This document shows positions 1 to 64,000 of a stretch of 64,000 nt of DNA, in pieces. Within the stretch, counting starts at the first letter, position 1. The number at the start of each line of letters is the position of its first letter. Source of the DNA: an uncultured Candidatus Rokubacteria bacterium (GTDB lineage: Bacteria; Methylomirabilota; Methylomirabilia; Rokubacteriales; CSP1-6). Both the position numbers and the translations under genes were made by a program. The notes beneath the pieces are model-generated. The model saw nothing but the letters and a program-made list of their open reading frames with translations, was not told where the DNA came from and made no database searches. The stretch is from the NCBI GenBank assembly GCA_963758635.1, contig CAVWWD010000005.1:448001-512000 (forward strand), written 5' to 3'.

Positions 1-959
<959 letters not shown>

Positions 960-1017
960 CACGGCCCGCCCGCCCGCGCGAATCCGTCCCGAGGAGTTCC
1001 GCCGCGAGCCCTGGCAC

Positions 1018-1569
1018 GTGCACGGCTTTCTCGCGGACGTACCGCTGCACGACGTGTGGGAGCTTCGACTCGAGGGCGGCGGCCCAGGGCGGCGCCTGAA
1101 GGACTTCCGCGCGCTGGTGGTGGATCGGCCCTGGCGCCCTCCGGCCGCGGTGCGCCTCCTGTTCGCCTTCCGGGGGCTCCTCGGCGCCGCGCTGCGCCTC
1201 GATCGCCCGCACCCGGGCGGCATCCCTCCCGGCTCCTACGTCCATCGGCTGAGCCCGGCGGAGCGCGAGCGCTCGCTCGAGCCTCCCGGGAGCCCGTGGG
1301 GCATCTTCCGCCTGGTCTACGCCTTCGAGGACGAGGCGCTCGGCGAGATCGTCAACCGGACGGTGCACGCCTTCTCGTTCATGGGCATGCTGCCCGCCCC
1401 CGGCGGCTACCGCGTGCACTGGGCGATCTACGTCCGCCCGGTGGGCCCGCTGACGCGCCCGTACATGGCGCTCATCGACCCGTTCCGCCGCTGGCTCGTG
1501 TACCCGTCGCTCCTCCGCGGGTTCGAGGACGCGTGGAGAGAGGCGGTCCGCCCCGCGCCGCGGACGTGA
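1018..1569 (+). CDS. DUF2867-like protein
   Basis: VHGFLADVPLHDVW...FRLVYAFEDEALGEIVNRTVHAF...YMALIDPFRRWLVYP pattern; the frame stays open upstream to about 979, so the true start is uncertain. Confidence 0.7.
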   Translation: MHGFLADVPLHDVWELRLEGGGPGRRLKDFRALVVDRPWRPPAAVRLLFAFRGLLGAALRLDRPHPGGIPPGSYVHRLSPAERERSLEPPGSPWGIFRLVYAFEDEALGEIVNRTVHAFSFMGMLPAPGGYRVHWAIYVRPVGPLTRPYMALIDPFRRWLVYPSLLRGFEDAWREAVRPAPRT

Positions 1570-1585
1570 CGCGTCTCCGCGGCGT

Positions 1586-1611
1586 CCGGGCGTTCCCGCG
1601 GGAACGCCCGG
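1586..1611. repeat. Perfect 26-bp palindrome CCGGGCGTTCCCGCGGGAACGCCCGG
   Basis: Self-complementary as read from the sequence; the 16-bp core recurs at 2396-2411 inside the HNH gene. Confidence 0.9.
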
Positions 1612-1625
1612 GCTATGGCGCTGAC

Positions 1626-1805
1626 TGACCGCACCCCTGGAGTGAGACACGGAAACAACGGAAAGTCGTCCAAGCGGGAGGACGGATGCCGGGACGACGA
1701 TTTGGGATCTATACGTAGGAGTTCAAGCTGGCGGCGGTACGGCGGGTCCTGGCCGGCGAGAAGACTCGGGCGGTGGGCCGGGAACTGCGACTGGGGACGA
1801 ACTGA
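1626..1805 (+). mobile_element. IS3-family insertion sequence remnant (left end plus truncated orfA)
   Basis: TGACCGCACCCCTGGAGTGAGACA resembles IS3/IS150-group terminal repeats. It is followed by an RBS (GGGAGG) and ATG at 1686 encoding MPGRRFGIYT*EFKLAAVRRVLAGEKTRAVGRELRL (HTH_Tnp_1-like), with an internal TAG at 1716. Confidence 0.7.
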
Positions 1806-1861
1806 TCCGAACGTTCAGTGTCGTTCTGCGCGGCCAGGTGCGAATTCGACCGAGGCCGTAA

Positions 1862-3229
1862 TCACCCGCCAGCGCGAGTACCAGAGAGCTCTCCGGGATC
1901 CAGCGGGCGGAGCACGGCGAGCGCGTAGCTCAGGTCGAGGCGGTCGCCGTGCCAGTTGCCGCAGACGGTCCAGGGGTGCAGGCACAGGCCCTGGGCCTCG
2001 TGCCGGGCGCGGAGCTCTCCGAGCGGGTCGTGCGGGACGGGGACCGGCGGCGGCGCCTCGGGGAGCAGCCGCCCGTCCGGGCGGCGGAACCTCAGCCCGC
2101 CGTCGGCCTGCCGCTCGACCTCGTAGCCTTCCTCGTGCACCGCCCGATGGTGGCGGGTACATAGCAGCGTAAGGTTGGACAGCGTCGTGGGGCCGCCGTG
2201 GGCCCAGTGGCGGATGTGGTGGCCCTGGGTGAAGCGCGTTCCGCAGCCCGGGAAGCGGCAGCCGTGGTCGCGGTGCTGGAGGGCGCGGCGCATCGCGGGC
2301 GGAATCGTCCGCGTCCGGGCGCCCACCTCCACCACCCGGCCGTCGGCGTCGTGGCGCATCATCACCCGGGTCGCGTCGCAGGCGATGCGCTGGGACGTTC
2401 CCGCGGGAACGTGCTGGCCGTCCTCCAGGACCGACTGGCCGGGCTGGTCCGCGTCGGCCAGCACCGGGGCGTCCACGTGGACCACCACCTGGTAGCGCTC
2501 GGCCGCGGCGCCGGGCTCGAGGCCGTGGTGCAGGGCCGTCTCGGCGATCAGGGCCAGCGCGTCGGCCTGCTGCTGGCCGAACGTCGGCGCCTCCGCTTGC
2601 GGGTCGTCCACGGGCTGGACGGCCTCGCCGGCTCGCCGCCGCCGGTACAGCGCCTCGCGAGCCGCCTCCAGGGTCTGCATGACCAGCGCGCCCACTTCGG
2701 GTTCCAGCCGGCCGCGGATGATGACCATGCCGTCCTCGGCCTGGTGCATGTAGACGGCCCGGCCCCGATGGCGCGCCGCCGCCTCCTGCGCCTCGACCTT
2801 GCCGTCCACCCGCCGCCAGCCGCGCACGATGCGCTCCACGTGGTGCGCCGTGGCGGCCAGCGCCACGTTCATGAGGCGCTCCTCGGTTTCCGGCGTGGCG
2901 ATGCGCGTGAGGGCGCGGACCTTCGCGTACGACAGCTCGCCACGGGCGAAAGCCTGGGCCAGGTGCGGCAGACCCCCGAGGGCCCGGGCCACCCGCACGC
3001 GCTCCCGCGCGGTCCCCGCGTCGATGCCCGCGCGCCACGCCAGCCACTGGGCGCAGGAGGCGTAGTGTCCCTGCCAGCCGCCGAGGTCGTCGAACTCCCG
3101 GATCAGGTCCAGGAGGCGCGCGGTGGCGGCCTCGAGGTGGGCGGACAGCGTGGCGATCTCGTCACCGAGGCGTCCCAGCTCGGCGACGCGGTCCAGGCGG
3201 GCGATGGTGGCGGGCGAATGATCCAGCAT
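1862..3229 (-). CDS. DUF222 (13E12-repeat family) HNH endonuclease
   Basis: N-terminal DUF222 pattern ([45 protein letters not shown]); C-terminal [42 protein letters not shown] motif; GGGGAGG RBS. Confidence 0.93.
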
Positions 3230-3542
3230 GACGAGCCTCCCCGTGGTGTTGGCGCGACTCTACACCCTGGTTTTCGGGCGCCCTGGCCGCGGCCAGGACG
3301 AGCGGAGCGCATCGCGCGAATCATTCGCCGTCACCTGGCTGCGCGGAAGCCGCTCGTGGCGCCGATGCGGCGCGCTGGGAGGGGATCCGCGAGACGCCGC
3401 GAGTGCCTGGGCGAGGCCTCGCGGAAAACCTGTCAAGCGGAGATTGCAGCCGCGCGCCGCTCGTGGACGCGCAGTGCCGGCGCGGCATAGAATGCCCGGC
3501 GACGAACGTGATCCCAGGGCCCGCGAGGCGAACGAACAGCCA

Positions 3543-5126
3543 ATGGCCAGGCGACAGAAGAGCGCGCAAGAAGCGAAGGCCACCGGCGCCACCGTCGGCT
3601 ACGAGGCCCAGCTCTGGCAGATGGCCGACGCGCTGCGCGGCAGCATGGACGCGGCGGAGTACAAGCACGTCGTCCTGGGCCTGATCTTCCTCAAGTACAT
3701 CTCCGACGCGTTCGAGGAGCAGCACGCCCGGCTCGTCGCGGACAAGGCGAAGGGCGCCGATCCCGAAGATCCCGACGAGTACCGCGCCCAGAGCGTGTTC
3801 TGGGTGCCCCCCGAGGCGCGCTGGGCGCACCTCAAGGCGCAGGCGAGGCAGGCCACGATCGGCCAGCTCGTGGACGACGCGATGGCCGGCATCGAGCGGG
3901 ACAACCCGGCGCTCAAGGGCGTGCTGCCCAGGGACTACGCCCGCCCGGCGCTGGACAAGCAGCGGCTCGGCCAGCTCATCGACATGATCAGCAACGTCAA
4001 GGTGGGCGACGAGGCCAGCCGCGCCAAGGACGTGCTGGGCCGCGTCTACGAGTACTTCCTGTCCCAGTTCGCGAGCGCCGAGGGCAAGAAGGGCGGCGAG
4101 TTCTACACGCCCCGCTGCGTGGTCAAGCTCCTGGTCGAGATGCTCGAGCCCTACCGGGGCCGCGTGTACGACCCCTGCTGCGGCTCCTCGGGCATGTTCG
4201 TGCAGTCCGTGGAGTTCATCCGCGCGCACGCCAGCGGGAACGGCAACGGCGGCAAGGCGCGGGCGGACATCTCGATCTACGGGCAGGAGTCGAACTACAC
4301 CACGTGGCGCCTGGCCAAGATGAACCTCGCCATCCGCGGCATCGACGGCCAGATCGCCCACGGCGACACCTTCCACGACGACCGCCACCCCGACCTCCGG
4401 GCCGACTTCATCCTGGCCAATCCCCCGTTCAACGTGTCCGACTGGGGCGGCGAGCGCCTGCGCGACGACAAGCGCTGGCAGTACGGCGCGCCCCCGGCCG
4501 GCAACGCCAACTTCGCCTGGGTGCAGCACATCGTCCACCACCTGGCGCCGGCCGGCGTCGCCGGCTTCGTGCTCGCCAACGGCTCCATGTCGTCCAACCA
4601 GTCGGGCGAGGGCGAGATCCGCAAGGGCCTGGTCGAGACCGGCCTCGTGGACTGCATGGTCGCCCTCCCGGGCCAGCTCTTCTATTCCACGCAGATCCCC
4701 GCGTGCCTCTGGTTCCTCGCCCGCGACCGCAAGAACGGCAAGTTCCGCGATCGCCGCGGCCAGGTGCTCTTCATCGACGCCCGCAAGCTCGGCCGCATGG
4801 TGGACCGCACCCACCGCGAGCTGACCGACGAGGACGTGGCCCGCATCGCCGCCACCTACCACGCCTGGCGCGGCGAGAAGGGCGCCGGCGCGTACGCCGA
4901 CGTGCCCGGCTTCTGCAAGAGCGCGCCGCTGGAGGAGGTGCGCACGCACGGCCACGTGCTCACGCCCGGCCGCTACGTCGGCGCCGAGGCGCAGGAGGAC
5001 GACGGCGAGCCGTTCGCGGAGAAGATGCAGCGCCTCGCCGCGACGCTCCGCGAGCAGCAGGCGGAGGCCGCGAAGCTCGACGCCGCCATCGCCGCGAACC
5101 TGAAGGAGCTCGGGTATGGCGGGTAG
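3543..5126 (+). CDS. hsdM: Type I restriction-modification DNA methyltransferase (m6A)
   Basis: [35 protein letters not shown], motif I DPCCGSSG, motif IV NPPF; the ATG at 3543 is preferred over the longer ORF-track start. Confidence 0.96.
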
Positions 5127-5132
5127 GCGCCG

Positions 5133-5663
5133 ATGCGTTCCGCTCGGGTCGGCGCATCGCCTCGAGCTAGCCATACGGTGCGCGGGCACCGCGTCATGCT
5201 GGACGCTGGACCTGCCGGCGCTCTACGGCGTCTCCACCAGGCGTCTGAACAGAACAGGTGACGCGCAATCGGGCCCGGTTTCCCGGCGACTTCATGTTCA
5301 AGTTGAGCGCGGAGGAGGTCGAAGCTTTGAGGTCGCAGATTTGTGACCTCAAGGCTCGGTCGGGCGGGGCGGTCGCCGCAAGCGCCCAATGTGTTCACGG
5401 AACACGGGGCCGCGATGCTCTCGAGCGTGCTCCGCAGTCGGCGTGCCGTTCTCGTGAACGTCGAGATCATGCGGGCCTTCGTCCGCCTCGGGCAAATGCT
5501 CGCATCGCATGCCGATCTGGCTGGCCAGCTCGCCGCCCTGGAAAGAAAGTACGACGCGCAGTTCAGGGTGGTGTTTCAGGCCATCCGCGAGCTCATGGAA
5601 CCGCCCGCGCCCGCTCGGAAGCGGATCGGGTTCCATGCCGCGCCAGAGGAGCCCAAGTCTTGA
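5133..5663 (+). CDS. ORF6N domain DNA-binding protein (frameshifted in this sequence)
   Basis: Pieces in different frames: [65 protein letters not shown], ending RKRIGF. Confidence 0.85.
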
Positions 5664-5699
5664 AGTCGCAGATTGCGAGATCAAGATCGGATCGTCGAG

Positions 5700-6040
5700 A
5701 CGCGGGCTTGATCCAAACCGTCAGGCTCAACAGCGAGCAGTTCCCTGCCCGCTTCCGAAAGACGAGGTCGAGCCTTGAGATCACATTTGTGACCTCAAGC
5801 CGGGGCGGCCGGCGATACCTTCCCTACGCGATTCACCGACGCGAGCGGCGACGCCATGCTCTCGAGCGTGCTGCGTAGCAAGAGGGCCGTCAGGGTCAAC
5901 ATACGAGATATGCGCGCGTTCGTCCGATCTGCGGCAGATGCTCGCCGAGCCATGCCGTCTCGCCAGGACGCTGTACACTGGGAAGAAGTACGACGCCCAG
6001 TCTCATGGTGCGTCTTCAGACGCCATCCGCGAGCTCAGGT
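5700..6040 (+). pseudogene. Second, heavily degenerate ORF6N paralogue
   Basis: [32 protein letters not shown] and nucleotide similarity to the first copy (GCCATCCGCGAGCTC, AAGTACGACGC); many indels. Confidence 0.75.
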
Positions 6041-6259
6041 CACCAGCCGGAGCTCGACCACTCGGCGCGCGCGATCGGCTTGTGCGGGTAGTGCGCCAAT
6101 GCGCGTTGCCATAGCGGTCAGATCGCGTCTAGCAGGCCCTTCGGCGCACGACGCCACGCCACGGTACGAGAGCGACGGCGACCATCGTACCGACGGGGGC
6201 GCTGCGTGGGGCCCGCACATAACAGCTGCAGGACCTGTCCCAGAGTGTAGCCTTCGACC

Positions 6260-7597
<1,338 letters not shown>

Positions 7598-7601
<4 letters not shown>

Positions 7602-8455
7602 CAGGATCGCGGCGGCTACTCCGTTCGGATTTTCATACCCTCCGGCGAGCCCGAGGCGCTGCGCATCGTCGAGAAATCCAACTGGACGGGGCAGGGTCTG
7701 GTGTTTCCCCGCTCCCAACTCGCCGAGGTACGCCATCGTCCCGAACTCGTGCGCACCGGCGTCTATATCCTGTGGGGATTCGGCGCGACGGGACAGCTCC
7801 CGCGCGTTTACGTTGGTGAGGGAGACGGCGTGCTGTCCCGCCTCGACCAGCACGCCAAGGCGAAGGACTTCTGGACCCATGCAGTGGTCTTCACCAGCAA
7901 GGACCAGACCCTCAACAAGGCGCACGTTCAACATCTCGAAGCGCGACTGGTCACCCTCGCCAGCGAGGCAAAGCGAGCGGAGCTCGACAATGGGAACGTA
8001 CCGCAGACGCCGACACTCTCCGAGGCCGACATTGCGGACTCGGAGGGATTCCTGGCCGACCTGCTCTTGTGCCTGCCTGTCGTGGGCGTGACCTTCTTTG
8101 AAAAGGCGAAAGTCGGCAGCTCGACCATCCGCGACCTACTCCTGCGAGGCAAAGGCATCGAAGCTCGAGGCGTCGATGGCGCCGAGGGCTCGTCGTGCGT
8201 GCAAGGTCGCAGGCGGTCAAGGACGAGGTGCCTTCGATCCCTGCGTACCTCTCAGAGCTCCGCAGATCCCTGGTCGCTCAGCGAGTCCTCGAGGATTCGG
8301 GCGGAAGCTATCGCGTGACCCAGGACTATATCTTCAACTCTCCCTCGACGGCTGCCGGCGTCCTGCTGGGCCGGTCGGCCAACGGGCGACTCGAATGGCA
8401 GGATGCCGCGGGCCGTACCCTCAAGGACATTCAGGAAGCCGTCACGACGGCATGA
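7598..8455 (+). CDS. GIY-YIG nuclease with C-terminal DUF4357 domain (frameshifts near 7615 and 8190)
   Basis: IVEKSNWTGQG, GVYILWG..VYVGEGD..RLDQH..KDFW..LNKAHVQHLE; C-terminal DYIFNSPSTAAGVLLGRSANGRLEWQD. Confidence 0.85.
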
Positions 8456-8492
8456 ACGCGTTCCCTTCATCCATCGTCGAAACCGCGCCAGC

Positions 8493-8533
8493 TACTCAGG
8501 ACACTGAGTAAAAATACTCAAGTACAGTGAGTA
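8493..8533. promoter_or_regulatory. Tandem inverted-repeat operator candidate upstream of hsdR
   Basis: TACTCA-ggacac-TGAGTA-aaaa-TACTCA-agtacag-TGAGTA in an AT-rich patch about 50 bp before the hsdR start. Confidence 0.6.
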
Positions 8534-8585
8534 TCCGGTCCCCATCTCGTCAGGAACTGCAGCCGGTCTCGCACTGGGTGGCGCC

Positions 8586-11721
<3,136 letters not shown>

Positions 11722-11750
11722 GCGGAGCCGGTTAGGCGCGCCCCGGTCCG

Positions 11751-14700
11751 ATGCCGGAACCTCAGCCCGACGACCCGAGCGGAGAGCGCCGGCGCAGCGT
11801 CGATGCCGCGCGCGCCGTCTGGATGCGCAGGCTCATCGACTACTCGCGGGCGAATGCTCTCCTGTTCTTCCGCGACCTCAAGGTCGGCACCCTCGGTCTG
11901 AGCCCCGACACCAACGTCGTGGATCGCCTGCTGGCGGGCGAGGCATGCGCCGTCGAGCGTCTGGCGACGGCGGCCGCGCCTTCGGAGGCCTCGGAGGCGG
12001 CCGCCAGCGCCCAGGCAGAAGACGGGGCCCGGCGGAGGGTCCGCAGCACCCTCGTGGCCTTGCAGCGCAAGGCCCTGACCAACCTCGAAGAGCGGGGCAT
12101 CGAGACGCTGCATCTCGCGCTTGGCCTGGCAACCTGGCCGGCCGCCGACGGCGGGCGGCCGTACGCGGCGCCGATCCTCTTGCTGCCCGCCCGCATCGAG
12201 GCGCGGGGCCGGCAGGGCGACGAGCTCAGGCTCACGCTCACGGGCGAGCCGCAGTTGAACCCCGTCCTCGTGCACGCGCTCGAGGAGCTCCATGGCATCC
12301 GCGTCGATGCCGTCGCGGTGCTGGACAAGGGCGCCACCGAGAGCGAATCGGGAGAGTGGCGAATCGACCGGGAAAGCGTGTTCGCGCACCTGGAGGGCGC
12401 CGTCGCTTCGGTGCCTGGATTCACGGTGAGCCGCCGCGCCATCCTCGCCAACTTTCAGTTCGCGAAGATGGCCATGGTCGAGGACTTGAAGCGAAACGGC
12501 GAGACCATCGCGGCGAGCGCGCTCGTGGCCGCCGTGGCCGGGCATGCCGCGTCACGACAGGGCCTGGCGCAGGCGGTGACCGACGTCGAGCCCGCCGAGC
12601 TCGACGAGCAGCCCGTGTCCGACGACTACCTGGTGCTGGACGCCGACTCCACTCAGCACCGCGCCATCGCGCTGATCGGCAAGGGGCAAAACGGCGTGGT
12701 GCAGGGTCCGCCGGGCACCGGCAAGAGCCAGACGATCGCCAACGTGATCGCGCAGAGCGTGGCCGAGGGCCGGCGCGTGCTCTTCGTGGCCGAGAAACGC
12801 GCCGCGCTCGAGGCGGTGATCAAGCGGCTCACCCACGACAACGTGGGGCTCGGCCACCTGGTGCTCGACCTTCACGGCGCCTCCGTGCCCAGGAAGGTGG
12901 TCATGGCGCGGATCGCGGAGGTCCTGGACGAGATACGTCGCGCGATGCCGGTCGACGACGCCGAGGCGGTACACCGAGACTTCGAAGCCCGGCGCCGGCA
13001 GCTCAACGAGCACGCCCGCCGCCTGAACGCGCCTCGCCCGCCCGCGGGCCTCGCCGTCAACCGCATGATGGGCATGCTGCTACGCCTCCCCGCGCCGGCA
13101 CGGTCGACGGTCCGGCTCCGCGGCGACGCGTTGACCGCGCTCACGTCCGAGCGGGCGGAAGGCTTGAAGCGGTCCATCCTCGAGGGCGCCGCCACTCCGG
13201 GGCTGCTGCTCGGCACCGACCCCTCGCCCTGGAACAACGCCCGGATCGAGAATGGTCGCCACGCGCAGGAAGCGCTCGACCTGGCCCAGGCCGCCTCCGA
13301 GCTCTGGCCGTCGTTCGAGCGCGCGCTCGACCAGGTCGCGCGGCAACTCGGAATCCGGCCGCCCCAGAGCCTCGATGACGTGGGGAAGCTCCTCGAAGTG
13401 CTGCGTGACGTCCGCCGGGTCCGGGAGCGGTATGCGCAGGAGATCTTCCTGGCGCGGCCGGCGGAGCTCGCCCGCGCGCTCGCGCCCGCCATCGGGAGTC
13501 GCGCGCACCGCGCCTGGGCATTCGTCAGCAACACGGCGTACCGTGCTTCCCGGACGCGCCTGCTCGCGCTGCGGACCGCGCCGGCGCCAACCGAGGTCCT
13601 GCGCCAGGAGGCTCTGGAGGCCGACGACGTGCTTCGCCGCTGGCATGCGCTCGGCCCGGCCTCGGCGGCCCCGGTGGAAGCGGCCTCGGCGCAGGAGCTC
13701 TCCCCGCTGTTCGACCGCCTGACGGCGGCGACGACGACGCTCGGCGGCGTGACCGAAGCGGGCCCGTTCGCCGGCATGCCTCTCGCGAACGTGGCGCCGC
13801 GGCTGCGTGCGCTCGCCGAGGACCGCCGGACACCGTACCTCCTGCCCGCCATCCACGCCACGCGGGCGCTCCTCGTCGAGGCTGGCCTGCAGCGCTTCCT
13901 CGACGACCTGCGCGACAACGGCGTGGACCCCGCTCACTGGACCGCGCGGTTCGAGCACGTCTGGCTGCACTCGGCGCTCGACGAGGCGCTGGCGTCCGAC
14001 CCCGGCCTCGCCTCGTTCAACGGCCGCACGCACGATCAGGTCGTCGACGCCTTCGTCCGATTGGATCGCGAGCGCGGCCGGCTGAACGCCCAGCGCGTGC
14101 GACGGCTCCACGCCGAGCGGGCCATCGCGGCGATGAACCAGCACTTCGACCAAGCGGATCTCGTCCGGCGAGAGGCGGCGAAGCGATCGCGGCACATCCC
14201 GCTGCGCGCGCTGCTGGCCCGGGCGCCCGACGTTCTCACGCGCATCGCGCCCTGCTGGGTGGCGAGCCCCCTGTCGGTCAGTCAGCTGCTCGATGGCGGA
14301 AGGCGCTACTTCGACCTCGTCATCTTCGACGAGGCGAGCCAGATCCTTCAGGAGGACGCGATCCCCGCGCTCTACCGGGCGGACCAGGTCACCGTGGCCG
14401 GTGACCGCCACCAGCTACCTCCCACGACGTTCTTCGCGACCGTCGTGGAAGGCGAAGACGAGGTTCTCGACGACGGGGACGGGCACGCCGCCGCGGCGGC
14501 GGCCGTGGCGGCCATCGGGGGGTTCGAGAGCTTGCTCGACACGCTGGGGGCCTTCCTCCCGAACTGGCTCCTCGAGTGGCACTACCGCAGCCAGGACGAA
14601 CGGCTCATCACCTTCAGCAACCGGCACGTCTACGATGGCCGCCTCATCACGTTTCCGAGCGCCCGCGCGCACCAGGCGATCCGCCACGTTCTCGTGCCGC

Positions 14701-15890
14701 ACGATCCGGCGCTGGGTGGGCAGGAAGAGAGCGCCTCGCGGGAAGTCGACGCGGTCGTCCGCGAGGTGCTGGCGCATGCCGATGGGCGGCCGGCCGAATC
14801 GCTGGGCGTCATCACCATGGGCATCAAGCACGCGAATCGAGTCCAGGCCGCGCTGGACCGGGCCCTCGACCTCCGGCCCGATCTCGCGGACTTCTTCTCG
14901 CTCGACCGCGAGGAGCGCTTCTTCGTCAAGAACCTCGAGACCGTGCAGGGCGACGAGCGCGACGCCATCATCCTGTCCATCGGCTACGGCAAGGCGGCGA
15001 ACGGGGACCTCCCGCATCGTTTCGGGCCCCTGACCCAGGACGCCGGCTACCGGCGCCTGAACGTCGCCGTCACCCGGGCCAAGCGCCGGATGTGCGTCAT
15101 GAGCTCCTTCTCGCACGACGAGGTCGACGTCGAACGTGCCGGGGGCCGGGGGGTGCGGCTCCTCAAGGCCTATCTCGAGTATGCGCAAGGCGGCGGCCGG
15201 CGCCTTCCCGACGAGCAGCGCGCCGGCGAGGTGCCTCTCAATCCCTTCGAGGCCGACGTTCGCGACGGCCTGGAGGCTCTCGGCATCAGGACACTGCCGC
15301 AGTTCGGCGCATCCCGCTACCGCATCGACCTGGTCGCCATGCACCCGACGAAGCCCGGCCGGCCGGTCCTGGCCATCGAGTGCGACGGCGCGTCGTACCA
15401 CTCGAGCGCCACGGCACGCGACCGCGACCGGCTCCGGCAGGCCCACCTGCACCGCCTCGGCTGGCGCTTCCTGCGTATCTGGTCGACGGATTGGTTCTAC
15501 GCCCGGGAGCAGGAGACCGAGCGCGCCGTTGCCGCCTACCAGGAGGCCACTCGTGCGGCCGACGTGCTCGACGCCGACGCGCCCGAGGCGCCGCCGCCGG
15601 TGACCCCCGCCGATGCCGGCGAGCCGCCGCCGCGTCCCGTCGCGCGAGAGCGTGGGCCGAGGCCGAGCGTTCCGGTGCACGACTCGATCGACCGATACAC
15701 GGACCGCGACCTCCGCCGGATCGCCGAGTGGGTCGTGTCCGACGGGCTGCTCCGCACGGACGAGGAAGTGCTCCGCGAGATCTTCACCGCGCTTCCGTTC
15801 GAACGCCTGGGCAGCCGCATTCGAGAACGACTGGAAGCCGTCATCAGGGGCGGCGTCCACCACGATCAGGGGCATTCCCCTCCGCCGTGA
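11751..15890 (+). CDS. DUF4011 + SF1 (AAA_11/AAA_12) helicase + Vsr/MTES_1575-like nuclease (Hhe-like defence protein)
   Basis: WMRRLIDYSRANALLFF, EERGIETLHLALG..APILLLP, QGPPGTGKSQTI, FDEASQI, GDRHQLPPT, HYRS, VQGDERD, RRLNVAVTRA, PFEADV..YRIDL..AIECDG..YH..DRDRLRQ..GWRFLRIWSTDW. Confidence 0.9.
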   Translation: MPEPQPDDPSGERRRSVDAARAVWMRRLIDYSRANALLFFRDLKVGTLGLSPDTNVVDRLLAGEACAVERLATAAAPSEASEAAASAQAEDGARRRVRSTLVALQRKALTNLEERGIETLHLALGLATWPAADGGRPYAAPILLLPARIEARGRQGDELRLTLTGEPQLNPVLVHALEELHGIRVDAVAVLDKGATESESGEWRIDRESVFAHLEGAVASVPGFTVSRRAILANFQFAKMAMVEDLKRNGETIAASALVAAVAGHAASRQGLAQAVTDVEPAELDEQPVSDDYLVLDADSTQHRAIALIGKGQNGVVQGPPGTGKSQTIANVIAQSVAEGRRVLFVAEKRAALEAVIKRLTHDNVGLGHLVLDLHGASVPRKVVMARIAEVLDEIRRAMPVDDAEAVHRDFEARRRQLNEHARRLNAPRPPAGLAVNRMMGMLLRLPAPARSTVRLRGDALTALTSERAEGLKRSILEGAATPGLLLGTDPSPWNNARIENGRHAQEALDLAQAASELWPSFERALDQVARQLGIRPPQSLDDVGKLLEVLRDVRRVRERYAQEIFLARPAELARALAPAIGSRAHRAWAFVSNTAYRASRTRLLALRTAPAPTEVLRQEALEADDVLRRWHALGPASAAPVEAASAQELSPLFDRLTAATTTLGGVTEAGPFAGMPLANVAPRLRALAEDRRTPYLLPAIHATRALLVEAGLQRFLDDLRDNGVDPAHWTARFEHVWLHSALDEALASDPGLASFNGRTHDQVVDAFVRLDRERGRLNAQRVRRLHAERAIAAMNQHFDQADLVRREAAKRSRHIPLRALLARAPDVLTRIAPCWVASPLSVSQLLDGGRRYFDLVIFDEASQILQEDAIPALYRADQVTVAGDRHQLPPTTFFATVVEGEDEVLDDGDGHAAAAAAVAAIGGFESLLDTLGAFLPNWLLEWHYRSQDERLITFSNRHVYDGRLITFPSARAHQAIRHVLVPHDPALGGQEESASREVDAVVREVLAHADGRPAESLGVITMGIKHANRVQAALDRALDLRPDLADFFSLDREERFFVKNLETVQGDERDAIILSIGYGKAANGDLPHRFGPLTQDAGYRRLNVAVTRAKRRMCVMSSFSHDEVDVERAGGRGVRLLKAYLEYAQGGGRRLPDEQRAGEVPLNPFEADVRDGLEALGIRTLPQFGASRYRIDLVAMHPTKPGRPVLAIECDGASYHSSATARDRDRLRQAHLHRLGWRFLRIWSTDWFYAREQETERAVAAYQEATRAADVLDADAPEAPPPVTPADAGEPPPRPVARERGPRPSVPVHDSIDRYTDRDLRRIAEWVVSDGLLRTDEEVLREIFTALPFERLGSRIRERLEAVIRGGVHHDQGHSPPP

Positions 15891-15921
15891 TGGGGATCCC
15901 CGCAAGCGAGGCGACCGCCGG

Positions 15922-16593
15922 CTACCGGGTGCGCGGTGCGGCGGGCGCCGCCGCAGGGCGGGCGGCCTTCACCATCTCCACGAAGTAGCGGTGCACGGTG
16001 GAATCGTCGGTGAGCTCGGGGTGGAAGGCGGCCACGAGGACCGAGCCCTGGCGCGCCATCACGCACTCGCCGCGGTGCTCGGCGAGCGGGGTGACGGCGG
16101 GGCCCATCCGCCGGATGCGGGGGGCGCGGATGAAGACCGCCTTGATCGGGCGCGGGCCCGCGCCGAGGTCGCCGGTCAGCTCGGTCTCGAACGACTCCTT
16201 CTGCCGGCCGTAGGCGTTCCGCTCCGCGGTGATGTCGATGAAGCCGAGCGACGGCTGCTTCGGGCTCTCCACGTCGCGCGCGAGCAGGATGAGCCCCGCG
16301 CACGTGCCGAAGATGGGACGGCCGGACGCGTGGAACTTCTCCAGCGCGGGCACGAAGTCCCACGCGTCCATGATCTTGAGCAGCGTGGTGCTCTCGCCGC
16401 CGGGCATGATGAGCCCGGCGACGCCCTCGAGCTCGACGGGCTTGCGGACCTCGACGGAGGCCACGCCCACCCGATCGAGGGCCTGCCGGTGCAGGTGGAA
16501 ATCGCCCTGGAGCGCGAGCACGCCGATGGTCACGGGCGCGGCCGCCCCGGAGGGCGCCTCCGCGCCATTGGTCGTGCCGCGCTCCATGGCCAT
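15922..16593 (-). CDS. pdxT: Pyridoxal 5'-phosphate synthase glutaminase subunit
   Basis: GVLALQGDF, PGGESTT, GTCAG, RNAYGRQ, FIRAP, FHPELT. Confidence 0.97.
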   Translation of the reverse strand: MAMERGTTNGAEAPSGAAAPVTIGVLALQGDFHLHRQALDRVGVASVEVRKPVELEGVAGLIMPGGESTTLLKIMDAWDFVPALEKFHASGRPIFGTCAGLILLARDVESPKQPSLGFIDITAERNAYGRQKESFETELTGDLGAGPRPIKAVFIRAPRIRRMGPAVTPLAEHRGECVMARQGSVLVAAFHPELTDDSTVHRYFVEMVKAARPAAAPAAPRTR

Positions 16594-16601
16594 GTCCGCC
16601 C

Positions 16602-17483
16602 CTACCAGCCCCGCGTCTGGAGCAGCTCGGACTCCTTCAGCTTCGAGGTCTCGATGCCGGGCATGGCCTCGCCGAGATCCTCCGACACCTTCACGAGCAC
16701 GTCGGGGTCCTTGTAGTGGGTGGTGGCCTGCACGATGGCGCGCGCGCGCACCGACGGGTCCGACGACTTGAAGATGCCCGAGCCCACGAACACCGCCTCG
16801 GCGCCGAGCTGCATCATGAGCGCGGCGTCGGCCGGCGTGGCGATGCCGCCCGCGGAGAAGTTCGGCACCGGCAGCTTGCCCTCCGCCGCGATCTTCCGCA
16901 GCAGCTCGTAGGGCGCGCCGAGGTTCTTGGCCTCGGCCATGAGCTCCTCGGGGCCGAGGAGGGTCAGGCGGCGGATGCCCGAGATCACCGCGCGCATGTG
17001 CCGCACCGCCTCCACGATGTTGCCGGAGCCCGCCTCGCCCTTGGTGCGGATCATGGCCGCGCCCTCGCCGATCCGGCGGAGCGCCTCGCCCAGGTCACGG
17101 CAGCCGCAGACGAACGGCACCTTGAAGGCGAACTTGTCCACGTGGAAGTGCTCGTCGGCGGGCGTGAGGACCTCCGACTCGTCGATGTAGTCCACGCCCA
17201 GGGCCTCCAGCACCTGCGCCTCCACGAAGTGGCCGATCCGGCACTTCGCCATGACCGGGATGCTGACCGCCTGCTGGATCTCCTTGATCTTCTTCACCGG
17301 CGACATGCGGGCCACGCCGCCGTCCCGGCGGATGTCCGAGGGCACCCGCTCGAGCGCCATCACCGCGGCGGCGCCGGCGTCCTCGGCGATCTTCGCCTGG
17401 TCGGCGTTGGTCACGTCCATGATCACGCCGCCCTTCAGCATCTCGGCCAGCCCCACCTTCAACCTGAGCGTCCCTGTCTCCAT
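16602..17483 (-). CDS. pdxS: Pyridoxal 5'-phosphate synthase lyase subunit
   Basis: [48 protein letters not shown]. Confidence 0.98.
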
Positions 17484-17520
17484 GGTTCCTCTCCTCTCTC
17501 GTGTGAGCTGCGCGTGCGTC

Positions 17521-18168
17521 CTACCTGAGCCGAGCCTGGAGGCGCGCGCGCGCCTCCGGCCATTCCGCCTCGGTGATCGAGAACACCGCGGTGTCCCGGA
17601 TGATGCCGTCCGACGCCACGCGCGACACGCGCACCACGCCGTCGAAACGCGCGCCGATTCTCAGGATCGCGTTGCGCGAGCGCTCGTTGCGCGCGTCCGT
17701 CTGCAGGCGCACCCCGTGCACGCGCCACCTCTCGAACGCGTGGGTCAGCATGAGGAGCTTGGCCTCGGTGTTCACGGCGGTGCGCTGGGCGTCGGCGGCG
17801 AGCCACGTCCAGCCGATCTCCACCACGTCGGGACGGTCGGCGCCGCGCTGGAGCGGGTTGCCGGCCGGCCACGGCCAGAACTCGATGTTCCCGAACCGCG
17901 TGCTGCCGACCACGCGGCCGGTGGCGCGCTGCACGGTGACGAACGGCATGGCGCGGCCGGCGTCGCGATCGGCGAAGGCCGTCTTCGCCCACGCCGACAT
18001 CTCCTCCGCGGTGCCGGGCACCGTCGTGAAGCCGTAGGTGTCGCGCGGGCCCGAGGCGGCGGCGAGGAGCGGGCCCAGGTGCTCGTGGACCAGGGGCTCC
18101 AGCCGGACGACGCGGCCCTCGAGCGTCACCGGCGCCAGGCGAGGGGCGGCGGTCTCAAGCAAGGGCAT
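17521..18168 (-). CDS. RimJ/RimL-type GNAT N-acetyltransferase
   Basis: [53 protein letters not shown]. Confidence 0.9.
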
Positions 18169-19357
18169 GGTCGAGGTCTCCCATCAGGTCGCCGGCGTCC
18201 TCCAGGCCCACCGACACGCGCACGAGGCCGGGGCCGATGCCCAGGGCCGCCTTGTCCTCGTCGGGCACGCGCCGGTGCGAGGTGCGCGCGGGATAGGTCC
18301 ACGTGGTGGCGACGTTGCCGAAGCTCGGCGCGAACTCCATGAGCCGCGTGCGCGCCATGAAGCGCTCCACGGCGAGCGCGCCGCCGGCGAGGTCGAACGA
18401 GAGCATCGCGCCCATCGGCCCCGGCATGAGCCGGCGCGCGAGCGCGTGCTGCGGGTGCGAGGCGAGGCCCGGGTAGTACACGCGCGCCACCGCCCGGTGC
18501 CCTTCCAGGCGCCGCGCCAGGGCGAGCGCGGTCTCGGACTGCCGCGCCAGGCGCACGCCGAGCGTGCGTGCCCCGCGCACGGTGAGCCACGCGTCGAACG
18601 GGCCCAGGTTCGTGCCCGCGCGGATCATCGCCTCGCGCACGCGGTCCATCGGCTCGCGCCGGCCGACCACGATGCCACCGGTCACGTCGCCGTGGCCCGA
18701 GATGAACTTGGTCAGGCTGTGCATGACGACGGTGGCCCCGTGCTCGATGGGCCGCAGCACGGCGGGCGAGGCCATCGACGCGTCCACGATCAGCTCCACG
18801 CCGCGCCGCGCCAGCTCGGGGGCGATGGCGGGCAGGTCGACCAGGCGGAGGAGCGGGTTCGACACGCCTTCCACGAAGACCGCGCGCGTGGTCGGCCGGA
18901 GCGCGTCCAGGATGGCCGCGGGATCGGTGGCGTCGACGAAGGTGGTCTCCACGCCGAGGCGCTTGCCGTCCTTGTCGAGGAACGCGGCCGTCGACCCGTA
19001 GAGGTCCCGGGCAGAGACCAGGTGATCGCCGGACTGGAAGAGGCCCAGGAGCACCGCGGTGGTGGCGCCCATGCCCGAGGCGGCGGCCACGCCGTCCTCC
19101 GCGCCCTCGAGGCCCGCGACCAGCGCCTCGAGCATGGCGTGGTTGCCGGTGCCGTAGCGCCCGTACACGAAGCCCGGCGCCTTTCCCTCCCACACCGACT
19201 CGACGGTCTCCATGTCCTCGAACACGTACACGTTGGTCTGGTAGATGGGCGCCACGAGGGGCCGGCTGGCCGAGGCCACGTCGCGGCCGCCGCGCGCCAC
19301 GCGCGTCTCGAACTTCACCGCGGCGCCGTCCCCCGACGTGGGCGTGCGCTCGCTCAT
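18155..19357 (-). CDS. Cys/Met metabolism PLP-dependent enzyme (cystathionine/methionine gamma-lyase family)
   Basis: PIYQTNVY, YGRYG, ASGMGA, HSLTKFISGHGDV PLP-lysine motif, GLVRVSVGLED; ATG overlaps the pdxR stop. Confidence 0.92.
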   Translation of the reverse strand: MSERTPTSGDGAAVKFETRVARGGRDVASASRPLVAPIYQTNVYVFEDMETVESVWEGKAPGFVYGRYGTGNHAMLEALVAGLEGAEDGVAAASGMGATTAVLLGLFQSGDHLVSARDLYGSTAAFLDKDGKRLGVETTFVDATDPAAILDALRPTTRAVFVEGVSNPLLRLVDLPAIAPELARRGVELIVDASMASPAVLRPIEHGATVVMHSLTKFISGHGDVTGGIVVGRREPMDRVREAMIRAGTNLGPFDAWLTVRGARTLGVRLARQSETALALARRLEGHRAVARVYYPGLASHPQHALARRLMPGPMGAMLSFDLAGGALAVERFMARTRLMEFAPSFGNVATTWTYPARTSHRRVPDEDKAALGIGPGLVRVSVGLEDAGDLMGDLDHALA

Positions 19358-20889
19358 ACCAGCGGCACCGCCAGCCCGCGTTCGCGCGCCGCCGGGGCCG
19401 ACCGCCGCCGCGCCTCGCGCACCACGTCGGCGAGGCGGCGCACGCCGTCCTCGATCTGGCCGTGGGGCACGGACGAGAAGGACAGCCGGAGCGCGCGCTC
19501 CCCGCCCCCGTCCACGAAGAAGGCCTCGCCAGGCGTGAACGCCACGCCGCGCGCGAGCGCGCGCGGCAGGAGCGCCGCCGCGTCCAGGCCCTCGGGGAGC
19601 GTCACGAGGAGCGAGAAGCCGCCCTGCGGCTCGGTCCACGTCACGCCCGACGGCATGTGCGCGCGGAGCGCGGCCACCAGCGCGTTCCGCCGCCGCGCGT
19701 ACTCCTTCAGCATCCGCGCCTGATGACGCTCCAGGAGGCGCCGCTGACAGAAGTGGTACACGGCGGCCTGGATGAGCGGGCTCGTGTGGATGTCGGCGAG
19801 CTGCTTGGCCAGCTCGAGCCGCTCGATCAGCTCCTGGGCGGCCACGATCCAGCCCAACCGGAGCCCCGGGAAGAGGATCTTCGAGAACGTGCCGATGTAG
19901 ACGACCTGCCCCGCGGCATCCGATGCCTTCAGCGGGCTCGGCGGCCGCTCGCCGTAGTAGAGCGCGCCGTCGAAGCCGTCCTCCACGATGGGCAGGCGGT
20001 GGCGCACGGCCAGCTCCAGCAGCCGCTGCCGCGCTCCCACGGGCATGGTGAGGCCGGTGGGGTTGTGCGCGCTCGGCTGGCAGTAGAGGAACTTCGGCCC
20101 CTGGCGCTCCAGGAGCCGCTCGAGCTGAGGAAGCGCGAAGCCCGTGTCTGCCAGGGGCACCGGCAGGAGCTCGGCCCCGAACGATCGGAACACCTGGATG
20201 GCGCGCGGGTAGCTCGGCTGCTCGATGGCCACGAAGTCGCCCGGATCGAGGAGCGTGCGCGCGACGAGGTCGAAGCCCTGCTGCGAGCCGTTGACGATCA
20301 GGATCTCCTCCGGCCGCGCCTCCACGCCGAAGCGCAGGAGGTAGCCGGCGAGGAACTGACGCAGCGGCGCGTAGCCGCCGGACGGGTAGTACTGGAGGAG
20401 CTCGCGGCCCTCCGTCCGGATCACTTCGTTCAGGACGCGGCGGAAGCCGTCGGTGGGGAACAGCGCGCTGTCCGGCATGCCGCCCGCGAACGAGATGGTC
20501 CCGGAGGCGGGGCGCACGCTGGGCATCGCGGCCTGACGCCGGCGCGCCTCCGCACCGACGACCTGCGCCTGCTTCGAGAGGAGACCGGCCCAGCCGATCG
20601 GCGGGGCCGGCGCGGCGGGCGTCTCGACGCGTTCGGGGGCGTGGTCGGCCACGAACGTGCCCTGCCCCACGTGGGCCCGGGCCCACCCCGCGGCCACCAG
20701 CTCCTCGTACGCCGTGGCCACCGTGGTGCGGTTGACGCGCAGCTCCTGCGCCAGCTCGCGCGTGGCGGGCAGCTTCACGCCGGGCCGCAGCACGCCCTGG
20801 CCGATCAGCCGCTCCAGGTGGAGCTGGATCTGGCGGGCCAGCGGCATCATCGCGCCGCGGCGAGGACCGCGCTCGAGAGGGATCTTCAT
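19354..20889 (-). CDS. pdxR: MocR/GabR-family (GntR HTH + aminotransferase domain) regulator, probable PdxR
   Basis: KLPATRELAQELRVNRTTVATAYEEL HTH; IVNGSQQG, NPTG, GTFSKILFPGLRLGW; heads the operon containing pdxST. Confidence 0.85.
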   Translation of the reverse strand: MKIPLERGPRRGAMMPLARQIQLHLERLIGQGVLRPGVKLPATRELAQELRVNRTTVATAYEELVAAGWARAHVGQGTFVADHAPERVETPAAPAPPIGWAGLLSKQAQVVGAEARRRQAAMPSVRPASGTISFAGGMPDSALFPTDGFRRVLNEVIRTEGRELLQYYPSGGYAPLRQFLAGYLLRFGVEARPEEILIVNGSQQGFDLVARTLLDPGDFVAIEQPSYPRAIQVFRSFGAELLPVPLADTGFALPQLERLLERQGPKFLYCQPSAHNPTGLTMPVGARQRLLELAVRHRLPIVEDGFDGALYYGERPPSPLKASDAAGQVVYIGTFSKILFPGLRLGWIVAAQELIERLELAKQLADIHTSPLIQAAVYHFCQRRLLERHQARMLKEYARRRNALVAALRAHMPSGVTWTEPQGGFSLLVTLPEGLDAAALLPRALARGVAFTPGEAFFVDGGGERALRLSFSSVPHGQIEDGVRRLADVVREARRRSAPAARERGLAVPLV

Positions 20890-20929
20890 GCCGTCACCAT
20901 GCCAGCCATTTTCATCACCGCCAAGGCCT

Positions 20930-20967
20930 TGTAAAGTGCCAATTGGCTCAGTGATGGATCATCCAAT
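20930..20967 (-). promoter_or_regulatory. Candidate MocR/PdxR operator and promoter
   Basis: GCCAATTGGC palindrome (20938-20947), TGGAT-C-ATCCA (20955-20965), CCAAT direct repeat; TTTACA -35-like hexamer on the minus strand at 20930-20935. Confidence 0.55.
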
Positions 20968-20985
20968 CCCCGGGGGCCCATATCG

Positions 20986-21525
20986 TTGACGAAGCTCCCA
21001 GCTCGGAGCGGCAGGCCAGGACGGGCCGTCGGCGGCGGGATCGCCGCCCTGGTGGCCGTGACGTGGGCGCTGGCATGGACGCTGCCCGGCCCGGCCTCGG
21101 CGGAGCCGGCGGATGGCGAGCTCGTCCGCCTCGCCAGGGTCGCCGGCTGCAGCACCGGACCTCGGGACTACGTGGCCGGGTACTGGGCCGCCGATGATCC
21201 TTCGAGCGGCATCTTCTGGTGCCGGCGTGACGAGCGCCACGTCGCGGAGGGACTCGTCGTCATCGTGGTCGTCGAGCGGAAGAAGCCGCGACGGCTCCGA
21301 TGCCCGGCCAGCGTCGCGTCGATCAACGAGCCCGACGGCCTCCGGATCCTCCGGGACGAGCGGACGCCGCTGTCCTGGTTCGTCGACCGGCATGCCCCGT
21401 GGCGAAAGGGCCCAGCCAACCTCACGACCTCGGGTCCTGTCATCGACGTGGGCGCGGAGGGCTCGGGCTCGGGCGAGCAGTGGGTGTGCCACCGCGGGGT
21501 GTGGCTGGTCCGCGTCTACCACTGA
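20986..21525 (+). CDS. Hypothetical exported protein
   Basis: Hydrophobic N-terminal segment ending ASA-E, several Cys and Trp residues; start uncertain. Confidence 0.55.
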   Translation: MTKLPARSGRPGRAVGGGIAALVAVTWALAWTLPGPASAEPADGELVRLARVAGCSTGPRDYVAGYWAADDPSSGIFWCRRDERHVAEGLVVIVVVERKKPRRLRCPASVASINEPDGLRILRDERTPLSWFVDRHAPWRKGPANLTTSGPVIDVGAEGSGSGEQWVCHRGVWLVRVYH

Positions 21526-21825
21526 GCCGGTCACCAGAATCGGCGCCGGCTTCGGCGGGGTCCCGTCGAGGCCTTCGACGCTCCCCTCATCGGGGCCTCC
21601 GCCCCGTCCGGCGCGTCGTCGGAGTATCAAATAGTGAACTGTAACCATTCGACTATGTGTACTTTCTAACCCGCTTGCCGGCCTCTATCGCCGTGCTACC
21701 ATCTGCCCGTCCTCGAGCACGGTCCAACTCATGACGAACCCCCAGCGCCAGTCCATCAATGCGGCGTCCTCTCGGCTCTGCCCCGCCCTCCCGGGGCCGG
21801 CCGCCGCCACCGCCTGAACCAGCCC

Positions 21826-22558
21826 ATGCCCGGCCTGGTCGCGCTGGAGTCCATGTGGAATCGGAAGGGAAAGCTCCTCGACGAGGAGCCCTCGGTGCTG
21901 CCGTACCTGAAGGCGATCAAGCAGTCCCTGGCCTGGGAGGGCATCCGGGTCAACCTCGTCTACCGGCGCTTCTACTCGAGCTACGACCTGGGGCTCCTGC
22001 TCGACGAGGCGCGTCGGCGCCGGGCCTTCCAGGTCTGCTACATCGCCTCGCACGGGCAGCGCCGCAAGCTGGTCGGCTTCGGCAATCGCGTGATCCACCT
22101 GGACACCCTCGCCGAGCATTGCCGCCCCAGCCCGCAGCTCGGCTACATCTTCGGCGCCTGCGACTTCGTGACGGCCGACACCGCGGAGAACTTCCTCGCC
22201 AAGACCGGCGCGCGGTTCGTGGCCGGCTACCAGAAGGCGATTCCCTGGACCGAGTCGATGCTGGTGGACTGCCTGTTCCTCTCCTACCTCCTCGGCGGCA
22301 CGATGAAGTGGGTCCGCACCAAGCACGGTGAGCGGATCCCGCCGCTCCGCCAGCGACGAGGACTTCGAGATCACACGGTCCGAGAAGCCGCAGACGGTGG
22401 CCGGTCGCCTGTATCGCGACTTCCCGCTGTCGCACGACATCACGTTCTCCTGCTTCACGATGAAGCGCGGTCGCGGCCGGCGGCCGGAGATGGTGAACTC
22501 GTTCGACGCCTATCGTAAGAGCGTCGACCGCGCCCGGCGGCTCGTCCGCGACCTGTAG
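21826..22558 (+). CDS. DUF6642-like caspase/CHAT-fold protein (frameshift near 22335)
   Basis: VALESMW..SVLPYL..VCYIASHG..YIFGACDF..FLAKTGARFVAGYQKAIPWTES; His-Gly and Gly-Ala-Cys dyad pattern; upstream TTGCCG..TACCAT promoter candidate. Confidence 0.6.
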
Positions 22559-22561
22559 CGC

Positions 22562-23460
22562 GTGGCGCGCCATCCGCTCCCGGCGCCGCGACCCACCTTC
22601 GAGCCCTTCCCGCGGTCCACCCTGGACCGGTCCATTCCCGCGCGCTTCGAGCAGCAGGTGGACCGCGCGCCGGACCGGCCGGCCGTCACGATCGACGGCG
22701 TGACGTGGAGCTCCGCCACGCTCGACGCCGCCGCCAACCGCGTGGCCCACGCGCTCCTGCGCCGGTCCGCGACGGGCTGCCCCGTGGTGCTGCGGATCGA
22801 GCCGGGCCTCCACCTGGCCGCGGCCATCCTCGGCGCCCTCAAGGCGGGGGCGATCTACGTCCCTCTCGAGGCGTGGCACGAGCCCGCGCACGTGGCGGAG
22901 ATCGTGGCGGAGGCGGGAGCCGAGACCATCCTCGCCGGCGCCGCCGGGACCGCCCGTGCCGCCGCGGCCGCACCGAAGACGACGCGCCTGGCGATCCCCG
23001 AGATCCTCGCCGGCGGAGGCGACGAGACCCGGCCCGGCGTGGCGGTGCCGCCGTCGGCCCACGCGTACGTCTATTACACGTCGGGGACGACGGGCCGGCC
23101 CAAGGGTGTGGCCGACACGCGCGCCAACGTGCTCCACAACGTCATGCGCTACACGAACACGCTCGGCATCGACCGCGTGGGCGTCCACGACCGCTTCCTG
23201 GACCTCGGCGGCGAGTCGCTGGCGCTCGGCCGCGTGCACGCGCGGCTCCAGGCGCGGCTGGGCCGCGAGGTGTCGATCGTGTCGCTGTTCGACCTTGCCA
23301 CCGTGGAGGCCGTGGCCGCTCATCTGGAGCGCGGCGACCGCGCCGGCGCCTCACGCGTGCGCGCCCCCCGACGACGCAAGCCCGGCGCGCGTCGCGCGGG
23401 CGGCGCGGTCTATACTGGCGCCGTCGACGGCCCGCCGCGCGCGGTCCGGAAGGAGGACCC
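22562..23460 (+). pseudogene. NRPS-like adenylation domain fragment fused directly to a carrier (PCP) domain; internal deletion
   Basis: A1-A3 present (YYTSGTTGRPKGV), then immediately LGIDRVGVHDRFLDLGGESL..LFDLATVEAVA; A4-A10 absent. Confidence 0.75.
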
Positions 23461-23461
23461 C

Positions 23462-23638
23462 ATGGCCGTGGGAGAGGCGCCGATCAAGCAGGCGATCACG
23501 TGGATCGACGAGCAGCTCCAGGCGAACCCGGGAGCGAATCGCGCCAAGCTCGTGGACGAGGCGGGGCGCCGCTTCGACCTCACGCCGCTCGACGCGGACT
23601 TCCTGGCGCGCCACCTGGCCGAGCGCAAGGCTCCGTGA
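23462..23638 (+). CDS. Small conserved-looking hypothetical protein (58 aa)
   Basis: AAGGAGG RBS and upstream TATACT; MAVGEAPIKQAITWIDEQL..KLVDEAGRRFDLTPLDADFL. Confidence 0.75.
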   Translation: MAVGEAPIKQAITWIDEQLQANPGANRAKLVDEAGRRFDLTPLDADFLARHLAERKAP

Positions 23639-24412
23639 GCGTCGGACAGAAGACGCGCGTCCAGGAGCAGTTCGGGCCGAGCGCCGAGGCCTACGTGCAC
23701 AGCCCCGGCCACGCCGGCGGCCCGGACCTCGACCGCCTGGTCGCGTGGGGCCGCCACCGCGGCGCCGCGCGCGTGCTCGACATCGCCACCGGCGGCGGCC
23801 ACACCGCGCTCGCCTTCGCGGGCTTCACGCCCACCGTCATCGCCACCGACCTGACCGAGGCCATGCTCCGTGCCGCGCGCGGCTTCGCGGCGGGCCGTGG
23901 CATGGCGTCCATCGGCTACCTGGCCGCGGACGTGGAGGAGCTGCCGTTCCGCGACGGGAGCTTCGGCGTGGTCACGTGCCGGCAGGCCGCGCACCACTTC
24001 CCCGCCGTGCCCGTGGCCCTGGGCCAGATCGCGCGCGTGCTCGAGGCGGCCGGGTCGCTCCTCCTGCAGGACATCCTGGGCCACGAGGACGACGAGTGCG
24101 CCGCCTTCATCCTCCAGGTGGAGAAGTTCCGTGACCCCTCGCACGTCCGCTCGGTGCCGCGTCGCGAAGTGGGAGACGCTCCTCCGCGGGGCCGGGCTCA
24201 CCGTGGTGGACGAGGCCGTGGAGACGAAGGTCCGCCCGTGGGAGGAGTGGACGGGCCGCATGCGCATGACGCCGGAGGCGCGGGCCGGCCTCGACCGTTT
24301 CGTGCTGGACGCGCCGGAACGCTGCCGCGACGCCTTTGCCTTCGTGGTGGACGGCGAGCGCATCGAGTCGTTCACGGACCGCGTGCAGCTGATCCGGGCC
24401 GATCGGGCCTGA
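23635..24412 (+). CDS. Class I SAM-dependent methyltransferase (frameshift near 24160)
   Basis: VQEQFG..YVHSPGHA, VLDIATGGGHTA, AAHHF, RDPSHVR. Confidence 0.88.
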
Positions 24413-24494
24413 CGCGGGCCGATCGGGCCCGGCGCGGCCGCGCCCGGGCCCCCACCCGCCTCCCCGCGGGAGACGGAAGCACAAGGAGCTTCGC

Positions 24495-25394
24495 ATGGAC
24501 GCCAAGCCGTGGCAGTGGCAGGAGGCCCAGTGGCGGGGCATCGTCGGCAAGGTGCGGGCCGGGCGCTCCCTCAAGCCCGCGGCGTGGAAAGACGGCGCGC
24601 GCGTGGCCGTCGCGCTCTCGTTCGACTCCGATCACGAGACGCCCACGCTGCGTGAGGCCGAGACGTTGCCGGGCAAGCTCTCGCAGGGCCAGTACGGCAA
24701 CCGCCAGGGCGTGCCGCGCATCCTGAGCCTCCTCGCCAAGCACGACATCCCCGCCACGTTCTTCGTGCCCGCGGTGTCGGCCCTGCTCTACCCCGACGAG
24801 CAGCGTCGCGTCGCCGGCGCCGGCCACGAGGTGGGCATCCACGGCTGGATCCACGAGCGCAACAGCCTCCTGCCCTCGAGGCCGAGCGCGACCTGCAGCA
24901 CCGCGCCGCCGACACGCTCGAGAAGATCGCGGGCACGCGGCCGGTGGGCATCCGCACGCCGTCGTGGGACTTCAGCCCGCACACGCTGGCGATCTCGCGC
25001 GAGATGGGGCTCCTCTACGACTCCTCGCTGATGGCCGACGACGACCCCTACGAGATCCTCGAGGAGGGCCAGCCGACCGGCATGGTCGAGCTGCCCGTGG
25101 AGTGGATCAAGGACGACGCGATCTACTTCAACATGGACCGCTTCGCGGGGCTCCGGCCCTACACGCCGCCGTCGTCGGTGCTCGAGATCTTCACGCGCGG
25201 AGTTCGACGGCGCCTACGCCGAGCACGGGCTGTTCCTGCTCACCATGCACCCGCACATCATCGGGCACCGCTCGCGCGTGGCGCTGCTGGAGCGGCTCAT
25301 CGAGCACATCCGCGGCCACGCCGGCGTCTGGTTCGCCACGCATGCCGACATCGCGCGCTACGTGAAGGAGGCTTCCCGGCTCTCCACGCCCTGA
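24495..25394 (+). CDS. Polysaccharide deacetylase family protein (frameshifts near 24880 and 25200)
   Basis: LSFDSDHE, ATFFVPA, HEVGIHGWIHE, GIRTPSWD, YDSSLMADD, LTMHPHIIGHR. Confidence 0.88.
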
Positions 25395-25420
25395 CGTCCC
25401 CCCGCACAAAGGAGTGAGCG

Positions 25421-26939
25421 ATGGCCAACGACGGTCTCCAGCTGCCTCTGTCCTGTCCGCTCCTGATCAACGGTGAGGAGGGCAAGGCCGGGAGCGGCCG
25501 TAAGTTCTCCCGGGAGAATCCGGCCGACGTCCGCGCAGGTCGCGACCATGGCCGAGGAGGGCACCCAGGCCGACGCCCGGGCCGCGATCGACGCCGCGCG
25601 CGCCGCCTTCGACGGCAACGCCGGCAACTGGATCTACAACTACAAGCTCCGCGAGCAGACCCTCTTCCGCACCGCCCGCCTGATGCGCGACAACGCGGAC
25701 CGGCTGGCCCGTGTGGTGAGCCTCGAGGTCGGCATGCCGATGCGGCAAGCGGCGCCGCACGTCGCCGCGGCCGCCGACATCTTCGAGTTCTACGCCGGGC
25801 TGGCGGGCAAGCTCTACGGCGAGAGCTTCACGCTGCCGACCGGCTCCGTGATCAACCTCGTCAAGGAGCCGGTCGGCGTGGTCGGGATGATCACGCCGTG
25901 GAACTTCCCGCTGACGCAGACGGCGCGGAAGGTCGCGCCCGCCCTGGCCGCGGGGTGCACGGTGGTGATCAAGCCCGCGAGCTACACCCCGGCCGCGACC
26001 TACGAGCTGGTCAAGCTCATCCACGACACGGGCCTGCCGAAGGGCGTGATCAACCTCGTCCCCGGCCCGGGCACCGTCGTCGGCGCCGAGCTGATCGCGA
26101 ACAAGAAGGTCGACAAGATCTCGTTCACCGGCGAGACGGGTACCGGCAAGCGGATCGGCGCCCAGGCCGGCATGGAGGTGAAGCGGGTCAGCCTCGAGCT
26201 GGGCGGCAAGGCCCCGTACGTCGTCTTCGACGACGCCGACGTGGACGCGGCCGCCCGCGCCGCGATCTTCGGCATGTTCAGGAACGCCGGCCAGGCGTGC
26301 GGCGCCACGACCCGGCTCCTCGTGCAGCGCGGCATCCACGACCGCTTCCTCGCCCGGGTCGCCGACCTGACGAAGAAGATCGAGGTGGGCCCGCCGTCCA
26401 GCCCGTCGACCGACATGGGGCCCCTCATCTCGGCGAACCAGGAGAAGGTCGTCCAGGAGTTCATCCAGTACGGGGTGGACCAGGGGTTCCGCCTCGTCAC
26501 CGGCGGCAAGAAGCTCACCGGCGCCCACTACGACCACGGCTACTACATGGAGCCCACCATCTTCGACGCCGTGGACAACGCCTCACGCCTCGGCCAGGAG
26601 GAGATCTTCGGCCCCGTGGTGGCGGTCACCCCCTTCGCCGACGAGGCGGAGGCGGTGGAGCTGGCCAATGCCGTCGACTTCGGCCTGGTCGCCGGCGTGT
26701 GGAGCGCCGACTATCCACGCGCGCTCCGGGTGGCCCGCCGCATCCGCGCCGGCACGGTGTGGATCTGGGACAACTACGCCCAGCCCGTGGAAGGCATCTG
26801 GGGCGGCTACAAGCAGAGCGGCATGGGCCGCGAGCTCGGCTACCACGGCCTCAACGACTTCATCGAGATCAAGCAGATCTTCACCGACGGCACCGGGCTC
26901 GCCGCCAAGCCGCCCTACGCCCAGGTGATGAAGGACTAG
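25421..26939 (+). CDS. Aldehyde dehydrogenase (frameshift near 25530)
   Basis: ITPWNFP, FTGETGTG, LELGGK, AGQAC, EEIFGPV. Confidence 0.93.
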
Positions 26940-27033
26940 CGGGCCGCGCGCACTCCTCGCGGTCGAGGTCTCTCCGAGGTCTCGCCCGGGCGCGATCGCG
27001 CCATATTTCCATATTCGAGGCATGATGATCCGT

Positions 27034-27261
27034 ATGAAGACGACGCTCAACATCGACGACACGGTCATGGCTCAGCTCAAGCGCGAGGCGGCGCGGCAGG
27101 GGCGCACGATGTCCGATCTCGTGGAGACCGCGCTCCGCCTGCTCTTCCGCTCGCAAGGCGCCCCGGAGGACATTCCTCACCTGCCGACGTTTCACAGTGG
27201 TGGGACGCTGGTGGATGTGGCCGACCGAGACGCACTCTACCAGGCCACGGAAGGGCGATAG
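27034..27261 (+). CDS. VapB-like (RHH/CopG) antitoxin
   Basis: MKTTLNIDDTVMAQLKREAARQGRTMSDLVETALR. Confidence 0.85.
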   Translation: MKTTLNIDDTVMAQLKREAARQGRTMSDLVETALRLLFRSQGAPEDIPHLPTFHSGGTLVDVADRDALYQATEGR

Positions 27262-27355
27262 TGCTCGTCGTCGACATGAACGTTCGTGTACGCGGCCGAC
27301 GCGGACTCTCCCTTCCACCGCGCCTGTCGCGAGTGACTCGATCGTCAGCGAGCGA
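27261..27355 (+). pseudogene. Truncated VapC/PIN toxin
   Basis: GTG start adjoining the antitoxin stop: MLVVDMNV / VYAADADSPFHRACRE*LDRQR, with a frameshift, a premature TGA and loss of the remainder. Confidence 0.75.
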
Positions 27356-27446
27356 ACCGGTCGATCCGATCAGTCAGGACGTTTCGTAGCCGCGCGGCCG
27401 CCGCCGCCGGCGCGCGCATCCGCCGCACGACGCCCCGGTCGTCCGG

Positions 27447-28470
27447 CTACGAGAGCCCGGCGCGCACGAGGCGGGCGCCTTCGCTGAGCGCGCGGAGCTT
27501 GCCGGCCGCCGTCTCCCGTGGCAGGTACTTCATCCCGCAGTCCGGGGCCGGCACCAGGCGTTCCGGCGGCAGGTACGCGAGGCCGGCGCGGATCCGCGCC
27601 GCGACGACGTCCGGCGTCTCGACATTCGCGTCGCTCAGGTCGATGACGCCGAGCATGACCGTCTTGCCCGCGAGGTCGCGCAGCACCCCCAGGTCGAGCT
27701 TCGGCTGCGCCGCCTCGATCGAGATCTGCGCCGCCACCGAGTCGGCGAGCTGCGGCAGGAACGAGTAGCCCGCCGGCTTCTGGCCCCGCACCACCGCCGC
27801 GTAGCCGAAGCAGAGGTGCACCACGGTTGGCACCGTGATGCCGGCCAGGGCCCGGTTGATCGCCGGCACCGCGAAGCGCCGGGCCGCTTCCGGATCGTTC
27901 CGCAGCCACGGCTCGTCGATCTGGATCACGTCGGCGCCCGCGGCTTGGAGGTCGCGCAGCTCCGCGTTCACCGCGTCGGCGAAGTCCATGGCGAGCGCCT
28001 CGACGTCCTTGTAGAACTCGTCCTGCGCCTGCTGGGCCATGGTGAACGGGCCGGGGATCGTGATCTTCGCGGGCCGATCCGTGTGGCGCCGGAGGAACTG
28101 CATGTCCCGTAGCTCCACCGGGCGCGTCCGCCGGATCTTTCCGACCACGCGCGGCACCGGCGTCTCGTTCCCGGAGCGGTCGCGGATGACACCCGGGCTT
28201 CTCTACGTCCACGCCGTCCAGCGCCGTCGCGAACCGGTTCGAGTAGCTCTCGCGCCGGATCTCGCCATCCGTGACCACGTCGATGCCGGCGCGCTCCATC
28301 TCGCGGATGGCCACGATCGTCGCGTCGTCCTGCGCGGCCTCCAGGAACGGCTCGGGAATGCGCCAGATGCCGCGCTCCCGGACGCGGGGCACCCGCTTCG
28401 CGAGCAGGAGCCCGCGGTCCACGAGCCAGTCCGGTTGCGGATAGCTGCCGACCACCGTCGTCGTCAACAT
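27447..28470 (-). CDS. Cobalamin-independent methionine synthase II family (MetE C-terminal-like) protein (frameshift near 28195)
   Basis: TTVVGSYPQP, TDGEIRRESY, PGPFTM, IQIDEP, VHLCFG, APDCGMK. Confidence 0.9.
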
Positions 28471-28495
28471 CGTCAGGCCTCCGTGTCGCCCGGAG

Positions 28496-29600
28496 TCAAG
28501 GAACGCGGCGCTGGCCGGCCTGCTCCATGAGGGGCAGGACCTCGTCGATCCACTGCCGGCACTCCCCGAGGTAGTCCACCCAGGAGATGAGCAGGCCGTC
28601 GACGCCCATGCGCGACAGCCGCTCGATCTGCTCCACGATCTGCATCGGCGTGCCCACCAGCGGGTAGCCGCCGTGCCCGGCGATGAAGTGGAACTGGAAG
28701 GCCTCGAGCACCGCGGGCTCCAGAGTGGCCGACTCCTGCCCGAACACCGCGAGCATGTTCCGGGCCGTCTCCCAGTCGCCGTGCCGTCGCACGTAGCGGT
28801 CCAGGTAGTCCCGCGCTTCCCGCTCCGTGGGCCGACACACCACGTACACGTGGATCCAGCACTGCGAGCGCCGCCCGAGGTCCGCCGCCATCGTCTTGAG
28901 GCCCGCGATCTGGGCGCGGTCGCTCGCCTCGTCCTTCTGCCGCAGCATCACGAAGTTCATGTCGCAGTGCGCGGCCGAGAAGCGCTGTCCGACGGGCGAG
29001 GAGCCCGCGTTCATCACCGGCACGGGGTGCTGCACCGGCTTCGGCTGGCTCCACAGGCCACGGCCCTGGAAGAACTCTCCCTCGAAGTCGAAGGCGCGCT
29101 CCTCCGTCCAGAGCCGCCGCACCAGCCCGAGCCACTCGGCCCCGAACGCGTAGCGGCGATCGTGATCGCGCCATTCCGCGCCGAACATCTCGAACTCGTC
29201 CCGGTTCCAGCCCACCACCAGGTTCAGGACGAACCGCCCCCCGGAGATGTGATCGACCGTCGCCGCCTGCTTCGCCGCCGCGACGGGGTGCACCAGGGGC
29301 GCATGCACCGTGGCCAACACCGCGCAGCGCCGGGTGACCGCGGAGATCCCCGCCGCCCAGGTGAAGCTCTCGAACGTGCGGTTGTTGAAGTTGCTGGGGC
29401 CCGGATAGCCCTTCCAGCGCCCCACGGGGAGGAGAGCTTCGAAGCCCGCCGCGTCGGCCAGCTGAGCCAGCGCCACGTTGTCCGGCCAGGTCATGGGCCA
29501 GGCCTCGTCGACCATGGTCGGGGTCGATCCGAGGCTGCAGTTGAAGGCCATGATGCCGAGCTTGACGCGGTTGTCGCCGAACAGGGGATTGCGACGTCGC
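28496..29600 (-). CDS. LLM-class flavin-dependent monooxygenase
   Basis: NPLFGDNRVKLG, GFEALLPVGRWKGY, TVDHISGGRFVLNLVVGWN, MNAGSS; start slightly upstream of ORF-track 29551 and uncertain. Confidence 0.88.
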
Positions 29601-29629
29601 GCCGCGTCCTCGTGCGCCGCGCGAGCGCG

Positions 29630-30904
29630 TCAGGATGACTTCATCGCGTCGTAGACGCCGGCCTCCAGCTGGCCGTAGAGCTTCACCGCGCGCGTGTCGG
29701 CGAACGGGAGGATCTGCGTCATGATCAGCCCCGTCACGCGCCTGGCCGGGTCCAGCCAGTAGTAGGTGTTGAAGAGCCCGCCCCAGCTCACGGTGCCGGC
29801 GCTCCGGCCGTTCGGGCCGGGCTGGAGGTTCAGCATGTAGCCCAGCCCCCAGCGCAGGTCGGCGCCCGGGAAGAAGTCGACGTCGTTCGACAGGTTCTTC
29901 ATGTCGGCCTTGAGCACGCCGGTCGGGATGTTGCCCGTGTGGTTCTGGTTCATGAGAGCCACGGTCTCGGGCTTCAGGATGCGCACCCCGTTCAGGCTGC
30001 CGCCGTTCAGGAGCATCTGCAGGAACGTCATGTAGTCCCGCGCCGTCGAGTAGAGCGGGCCGCCCGCCGACCAGAACTCGGCCTTGACCGGCACCGGCTC
30101 GAGCGGCTGCAGGGAGAGGCCGCCGTCCGGCTGCCGCGTGTGCAGGCGCGCCTGGCGGGCCCGCTGCTCGGTGGTGGTCACGTAGCCGCTGTCCTTCATG
30201 CCCAGCGGCGCGAAGATCCGCTCGCGGAAGTAGTCTTCCAGCGCCTGCCCGCTGGTCGCCTCGATGATCCGCCCCACCCACTCGATGTTGATGCCGTAGA
30301 GCCATCGAGCGCCGGGATCGAAGACCAGCGGCTGGCGGAGCGCGGCCACCTTGCCCGTGGCGCGGCTGGGCATCCCGGTGACCTTGAAGTAGCGCCCGGT
30401 GTCCGGGTCCCAGATGTCGTAGCTGAACCCCGCGGTGTGCGTCAGCAGACGCTTGAGGGTGATCGCCCCCTTCGCCGGACGGAGCCGCGGCGCGCCGGCG
30501 GCGTCGAAGCCCTCGAGCACCTGGGGCGCGCTCAGCGTCGGGTCGATGCCGGGCACGGGCTCGTCGAGCTTGAGCTTGCCCTGCTCGACGAGCTGCATGG
30601 CCGCCACCGAGGCGATGGCCTTGGTCATCGACGCGATGCGGAACACGGTGTCGGGCGTCATCGCCGCGCTCTCCCCGAGCGCGCGCAGGCCGAACGCCCC
30701 TTCGTAGAGGAGGCCCTTGTCCGTCGCGGCCATGGCCACGACGCCGGGCACCTCCCGCGCGTCCACCGCCTGCTTCAGCACCCCATCGATGCGGGCGCCG
30801 CGGCCGGCCTGCGCTCGAGCCCGCCGGGGGCTCCCGGCAAGAGCGACGGCGGCGGTGGCGGCAACTCCCTTCAACACGTCGCGGCGGTTCGGCACTGGCG
30901 TCAT
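29630..30904 (-). CDS. Tat-exported serine hydrolase (beta-lactamase/esterase family)
   Basis: NRRDVLK Tat signal, SMTK catalytic motif, LLTHTAG, WGG..NTYYWLDP. Confidence 0.92.
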   Translation of the reverse strand: MTPVPNRRDVLKGVAATAAVALAGSPRRARAQAGRGARIDGVLKQAVDAREVPGVVAMAATDKGLLYEGAFGLRALGESAAMTPDTVFRIASMTKAIASVAAMQLVEQGKLKLDEPVPGIDPTLSAPQVLEGFDAAGAPRLRPAKGAITLKRLLTHTAGFSYDIWDPDTGRYFKVTGMPSRATGKVAALRQPLVFDPGARWLYGINIEWVGRIIEATSGQALEDYFRERIFAPLGMKDSGYVTTTEQRARQARLHTRQPDGGLSLQPLEPVPVKAEFWSAGGPLYSTARDYMTFLQMLLNGGSLNGVRILKPETVALMNQNHTGNIPTGVLKADMKNLSNDVDFFPGADLRWGLGYMLNLQPGPNGRSAGTVSWGGLFNTYYWLDPARRVTGLIMTQILPFADTRAVKLYGQLEAGVYDAMKSS

Positions 30905-30985
30905 GGCATGGTCCTCCCGAACCGTTCATGCTCCCGACGGTCCTTGCTTGTCAAGCGGCGCCGGACGCGACCGCGCCTCCGGGGC

Positions 30986-31525
30986 CTATGCCCAGAGCGT
31001 CGGCGTGGGGATCTCGAGGTCGGAGAAAGGCTCGGCGCGGAGGGGGGCGTCCCCGGCGGCGTGTGCCTCCAGCGCATAGACGCCGGAGCGCAGCACGTAC
31101 GCGTCGATCGAGCGCGCCTCCGGGTCGACGATCCAGACGTGGGGCACCCCGTGGCGCGCGTAGAGGCCGAGTTTCGTGCTGCGGTCGTGCTGACGCGTGG
31201 ACGGCGAGGTGACCTCGACGGCGAGCGAGGGCGCCCCTTCCACCCCGCGCTCGGCGACGATGCCCAGGCGCGTCGCCGCGACGTATACGATGTCCGGCTG
31301 GACGATGCTCGTGTCATCGAGGATCACGTCGAACGGGCTCACGTACACCTCGCCGAGTCCGTGACGACGGACGTGGCCGTCGAGCACACGGAACAGCGCG
31401 CCCACGGCGCGCTGATGGCGTCGGCCCGGCGCCGGGGTCACCGCGAGCGCGCCGTCCAGGATCTCGTAGCGCCGCCCGTCATCGGGCAGCGCCACGTAGT
31501 CCGCGTACGTCAGCACGGCTCTCAT
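30986..31525 (-). CDS. Uma2 family endonuclease
   Basis: TYADYVALPDDGRRYEILDG, QPDIVYV, LAVEVTSPST..D...K..LYARHGVPHVWIVDP. Confidence 0.92.
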   Translation of the reverse strand: MRAVLTYADYVALPDDGRRYEILDGALAVTPAPGRRHQRAVGALFRVLDGHVRRHGLGEVYVSPFDVILDDTSIVQPDIVYVAATRLGIVAERGVEGAPSLAVEVTSPSTRQHDRSTKLGLYARHGVPHVWIVDPEARSIDAYVLRSGVYALEAHAAGDAPLRAEPFSDLEIPTPTLWA

Positions 31526-31626
31526 CGCCGCCATTGTAGCCTCCCCATGGCACGAGCCCATGGTCGCGTCACGCTTCGAGGCTGTCAGCGTCCAATCTTC
31601 GATACGGACGCGCTACACTCCCGGTC

Positions 31627-32592
31627 ATGTCCCCTCTCGGCGCCACGCTCTATCCCTTCGACCTCGACACCATGGCCCTCACCCGCCTCGGGCGTGAGGC
31701 GGAGGCGCGCGGCTTCGACTCCGTCTTCGTCGTGGAGCAGGGCGTGTCCAACGACGTCATGGTCGCCGTCCAGGCCATCGCGCTCGCCACCAGCCGCATC
31801 GCGATCGGCTCCGGCATCGCCAACGTGCACCTGCGGCACCCGGCGCTGCTCGGCGCCAGCGCGGTGGCGGTGGACGAGCTATCCGGCGGCCGGCTCATCC
31901 TCGGTCTCGGGACCAACAACGAGACCATGATCCGCGGCCTCGGACTGCCGTGGAGGGAGCCGCGGGTCGCGCTCCGCGAGACCACCGACTGGATCCGGCG
32001 CGTCTTCGCGGGCCAGGCCTCGCCCGGCATCCACGTCGCGTTCCGCGCGGCCCGCCGGCCGATCCCGATCCACTTCGGCGGCGTGGCGCTGGAGACCGCC
32101 GCGCTGGCCGGGGAGATCGCCGACGGCCTCATGCTCTACCTGGCCACGCCGGCGCGGGCCCGGCAGATCGTCGACCGGATGGCCGACGCGGCGCGACGCG
32201 CGGGCCGCGCGCCCGGCGCGATGCAGGTGACGCTGCTCGTGCCGACGTTCCTCTCCGACCGGCTGGACGAGGCCCGCGAGGCGGCCCGCGTGTTCCTCTC
32301 GCGCTACGCGCCCCGCTCGCTCTACGCGAGGATGTTCCGGCGCTCCGGGTTCGATGCCGAGGTGGACGCCATGACCGCGGCGCTGGCGCGCGGCGATTCA
32401 GCCGGCGTCCAGGCTGCGATCACGGATCGGATGCTCGACGAGGTCCTGCTCGTGGGCCCGATGGCGCGCTGCCGCGAACGGCTGGCCGCCTTCCACGAGG
32501 CGGGCATCGACTACCCGCTGCTCGCACCCCAGCCGGTGGAGGAAGCCGCGGAAACGGCGGGCATGCGCGTGCTCACGGCGTTCGCCCGCTGA
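31627..32592 (+). CDS. LLM-class (F420/flavin) oxidoreductase
   Basis: AEARGFDSVFV, ALATSRIAIGSGI, DELSGGRLILGLG, AGEIADG. Confidence 0.88.
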   Translation: MSPLGATLYPFDLDTMALTRLGREAEARGFDSVFVVEQGVSNDVMVAVQAIALATSRIAIGSGIANVHLRHPALLGASAVAVDELSGGRLILGLGTNNETMIRGLGLPWREPRVALRETTDWIRRVFAGQASPGIHVAFRAARRPIPIHFGGVALETAALAGEIADGLMLYLATPARARQIVDRMADAARRAGRAPGAMQVTLLVPTFLSDRLDEAREAARVFLSRYAPRSLYARMFRRSGFDAEVDAMTAALARGDSAGVQAAITDRMLDEVLLVGPMARCRERLAAFHEAGIDYPLLAPQPVEEAAETAGMRVLTAFAR

Positions 32593-32613
32593 CGCGCGCT
32601 GGTGCCCGCTCGC

Positions 32614-32737
32614 CTACGACTTCATCGCGTCGTAGAGACACCCGCCTCCCGCTGCCCGAGGAGACTCACCGCGCGCGTGTCGGCGAAGGGGAGAATCTGC
32701 GTCATGATCAGCCCCGTCATGCGCTTGGCCGGATCCA
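32614..32737 (-). pseudogene. Degenerate copy of the 3' end of the serine hydrolase gene (matches 29637-29754)
   Basis: Shared tracts GACTTCATCGCGTCGTAG, TCACCGCGCGCGTGTCGGCGAA and ATCTGCGTCATGATCAGCCCCGTCA. Confidence 0.85.
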
Positions 32738-32738
32738 C

Positions 32739-33719
32739 TCATTCGATGATCCGGTCGGCGCGGGCCAGCACCGATTGCGGGAGGGTGACCCCGAGCGCTC
32801 TCGCGGCGCGCATGTTGATCACCATCTCGATCCTCGACGGCTGCTCGACCGGGATCTCGCCCGCCTTCGCGCCCTTGAGGATCCGGTCGACGAAGTGGGC
32901 GAGGCGGACATAGCACTCCTCGAGGCTCGGCCCGTACGTCATCAGGTTGCCCTTCTCTGCGAAGACCGCCCAGGACGACAAGGCCGGAACGCGGTGCCGC
33001 TGGGACAGCTCGGCGAAGCGCCCCGCGTGCGCGGTCATGATCGCGTCGGCGAAGGCAAGGAGCGCCTGGGCGCGCGACTGCGCGGCCCTGTCGTAGGCCG
33101 CCACGAGGTCGGCCTCCGACGCCACGGGGTAGTACTGATGGTCGAGCCCGAGTTTCGCGGCGCCGTCGGCCGCGGCCTGCACCTCCATCCGCTCGCCGGC
33201 ATGGTGTGGCGACCCGACGATCGCGACGCGCTTCAGCCCCGGAATGCTGTCGCGCAGCAGCTCCAGGCGTTTCGGCACGAGCTCCAGCGAGAAGAACGAG
33301 ATCCCGGTGCGATTCCCGCCGGGCCGGGCGTAGCTCTCGGCGATCTTGCCGATCACCACGTCCCCGCTGAACGTGAACACCAGCGGCACCGGGACCCCGG
33401 CGTCGACGAGCAGGCGGGAGCTCGCTCCGCCGGCGGTAACGATGACGTCGGGGCGGCTGGCGACGATCTCCGGGATGAGCTTTCTCATGCGCTCGCCCGA
33501 GCCCTCCGCCCACCAGGGCTCGAGAGCGAGGTTCCGTCCCTCGGTCCAGCCCTGGTCACGCAAGCCGCGACGGAAGCTGACGAAGAACGGCGAAGCTGGG
33601 TCGGCGCGCTCCATGGATGCCCACGCGACGCGCGCCGTGCGGGCCGGCTGTGCGAACGCCGCGTTCACGGCAAGGAACGGCCCGAGAGCGAGCGAAACGC
33701 AGAAGTCCCGGCGGTCCAT
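32739..33719 (-). CDS. ABC transporter substrate-binding protein (ABC_sub_bind family)
   Basis: MDRRDF signal, GLRDQGWTEGRNL, ARPGGNRTG, KRLELL, DRILKGAKAGEIPVEQP, RADRIIE. Confidence 0.92.
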   Translation of the reverse strand: MDRRDFCVSLALGPFLAVNAAFAQPARTARVAWASMERADPASPFFVSFRRGLRDQGWTEGRNLALEPWWAEGSGERMRKLIPEIVASRPDVIVTAGGASSRLLVDAGVPVPLVFTFSGDVVIGKIAESYARPGGNRTGISFFSLELVPKRLELLRDSIPGLKRVAIVGSPHHAGERMEVQAAADGAAKLGLDHQYYPVASEADLVAAYDRAAQSRAQALLAFADAIMTAHAGRFAELSQRHRVPALSSWAVFAEKGNLMTYGPSLEECYVRLAHFVDRILKGAKAGEIPVEQPSRIEMVINMRAARALGVTLPQSVLARADRIIE

Positions 33720-33860
33720 GGGGCCTCCCCTCACGACATCGCGCGCCAGAGCACACGAGCGCTTCCTGTCCGCGGCGTCCGGTCCGGGCTCATGCGTCGG
33801 ACGAGCAAGCTTCGCGGACATGATACTCCGCCACCATGGCACGGGGACGGCCCGCGTCAC

Positions 33861-34187
33861 CTAGCCGGAGTCTCCTTCGGCAGCCGACCGGCCCCGGAGC
33901 ACCGCGACGGTGGCACCCCAGCCGCCGCGCTCGGCGGGCGCGTCGAAGAAGCGCAGGACGAGCGGATGGTCGCGCAGGAGGGCCTGCACCGCCGCGCGCT
34001 GGACGCCCTTGCCCCGGCCGTGGATGATGCGCACCTCGGTGAAGCCGCGCTCGGCGGCGGCGTGGAGGTACTCGTCGACCACCGACAGCACGTCCCGCGG
34101 GGCGAACGTGTGCAGGTCGAGCGAGTCCTCGATGGGGAGGGAGACGGGCTCGTCGTCCTCCGGCGGAGACGGAGGCTCGGCCGTCAT
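33861..34187 (-). CDS. Smr/MutS2 C-terminal domain protein
   Basis: LDLHTF, VRIIHGRGKG, GGWGAT. Confidence 0.92.
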   Translation of the reverse strand: MTAEPPSPPEDDEPVSLPIEDSLDLHTFAPRDVLSVVDEYLHAAAERGFTEVRIIHGRGKGVQRAAVQALLRDHPLVLRFFDAPAERGGWGATVAVLRGRSAAEGDSG

Positions 34188-34245
34188 GCGAGGGGCAAGG
34201 CCGGACCGCTGGCGCGGACGCGACCAGCGGGCCGCGGCCCGGACA

Positions 34246-35667
34246 TCAGGCGACGGGCGGCCGCCGGGCGTGCCAGTCGGTGACGCGCTGGTAGGCGTCG
34301 GCGACGCGCAGGACCGTCGCCTCGTCGAACGGGCGCCCGACGATCTGGAGGCCCACGGGTAGCCCGTCCGGCGTCAGCCCGCACGGGATCGACGCGACGG
34401 GATGGCCGGTGACGTTGAACGGCCGCGTGAAGCGGATGAGGCTCCCCCGCACCGGCATCCGGCCGGTCCCCACGACGGCCTCGGCCTCGCCCACGGCGGG
34501 CGCGGCGATCGGCGTGGTGGGCGAGACGAGCACGTCCAGCGTGGCGAGCCGCGCGTCGACCTCGTCGCGCAGCACCGCGCGCGCCCGCTGGGCCTTCAGG
34601 TAGTCGGCCGCGGCCACGAAGGCGCCCACCCGGATGCGCTCGCGGACGTCGTCCGCGTAGTCGGCGGGCCGCGCCTTGATCCACTCCTCGTGGTAGGCGT
34701 AGGCCTCGGCGGAGATGATCGGGGCGGCCGCGGACGCGGCGAGGCCGAGCGTCCCGAGCGTCACGTCCTGCACGGAGGCGCCGAGGCCTTCGAGCGCGCG
34801 GAGCGCCTCCTCGATCACCGGGACGAGGGCGGGCGCGGTGGCGTCCAGGAAGCCGGCGCGGAGCACGCCGACGCGGAGGCCCTTCACGTTGCCGGTGAGG
34901 GCCGCCGTGTAGTCCGGCACGGGCAGCACGCTGGTGGTGGGATCGCGCGGGTCGTACCCCGCCATCGCGCCCAGCAGCAGGGCGCAGTCGGCCGCGGTCC
35001 GGCACATCGGGCCCACGTGATCCAGCGACCACGCCAGCGGCAGCACGCCGGCGCGGCTCACCCGCCCGTACGTCGGCTTGATGCCGCTGATCCCGCAGAG
35101 CGCCGACGGGATGCGGATCGAGCCGCCGGTGTCCGAGCCGAGCGCGCCCGCGCAGAGGGCCGCCGCCACCGCCGCCCCCGAGCCCGACGACGATCCGCCG
35201 CACATGCGGTGCGTGGTCGCGTCCCACGGGTTCCAGGGCGTTCCGTAGTGCGGATTCAGCCCCTCGGGCCCGTAGGCGAACTCGTGCATGTTGAGCTTGC
35301 CCAGCGAGATCGCGCCCGCCGCGGCCAGGCGCGCGGCCACCGTGGCGTCCTGGGCCGGCACGTTGTCGGCGAGGATGCGTGAGCCGCCGGTGGTGCGGAC
35401 GCCGCGCGTGGACACCAGGTCCTTGAGCGCGATGGGCACGCCGCAGAGCGGCCCGCGAGCGCCTGCCGACGTCACCTGCGCCTCCGCGGCCTTGGCCGCC
35501 GCCCGCGCAGCGTCGGCGGTGACCGTGATGAAGGCGCGGAGCTTGCCGTCCAGCGCCTCGATGCGGTCGAGGTAGGCCTGCACGACCTCGACCGGCGACA
35601 CGTCGCGCGCCGCGATCAGCCGCGCGAGCTCGGCGGCGGACTTCCAGACGAGGTCCTGGTCGGCCAT
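34246..35667 (-). CDS. Amidase signature family protein (GatA/AtzE-like)
   Basis: GVPIALKD, GGSSSGS, GSDTGGSIRIPS, GIKPTYG. Confidence 0.93.
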   Translation of the reverse strand: MADQDLVWKSAAELARLIAARDVSPVEVVQAYLDRIEALDGKLRAFITVTADAARAAAKAAEAQVTSAGARGPLCGVPIALKDLVSTRGVRTTGGSRILADNVPAQDATVAARLAAAGAISLGKLNMHEFAYGPEGLNPHYGTPWNPWDATTHRMCGGSSSGSGAAVAAALCAGALGSDTGGSIRIPSALCGISGIKPTYGRVSRAGVLPLAWSLDHVGPMCRTAADCALLLGAMAGYDPRDPTTSVLPVPDYTAALTGNVKGLRVGVLRAGFLDATAPALVPVIEEALRALEGLGASVQDVTLGTLGLAASAAAPIISAEAYAYHEEWIKARPADYADDVRERIRVGAFVAAADYLKAQRARAVLRDEVDARLATLDVLVSPTTPIAAPAVGEAEAVVGTGRMPVRGSLIRFTRPFNVTGHPVASIPCGLTPDGLPVGLQIVGRPFDEATVLRVADAYQRVTDWHARRPPVA

Positions 35668-35677
35668 GCGCCGCGGG

Positions 35678-35852
35678 CTAGAGCATCCGGTACTGCGAGG
35701 CGGGCTCGCCGTCGCCCAGCGGCGGGAGCGAGGCGGCGAGCACGCGGCCCGCTTCCACGAGGGGCAGCAGGCTCGCGAGCTCGGCGTCGGTCAGGGCGAG
35801 CGCCGCGCTCGGCGGCGAGGACACGGAGCGCGTCGAGGGTGAGCGGCGTCAT
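35678..35852 (-). CDS. Small GatC/AtzG-like amidase partner (frameshift near 35800)
   Basis: MTPLTLDALRVLAAERG / ALTDAELASLLPLVE..GEPASQYRML, immediately upstream of the amidase. Confidence 0.6.
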
Positions 35853-35870
35853 GGCGCGAGGATATCGGCT

Positions 35871-35942
35871 CGACTGCGGATTGACAAGCCGCGTGCCGCC
35901 GCGCCGACTCCGGATTGACAAGCCCGACGCCGCCGCGATAAT
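35871..35942 (+). promoter_or_regulatory. Sigma70-type promoter with a tandemly duplicated 34-bp upstream segment
   Basis: CGACT(G/C)CGGATTGACAAGCC..GCCGCCGCG twice (35871 and 35905); second TTGACA followed by GATAAT, 6 nt before ATG 35949. Confidence 0.6.
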
Positions 35943-35948
35943 GCGGCC

Positions 35949-36356
35949 ATGCCCATCACGAGCGATCTCTCGACGTGGCTCGACGACTTCTCGGCCCTCG
36001 TGCGCGCCCGCGACTTCGACGGCGGCCGTCGCATGTTCGCCTCCGACGCCGTGGCCTTCGGGACCTGGGCCCGCGCCGTGTCCGGGCTCGACAACATCGT
36101 GCGCGAGCAATGGCAGAACGTGTGGCCGCGCATCCGGAACTTCCGCTTCGACGATCCGGCGGGCGCGCTGGCCGGCGACGCCGGATGGGTGGCGGCGAGC
36201 TGGTCGTCCGACGCCACCGGGCCCGACGGCCAGGCGTTCATGCGCCACGGCCGCGCCACGTTCGTCCTCGCGCGCCGCGACGGCCGCTGGGTCGCCGTCC
36301 ACAGTCACGTCTCGCTGCTCCCCACCCAGTCCGAGAGCGCTCACGGCCGTCTCTGA
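35949..36356 (+). CDS. NTF2/SnoaL-like protein
   Basis: FSALVRARDF..FASDAVAFGT..GRATFVL..GRWVAVHSHVS. Confidence 0.85.
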   Translation: MPITSDLSTWLDDFSALVRARDFDGGRRMFASDAVAFGTWARAVSGLDNIVREQWQNVWPRIRNFRFDDPAGALAGDAGWVAASWSSDATGPDGQAFMRHGRATFVLARRDGRWVAVHSHVSLLPTQSESAHGRL

Positions 36357-36403
36357 CCGTCCGCCGCTCCGGCGCCGCGGCAGGGTCACAGCGCAGCGCC
36401 CGG

Positions 36404-36979
36404 TCAGCGGATCTGGCGGTACCGGAAGCAGTCCACGAGGTGGTCGTTGACCATGCCCGTGGCCTGCATGAACGCGTAGCAGATGGTGGAGCCCACGAAG
36501 CGGAAGCCGCGCTGCGCGAGATCCCGGCTCATCGCGTCCGACGCAGCCGTGCGCGCGGGCACACCGCGGAGCGTCTTCCGCGCGTTCCGGATGGGCCGCC
36601 CGCCGACGAAGCCCCAGACGTAGGCGGCGAAGCTGCCGAACTCGCGCTGGACCTCGAGGAAGGCCTGGGCATTGCCGATGGTGGACGCGACCTTCAGCCG
36701 GTTCCGCACGATGCCGGGATCGGCGAGGAGCCGTTCCACCTTCCGCGCGTCGTAGCGCGCGATGCGCCCGGCGTCGAAGCCGTCGAACGCGCGCCGGTAG
36801 CCCTCCCGCTTGCCCAGGATCGTCTCCCACGAGAGGCCGGCCTGCGCGCCCTCCAGGATCAGCATCTCGAAGAGGCGCCGGTCGTCGCGCAGCGGCACGC
36901 CCCACTCGCGGTCGTGGTACTCGATCGAGGCCTCGGTGCGCGCCCACCCGCACCGCCGCCGCTCGGCGCGGGCGGTCAC
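36404..36979 (-). CDS. tag: DNA-3-methyladenine glycosylase I
   Basis: RCGWA, YHDREWG, LEGAQAGLSW, GIVRNRLK, FVGSTICYAFMQATGMVNDH. Confidence 0.95.
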   Translation of the reverse strand: MTARAERRRCGWARTEASIEYHDREWGVPLRDDRRLFEMLILEGAQAGLSWETILGKREGYRRAFDGFDAGRIARYDARKVERLLADPGIVRNRLKVASTIGNAQAFLEVQREFGSFAAYVWGFVGGRPIRNARKTLRGVPARTAASDAMSRDLAQRGFRFVGSTICYAFMQATGMVNDHLVDCFRYRQIR

Positions 36980-37902
36980 GATGCGCGGCGCCGGCGGCGC
37001 CCTCGAACCCGGCGAGGAGGGTCGCGGCCTTCGCCTTCACCGCGGCGACGTTCCTGAGCTTCACGTCCTCGTAGCCGCGGATGTCCTCGGGGAGCGCCGC
37101 CACCTCGGCGACCCGGCCCGCGGTGTCCGGCGCGAGCCGCGCCAGCGCCCGCGCGAGCGTGTCCCGGTACCACGGGACCAGCCGGCGCTCCTCGCGGCGG
37201 ACCCGCGCGAGCCCGCACGGGTCGAGCGGCGTGCCGCGAAGCCGCCGGCCCGCGCGCAGCAGCCGGAGGGCCGGCGTGAACCACGGCCCGAGCGCGAGCT
37301 TCCTGTCCATCCCGAGGGCGCGAAGCATCGGCGGATGGAAGTGGTACGTGACGCGGGTCGGCGACGTGAAGATCCGGCGCGTGTCCCGCCGGATCCACGG
37401 CAGGAGGTGAAGCCGCGCCACTTCGTACTCGTCCTTGTAGGCCATGAGCTTGTGGAGGCCCCGGATGGCCGCATGCGTGATGGCGCCGGTCGTGCCCAGC
37501 GCCGCGCGCTCGCGGCCGGCGACCTCGCAGCAGCGCGTCCACGTAGCGCCCAGCGTAGCGGACGTCCTGGTAGTCGATCAGCTCGGCGATCCGGATCGCC
37601 ACGAGCCGCCGCGACTCCTCGTCGAGGTCGGCGCACCGCGCGGCGAGATCGGCATGAGCGCGGCGGCCCCGCGCCGAGAGCGGCGCGAGCGACCGGGCCA
37701 GCCGCTCCTCGTACGGCGGCAGGTCGGGCGGGGAGCCGGGGTAGCCCGACACGAACGTGCCGATCCTGAGCCCCGCCTTCCGGTCCCGGCGGTTCTGGTC
37801 GAGCGGCAGACGCACGAGCGCCTGCACGCCCGAGAGGTAGACGAGGCCCTTGTCGCGGAGGTAGCGGTCGTCGAGGGTGATCGGCTCGGCCCGCGTCGTC
37901 AC
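36976..37902 (-). pseudogene. Indolepyruvate:ferredoxin oxidoreductase-family gene with a large internal deletion (N-terminus joined to DUF6537 C-terminus), also frameshifted
   Basis: LDDRY..LSGVQALVRLP..FVSGYPGSP joined directly to LIDYQD..YA..KLMAYKDEYEVARL..LRGTPLDP..IRGYEDVK. Confidence 0.8.
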
Positions 37903-37967
37903 AGGGTCTCCGTCAGCGCCTGATGTCGGTCCGAAGCCAAGGCGCCCTATGTGGCCGTGCCGCTACG

Positions 37968-38009
37968 GAAAAGCGCGGGGCCGGAGCCCGGACAGGCCCC
38001 GGCCCCGCG
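37968..38009 (-). terminator. Intrinsic terminator candidate after the peptide-binding protein gene
   Basis: CGCGGGGCCGG..CCGGCCCCGCG stem followed by CTTTTCC on the minus strand. Confidence 0.65.
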
Positions 38010-38017
38010 AGCGGGAT

Positions 38018-39748
38018 CTAGCCCTTCTCGACCATGTAGAGGTTGCGCAGCATGTTGATGTAGATGTTGCCGTCCACCACGAGCTGCCCCTGCTTGTTCT
38101 TCTCGATGCCCCGGACCCAGGGCTTGGCCGCCGCGTACCGGATGACCCAGGCCACGGGCACGTAGCCCACGTCCTGCTGCATGAGCTCCTCGGCCCGCTT
38201 GTAGTGGTCCAGGCGCTTCTTCGGGTCGCGCGTGTCCCGGCCGGCTTCCAGCTCCTTGTCGAAGGCGTCGTTGACCCAGGCCTGGCGCTTGCCCGTCGTG
38301 CGCTTGCCGTAGAACGTGTCGAAGTACTCGTTGTGCGGGTCCGGGTAGTCCATGAACCAGCGGATCCACACGAACTGGAGGTCCTGCTTCCACAGCCGCT
38401 CGCGGAACACGCGCTGCTCGAGCACCTCCAGATCCGTCTTCATGTTGAGGCTGTCCAGCAGCACGGCCTGCACCGCCTCGGCAAGGGGCTTGCTGCCCAG
38501 CCCCTCCTCGCGCATCGACAGCGTGATCTTCGGCCAGTTCTTGCCGCCCTCGAACGGCGTGCCCTTGAGCTGCTCGATCGCGAGCTTCTTGTCGTACTTC
38601 TGGATGGCCTTGATCTTCGCGTCGTCGAGCGCGCCCGGGAAGCCGGGCGGGATCATCGACCACGCGGGGGTGGCGAAGCCCTGGCTCACCTTGACCACGT
38701 TCTCGCGGTCGATGGCGTGGGCCACCGCCCGCCGCACCTTGACGTTGTCGAACGGCGGCTTGGTGACCTGCGGCAGGAGGTACCAGGTGCCCGGGTACGG
38801 ATAGACGAACACGTCCTTCTGCATGCGCGGGTCGGACTGGAGCTTCTTCAGGTCGCCCGACTGGAGCCACGTCATGTCGAGCTCGTTGTTCTCGTAGGGC
38901 AGCGCCCCCGCCTGGAGCGGGATGATCGGGATCACGACCTTGTCCAGCGTGATGTTCTTCGCGTCGAAGAAGTGGGGGTTCTTCCTGAGCACCATCTGCT
39001 TGTGATGCTCCCACTGCTCGAGGATGAACGGCCCGTTGGACACGATGTTGCCGGCCTCCGTCCACTTGTCCCCGTGCTTCTCCACGGCGCCCCGATGGGC
39101 GGGGAGCGCCGCGATGTACGCGGCGAGCACCGGGAAGTAGCCGCGCGGGCCCTCGAGCGTCACCTCGAGCGTCCAGTCGTCCTTGGCCTTCACGCCGACC
39201 TCGGCGGCGTCCTTCATCGTGCCCTTGTTGAACGCCTCGCCGTTCTTGAGGTCGTAGAGGAAGGCCGCGTAGGGCGCCTTCGACTCCGGGTCGAGCTGGC
39301 GCTTCCACGACCACTCGAAGTCCTGGGCGCGGACCGGCGCGTTGTCGGACCAGCGGCTGTCCTTCCGGATCGTGAACGTCCAGGCGGAGCCGTCCTTGTT
39401 GCTCTGCACCTTGCTCGCCAGGTACGGCTCGGCAACAAAATCGACGTTGAACGTCATGAGTCCGGCGAAGAGCGACGGCACGCCGGAGCAGTACAGGTTC
39501 TTGTTGTAGTCGTGGCTGGAGGGATCCTGCTGCCAGGAGCCCCCTCCCCCCATCCGGAAGACCTGCTCCCGGGCGAGCTTCTCGCCGGGCTTGAGCTGCG
39601 GCTTCGCCGCCTCGGCGGGGCGAGTGGAGAAGCCGAGCCCTCCGAAGGCGGCCATCGCGCCGACCACGCCGAGGAAGTGGCGCCGATCCAGGCCGATGGC
39701 GGCCAGGCGCTCGGACATGAGCTCGAGCTGTTCGTCGGGAATGCGCAT
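38018..39748 (-). CDS. oppA: Peptide ABC transporter substrate-binding protein (Tat signal)
   Basis: DRRHFL Tat motif, WTFTIRKDSRWSD, NGPFIL, PPFDNVKVRRAVAHAIDR; AAGGAGG RBS. Confidence 0.92.
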   Translation of the reverse strand: MRIPDEQLELMSERLAAIGLDRRHFLGVVGAMAAFGGLGFSTRPAEAAKPQLKPGEKLAREQVFRMGGGGSWQQDPSSHDYNKNLYCSGVPSLFAGLMTFNVDFVAEPYLASKVQSNKDGSAWTFTIRKDSRWSDNAPVRAQDFEWSWKRQLDPESKAPYAAFLYDLKNGEAFNKGTMKDAAEVGVKAKDDWTLEVTLEGPRGYFPVLAAYIAALPAHRGAVEKHGDKWTEAGNIVSNGPFILEQWEHHKQMVLRKNPHFFDAKNITLDKVVIPIIPLQAGALPYENNELDMTWLQSGDLKKLQSDPRMQKDVFVYPYPGTWYLLPQVTKPPFDNVKVRRAVAHAIDRENVVKVSQGFATPAWSMIPPGFPGALDDAKIKAIQKYDKKLAIEQLKGTPFEGGKNWPKITLSMREEGLGSKPLAEAVQAVLLDSLNMKTDLEVLEQRVFRERLWKQDLQFVWIRWFMDYPDPHNEYFDTFYGKRTTGKRQAWVNDAFDKELEAGRDTRDPKKRLDHYKRAEELMQQDVGYVPVAWVIRYAAAKPWVRGIEKNKQGQLVVDGNIYINMLRNLYMVEKG

Positions 39749-39802
39749 ACGGAAGCCTCCTTGGTTGCCGCGTCCGCTATCGGACGACGGGGTTGATGTT
39801 CG

Positions 39803-39981
39803 TCGCGGCCGCCGTCGGCGGTCGTGTCCACGGCATTTCCATGACCCTCGCGGCCGCCGTCGGCGGTCGTGTCCACGGCATTTCCATGACCCTCGCGGCC
39901 GCCGTCGGCGGTCGTGTCCACGGCATTTCCATGACCCTCGCGGCCGCCGTCGGCGGTCGTGTCCACGGCATTTCCATAACC
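39803..39981. repeat. Tandem repeat array A: 45-bp unit x4 (TCGCGGCCGCCGTCGGCGGTCGTGTCCACGGCATTTCCATGACCC)
   Basis: Units start at 39803, 39848, 39893 and 39938; essentially identical, no spacers; intergenic between oppC and oppA. Confidence 0.95.
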
Positions 39982-40005
39982 GTCGCCTCGCCTTCGGCTC
40001 GGCTC

Positions 40006-40908
40006 CTACTTCATTTTGGGGTCGAGGGCGTCTCGGACGCCGTCACCGAAGAAGGTGAACGCGAGCATCGTGATCCCGATGGCGATCGACGGGAACACGC
40101 AGAGGTGCCAGTACGAGCGCAGGTATTGCTGGTTCTCGCCGACCATCTGCCCCCAGGACGGGGTGGGCGGATTGATGCCCACGCCGATGAAGGACAGCGC
40201 GGCCTCGGTGAAGATCGCCTCGGGAATGCCGAAGCTCACCGCCACCACGATGGGCGTGAGCGCGCTGGGCAGCACGTGCCGTGTCATGACGCGGATGAAG
40301 CCGGCGCCGAGGGCCCGGGCGCCCTCGACGAACTCCTTCTCCTTGATCGAGAGCACCTGGGCGCGCGTCTGTCGGGCGATGCCGACCCAGCCGGTGAGGC
40401 CGATGGCGATGAAGATGTTGGTGAGCCCCGCCCCCAGCATCGACATGATGAGGATGACGAACAGCAGCCGGGGGAAGGCGTACATCACGTCGATGAAGCG
40501 GGTGAGCAGCAGGTCGATCCGGCCGCCCGACGTAGCCCGGCGACGAGGCCGATCGGCACGCCGATGGCGACCACGATCACCTGGGCGCCGAGGCCGACGA
40601 GCATCGACACCCGCGCCCCGTAGATCATGCGCGAGAGCATGTCGCGGCCGAGCTGATCCGTGCCGAGCGGGTACTCGCGCGTCGGCCCCTCGTTGAGGCG
40701 GCCGAAGTTCGGCTTCGTGTAGGAGTACGGGGCCACCCAGTCCGCGAAGATGGCGACGAGGCAGAGCACGATCACCACGCTGCCGCCCGCCACCGCCAGC
40801 TTGTTGCGGAGCAGGCGCCGCCAGGCGTCCTGCCAGAGGCTGGTGCCCCGGACGCGGGGCACCGCGATCGCGGGCAGGCGTCTCCTCGACGGCTGGGTGC
40901 GTCGCCAC
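40006..40908 (-). CDS. oppC: Peptide ABC transporter permease (frameshifts near 40530 and 40860)
   Basis: WRRLLRNKLA, PLGTDQLGRD, EFVEGARALGA EAA motif, GDGVRDALDP. Confidence 0.9.
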   Translation of the reverse strand: MATHPAVEETPARDRGAPRPGHQPLAGRLAAPAPQQAGGGGRQRGDRALPRRHLRGLGGPVLLHEAELRPPQRGADARVPARHGSARPRHALAHDLRGAGVDARRPRRPGDRGRHRRADRPRRRATSGGRIDLLLTRFIDVMYAFPRLLFVILIMSMLGAGLTNIFIAIGLTGWVGIARQTRAQVLSIKEKEFVEGARALGAGFIRVMTRHVLPSALTPIVVAVSFGIPEAIFTEAALSFIGVGINPPTPSWGQMVGENQQYLRSYWHLCVFPSIAIGITMLAFTFFGDGVRDALDPKMK

Positions 40909-40926
40909 GTCAGTCGCCCCATCGGG

Positions 40927-41853
40927 TCAGTACTTGATGCGGGGGTCGATGAACCCATACGCGAGGTCGACGAGCAGGTTCATGATGGCCAGGAAGACGC
41001 CGTAGATCAGCACCACCGCCATGATCATCGGGTAGTCGCGGCCGGTCATCGACTGGACGAAGAAGCGTCCCATGCCCGGCACGCGGAAGATGGACTCCAC
41101 GAAGAACGAGCCCGTGCCGATCGCCGCGAACATGGGCCCGAGGAGGGTCACCACCGGGATCAGCGCGTTCTTGAGCACGTGCTTGAGGACCACGGGCCGC
41201 TCGGCGAGGCCCTTGGCGCGCGCGGTGCGGATGTAGTCCGAGCGGATGACCTCGACCATGCTCGATCGGGTGAACCGGGCGATGATCCCGAGCGGGCCGA
41301 GGGCCAGCGCCACCGCGGGCAGGACCCAGTCGCGGGGCGAGCCCCATCCGCCGGTCGCGAACAGCGGGATGACGAACGAGAACAGCACGATCAGGAAGAC
41401 GGCGAGGACGAAGTTCGGCAGGCTCACGCCGAGCGTGGCCAGGCTCACGCACACGTAATCCCACGAGCGATTCTGGTAGACGGCGGCGAGGATCCCGAGG
41501 GCGACGCCCCCCGTCACCGCGATCGCGAGGGCGAGGCTCCCGAGGAGCAGCGACACCGGGAACGTGTCGACGATGATCTCCGACACGGTCCGCGTCTGGT
41601 AGATGAACGACTGCCCGAAGTCCCCGCGCACGATCTTGGTGAGGAAGATCCAGAACTGCTCGTAGAGGGGCTTGTCGAGCCCGTAGGCCCTGGCCAGGTT
41701 CTTCTGCGCCTCCGGAGACAGCGGGTTGGCCCCCTCGGCGACGGGGTCGAGGGGACTCCCGGGAGTGGCGTGCATCACCAGGAAGGTGACCAGCGCCATC
41801 GCGAGCAGCGTCGGGACCAGCCAAGCAAGGCGGTAGATCGCGTAGCCGAGCAC
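40927..41853 (-). CDS. oppB: Peptide ABC transporter permease
   Basis: YGLDKPL, GDFGQS, DYIRTARAKGL, DLAYGFIDPRI. Confidence 0.93.
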   Translation of the reverse strand: MLGYAIYRLAWLVPTLLAMALVTFLVMHATPGSPLDPVAEGANPLSPEAQKNLARAYGLDKPLYEQFWIFLTKIVRGDFGQSFIYQTRTVSEIIVDTFPVSLLLGSLALAIAVTGGVALGILAAVYQNRSWDYVCVSLATLGVSLPNFVLAVFLIVLFSFVIPLFATGGWGSPRDWVLPAVALALGPLGIIARFTRSSMVEVIRSDYIRTARAKGLAERPVVLKHVLKNALIPVVTLLGPMFAAIGTGSFFVESIFRVPGMGRFFVQSMTGRDYPMIMAVVLIYGVFLAIMNLLVDLAYGFIDPRIKY

Positions 41854-41955
41854 CGGACCTCCCGGAACCCCTTGAAATGCTGCCCGAACTATCCGGCAAG
41901 GCCGTCGCGAAGTCAAGAACGGCGCGGCTCTTCCGGGATGGTATCCTCACGCCGG

Positions 41956-43818
41956 ATGGCGACCGTTTCCCTCACTGTCCTGCCCGATTCCCGCACGCTC
42001 CAGGTCGAAAGCGGCACCAGCATCCTGAAGGCGGCGCACGGCGCCGGCGTGGACATCACCGCCACCTGCGGGGGCCGCGGCCGCTGCACGTCCTGTCGCG
42101 TCAAGTTCGTCGCCGGCACGGCGCCCCCGCCCACCGTGATGGACGAGCTGCAGCTCGGCGACGACCTGGTCCGCGAAGGCTACCGCCTGTCCTGCCAGTG
42201 CCCGGTCACCGCCGCGATCACGGTGCAGGTGGCTCCCCCGCTCGACGAGCGGAGCTTCCAGATCCTGGGCCCGGGGCCGGCGCCGGGGGCCGGCCGCGTG
42301 ACCATCGCGGCCGGCGTCGACAAGCGCATGGTCGCGGTCACCCTGTCCAAGGACGAGCACCAGCAGACCTCCGACCTGGAAGCGCTCGAGGCGGCCCTCG
42401 GCGGGCCCGGCATGCCCGTGGCCGGGGACGTGCTGAAGGGGCTGCCGCAGGCGCTCCGCGAGTACGCCGGCCAGGCCACGGTCACCACGTTCGCGGGCTC
42501 GGTCATCGCCGTCGAGGCCGGCGACACCGCGCTCCTGAAGTTCGGGCTCGCCGTGGACGTGGGCACCACGAGCGTGGTCACGACGCTGATGGAGCTCGAG
42601 TCCGGGGAGCAGCTCGGGTCGGTCTCGAGCCTGAACCCGCAGGCGGTGTTCGGCGGCGACCTCATGTCGCGCATCGCCTTCGCGCAGTGGAACCCCGGGA
42701 ATCTGAAACGGCTCCAGACGCGGATCGTGGGGCTCCTCAACCAGCACGTCGAGCAGCTCACCGCGGACACCGGCGTCCTCGCCAAGTGGATCTACAAGGT
42801 CGTCGTGGTCGGCAACACGTGCATGCACCACATCCTGCTCGGCATCGACCCGACCCACGTGGGGCTCGCGCCCTATGCCCCGGTGGTGCGCGCGCCGGTG
42901 ACGCGCGCGGCGCGCGAGCTCCACCTGCGCGTGCACCCGGAGGCGCGGGTGTGCTTCCTGCCCCTCGTGGCGGGCTTCCTCGGCGCCGACGCGGTGGCGG
43001 TGGCGCTCGCCACGCGCATCGGCGACACGCCGGAGCGGCGGATCGCGGTGGACATCGGCACCAACGGCGAGGTGCTCCTGGGCTCGAGCGAGCGCCTGTG
43101 GGGCTGCTCGGCTCCCGCCGGCCCCGCGCTCGAGGGCGCGCAGATCCGCCACGGCATGCGGGGCGCGCTGGGCGCCATCGACCGCGTGTGGATCGAGGAC
43201 GGCGACCTCCGCCTCCACACGATCGGCGACGCGGCGGCCCAGGGCATCTGCGGCTCGGGCATCGTGGACGCCGTGGCCGTGCTCCTGGACGCCGGCGTGA
43301 TCGACTGGACGGGGCTGATCGACGTGGACGGCCGCGCGCGGCTGCCCGCGCCGCTCCGCTCCCGCGTGGAGATGCGCGGGGAGGACCGCGTGATCGTCCT
43401 TGCGCGGGCCGGCGAGCACGGCGCCGCCCACGAGATCGTGCTCGGTCAGGACGACGTCCGCCAGGTCCAGCTCTGCAAGGGGGCGATCGCCTCGGGGGCG
43501 GCCATGCTCCTCCGTGTGGCCGGCATGACGCCCGATGACGTGTCGGAGCTGATGCTGGCCGGCGGTTTCGGCAACTACCTGTCGATCCGGAGCGCGCTCC
43601 GGATCGGCCTCGTCCCCGCCGTGCCCGAGGCGCGCATCCGCTACGTGGGCAACGCGGCGGCGCTGGGCGCCCAGCTCGCGCTGGTGTCGGAGGCCGAGCG
43701 CGCGCGAGCCGAGGAGGTGGCGCGGCGGATCGAGCACGTTTCGCTCGCCGCGCACCCCGACTTCCAGGACGTGTTCGTCGACTGCATGAACTTCCCGCGG
43801 GACCCGGACCCGCGATGA
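41956..43818 (+). CDS. ASKHA/DUF4445 RACo-type ATP-dependent reductive activator of corrinoid proteins with N-terminal 2Fe-2S domain
   Basis: CGGRGRCTSC..RLSCQ ferredoxin; DVGTTS, NPQ..GGDLMSRI, GNTCM, DIGTNGE, AGPALEG, GICGSG, AGGFG. Confidence 0.92.
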   Translation: MATVSLTVLPDSRTLQVESGTSILKAAHGAGVDITATCGGRGRCTSCRVKFVAGTAPPPTVMDELQLGDDLVREGYRLSCQCPVTAAITVQVAPPLDERSFQILGPGPAPGAGRVTIAAGVDKRMVAVTLSKDEHQQTSDLEALEAALGGPGMPVAGDVLKGLPQALREYAGQATVTTFAGSVIAVEAGDTALLKFGLAVDVGTTSVVTTLMELESGEQLGSVSSLNPQAVFGGDLMSRIAFAQWNPGNLKRLQTRIVGLLNQHVEQLTADTGVLAKWIYKVVVVGNTCMHHILLGIDPTHVGLAPYAPVVRAPVTRAARELHLRVHPEARVCFLPLVAGFLGADAVAVALATRIGDTPERRIAVDIGTNGEVLLGSSERLWGCSAPAGPALEGAQIRHGMRGALGAIDRVWIEDGDLRLHTIGDAAAQGICGSGIVDAVAVLLDAGVIDWTGLIDVDGRARLPAPLRSRVEMRGEDRVIVLARAGEHGAAHEIVLGQDDVRQVQLCKGAIASGAAMLLRVAGMTPDDVSELMLAGGFGNYLSIRSALRIGLVPAVPEARIRYVGNAAALGAQLALVSEAERARAEEVARRIEHVSLAAHPDFQDVFVDCMNFPRDPDPR

Positions 43819-44678
43819 AGCTCCCCGCCGGCCTCGTGGGCGCGGGCGTGGGCCCGCGCGTGGCGACGATCGACGCGCGCTGGCTCATGGCCTACGCGGC
43901 GGCGCTCGGCGAGACCGACGCCGGGTACTTCGACACGCGGCGCGACGTCGGCATCCTCGCGCATCCCCTCTTCCCGGTGTGCTACGAGTGGCCGCTCGCC
44001 CTGGAGATGCGCGCGCAGCTCCCCGAGGCCATCGCGCTCCGCGGCGTGCACGCGACCCACGACCTCCGGCTTCGTCGCCTTCCGCGCGCCGGCGATCGCC
44101 TCGCCCTGCGCGCCGCCGTCGTCGCCGTGGCGCCGCGCCGCTCGGGCGCGTACGTGCTGAGCCGCTACGAGGCGGTCGACGCCGCGGGCGAGGTGCTGAG
44201 CGTGACGGAGTACGGCAGCGTGTACCTGGGCGTCGAGTGCGAGCCGGAGGGTGCGGCCCTGCCCGGCGCCCCGGACGCGGACGAGGACGCCCCGCCCGCG
44301 TGGTCGGAGCCGGTGACGGTGTCGGCCGGGCTCGCCCACGTCTACACGGAGTGCGCGCGGATCTGGAACCCGATCCACACCGACCCCGCGGTGGCGGCCC
44401 GCGCCGGGCTGCCCGACATCATCCTGCACGGCACGGCCACGCTCGCCCTCGGCGTGTCGCGCACGCTCCACCGCGCCGGCGCCAGCCCCTCCGGGGTGTC
44501 GCGCGTCACGGGAAGCTTCCGGGCGATGGTCCCGATGCCGTCGACGCTCGCCATCGAGGGCTATCCCGCGGAAGCGACGGCCGAGGGCGCGCGGCTGCCC
44601 TTCCGGGCGCGCGTGGCGGGCGGACGCCCGGCGATCCGCGACGGCAGCGTGTGGCTGCGTCCTCGAACGGGATCGTGA
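43815..44678 (+). CDS. Double hot-dog MaoC-type dehydratase
   Basis: AHPLFPVC, GVHATHD, WNPIHTD..A..AGLPDIILHG; ATGA overlap with the RACo gene. Confidence 0.88.
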   Translation: MKLPAGLVGAGVGPRVATIDARWLMAYAAALGETDAGYFDTRRDVGILAHPLFPVCYEWPLALEMRAQLPEAIALRGVHATHDLRLRRLPRAGDRLALRAAVVAVAPRRSGAYVLSRYEAVDAAGEVLSVTEYGSVYLGVECEPEGAALPGAPDADEDAPPAWSEPVTVSAGLAHVYTECARIWNPIHTDPAVAARAGLPDIILHGTATLALGVSRTLHRAGASPSGVSRVTGSFRAMVPMPSTLAIEGYPAEATAEGARLPFRARVAGGRPAIRDGSVWLRPRTGS

Positions 44679-44789
44679 ATGAATGGCGAGACGGCACGGC
44701 GCGGGTCCGCAGAAGCGCGGTGTCGGCCCGCGCGCTGAAGCCGCAATCCGCATTCCTTCACACCCCCGAAGCGAAAGGACATCAGGCCG

Positions 44790-45797
44790 ATGACGAAGCG
44801 AGAGAGGATCGCGGCGGCGCTGCGGCGGGAGCCCACCGACCGGCCGCCCTACGCGTTCTGGCGCCACTTCCCGAGCACCGACCGATCGCCCGCCGCGCTG
44901 ACCCAGTCCACGCTGCGCTTCCACGAGCGCTACGGGTCGGACTTCCTCAAGGTGACGCCGGCCGGCGGCTACGCCGTCGAGGACTGGGGCTGCGTGGAGA
45001 GCGACGAGGTCGCGCCCGACGGCCACCGCCCGTGCGCGCGCCACGGGATCAACGCGCCCGAGGACTGGAAGCGCGTCCGGCCCGTCGACATCTCGTCGTC
45101 GGGCTGGGGCACCCACCTGGAGTCGGTGCTCCGCTGCGTCGTCGATCGCCGCGCCGACGGCCCCGTCATGCCGACGGTGTTCAGCCCGCTGTCGCTGGCG
45201 CGGAAGCTCGCGGGCGATCGCCTGAAGTACGACCTGGTCGAGAACACGCAGACGGTGGTGGACGCGCTGGAGGCGATCACCGAGACCATCCTGGCCTTCG
45301 CGGAGGCGTGCTTCAAGGAAGGCGCGGAGGGCTTCTTCTACTCCATCCAGGCGGCGAGCGCCGACTTCCACACCGAGGAGGAGTACGCGCGGTTCGGCGA
45401 GCCCTACGACCGCCGCATCCTGGAGGCGGTCGGTCCGCGCTCGATCCTGACCGTGCTCCACTGCCACGGCGAGCGCCTCATGTTCGATCGGCTCGCCGCG
45501 CTCCCCGCCGACGCCTGGAACTGGGACGACCGCCGCGCCGGGCCCACGCTGTCCGAGGGCAAGGCCATGGTGCGCGGCGCCGTGATCGGCGGGCTCAACC
45601 AGTGGACCACGCTGAAGGACAGTCCCCCGCCCGACGCCCGCGCCGAGGCGCAGGACGCGATCGCGCAGTGCGAGGGCGCCGGTCTCATCCTGGGCGCGGG
45701 CTGCGTCCTGCCGACCGGCCACTCCGACGCGACGCTCGTGGAGCTGGTGAAGTCCCTGGGCGGCGAGGTGAAGCTGGCCGGCATCCCGCCCGCGTGA
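44790..45797 (+). CDS. Uroporphyrinogen decarboxylase / MtaA-CmuA superfamily TIM-barrel protein
   Basis: MTKRERI..DRPP..FWRHF, TVFSPLS, LHCHG, LILGAGCVL. Confidence 0.85.
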   Translation: MTKRERIAAALRREPTDRPPYAFWRHFPSTDRSPAALTQSTLRFHERYGSDFLKVTPAGGYAVEDWGCVESDEVAPDGHRPCARHGINAPEDWKRVRPVDISSSGWGTHLESVLRCVVDRRADGPVMPTVFSPLSLARKLAGDRLKYDLVENTQTVVDALEAITETILAFAEACFKEGAEGFFYSIQAASADFHTEEEYARFGEPYDRRILEAVGPRSILTVLHCHGERLMFDRLAALPADAWNWDDRRAGPTLSEGKAMVRGAVIGGLNQWTTLKDSPPPDARAEAQDAIAQCEGAGLILGAGCVLPTGHSDATLVELVKSLGGEVKLAGIPPA

Positions 45798-46008
45798 GCG
45801 CGTCGGCCGCGGGCATCGATTCCGCGTGAACCCGTGAGCCGGCGCGCCTGACATCCACGGTGTCGAGAGCTGACACTCCCGCGCCCGGCTGGGCCCACGT
45901 CCGCCGCGACGGCGCGCGCCGCGGACGCGCGATCAAGCACTTGGCGCGCTGCGCCGCCGTCATCCCTCCACGCCGAACGAGGCCCTCCGCAAGGTGATGG
46001 CGAGGCCG

Positions 46009-47088
46009 CTACTTCGCGACGTTGAAGCGGAAGTGGCAGATCTCGCCGTCCTGCACGACGTAGTCCTTCCCTTCCAGGCGGAACTGGCCGCGCTCGCGGA
46101 CGGCGGCCATCGAGCCGCCGGCGGCCACGAGCTCCTCGTAGCCCACGACCTCGGCGCGGATGAATCCGCGAGCGATGTCGGAATGGACGGCGCCCGCCGC
46201 GTCCTGGGCGCGGGTGCCCTGCGGCACCGACCACGCGCGCACCTCGTCCTCGCCCACGGTGAAGAACGAGATGAGCCCGAGCAGGTCGTAGCAGTCGCGG
46301 AGCACGCGGACGATCGCCGGCTCGGCGAGGCCCAGGTCGGCGAGGAACGCCGCCTGCTCCTCGCCGGCGAGCTGGGCCACCTCGGCCTCGATCACCGCTG
46401 AGACCCAGCCGAGCCGCGTGCCCGGCCGGCGCGCGACCTCCTCGAGGTCGAAGCTCTGCGCGAGGGTCCCGCCCCGCGCGATGTCCTTCTCGGAAAGGTT
46501 CAAGCAGTGCAGGATCGGCTTCTGCGAGAGGAACGTGAAGCCGCGGATCACGCGGAGGTCGTCCTCGGAGAGGCCCGCGGCGCGGATCGCCGTCTCCGCC
46601 TCGAGGGTGGGTTTGAGCGTGGAAAGGACGGCCTGCTCCCGCACCTCGGCGTCCACCTTCTTCTTCCGGATCGACACCTCCAGCCGCTCGAGCCGCCGCT
46701 CCACCACCTCGAGGTCGGCGAGGATCAGCTCGGTCTCGAGGTCGACGATGTCGGCGCGCGGGGTGGCCGCGGCGCCCGCGGCGTCGGGGAAGGCGCGCAC
46801 CACGTGCAGCAGCGCGTCGGCGTTCCTGAACTCGCGCGCGTCGAGCCCCTGGCGCTCGCCCTTCTCGATGCCCGCGAGGTCCACGACCTCGAAGCTCGCG
46901 AACGTCGTCTTCTTCGGCGTGAACAGCGCGGACAGGCGGTCGACGCGGGTGTCGGGCACGCGCGCCACGCCCACGTGCAGCTCGCCGCGCGTCCCCCCGA
47001 ACGAGGAGGTGGCCACGCTCTGACCGGTCAGGAGGTTGAACAGCGAGGTCTTCCCGCTCTTCGGAAGGCCGACGAGGCCGATCTTCAT
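46009..47088 (-). CDS. ychF: Redox-regulated ATPase YchF
   Basis: GLPKSGKTS, DLAG, FFTVGEDEVRAW, HSDIARGFIRAE, EGKDYVVQDG. Confidence 0.95.
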   Translation of the reverse strand: MKIGLVGLPKSGKTSLFNLLTGQSVATSSFGGTRGELHVGVARVPDTRVDRLSALFTPKKTTFASFEVVDLAGIEKGERQGLDAREFRNADALLHVVRAFPDAAGAAATPRADIVDLETELILADLEVVERRLERLEVSIRKKKVDAEVREQAVLSTLKPTLEAETAIRAAGLSEDDLRVIRGFTFLSQKPILHCLNLSEKDIARGGTLAQSFDLEEVARRPGTRLGWVSAVIEAEVAQLAGEEQAAFLADLGLAEPAIVRVLRDCYDLLGLISFFTVGEDEVRAWSVPQGTRAQDAAGAVHSDIARGFIRAEVVGYEELVAAGGSMAAVRERGQFRLEGKDYVVQDGEICHFRFNVAK

Positions 47089-47186
47089 GGAGGCCACATG
47101 CTACCATGCCGCCGTGATGGCCGGGGCGCCGCCGCGCGATCGCGTCGCCGGACGGCTCGAGGCGTCGGCCGAGCGCTGACCCCCTC

Positions 47187-48071
47187 GTGTCCGCCATCCG
47201 CTCCCTGGACGTTCCGGGCGCGCTCGTCGCGCTCCTCCTCGCCGCGCTGTGGGGCGGCAACCCCGTCGTGGTGAAGCTCTCGCTCGCCGACGCGCCGCCC
47301 CTTCGCCTCGCCGCGATGCGCTTCGCCCTCGGCGGGCTCACGATCCTCGCGTGGGCGCTCTGGACGCGGCGGAGCGGGCTCCTCAGGCTGCGCCCCGGCG
47401 AGGGGCGCGCCATCGTGTCGCTCGGCCTGATCTTCGCCGTCCAGATCGGCCTGATGAACGTGGGGCTCGACCTGACCACCGCCGCCCACGGGGCGGTGCT
47501 GCTGAACTCCTACGCGATCCACACCGTCGTGCTCGCCCACTTCTTCGTGCCCGGCGACCGCATGTCCGCGGCGAAGATCGGCGGCATCGCCATCGCCTAC
47601 GCGGGCATCCTCCTGCTCTTCGGGCGGGACCTGTCCTTCTCGAGCGGCACGCTCATGGGCAACGTCGTGGTGATGGTGAGCGCGTTCCTCCTCGGCGAGC
47701 GCACCGTGTACACGGCCCGCGCGGTCCAGCGCTTCGACCCCGTGAAGCTCCTCCTGGGGCAGGCGGCCATCGGCACCGCGTGCTTCCTCGCCGCCAGCCT
47801 CTGGCTCGAGCGGGCCGAGCCCACGCGCTACACGTGGTCGCTGGCCGCCAGCCTCCTCTATCAGGGCCCCATCGTGGCCGGCTTCAACTTCATCGTGAAC
47901 GCCTGGCAGCTCCAGGTGTATCGTCCGAGCGCGCTCGCCGCCTGCGCGCTCACCTCGCCCCTCTGGGGCGTGCTGCTCGCGGCCACGCTGGCGCGCGATC
48001 CCCTCACCCCTGCGCTTCTCGCGTCGAGCGGGATGGTGGTGGCCGGCATGTGGCTGGCCACCCGACGGTGA
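47187..48071 (+). CDS. DMT/EamA family transporter
   Basis: About 10 hydrophobic segments; LWGGN, RFALGG. Confidence 0.88.
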   Translation: MSAIRSLDVPGALVALLLAALWGGNPVVVKLSLADAPPLRLAAMRFALGGLTILAWALWTRRSGLLRLRPGEGRAIVSLGLIFAVQIGLMNVGLDLTTAAHGAVLLNSYAIHTVVLAHFFVPGDRMSAAKIGGIAIAYAGILLLFGRDLSFSSGTLMGNVVVMVSAFLLGERTVYTARAVQRFDPVKLLLGQAAIGTACFLAASLWLERAEPTRYTWSLAASLLYQGPIVAGFNFIVNAWQLQVYRPSALAACALTSPLWGVLLAATLARDPLTPALLASSGMVVAGMWLATRR

Positions 48072-48077
48072 TCCGTC

Positions 48078-49389
48078 ATGCGATTCGTCCGCCACGCGGT
48101 CCGGCTCCTCCCGATCCTGGTGGTGTGGGGCATCCTGGCCGGCGGGCCGCGCGCGCTTCCCGCGACGGCCCAGCCCACCGCGGCGCCGCCCGACGCAACC
48201 GTCGAGGCGCTCTTCCGGCGTCTCGCCACCATCAAGGGCACCCCGGGCGCCGGTCCCGCGCCGCCGCTGGCCATCCGCTCGCGGCAGGAGACGCGGCGGT
48301 TCATCGACGCCGAGCTGGCCCGGCGGTACACGCCGACCCGGCTGGAAGCCGAGCGGAAGTCGATGGTGGCCTGGGGCGTGATCCCGCCCGACTTCGACCT
48401 GCGCCGGCTCTTCGTGGACCTGATGGAGGAGCAGATCGCCGCCTACTACGACGCCCGCGCGAAGACCATGGTGGTGGGCGACTGGCTGGGCCCGGCCGAG
48501 CGCGCCGCCGCGCTCCTGCACGAGCTGGTGCACGCCCTCCAGGACCGGCAGATCTCCCTCGACGCCTTCCTCACGCCCGTCGAGGGCGAAGGCGATCGCG
48601 TCCTCGCCCGCCAGGCGCTGATCGAGGGCGAGGCGGTGGGCGTGATGCTCGACGTCGATGATGTCGGCCTCGGGCGCCGACCTCGCCTCCCTGCCCGACG
48701 TGAACGCGATCCGCGGCCAGATCGTGGCTGGCTCGCTCGGGCCGGTGATCCAGCGCGCCCCGCCGTTCCTCCGGGACCTCCTGCTCTTCCCCTACGTCGA
48801 GGGGCTCAGCTTCGTGCACGCGTGGCGCAAGCGGAACCCGTGGTCGGCGGCGGCGAGCCTCTACCGCGACCCGCCGCGCTCGAGCGCCCAGATCCTCCAC
48901 CCCGAGCAGTACCTCGACACGCGGCGGGACCCCGTCGCCATCGCCCTGCCGAGCCTCGACGCCCAGCTTCCCGGCTTCACCCACGTGATCGAGGACGAGC
49001 TGGGAGAGTTCGGCCTCGGCGCCGTCCTCGGCCTGCACCTGGGCGACGCGGCGGGACGCCACGCCGCCACGGGCTGGCGCGGCGACCGCTTCCGCGTGTG
49101 GCAGGAGGCGGGAGGCCGGTTCGCCATCGTCGCCGTCATCGTCATGGAGAGCGCGACGGAGGCGAACGCGCTGGCCCTGCACTTCTCCGGGGTGGTCGAG
49201 AAGCGCCACCCCGAGCTGGCGCGCCGCGGCGTCCCGCGGGGCGGCACCCTCGTGACGTGGACGGAGGCGGGCCGGGCCTTCGCGGTGGAGCGGCGGGGCG
49301 TCGAGGTGCTCCTGGTCGAGGAGGCGCCGGCCGCGACCGTCGACGGCATCCGCGCCGCGGTCTGGCGCGCCCGTCCCGCGACGCCTTGA
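48078..49389 (+). CDS. Exported zincin-like (HExxH) protein (frameshift near 48655)
   Basis: Signal peptide, IAAYYD, LLHELVHALQD, ALIEGEA, FPYVEG, PPRSSAQILHPE, GWRGD. Confidence 0.75.
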
Positions 49390-49421
49390 CGCTGCCCGCC
49401 GCCCTCGCGTAGCGTCGGCCC

Positions 49422-49787
49422 ATGCCGACCCGGCCGGCGCGCGCGCTCGAGGTGGTGGCGAACCCGCATCCCGACCGCGACTACGAGGTCGCGCTCGAGA
49501 TCCCCGAGTTCACCTGCCTCTGCCCGGTGACCGGCCAGCCGGACTTCGCCACCATCCGCATCCGCTACGTGCCCGACCAGCACCTCGTGGAGCTCCGGTC
49601 GATCAAGCTCTACATCTGGTCGTACCGCGACGAGGGCGCCTTCCACGAGGACGTGACCAACCGCATCCTCGACGACTTCGTCGCCGCGGGCCGGCCCCGC
49701 TGGATCGAGGTGGTGGGCGACTTCAACGTGCGCGGCGGGATCAAGACCGTCGTCCGCGTCTGCCACGGCAAGCGCCCCGACCTCTGA
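49422..49787 (+). CDS. queF: preQ1 synthase (7-cyano-7-deazaguanine reductase)
   Basis: [35 protein letters not shown]. Confidence 0.95.
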
Positions 49788-49806
49788 GGATCGGCACCCG
49801 CTCGGA

Positions 49807-50688
49807 TCAGCCGGCCAGGGACAGCAGGACCATCCCCGCGAGCATGACCACCGCGCCGGGGAGGATCTCCCGCACGGTCTGCCGCTCGCCGAAGAACACC
49901 GCGCCCACGCCGAGGGCGAAGAGGATCTCCACCTGCTTCACCGCCTCGACGTAGGAGGACAGCGTGAGCAGGTACGCGATCCCCTGCGTCACCGTCGTGA
50001 GCGACGCGAAGAACCCCAGCCCCAGGAACGCCTTCCAGTGCCGCGGCACCTCGGCGAAGCGCCGCCACGAGGTGTAGAGCACCAGCGGCGTGATCAGGAG
50101 GCTCGCCGCCACGTAGCCGCCGAGCGTCCCCATGTACGGGTCGGAGAGCTGCATCGCCTACTTGATCGTCACCACCGACGGCGCGAAGAAGCACGCGGCG
50201 AGGAGCGTGTAGCGCATGCCCGGGTCGGTGAAGAGCACGGCCAGCGGCGCCCACGGCGAGATGCGGGCGCGGTGCACGTTCAGCAGGTACACCCCGACCA
50301 TCGACAGCAGCACGCCGGCGATGCCCAGCGCGGTGGGCCGCTCCCGGAGCGTGACGTAGCCGAGCCCGAGGAGGATGAGCAGGCTCACCTTCCAGAGCGC
50401 GGTGACCATCGAGATCTGCGAGAGCTTGAGCGCCTTGGAGAGCGCCAGCGTGGAGATGCACTGGCAGACCGCGAACACCGCGCAGGCGGCGGCGAACCCC
50501 GGCTTCACCTCGAGGGGGCGCCCGCGGCCGTAGACGTTCCAGGCGACGAAGGCGGCGGCGAACGGAAGCAGGAAGGTGAAGCGGCCCCAGACGTTGATGT
50601 ACTCGTCCAGCGAGTGCCCCAGCCGTTTCATCACCGTGTTCCGCAGCACCTGGCAGAGCGCGGCGGTGACGGCCAGGGCGAACCACAT
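49807..50688 (-). CDS. DMT/EamA family transporter interrupted by an in-frame TAG at 50158-50160
   Basis: ORFs 50158..50688 and 49807..50154 are in the same frame and together form two EamA repeats. Confidence 0.75.
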
Positions 50689-50697
50689 TGCGCGATT

Positions 50698-51957
50698 CTA
50701 CATGAGCGCTCCGGGATAGGAGGCGGGGTCCACGCTCACGCCGGGGAAGATCCCCGCCCCGCGCGGCACGCCCAGGTGCCGGTCCGCGACCTCGGCGAAG
50801 AGATGGCGGAAATCGGTGGTGACGGCGAGGTCGCGGCCCTCGAAGAGCTGCTCGCGCGCGAGGCCGGGCCACCGCCCGAGCACGCGTCCGCCCACCACCG
50901 TCCCGCCCAGCGTGAGCATCGCCGTGCCGTGGCCGTGGTCGGTGCCGCGGTTGCCGTTCTCGCGCACGGTACGGCCGAACTCGGTCATGGTGAGCACGAG
51001 CACGTCGGACATGCGCTCGCCGAGGTCCAGGTCGAAGGCGGCCAGCCCCTGGGCGAGATCGCCGAGGCGCGAGGCGAGCTGACCCGCGCCCGCCCCCTGG
51101 GCGGCGTGGGTGTCCCAGCCCCCAACGTCCACGAACCCGACCTCGAGGCCCACGCCCATCTTGATGAGCTGCGCGAGCTGTCGCAGGCTCTCACCGAGCC
51201 GGCCACGCGGGTAGACCGCGCCGTTGGCCGGCGCCTGGCGCTCCGGCTCGGCGGCGCGCAGCGCGCGCATGGCCTCGAACGCCTCGCGCCCGGCCGCGCC
51301 CACCGCGCCCGCGGCGCTCCGCTCGTAGAGCGCCTCGAAGTCGCGCCGCATCCCGCCCGCCGCCTGCTGTCCCTCGCGCCCGACCTCGAAGTCCGAGACG
51401 GCGGGAAAGGCCAGCGCCGCGGCGGTCCCGCGCAGGCTCCGGGGCAGCACCGGGCCGATCGCGACCCCGCGGAAGCTCGACGGCGCCGGCGGCCGCGTGG
51501 CCGAGAGCGCGCGGGAGAGCCAGCCGTCCGGCGTGCTCTTCACGCCGGGCGTCGCCGTCTCCATGTAGTCCTGCGCGTCGAAGTGCGAGCGCGTGGCGTG
51601 GGGCGAGCCGCAGGCGTGCACCGCGGCGAGGCGCCGCTCCTGCCACGCGGGCAGCAGCGGCGCGCACGCGGGATGGAGACCGAAGAATCCGTCGAGGTCG
51701 ATGGCCGCCTCCGCGCCCGGCGGGCCCGGGCGCGGGATCGCGATGGTGGCGCGGGCGCCGTAGTAGGAGGCGTCGCCGTACGGCACCACCATGCTGAGGC
51801 CGTCGGCGGCGCCGCGCTGGAAGATGGCGATCAGCGTCTTCACGCGCCGGCCGGGCGTGGCGGCCGCCGCCCGCACCAGGAACGGCGGCACCGTGCCCAG
51901 ACCGAGGAGCGCGAGGGCGCCGGCCTTCACGAACGCGCGCCGGCCGAGCGCGCTCAT
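50698..51957 (-). CDS. DUF1501 family protein (Tat signal)
   Basis: RRAFVK, FQRGAADGL, FGLHP, RSHFDAQ, GGWDTH, TEFGRT..NGNRGTDHG. Confidence 0.92.
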   Translation of the reverse strand: MSALGRRAFVKAGALALLGLGTVPPFLVRAAAATPGRRVKTLIAIFQRGAADGLSMVVPYGDASYYGARATIAIPRPGPPGAEAAIDLDGFFGLHPACAPLLPAWQERRLAAVHACGSPHATRSHFDAQDYMETATPGVKSTPDGWLSRALSATRPPAPSSFRGVAIGPVLPRSLRGTAAALAFPAVSDFEVGREGQQAAGGMRRDFEALYERSAAGAVGAAGREAFEAMRALRAAEPERQAPANGAVYPRGRLGESLRQLAQLIKMGVGLEVGFVDVGGWDTHAAQGAGAGQLASRLGDLAQGLAAFDLDLGERMSDVLVLTMTEFGRTVRENGNRGTDHGHGTAMLTLGGTVVGGRVLGRWPGLAREQLFEGRDLAVTTDFRHLFAEVADRHLGVPRGAGIFPGVSVDPASYPGALM

Positions 51958-53618
51958 CGCCGCTGGAATTCCGGCGAGGCGATGGCGAGCGCGACCACGC
52001 GCGCGAGGTCGGGCGCCGACCGGCCCTCCCCGCCCGCCGCGAGCCGGCGTGCCATCGTCGCGCGCGTCTCGGCCGAGACCCCGCCCGGCAGCAGCCGCGA
52101 CACGACCCGCTCCAGCGCCTGGTCGGGGTCCTGTCCCTCGAGGCTCCGGGTGAGCGTCGAGAGGTCCACGCGGACCCCGGGCTGGCGGTTGGCCGCGAGC
52201 GCCGCGGCGAAGTTCATCCGGCCGACCAGCCCGCCCGCGTTCACCCAGGCCTCGGCGCGGTCGGCGTACCCGGTGGGAGGCTGCGCCTCGTAGAGCGGCT
52301 GCCCGAGCCGGGTGACGGCCCGGGCGAGAGTCGCCGCGCCGCCCCCGACGAGGGCACGCTCGAGCGTCGCCGCGGTCCCGGCGCCCACCGGCTCCGGAAG
52401 CTGGCCGCCAAGCGCGCGGACGGCGCTGGCCACCAGCTCGAGCGGAGTCTTCACCTTCGCGCGGAAAGCCGCGTCGGAGAAGAACTCCCGGGACGTGACG
52501 ATCGACTCCACCACCGCGCGGATATCGCCATCGGTGCGGGCGAAGGTGCGGGCGGCGCGCTCGACCACGGCGGGAGGAGGATCGTCGCTGACGAGCTTCC
52601 GCGCCAGCTTGGTGGCCACGAACCGCGCCGTGGACGGATGGCGGGAGAGGATCTCGATCACGCGGACGCCGTCCTGCTCGCCGCCACCCGGGGCGATCAC
52701 GTGCCCGAGGACCCGCTTGCCGCCGCGGTCGTGGGCCCGGGGCCGGAACACGAAGCGGCCTTCCTCCTGCGGGCGCTCGATGCTCCACCCGGTGAAGCAG
52801 CGCGCGACCTCGACCACGTCCTCCTGGGTGTAGCCCCCGTCCACGCCCAGCGTGTGCAGCTCCATCAGCTCGCGGGCGTAGTTCTCGTTGAGCCCGGCCC
52901 TCAGGCCCCCCGCGGGCCCCGACGGCAGGTCGGCCCGGACGGAGATCCAGTTGTCGAGGTAGTAGAGCATCGCCGGATGCCGCGCGGTGGCGAGGACGAG
53001 GTCCGCGAATCGCCCCAGCGCGTGCGGGCGGATGGCGTCGCGCTCGTAGCTGGTCACCATCCAGCGCACGCTGGACTTCTGCGCGTACACGTTGAAGTGG
53101 TTGAACCAGAAGTCGACCATGACCTCCTGGAGCTGGCGCTCGCTCGTCACCGCCCGGGCGATCTTCGCGGCCTGCAGCTCGGCCACGATCCGGCCCGGCG
53201 CGCGGTCGGCCGGAGGCGTCTCGCGGAGCGCCGGTGGGCTCATGTCGAGGGCCTGCCGGCGCTGGGCGTCGCTCGGGGAGACGCGCGGATACTCGCGGAG
53301 CAGGTCGGAGGTCGCCATCGAGAGCGTCCGGTACGTGGCGAGCGCCTGCTCGGCCGCCGCGTCGGGGATGCTCTCGGGGCGGAGCTGGGCGTCGATGTAG
53401 CGGGCCAGGCCCATGGCCCTCACCCGCTCGACGTCGCCCGGGCGCGGCCCGTAGCCGAGCCGGCTCAGCACGTGGACGATGCGGTCGGTCTCGCCGAGCG
53501 TCGTGGGCGGAGGCGCGAGGCCGGCGGGCGGCGCCTCCGCGACCGGCGCGGCCGGCGGGACGGTGCCGCACCCCCACCCCGCCACCGCCAGCGCCAGGGC
53601 CAGGACGGTCAGTCGCAT
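51954..53618 (-). CDS. DUF1800 family protein (lipoprotein-like signal)
   Basis: HVLSRLGYG, FWFNHFNV, PAMLYYLDN, NENYARELMELHTLG, SPEFQRR. Confidence 0.93.
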   Translation of the reverse strand: MRLTVLALALAVAGWGCGTVPPAAPVAEAPPAGLAPPPTTLGETDRIVHVLSRLGYGPRPGDVERVRAMGLARYIDAQLRPESIPDAAAEQALATYRTLSMATSDLLREYPRVSPSDAQRRQALDMSPPALRETPPADRAPGRIVAELQAAKIARAVTSERQLQEVMVDFWFNHFNVYAQKSSVRWMVTSYERDAIRPHALGRFADLVLATARHPAMLYYLDNWISVRADLPSGPAGGLRAGLNENYARELMELHTLGVDGGYTQEDVVEVARCFTGWSIERPQEEGRFVFRPRAHDRGGKRVLGHVIAPGGGEQDGVRVIEILSRHPSTARFVATKLARKLVSDDPPPAVVERAARTFARTDGDIRAVVESIVTSREFFSDAAFRAKVKTPLELVASAVRALGGQLPEPVGAGTAATLERALVGGGAATLARAVTRLGQPLYEAQPPTGYADRAEAWVNAGGLVGRMNFAAALAANRQPGVRVDLSTLTRSLEGQDPDQALERVVSRLLPGGVSAETRATMARRLAAGGEGRSAPDLARVVALAIASPEFQRR

Positions 53619-53673
53619 ACGGACGCTGGGACGGAGGGGTGTATCCATTCGTTTACACGTGGCCGTAGCCGCC

Positions 53674-54426
53674 TCAGACGAACCCGTACGCCGACCATCC
53701 GCCGTCGACGGTGAGGATCTCCCCCGTGACGTAGGCGGCCGCGTCCGAGGCCAGGAAGACGGCGATCTCCCCCATCTCCTCGGCGGTGCCCAGCCGGCCC
53801 ATCGGCGTCCGCCGCACGAGGCGCTCGGTGTCGAGGAGGCCGCGGCCCGAGAGGTCGCGGATCATCTCGGTCTCCACGTAGCCGGGCGCGATCGCGTTCA
53901 CGCGCACGCCGCGCGCCGCCCACTCGATGGCCATGACCTTCGTCATCATGTCGAGCCCGGCCTTCGGCACGCAGTACGCCAGGCGCTGGGGAAAGGGCAT
54001 GCGCCCGGTGATCGAGCTCACGTGGATGATCGTGCCACGGCCGCGAGCGAGCATGCCGCCCACCAGGGCCTGGGTGAGCAGGAAGATCGACGTGAGGTTC
54101 AGCTCGAGCCCGTAGCGGTAGTCGGCCTCGGCCAGCGACTCCGTGGGCGCCACCACCGTCTTGCCCGCGTTGTTCACGAGGATGTCCACGGCGCCCAGCG
54201 CGGCCTCGGCCTCGCGGGCCAGGCGGCGCACGTCGTCGGCGCGGGTGAGGTCCGCGGCGACCGGCACCACCGTAGGCCCCAGCTCGCGGGCGAGGGCGGC
54301 GCAGTCGGCCTCGGTGCGGGAGTTCACGACGACGCGCGCGCCCTCGCGCACGTAGGCGCGCGCGATGCCGAGACCGATGCCCTTGGTCGAGCCGGTCACG
54401 ACCGCGGTCTTGCCCGCGAGCCTCAA
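53674..54426 (-). CDS. SDR family oxidoreductase
   Basis: TGSTKGIG, NNAG, YCVPK, VNAIAPG. Confidence 0.93.
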   Translation of the reverse strand: MRLAGKTAVVTGSTKGIGLGIARAYVREGARVVVNSRTEADCAALARELGPTVVPVAADLTRADDVRRLAREAEAALGAVDILVNNAGKTVVAPTESLAEADYRYGLELNLTSIFLLTQALVGGMLARGRGTIIHVSSITGRMPFPQRLAYCVPKAGLDMMTKVMAIEWAARGVRVNAIAPGYVETEMIRDLSGRGLLDTERLVRRTPMGRLGTAEEMGEIAVFLASDAAAYVTGEILTVDGGWSAYGFV

Positions 54427-54430
54427 TGGC

Positions 54431-55456
54431 TTACGGGAACACCGCGACCTTGATCGACTCCGGGGCGCGATGGGCCTCGAAGGCGGAGGCGATGGCGTCG
54501 AGCGCGACGCGGTGAGTGAGAAGCGGCCCCGTGGTCACGGCGCCCGTGGCGAGGAGGCGGATCGCCTCGGGGAACTCGTCCTGGTAGATCATCGAGCCCA
54601 GGATCGCGAGCTCGCGGCGCACCACGGGGAAGAAGTGCACGTGCGATGGCTCGTGGGGGAGCCCGGTGAGGACGATCCGCCCGCCCGGGCGCGCCAGCTC
54701 CACCGCCTGCTCGACGGCCGCGGCCGTCCCCGCCGTCTCGATCACCAGGTCCACGCCCTCGCGCCCCGAGAAGGCGCGGGCCGCCTCGCCGTGGCCACCG
54801 CCCAGCGTGGTCGCGACCGCCTCGGCGCCGACCTTCCGGGCCACGTCGAGCCGCCGCTCCGTGCGTCCCACCGCGAGGACGCGAAGCCCGCTGGCGCGCA
54901 GCGCCTGGACGGCGAGGAGCCCCAGCGTCCCCGCCCCCACCACCGCCGCGGACTGGCCCGGACGCGCGTCGCCCCGACGGACCGCGCGGGCCACCACGGC
55001 CAGCGGCTCGGCGAACAGGAGCGCGTCGTCGGCAAGGTGGGCGGGCGCGGGCCAGCAGAGGCGCGCGGGCACCCGTACCTCGTCGGCGAAGCCACCGTCC
55101 TCGTCGATGCCCACGGTGACGCGGCGGAGGCAGAGGTTCCGGTTGCCCTCGACGCAGAGCGGGCAGTGGCCGCACGCGTAGTTGGGCTCGACCGCGACCT
55201 TGTCGCCGGCGCGGACGTTGTCGACGCCGGCCCCCGTCGCCACCACGCGCCCGACCATCTCGTGCCCCATGACGAGCGGGTAGCGTACCGGACGGTCGCC
55301 GTTCCAGATGCGGTAGTCGGTGCCGCACAGGCCCGAGCCGATCACCCGCACCACCGCTTCCCCGGGGCCGGGGGACGCCGCCGCCCGCTCCTCGACGGTG
55401 AGCGCGCGAGGACCGTGGAGCAGGGCCGCGCGCACGCGCCGGGACTCCGCCGTCAT
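54431..55456 (-). CDS. Zinc-dependent alcohol/threonine dehydrogenase family protein
   Basis: GLCGTD, GHEMVG, CGHCPLC..C, GAGTLG. Confidence 0.93.
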   Translation of the reverse strand: MTAESRRVRAALLHGPRALTVEERAAASPGPGEAVVRVIGSGLCGTDYRIWNGDRPVRYPLVMGHEMVGRVVATGAGVDNVRAGDKVAVEPNYACGHCPLCVEGNRNLCLRRVTVGIDEDGGFADEVRVPARLCWPAPAHLADDALLFAEPLAVVARAVRRGDARPGQSAAVVGAGTLGLLAVQALRASGLRVLAVGRTERRLDVARKVGAEAVATTLGGGHGEAARAFSGREGVDLVIETAGTAAAVEQAVELARPGGRIVLTGLPHEPSHVHFFPVVRRELAILGSMIYQDEFPEAIRLLATGAVTTGPLLTHRVALDAIASAFEAHRAPESIKVAVFP

Positions 55457-55459
55457 GCC

Positions 55460-57253
55460 TCAGGCGTACAGCCCGTCGATCACGGACTCGTACGTCTCGC
55501 GGATGACCTTGCGCTTGACCTTGAGGGTGGGCGTGAGCATGCCGTTGTCGACCGTGAAGTCCTCGGGGAGGATCTGGAACTTCTTGATCTTCGCGTAGGA
55601 CTGGAGATCGGCGTTCCGCGTCTCCACGATCTTCGAGACCCGCCCCACCACGCGCGGATGCTTGCAGAGCGCCGTGGCGTCCGGCACGGCGATGCCCTCG
55701 GCCTTGGCGAAGGCGGTGAGCTCCTCCGGGTTGAGCGTGATGAGGGCCACCGGGTACGGCCGCTTGTCGCCGTAGACCAGCACCTGGCTGATGAACGGGT
55801 CGCCCTTGAGGAGGTTCTCGATGTTCTGCGGAGCGATGTTGATGCCGCCCGCGGTGATGATCAGGTCCTTCTTCCGGTCCGTGATGAAGAGGAACCCATC
55901 CTCGTCCATCCGCCCGATGTCGCCGGTGGCGAACCATCCGTCGGACAGGAACACCTCGGCGGTGGCGTCGGGCTTCTTGAAGTAGCCTCGGGCGATGTTC
56001 GGGCCGCGGCCCAGGATCTCGCCGTCGGGGGCGATCTTCACCTCGAGGCCGGGCAGCGGCTGTCCGACCGAGCCGAACTTGAAGTGGGTGGGGCGGTTGA
56101 ACGTGAGGACGGGGCACGTCTCGGTGAGGCCGTAGCCCTCGAGGATCAGGACGCCGGCCCCGTGGAAGAACTGCGCGATCTCCGGAGACAGCGGCGCGCC
56201 GCCGGAGACGGCGAAGCGCAGGCGGCCCCCGAGGGCGGCCTGCATCTTCCCGAACACGAGCTTCTCGGCGATCCGGTACTTGAGGCCGAGCAGGCCGGGC
56301 ACGGGCTGGCGCGCCTGCTTGAGCTTCGAGACCTGCTGGCCCACGGAGACGGCCCAGTGGAAGATCTTCCGCTTGAGCGGCGAGCCCGCCTCCGCGCGCG
56401 CGAGGACGCCCGCGTACACCTTCTCGAACACGCGCGGCACCGCGCAGATGAAGTGCGGGCGCACCTCGGGGAGGTTCTCGCGCAGCTTGTCGATGCTCTC
56501 GGCGAAGGCGGTGGTGAGCCCCCGGTACACGCCGGTGAAGCTCTCGAGCCGCCCGAACGAGTGCGCGAGGGGCAGGAACAGGAGGTGCACGTCCGCCTCA
56601 TCGACGGCCATGGTCTGGCCGGACGAGCCGAGCGCGGCCATGTGGTTGCCGTGCGTCTGGACCACGCCCTTGGGAGGGCCGGTGGTGCCCGACGTGTAGA
56701 CGATGGTGGCCGTCTCGTCCGGCTTGCCCTCGGCGATGCGGCGGTCCAGCTCCTCCCGGACGGCGGCGAGGCCCTGTCGTCCCTGCTCGCGGAGCGCCGC
56801 CCACGTGAGGAGCCGGCCCCCGGGCTCCTTGAGGTCGGGCCCGTCGAGGACCACGATCTGCTCGAGGCCGCTCATCTTCCCGCGCACCTCCAGCACCTTC
56901 GCGAGCTGGGTGGGGTCCTCGACGATCAGCGTCTTCACGCCGGCGTCGTTGACGATGTACTGGACGAGGTCGGACGGATACGTCGGGTAGATCGGGATCG
57001 TCACGCCGCCGATCGAGAAGATGGCGAAGTCGGCCTGCACCCACTCGGGGCGGCCGCCCGCGAGGATCGCGACCGCATCGCCCCGCTTGCGGCCGAGGCC
57101 GATGAGGCCGGCGGCGACCTCGCGCACCGCGTCGCCCACCTGGCGCCAGGTCGCGGTCTGCCAGGCGCCCCCGCGCTTCCACTGCTGGGCGGGCTTGTCC
57201 CCGCTCTTCCCGACGCGGTCCCAGAACATCTTCGCCAGCGTGTCGTGAGCCAT
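55460..57253 (-). CDS. fadD: Long-chain fatty acid-CoA ligase
   Basis: YTSGTTGPPKG, GYGLTE, GWFATGDIG, DRKKDLI, TPTLKVKR. Confidence 0.93.
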   Translation of the reverse strand: MAHDTLAKMFWDRVGKSGDKPAQQWKRGGAWQTATWRQVGDAVREVAAGLIGLGRKRGDAVAILAGGRPEWVQADFAIFSIGGVTIPIYPTYPSDLVQYIVNDAGVKTLIVEDPTQLAKVLEVRGKMSGLEQIVVLDGPDLKEPGGRLLTWAALREQGRQGLAAVREELDRRIAEGKPDETATIVYTSGTTGPPKGVVQTHGNHMAALGSSGQTMAVDEADVHLLFLPLAHSFGRLESFTGVYRGLTTAFAESIDKLRENLPEVRPHFICAVPRVFEKVYAGVLARAEAGSPLKRKIFHWAVSVGQQVSKLKQARQPVPGLLGLKYRIAEKLVFGKMQAALGGRLRFAVSGGAPLSPEIAQFFHGAGVLILEGYGLTETCPVLTFNRPTHFKFGSVGQPLPGLEVKIAPDGEILGRGPNIARGYFKKPDATAEVFLSDGWFATGDIGRMDEDGFLFITDRKKDLIITAGGINIAPQNIENLLKGDPFISQVLVYGDKRPYPVALITLNPEELTAFAKAEGIAVPDATALCKHPRVVGRVSKIVETRNADLQSYAKIKKFQILPEDFTVDNGMLTPTLKVKRKVIRETYESVIDGLYA

Positions 57254-57377
57254 GGTCACCTCCGCATGGTCGCCGGTGACGCTACGCCCGCATCGTTACT
57301 GAGCCCCGCGCATCAGACCAATGCCGAACGGTGGGACGGTAGAGGCCCGTGGCGGTTACCGTACCCGGTGAAAGTCA

Positions 57378-57800
57378 TCAGCGGACGACGAGCTGATCCA
57401 TCTCGATGGCGAGCGAGGCGGCCCGGAAACGGCCGTGCACCTGCGCTCGCGTGCCCTCGGGAGGGATGGCGGCGGCCCGGCCCCCGGCGCGTACGCTGCC
57501 CACGGGCATCGCGACCACCCAGACGCCCGCGCGCCCGTCCATCAGCAGGAACATCGGCACCACGTCCTGGTAGGGCGGGTTGCCGAGCACGGTCACCTGC
57601 CGGTACTGCGGGGGCCCGGTGACGCCGTCGACGGCCACGCGCGTGTCGTTGTACCGCCAGGGATCGGAGAGGAGCACGCCCACGCTGACCGGATCGCTCG
57701 GGTTCTCCGGCGCGGCGGCGGCCGGCCCGGCGCCGCTCCCCGCCGCGAGCGCGAGGGCCACGATCAGCGCGGCGAGCCGCCGGACCCGACCGGACGCCAT
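57378..57800 (-). CDS. Hypothetical exported protein (OB-fold-like)
   Basis: Signal peptide ending AAA; VGVLLSDPWRYNDTRVAVDG..G..AQVHGRF. Confidence 0.6.
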   Translation of the reverse strand: MASGRVRRLAALIVALALAAGSGAGPAAAAPENPSDPVSVGVLLSDPWRYNDTRVAVDGVTGPPQYRQVTVLGNPPYQDVVPMFLLMDGRAGVWVVAMPVGSVRAGGRAAAIPPEGTRAQVHGRFRAASLAIEMDQLVVR

Positions 57801-58111
57801 CACCGCATCGACACGCGGAACGCGTCGATGTAGCTGCCCACCATGTTCCACGTGCCCTCCACCTCCACCCGGTCGCCGGAGCGGATCGCCTGCTGCGGTG
57901 GCGCGAGCACGCGCACGTGCGCGCCCGCCTCTATGAGCAGGAACCCCTGGCGGCCCCCCGCCGCGGGCTCGATGAGCCCGACGGTGCCGTGGACGAGGAC
58001 GGGGCGCCGGTCGAAACGCGCGGAGTCGCGGAGGATCTGCCCGAGCGGCTGGGCCTCGGCGACGCCGGCCACGGAGATCGCGAACGCGAGGAGCCAGGCC
58101 GCGATTCGCAC
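57800..58111 (-). CDS. Hypothetical exported protein (OB-fold-like), paralogue of its neighbour
   Basis: Signal peptide ending AEA; LGQILRDSARFDRRPVLVHGTV..GDRVEVEGTW. Confidence 0.65.
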   Translation of the reverse strand: MRIAAWLLAFAISVAGVAEAQPLGQILRDSARFDRRPVLVHGTVGLIEPAAGGRQGFLLIEAGAHVRVLAPPQQAIRSGDRVEVEGTWNMVGSYIDAFRVSMR

Positions 58112-58118
58112 GGCTCCC

Positions 58119-58616
58119 TCACCTCTCCCGGCGCTTCTCCAGGCGTTCTTCCAGCGCGCGGAGCTGCTCGCGAAGCGCCACCACCTCGTCCTTGAGGCTG
58201 TCGCCGTCGGCCGGCTTGTCCGGCTTGGCGTCAGCCGCCGGCTCCGGGGCGTGCGGCACCGTCCAGCCCCCGCGCGAGGCCCATTCACGGACCACCCGGT
58301 CGACCTCCCGCTGGCTCGTGATGATGGACTCGAGGCTCGACCGGAACGACTTCTGGACGAAGTCCTGCCACACCTCGCCGTGCTTGATGAGCTGATGGAG
58401 GAACGACGGCGGGAGCGAGGTGCGGTGGTTGCGCTCCTTCTCGAGGATGATCTGAGCCAGGGTCACCGACGTGAGGTCCTCGCCGGTCGACACGTCGACC
58501 ACCGAGATCTCCTTGCCGGCGCGGATCAGCTCCTCGAGCTCCTCCAGCGTGACGTAGCGGCTCTCCTGCGTGTCGTAGAGCTTCCGGTTGGAGTACCGCT
58601 TGATGACGTACGCCAT
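58119..58616 (-). CDS. phaR: Polyhydroxyalkanoate synthesis regulator (PHB_acc_N DNA-binding domain)
   Basis: IKRYSNRKLYDTQESRYVTLE..TGEDLT..TLAQII. Confidence 0.92.
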   Translation of the reverse strand: MAYVIKRYSNRKLYDTQESRYVTLEELEELIRAGKEISVVDVSTGEDLTSVTLAQIILEKERNHRTSLPPSFLHQLIKHGEVWQDFVQKSFRSSLESIITSQREVDRVVREWASRGGWTVPHAPEPAADAKPDKPADGDSLKDEVVALREQLRALEERLEKRRER

Positions 58617-58712
58617 ACGCGGCGAAGTCTAACACCCTGCGTCAGGGGCGACAAGGCCGCGGCCGGCGCGGCCGGCGCGGCAGGCGCGGCCGGCGCGGAT
58701 GGCCGCGGAACG

Positions 58713-59279
58713 CTAGGCGCGCTGCGGCGGGGGCCCGGGCGGCTCGGCGGCCGCGGCGAAGCTCGCGAGGACCGCGGCCCCGTCCATCGCCCACGCCCAC
58801 GGCTCGAGCGCCCACGCCGTCCACAGGCCGACGAGGTCCAGCGGCCGGCGATAGACCACGGGGGTCCGCGACGGCATCACCAGGGCCTCGCCGGTGAGGA
58901 CCTCCTCGCCCCGCTGGTTCCGGCACACCGTGCGGAGGCGCACGCGGTTCCGCTCGCGGCTGGTCTCGATGACCTGCACGCGGGCCCGGATGGCGTCTCC
59001 GAGCTTCACGGGACGCAGGAACCTGAGGTCCTGGGACACGTAGATGGTGCCGGGGCCGGGCAGCCGCGTCCCGATCACGGCGGAGATCAGCCCGGCCGTC
59101 CAGATGCCGGGAGCGATCCGCTCCTTGAACGTGCTGTCCGCCGCGTACGCCGGATCGGAGTGGATGGGGTTGTCGTCGCCCACCGCGTCCACGAAGCCCG
59201 CGATGTCCCGCTCGGCGGCGACGCGGACGATCTCCGCCTCGTCGCCTTCCTCGATCTGGTCGATCGTGAGCCCGATCAT
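58713..59279 (-). CDS. phaJ: MaoC-family (R)-specific enoyl-CoA hydratase
   Basis: GDDNPIHSD..FKERIAPG..GTRLPGPGTIYVSQDLRFLRPV; alternative start at 59318. Confidence 0.85.
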   Translation of the reverse strand: MIGLTIDQIEEGDEAEIVRVAAERDIAGFVDAVGDDNPIHSDPAYAADSTFKERIAPGIWTAGLISAVIGTRLPGPGTIYVSQDLRFLRPVKLGDAIRARVQVIETSRERNRVRLRTVCRNQRGEEVLTGEALVMPSRTPVVYRRPLDLVGLWTAWALEPWAWAMDGAAVLASFAAAAEPPGPPPQRA

Positions 59280-59314
59280 CGCGCCCCGGGCCGCGGTCCC
59301 GCGCCGAGGGCCTC

Positions 59315-59896
59315 TCATGACCCTCGCAGAACACGGTAACCGCCACGGGCCCTTACCGTCCTACCGCTCGGCATTAGTCTGCTGCCCGAGGCTCTGAGCC
59401 GGGCGAGGACGGCGTCGAGGCGGTCCTCCACGCCCTCGATCTTCTCCTCGAGCTGGACGATCTGCTGGGCGATACCCGTCACCTGCGCGCGCGACGGCAT
59501 GCCGAGGCCGGCGAGCCCGGCCTCCTGCTGCTCCGCGGCGGCCTTCTTCGCGGGGCCCGCGCCGGCGAGGAATCCTTCGAGCTGCTTGCCCAGGAGCTTC
59601 GCGAAGCTCTCCGTGCCCATCGCCTGCTCGAGGGCCCGCGACCAGGCGGCGATCCACTGGTCGAGGAACTGCTTCCACTGGGTCATCAGCTCGGGCGACG
59701 CGGGGCCCTGCGTCATCACCTTCGACCACGCGGCGATCCCCTGGTCCATGAAGGGCTTCCAGAAGGCCTGCGGGTCCAGCGCGGCGGGGGCGCCGGCCAT
59801 CGGCGGCTGCCCCACCATGCGGAGCCAGGCCTGGGTGCCCTCGTCGATCTGGCGCCGCCACATCTCCATCAGGTCCGTGCCTGCCGCGTCCACCAT
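59315..59896 (-). CDS. phaE: PHA synthase accessory subunit (PhaE / class IV PhaR-like)
   Basis: Trp-rich helical protein with MGTESFA..LGMPSR..IVQLEEKI coiled coil, directly downstream of phaC; C-terminal end uncertain. Confidence 0.7.
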   Translation of the reverse strand: MVDAAGTDLMEMWRRQIDEGTQAWLRMVGQPPMAGAPAALDPQAFWKPFMDQGIAAWSKVMTQGPASPELMTQWKQFLDQWIAAWSRALEQAMGTESFAKLLGKQLEGFLAGAGPAKKAAAEQQEAGLAGLGMPSRAQVTGIAQQIVQLEEKIEGVEDRLDAVLARLRASGSRLMPSGRTVRARGGYRVLRGS

Positions 59897-59909
59897 GACC
59901 GTCCCTCCT

Positions 59910-61010
59910 CTACGACCGGGCCTGGAGCCAGGACGACACCTTCGGCCAGCAGTGCACCGACGCGCCGCGCCCGGCGATGAGCGAGATGTGCCCGCCCGGG
60001 AGCTCGATGTACTCGCGATCCGTGCTGCCCACGGCGTCGATGAGCGGCTTGACGCAGCCCGGCGGCGCGATGTTGTCCTCGCGCGCCCCCACCGCCAGCA
60101 CGGGACACGTGATGCGGCGGAGGTCGACGGGACGGTCGCCCAGGCGCAGCTCGCCCTGGACCAGCCGGTTCTGCTGGTAGAACTCCTTCACCCACTGGCG
60201 GAAGAACTCGCCGGGGAACGGCATGTATTCGTTCGCCCACTTGTTGAGCGCGTTGAAGCCGGACACGTACTCCGGGTTCCACAGGTTCCACCAGAGGTTC
60301 AGGTTGGTGGACAGGTCCATCGTCGGCTTCAGGAGCTTGAACCCCAGACGGACCATGTCCGCGGGAATGCTGCCGAGGGTGTCCACGTAGCGGTCCACGT
60401 CGAAGTACCGCGCGTCCAGCCACTGGCCGAAGAGCCCGACGCGCGAGAAGTCGAACGGGCCGGCCATGTTGATGAAGTTCTTCACCGGGAACTCGGGATG
60501 CGTGGCGAGGAAGCTCGCGGACAGCGGCGCGCCCATGCAGTAGCCCAGCACCGACATCTCGCGCGCCCCGGACGACTGCAGCGCCTTGGCGGCGAGCCGG
60601 GGCAGGAGCGAGGTCACGACCTCCGTCACGTCGAGGCCATTGTCCTCCGGTCCGAAGATCCCCCAGTCGACCAGGTAGAAGTCGAAGCCCTGGCCGGTCA
60701 TGAACTCGACGAACGAGCCGCCGCGCATGAGGTCGAAGATATACGGCCGGCTGATGCCGAGGTTGGGCACGAAGAGCAGCGGCGTCCGTACCGTCCGCCG
60801 CGAGGCGTACCGGTAGAGCCGGGACTTGTTCTTCTTGTAGATCACCTCGCGCGGCGTGGGCCCGACCTCGGGCTCCTTCGGGTTCATCACCATCTCGCCG
60901 AAGTTCTTCATGCGCAGGAAGTTTCGGCTGATCTCCTCGTGCCAGCGCGCGAGCACCTCCGGCGACACGCGGGGGGGATCGAGCGTCATCGTGAACTGTT
61001 CGTCCTTCAT
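59910..61010 (-). CDS. phaC: Class III/IV-size poly(3-hydroxyalkanoate) synthase
   Basis: 366 aa; GPTPREV, RPYIFDL, DWG, lipase box GYCMG, EDNIAP (Asp), GGHIS (His). Confidence 0.9.
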   Translation of the reverse strand: MKDEQFTMTLDPPRVSPEVLARWHEEISRNFLRMKNFGEMVMNPKEPEVGPTPREVIYKKNKSRLYRYASRRTVRTPLLFVPNLGISRPYIFDLMRGGSFVEFMTGQGFDFYLVDWGIFGPEDNGLDVTEVVTSLLPRLAAKALQSSGAREMSVLGYCMGAPLSASFLATHPEFPVKNFINMAGPFDFSRVGLFGQWLDARYFDVDRYVDTLGSIPADMVRLGFKLLKPTMDLSTNLNLWWNLWNPEYVSGFNALNKWANEYMPFPGEFFRQWVKEFYQQNRLVQGELRLGDRPVDLRRITCPVLAVGAREDNIAPPGCVKPLIDAVGSTDREYIELPGGHISLIAGRGASVHCWPKVSSWLQARS

Positions 61011-61105
61011 GCACGCCTCCGGGGATATGCCTTCGTGTGGGGGAGCATCGGGGTCATGTTACATCGTGATGACGCTCTGCGGCATTGCTTTGTGAGCCGA
61101 GCCGA

Positions 61106-61266
61106 CATATGGAAATGCCTTGGAACCAGGCCAGAAGACGGTTGCCGGCCATTTTGTGAACGCATATGGAAATGCCTTGGAACCAGGCCAGAAGACGGTT
61201 GCCGGCCATTTTGTGAACGCATATGGACATGCCCTGGAACCAGGCCAGAAGACGGTTGCCGGCCAT
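61106..61266. repeat. Tandem repeat array B: 57-bp unit x~2.8 (CATATGGAAATGCCTTGGAACCAGGCCAGAAGACGGTTGCCGGCCATTTTGTGAACG)
   Basis: Units start at 61106, 61163 and 61220 (third has two substitutions and is truncated); intergenic upstream of phaC. Confidence 0.95.
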
Positions 61267-61301
61267 GCGGTAGCCAGAAGTCCGCCATCCGCGGCACGAG
61301 A

Positions 61302-61324
61302 GAGGGGGGGCCGGGCCCCCCCTC
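61302..61324. repeat. GC-rich inverted repeat (REP-like or terminator)
   Basis: GAGGGGGGGCC-G-GGCCCCCCCTC with perfect 11-bp arms, just downstream of the SCP2 stop. Confidence 0.7.
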
Positions 61325-61331
61325 GAGAGTT

Positions 61332-61655
61332 CTAGACTGCGAAGAGCGAGCCCACCTTCATGGCGAGCCCCATGTCGCCCTTGATCTTGAGCTTGCCCGA
61401 CATGAACGCCATCTGGCCGGAGAGCTTCTTGGTGTCGACCATGTCGAGCCAGTCCTGCGACGACATGGTGAGCGAGAGGTTCGGGTTCGTCCCCGCCCCC
61501 GGGTTCACCTGGCACGCGCCGTCCTTGATCACGGCGTGCCAGGTCCCGCCCTGGTCGCCCGTGATGTCGTACTGGATGGTCGCGTCCACGCCCGCGGCCT
61601 TGGCCGGCTGGAACTTGCTTCCCATGTTGTCGAAGGTCTCCTTCACCGTCGCCAT
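61332..61655 (-). CDS. SCP2 sterol/lipid-binding domain protein
   Basis: FQPAKAAG..IQYDITG..GGTW..AFMSGKLKIKGDMGLAMK; AGGAGG RBS. Confidence 0.92.
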   Translation of the reverse strand: MATVKETFDNMGSKFQPAKAAGVDATIQYDITGDQGGTWHAVIKDGACQVNPGAGTNPNLSLTMSSQDWLDMVDTKKLSGQMAFMSGKLKIKGDMGLAMKVGSLFAV

Positions 61656-61684
61656 CGGATCACCCTCCTGTTGGTGTCGACACC

Positions 61685-62434
61685 CTAGAACGTGAAGAGA
61701 TCCATGCCGCCCGTCACCGTGAGCACGGCCCCGGTGATGTAGCGGGCGCGCTCCGAGCACAGGAAGGCGATGGCGCTCGCCACGTCGGACGGCTCGCCCT
61801 CCTTCTGCATGGCCACGCGCTTGACCATCCGGTCGTACATCGGAGAGAGGTTCGCGTTCGGCCCGATGATGCCGGGCGCGATCACGTTCGCGGTCACGTT
61901 GGAGCGCGCGCCCTCGAGGGCCACGGAGCGGGCGAAGCCGATCACGCCCATCTTGCCCGTCGAGTACGCGGTCTGGCCGAACCCGCCCATGAGCCCGGCG
62001 ATGGAGGCCATGCACACGATCCGCCCCCACCGGCGCTCGCGCATCCCCGGGAAGACGGCTTTCGTGACATTGTAGGTCCCGGTGAGATTGATGGCGAGGT
62101 TCTGGTCCCAGGCCGCGTCGTCCATGTCCTTGAGCTGGGCCACCGTGTAGATCCAGCCCGCGTTGTTGACGAGGATGTCCGCCGGCCCCACCTCGCGCTC
62201 CGCCCGCGCCACCGCGTCGGCGAGCCGCGCCCGGTCGGTGATGTCCACCTCGTAGCTCGCGGCCACGCCGCCGCCCGCGGTGATCTCCTTCGCCGTCTCC
62301 GCGGCGCCCTCGGCGTTCAGGTCGAACACGACGACGCGGCAGCCCTCGGCGGCGAGCGTCAGGCAATCCTCGCGGCCGAGGCTCCGCGCGCCCCCCGTCA
62401 CCAGCGCCACCTTCCCCGCGATCCCGAGGTCCAT
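61685..62434 (-). CDS. SDR (FabG/PhaB-like 3-oxoacyl reductase)
   Basis: TGGARSLG, NNAG, GGFGQTAYSTGK. Confidence 0.9.
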   Translation of the reverse strand: MDLGIAGKVALVTGGARSLGREDCLTLAAEGCRVVVFDLNAEGAAETAKEITAGGGVAASYEVDITDRARLADAVARAEREVGPADILVNNAGWIYTVAQLKDMDDAAWDQNLAINLTGTYNVTKAVFPGMRERRWGRIVCMASIAGLMGGFGQTAYSTGKMGVIGFARSVALEGARSNVTANVIAPGIIGPNANLSPMYDRMVKRVAMQKEGEPSDVASAIAFLCSERARYITGAVLTVTGGMDLFTF

Positions 62435-62516
62435 GCGCCGGCCCGCGTCATCCGCGAACGGAAACGGACCTTGAACAGCGTGTGCGTCCGGTGAGCCCGC
62501 TCATGAATGGTCCTCG

Positions 62517-63290
62517 CTAGCGGCCGGTAAAGTTCGCCGCCCGCTTCTGGAAGAACGCCTGGATGCCCTCGGCGGCGTCCTCGGTCCGGATCACCTTCTG
62601 GAAGGCGCGCGCCTCGATCTCGAGGGCCTGGTCGATCGGCGCGTGGATGCCGTCGTCGACCGCCTCGATGATGAGCCGCGTGGCGATGGGCGCGCGCTTC
62701 GCGAGCTCGCGCGCAAGGGCCCTGGCGTCGTCGAGCGTCGCGCCCTCCTTGGCCAGGCGGTTGACGAGCCCGATCCGGTGGCACTCCGCGGCGGGGATCT
62801 GCGTGCCGAGGAGCAGATGCTCCAGCGCGAGGCCGCGCCCGATCAGGCGCGGCAGGCGCTGGGTGCCGCCGTAGCCCGGGATGATGCCGAGGCTCGACTC
62901 CGTCTGCCCCATCCGCGCCGTCTCCTTCAGGATGCGGATGTGACACGCCATCGCGATCTCGGTGCCGCCGCCGAGGGCGTGACCGTTGATCGCCGCCACC
63001 ACCGGCTTGGGGAACCGCTCGATGCGGCGGAGCACGCCGTTGCCGAACCGGATGAAATCGGTCACGTTGCCGCCCGAGAACGCGGAGCCCAGGTCCGCGC
63101 CCGCGCAGAAGATGCGGTCGCCGGCCCCGGTGACGATGAGCGCGCGCACGGCGTCGTCCGACTCGATCTCGGTGAGGACGGCGTCGAGCTCGCGCATCAG
63201 GCTCTCGCTGATCGCGTTGGCGGGCGGGCGGTTCAGCGTGACGACTGCGACACCTTCCTCGCGCTCGAGGCTCAGGGTCTCGTACGGCAT
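62517..63290 (-). CDS. Enoyl-CoA hydratase/isomerase (crotonase)
   Basis: TLNRPPANA, FCAGADL, AINGHALGGGTE, PGYGGTQRLPR. Confidence 0.94.
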   Translation of the reverse strand: MPYETLSLEREEGVAVVTLNRPPANAISESLMRELDAVLTEIESDDAVRALIVTGAGDRIFCAGADLGSAFSGGNVTDFIRFGNGVLRRIERFPKPVVAAINGHALGGGTEIAMACHIRILKETARMGQTESSLGIIPGYGGTQRLPRLIGRGLALEHLLLGTQIPAAECHRIGLVNRLAKEGATLDDARALARELAKRAPIATRLIIEAVDDGIHAPIDQALEIEARAFQKVIRTEDAAEGIQAFFQKRAANFTGR

Positions 63291-63339
63291 CGGCCGCGCT
63301 CCTTCGGGCTCGTCCCGGTCGCCCGCGAGGTCCGCGGAC

Positions 63340-63921
63340 TCAGCGCGCGGCCACGCCGCGCAGGAAGATGTCGGCCACGGTCTCCGCCGTGTCGGCCAGG
63401 CGGTACGCGCGCTTGCCGAGCACCCACGACGTGGTCATCTGGTCCATGGCGCCGAACAGCGCCTTGGTCGCGACCTTGATCGGCAGCTCCGGCCGCACCT
63501 GCCCCTGGGCCACGCCCTCCTCGAGCACCGAGCCGATCAGCGCGAAGTAGGACGAGATCTCGTGGGCGGAGGCGCCGCGGAAGAACTTCTGGCCCTGCCG
63601 GAGCTCGACCTGGACGACCTCGGCCAGCTCCGGATCGCCCTCCAGCATCTCGAAGTGGAGCCGCACGAGCCGGCGGATCTTGGCCACCGCGTCGGGCTCG
63701 GCGGCGATGGCCTTCCGGAGCGACGACACGAAGTGGGCCATCTTCTCGCGGAAGAGCGTGACGAGGATGTCGTCCTTCGTCTTGAAGTAGAGGTAGATCG
63801 TGCCGGCGGCGAGGCCGGCCTCGCGGGCGATGTCCGATACCCGGGAGTTGTAGTAGCCCTTCCGCGCGAAGATCCGCACGGCGGCTTCGATGATCTGCTG
63901 GGGCCTGTCAGGGTCACGCAT
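63340..63921 (-). CDS. fadR: TetR-family fatty-acid metabolism regulator (FadR/YsiA-like)
   Basis: IIEAAVRIFARKGY..AGTIYLYFKTKDDILVTLF..VELRQ; heads the fatty acid/PHA gene run. Confidence 0.8.
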   Translation of the reverse strand: MRDPDRPQQIIEAAVRIFARKGYYNSRVSDIAREAGLAAGTIYLYFKTKDDILVTLFREKMAHFVSSLRKAIAAEPDAVAKIRRLVRLHFEMLEGDPELAEVVQVELRQGQKFFRGASAHEISSYFALIGSVLEEGVAQGQVRPELPIKVATKALFGAMDQMTTSWVLGKRAYRLADTAETVADIFLRGVAAR

Positions 63922-63931
63922 GGCGGGTGAC

Positions 63932-63974
63932 TGAACCGCGGTTCATCTTATTCAGCGCCGCGCGGGCCTGTCAA
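63932..63974 (-). promoter_or_regulatory. Sigma70 promoter (TTGACA-N18-TAAGAT) with overlapping palindromic TetR operator TGAACCGCGGTTCA
   Basis: -35 at 63969-63974 and -10 at 63945-63950 on the minus strand; perfect 14-bp palindrome at 63932-63945. Confidence 0.75.
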
Positions 63975-64000
63975 ATCGAAATTGGCCGGCGCCACGCGGG

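Follow-up and report, generated by a model that had tools for sequence, protein, structure and literature searches.

Two tandem arrays in a Rokubacteriales genome are expansions of a dispersed hairpin repeat that may move as single-stranded DNA

Results

The two arrays and their neighbouring genes

The window, a stretch of 64,000 nucleotides from an uncultured Candidatus Rokubacteria bacterium, holds two tandem arrays, the presence of which was confirmed with TRF. Array A (39803..39986, minus strand) has a period of 45, 4.1 copies and 98% matches, and array B (61106..61266, plus strand) has a period of 57, 2.8 copies and 98% matches; the four units originally counted in A are borne out, and the three counted in B are corrected to 2.8. 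Array A is sense to an ABC-transporter operon and array B antisense to a PHA-synthase-like operon, as had been stated. The downstream neighbour of A encodes an ABC solute-binding protein of family 5 (38018..39748, minus strand; PF00496), and B is neighboured by genes for a PHA-synthase-like alpha/beta hydrolase (59910..61010, minus strand) and an SCP2 protein (61332..61655, minus strand; PF02036), all three lying outside the elements.

Element A follows a target-like host motif (40008..40015, minus strand) that comprises the last codons and first stop base of the upstream ABC permease gene and fits the family motif G-M-H-K-K at positions -5..-1; the K-M-K-stop end at this site also occurs in most of 13 empty orthologues. 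The motif is followed by a strand-specific hairpin of 27 nt (39981..40007, minus strand) with a GNA triloop and two tandem G·A pairs, the outer pair being a compensatory variant, and by a 3' tail (39952..39980, minus strand) of the form ATGGAAATG-N3-TGGA...ACC. The 45-nt units of array A contain the 3' foot of the hairpin, the tail and about 15 nt of local flank. A 6-nt direct repeat lies at both ends, which suggests that the first duplication was of the slippage type. On the other strand, a target-like motif (61084..61091, plus strand) precedes the 5' arm of the element B hairpin (61092..61105, plus strand). Its 3' arm is deleted, so that element B cannot fold the family hairpin, and the 57-nt units of array B consist of tail, local flank and what remains of the collapsed hairpin foot.

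Several statements of the original prediction hold at this level: the common 12-mer precedes both arrays (40005-39994, minus strand; 61094-61105, plus strand), the core ATGGAAATGCC(G/T)TGGA is found in every unit of A and B, the last unit of B carrying it with two substitutions, and the arrays are not CRISPR, their units being 98% identical end to end without unique spacers. The idea of a fixed core with a variable payload stands in modified form, in that the core is the 3' tail of the element, the conserved part is hairpin plus tail and not the 16-mer alone, and the payload is captured local flank. On the other hand, the proposed GACGG..CGGCC feature is confined to A and B, i.e. to 2 of the 117 loci described below, and the MEMPW peptide reading is incidental: the B unit, read from its ATG, has an in-frame TGA after 16 codons (61157-61159), and the duplication periods in the family, though divisible by 3 in 25 of 47 cases (p=0.005), are not so in the other 22. 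Short-read contigs from independent runs reach into the end of array A (to 39832 and 39841), and no contig spans the array. Judged from the sequences, it is unlikely that the arrays in general stem from assembly stutter, because the units differ by substitutions and independent assemblies carry arrays of the same family.

A family of gene-less hairpin repeats

A and B are two of 117 loci of one gene-less repeat of about 65 nt in this Rokubacteriales genome (G000), which gave 153 hits in a profile search at E<=1e-3, the reversed genome serving as control (best E 0.063). Exact 10-mer cores occur 66 times, far above chance, and copies are present in related Rokubacteria, as expected for the dispersed, non-autonomous family that had been proposed. 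The hairpin was detected in 57 of 158 genomes of the same family and in none of 92 other genomes, with copy numbers ranging from 0 to 90 per genome across the family. Unrelated viral contigs with GC contents of 28-66% contain the same fold, in one intergenic copy. Among these are two phages of 38-39% GC, which have the 27-mer, and two contigs of small circular ssDNA viruses, where it lies beside the Rep gene. The full element pattern was not found in viral contigs or in 60 sampled relatives, and BLAST against plasmids and phages returned only short and weak coding matches. A literature search, covering mainly freely available papers, yielded no description of the family; supplementary repeat tables (e.g. 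those of PMC3733652 and PMC5737381) may bear on this.

The 12-mer, previously taken for a leader, is the 5' arm of the 27-nt hairpin, whose stems covary. A GNA loop is present in 97 of 106 copies. Tallied over copies, which are not independent events, one middle pair is C-G in 39 and G-C in 34 (paired in 73 of 76, against a shuffle mean of 36.6 and maximum of 50), and another stem pair is C-G in 91, T-A in 7 and G-C in 2. The longest unbroken stem is 3 bp, and standard DNA folding does not find the hairpin significant (z -1.1 to +0.6). G·A pairing in DNA hairpins is established chemistry, and the G·A pairs predicted here are based on that chemistry and not on a computed energy. There was no sign of the processed small-RNA array suggested earlier: the loop is of the DNA type, Rfam gave no match at the gathering threshold in the window, and at three loci no match at E<=1 lay over the element.

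The tail, which is not conserved between genera, has a free N3 between two TGGAAA repeats that lie 11 nt apart. Units in the g53, g4 and g17 genomes have two hairpins, whereas most G000 copies have the left one alone, and both left and right boundaries differ among copies and subfamilies. No terminal inverted repeats were found (at most 4 of 10 terminal bases are complementary in 69 of 69 full copies), nor any target-site duplication at k>=3 in the same 69 copies. GC follows the tail in 42 of the 69, and some subfamilies show an overlap of 2-4 nt at the ends; a GC or GCG overlap can be reconstructed in three g53/g4 insertions, and none is seen in G035.

Insertion sites

Empty orthologous sites, which the original prediction expected in relatives, were found in 13 of 13 relatives for A and in 6 of 6 for B, where the two flanking genes of B are adjacent; the element is therefore mobile. 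Among copies of relatives that could be mapped, 58 of 72 fall at G000 positions without a listed copy. Some mapped copies do sit at junctions that are filled in G000 too, namely 9 of 16 in a lineage of ~83% identity and 5 of 56 in other genera, and these show compensatory changes. Copies are also nested within other repeats whose empty forms abound, including a filled/empty pair in G035 without target duplication. Searches for empty paralogues within the genome and for an orthologue of the in-frame insert at C5:85119 found none.

The degenerate host motif G-M-H-K-K lies directly 5' of the hairpin foot in 79 of 106 copies, against a background of 3.0%. In filled/empty pairs it belongs to the host coding sequence, and it has fixed keto/amino positions with no pattern of identity decay. 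The neighbours listed for copies are ordinary core genes, not cassettes: copies occur at nuo, ribosomal and cell-division junctions and also in frame within genes, as inserts in proteins, and one copy likely donates a start codon. Genes were called with a home-made codon model, and many of the 22 calls that place a copy inside a gene resemble frameshift or read-through artefacts. A co-directional stop lies within -35..+13 of 48 of 115 copies, for which the random expectation is unreliable and hence no enrichment is given.

Local duplication and orientation

Local duplications were present at 47 of 117 loci versus 10 of 388 controls, and their boundaries fall in variable overlaps of 2-6 nt. This supports the predicted local tandem amplification; the part of that prediction assigning it to an enzyme encoded elsewhere is inferential, as none was found beside any copy. 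In the genera g53 and g4, units have a hairpin at each end and form arrays of up to 8, with the motif before 17 of 28 first copies and at 8 of 29 internal junctions. Both orientations occur at only 1 of 117 loci. The raw counts hinted at 3' polarity among the duplications (9 against 0, out of 117), which lost significance once coding flanks were removed (0 of 24 vs 6 of 52, p=0.17).

Copies within operons are sense rather than antisense by 58:26 (p=0.0006). With replication strands assigned by the weak skew of the 12-contig draft, copies show a leading-strand bias of 64:37, limited to copies sense in operons (42:16; antisense copies 13:13). Replication-strand bias was dropped as support after this stratification.

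Search for a mobilising enzyme

A RAYT/HUH, IS110-like or RT gene next to some copies, as had been suggested, was looked for, and none was found beside any copy. Within flanks of about 1.5 kb, the hairpin was absent from 30 of 30 Y1-HUH loci, most genes at which have their own GGGGTCWG-type ends, and from 8 of 8 TnpB loci. It was likewise absent from 12 of 12 IS91-type Y2 loci and from 11 of 11 RT loci. In G000, which is 87% complete, Y1 (PF01797) was not found; tblastn with HUH ORFs of relatives likewise gave no Y1 remnant, only IS91-like fragments far from copies. A mini-hairpin near an IS91-like fragment was discarded as no more than chance would give, since mini-hairpins outside the loci number 24, and the reversed control has 24 as well. 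PF04986 had no match in G000 in a search in which the control was also silent. Matches in G000 comprise two for GIY-YIG, four for RVT_1 at two loci, two for IS110, one for DUF559 and 19 for integrases, none adjoining a copy. Y1 had no match in 8 of 8 genomes of genus g53, some of which are 99-100% complete and carry near-identical arrays. Y2 genes occur in 9 of 17 carriers versus 1 of 6 genomes with 0-1 copy, kin among these not being independent. Ordinary genes alone were seen among the neighbours listed for G000 loci (N-termini inspected by eye), the listed ORFs at 69 loci of relatives and the genes between close copy pairs.

Discussion

A and B arose by local expansion of a repeat of about 65 nt, and we put at about even the chance that this repeat moves as a folded single DNA strand through a transposase encoded elsewhere, an HUH-type enzyme being the most likely candidate class. 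The best reading of the repeat is thus a non-autonomous single-strand element, similar to the palindrome-associated transposable elements (PATEs), that is moved in trans. In such a process the top strand would fold into the GNA-triloop hairpin with sheared G·A pairs, to be bound by the enzyme, and insertion would take place just 3' of the host motif, leaving it intact. The intact motif could then allow repeated insertion or local recopying and hence head-to-tail arrays, with hairpin deletion and short-repeat slippage later trimming and extending A and B. Surviving copies would collect in sense orientation at the junctions of operons, probably through what the element can supply: a stop codon, an ATG and a GAGG that resembles a ribosome-binding site. 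Counting against this reading are that no enzyme is tied to the element, g53 and G000 being without a Y1 hit, the missing leading-strand bias of antisense copies, boundaries that vary, a motif more degenerate than IS605-type targets, a hairpin not significant in standard folding, and that neither excision nor a circle was seen.

A rather unlikely alternative dispenses with a dedicated transposase: host replication or repair proteins would read the hairpin on ssDNA (priming, restart or stalling), and the repeat would spread by short-homology template switching into sites similar to the start of the element itself. The negative enzyme searches, which extend to genomes that are 99-100% complete and have fresh arrays, the boundaries in variable 2-6 nt overlaps and the recurrence of the fold in unrelated viral contigs, phages and ssDNA virus contigs near Rep are in its favour. 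However, donor junction and target need share no homology in g53 arrays, since the target motif is missing from most of their internal junctions; the motif keeps certain keto/amino positions fixed instead of decaying in identity, the duplications show no significant 3' polarity once controlled, and we know of no host protein that acts in this way on such hairpins. Another class of recombinase acting in trans, either a tyrosine recombinase on a folded strand, as in integron integrases, or an enzyme of IS110/IS607 type whose core has 2-3 nt, would suit the GC or GCG end overlap without terminal inverted repeats or target duplication, as well as the integrase-family and IS110 matches in G000. It is nevertheless improbable, since none of these matches lies beside a copy, the overlap varies by subfamily and is absent in G035, and the neighbours are core genes rather than cassettes.

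The operon sense bias, the ragged 3' ends and the two RT loci in G000 are compatible with an RNA-mediated element that is inserted by a reverse transcriptase and forms arrays through template jumps. We regard this as very improbable given that all four g53 genomes with fresh arrays are without RT, that the hairpin-free G186 and G036 have one, that no RT locus carries the element, and that the loop and G·A pattern are of the DNA type with no Rfam match. It is also conceivable, if distinctly unlikely, that the repeat is of old standing and now serves in cis, as an mRNA junction or a binding site for protein, domesticated and under selection, its spread mostly past and its arrays the product of ordinary slippage. 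The junctions shared with G000, with their compensatory changes, and the retention of the two TGGAAA repeats 11 nt apart agree with this, but the mapped sites are mostly lineage-specific, copy number varies widely over the family, copies lie in frame within genes and within other repeats, and the tail is not kept across genera. More speculatively, and with rather low probability, the repeats might represent a class of miniature ssDNA replicators with a sheared-G·A/GNA hairpin and no known transposase, served by an unrecognised enzyme family or by host priming and repair proteins. They would land behind a degenerate motif and persist at operon junctions through a start, a stop and a ribosome-binding site of their own, and their fold recurs in unrelated viruses.

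Short dispersed repeats without a known mobilising enzyme are a long-standing gap, and this family is a tractable case, with its covarying DNA-type hairpin, measurable target motif and clean filled/empty pairs. The near complete G229 and G225, which have fresh arrays and neither Y1 transposase nor RT, narrow the candidate enzymes. Moreover, the element reshapes core operons in Rokubacteria. Should one of the known HUH enzymes prove to move it, it would be one more PATE/REP-like family, of modest interest.

Comparison with known systems

Assignment to classical MITEs was rejected, as terminal inverted repeats and target duplication are both absent, and so was derivation from IS91/ISCR, the hairpin being missing from all Y2 loci. 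No IS with ends matching those of the repeat was found at the Y1 and TnpB loci. IS605-type targets have 4-6 nt, whereas the motif described here is more degenerate, with no fixed 4-6-mer; orientation in IS200/IS605 elements is linked to the template of the lagging strand, and a fork bias is reported for IS608/ISDra2, in contrast to the lack of an independent replication-strand bias in this family. The very small dispersed repeats (SDRs) of cyanobacteria, attributed to Elhai et al. 2008, are reportedly very short, sequence-targeted and without a known enzyme. Compared with that description, our repeat is longer (60-70 nt) and has a covarying G·A hairpin.

CGTC-tagged repeats and the palindromic elements of Rickettsia (PMC3733652) share with our family a small palindromic form, intragenic copies and no associated transposase gene. 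Unlike the CGTC-tagged repeats, ours has no CGTC tag and no stem of 8-9 bp, and is arranged head-to-tail, not head-to-head (PMC3733652). With REP/BIME and REPINs it has in common a high-copy intergenic imperfect hairpin with a strand-specific irregular stem (PMC3333891, PMC6006769, PMC8266576, PMC3116915) and, with REP/BIME, locus-specific tandem arrays that take in flank. According to the same sources, the REP tag GT[AG]G lies 0-2 nt 5' of the stem (seen here in 5 of 106 copies only), the basal stem of REPs is fully paired over 7-20 nt, against at most 3 bp unbroken here, REP/iREP doublets are inverted, whereas ours are direct, and RAYT genes are flanked by REP, whereas our repeat flanks none of the 30 such loci.

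The closest resemblance is to PATEs, which are described as elements of IS200/IS605 type, including terminal-only forms of 52 bp (PMC3119063). Their definition there fits our family, with no terminal inverted repeats, no target duplication and a length too short to code, and they share with it a short target in the host, located 5' of their left end, and, often, a genome without intact transposase (PMC3119063). PATEs have hairpins at the ends (PMC3119063); in our family two are present in g53, g4 and g17 units and only the left one in most G000 copies. The PATE hairpin is subterminal, whereas that of our repeat stands at the very end and relies on a GNA loop and tandem G·A pairs, and our family differs further in a target that is degenerate over 5-8 nt and in its frequent head-to-tail arrays.

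Structure of the repeat family

The Rokubacteria genome (G000; 6.17 Mb, 71-72% GC, 12 contigs, 87% complete), in which the window is contig C5:448001-512000, harbours a gene-less element of ~65-70 nt, a 27-nt hairpin followed by a tail ending near ACC. The 10-mer core occurs 66 times, almost always after the same hairpin, and a profile built from 60 copies gave 153 matches at E<=1e-3 (best E in the reversed-genome control 0.063), forming 117 loci of a family distinct from the other repeats of the genome. Copy density is 0-0.9 per 100 kb on contigs C1, C2, C6, C7 and C11 vs. 2.4-2.8 on C3, C5, C8 and C12. Of the parts named in the original prediction, a 12-mer leader plus core, the 12-mer is the 5' arm of the hairpin and the core is the tail, which carries two TGGAAA repeats 11 nt apart with three free bases between them.

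The hairpin has the layout GC-GA-NNN-GA-GCC-GNA-GGC-GA-NNN-GA-GC. Among 106 copies, selected with a pattern in which the apical stem and most G·A positions are set and the loop is free, the loop is GNA in 97. Counted as copies and not as events, the middle pair is C-G in 39 and G-C in 34 (paired in 73 of 76 vs. a shuffle mean of 36.6 and maximum of 50), and the outer pair is C-G in 91, T-A in 7 and G-C in 2. It is in DNA, rather than RNA, that GNA triloops and tandem sheared G·A pairs are stable, and they exist in one strand only. The ViennaRNA DNA model, which does not score GNA/sheared G·A elements, gave no significant fold for the hairpin, and no Rfam family matches the element.

Tandem arrays and genomic setting

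Arrays A (39803-39986, minus strand, 45 nt x 4.1) and B (61106-61266, plus strand, 57 nt x 2.8) lie where they had been predicted, both with the 12-mer upstream. A 6-nt direct repeat stands at both ends of array A, whose unit 1 differs from the other three by two bases. Element B has lost the hairpin 3' arm, and the units of array B contain a collapsed hairpin foot. Two further proposals were not supported: GACGG..CGGCC, taken for a family trait, was found in only arrays A and B among the 117 loci, and the peptide reading of array B meets an in-frame stop in a unit. Local duplications of 15-143 nt accompany 47 of 117 loci vs. 10 of 388 control gene ends; their units have variable start and end points with short overlaps, and the period is a multiple of three in 25 of the 47 (p=0.005) and not in the other 22. 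A third locus with two copies of the element lies 2 kb past the window end (C5:514093-514191). At C12:218037 and C10:254536, both on the minus strand, arrays of 26 nt x 7.4 and 24 nt x 4.1, respectively, begin at the element 3' end and include little or no hairpin.

In gaps between co-directional genes, 58 copies are sense and 26 antisense. At rluD the ATG of the element is the predicted start of the frame; two 57-nt copies lie in frame within a predicted glycosyltransferase (C5:85119-85236; L168/L171), and similar in-frame arrays occur in genes of the relatives G003, G226 and G223. The ABC permease gene that precedes array A (40006-40922, minus strand) is broken into two frames near 40485, probably by assembly indels, since single bases at 40529-40539, 40881 and 40916 are missing from contigs assembled independently.

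Mobility and target site

The element is very probably real, dispersed and mobile. As expected of the dispersed element first proposed, all 13 relatives compared have an empty orthologous site A (junction 13-46 nt vs. 257), and in all six relatives with both genes adjacent site B has neither hairpin nor tail, a count that omits seven further loci with one flank only. When 72 copies of relatives were mapped to G000, 58 fell at positions without a listed copy; the junction was common to both for 9 of the 16 copies contributed by a lineage of ~83% identity and for 5 of the 56 contributed by other genera, and some shared-junction copies differ by compensatory changes. None of 69 cases has a target duplication at k>=3, and the copies lack terminal inverted repeats.

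In 79 of 106 copies the hairpin foot directly follows the motif G-M-H-K-K, compared with 3.0% of positions. In several pairs the motif is host sequence, made up of the final codons of the permease at site A, of rimM, nuoK and others (gene names assigned by reading of the proteins). In the relative G035, an 8-nt leader moves along with the unit, unlike the host-coded motif, and element boundaries therefore vary among subfamilies. In genera g53 and g4 the motif stands before 17 of 28 first copies vs. 8 of 29 internal junctions (the copies are not independent), a placement that would follow if insertion spared the target. Elements of G016 and G035 lie within other repeats, empty forms of which are common. 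Two such landing-site families, both of high copy number, one in G035 and G240 and the other in G016, G246-G248 and G222, gave 155 matches in G035 and 3-62 per genome in the others. The array B spacer (61011-61331) is a repeat hotspot, holding other, unrelated small repeats in relatives (L130, L134, L135, L139).

Distribution in relatives and viruses

Of the other genomes of the family, 57 of 158 carry the hairpin, compared with 0 of 92 in the remainder of the phylum (control 0). The strict G000 form was absent from 60 sampled relatives and present in 16 metagenome stretches, and a near-full pattern matched three stretches of the genome collection, from Rokubacteria or Methylomirabilota. The g53 and g4 unit is 57-63 nt long and closes on the right with another GA/GNA hairpin; up to 8 units follow one another head to tail, and some of these arrays lie in frame within genes.

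A hairpin-only pattern matched nine viral stretches, three with the full fold; a related pattern gave 22 matches and a stricter one 17, the same virus being counted twice in some cases. These hairpins are single intergenic copies on contigs whose GC content is 28-66%; their neighbours include T7-like terminase genes and, in two contigs of small circular ssDNA viruses, the Rep gene, which lies downstream of the hairpin. In unrelated viruses (L181, L183, L187, L211-L227) each contig has one copy of the fold, and in L183 the sequence 5' of it fits the target motif as well. This suggests that the GA/GNA hairpin is a recurrent single-strand DNA module.

Candidate mobilising enzymes

We give about even chances to movement of the element as a folded single strand, in trans, by an HUH-type enzyme. 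No mobilising enzyme was found, although absence from G000 is weak evidence because the assembly is 87% complete. Of 159 family genomes, 32 have Y1-HUH genes; G000, G035 and the eight g53 genomes have none, and the hairpin stands at 0 of 30 loci. IS91-type Y2 genes were found in 9 of 17 carriers vs. one of six genomes that hold 0-1 copy, with the hairpin at 0 of 12 loci, and TnpB loci have it in 0 of 8 cases; G000 has only IS91-like fragments, similar to an IS91-type transposase of G003 (C11:175241-175636, C9:318163-318514, C11:224944-225078), none near an element. The leading-strand excess of copies (64:37) is gone in antisense copies (13:13), which speaks against a route coupled to the fork as in IS608. 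Genera g51, g49, g17 and g5 commonly have a single-copy RAYT-like gene of ~295 aa with GGGGTCWG-type ends of its own (L065, L066, L085-L109); repeats with such ends are present in G000, and the gene was not found in its assembly.

Spread by host proteins only appears unlikely; the recurrence of the fold in unrelated viruses favours this reading and points to no particular enzyme. We consider it improbable that another class of recombinase moves the element, and equally so that it is a domesticated cis-element. An origin of the copies through reverse transcriptase is very improbable: such genes occur in 5 of 20 genomes examined, are absent from all four g53 genomes checked, and have the hairpin at 0 of 11 loci.

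Comparison with known systems

A literature search, supplements excluded, did not find the element family described. Repeat families without an associated enzyme are already known (PMC3733652), and hairpin recognition and ssDNA motifs are treated in PMC8266576 and PMC5737381. By the rules in PMC6006769 the element differs from REPs, having GT[AG]G in 5 of 106 copies and no long stem, inverted doublets or RAYT, whereas its arrays are similar to the BIME and REPIN clusters of PMC3333891 and PMC3116915. Membership among PATEs is not shown, because no IS sharing its ends was identified and the test of strand bias failed. Nevertheless, the element works most like a PATE, which, according to PMC3119063, likewise lacks inverted repeats and duplication and has terminal palindromes and a 5' target.
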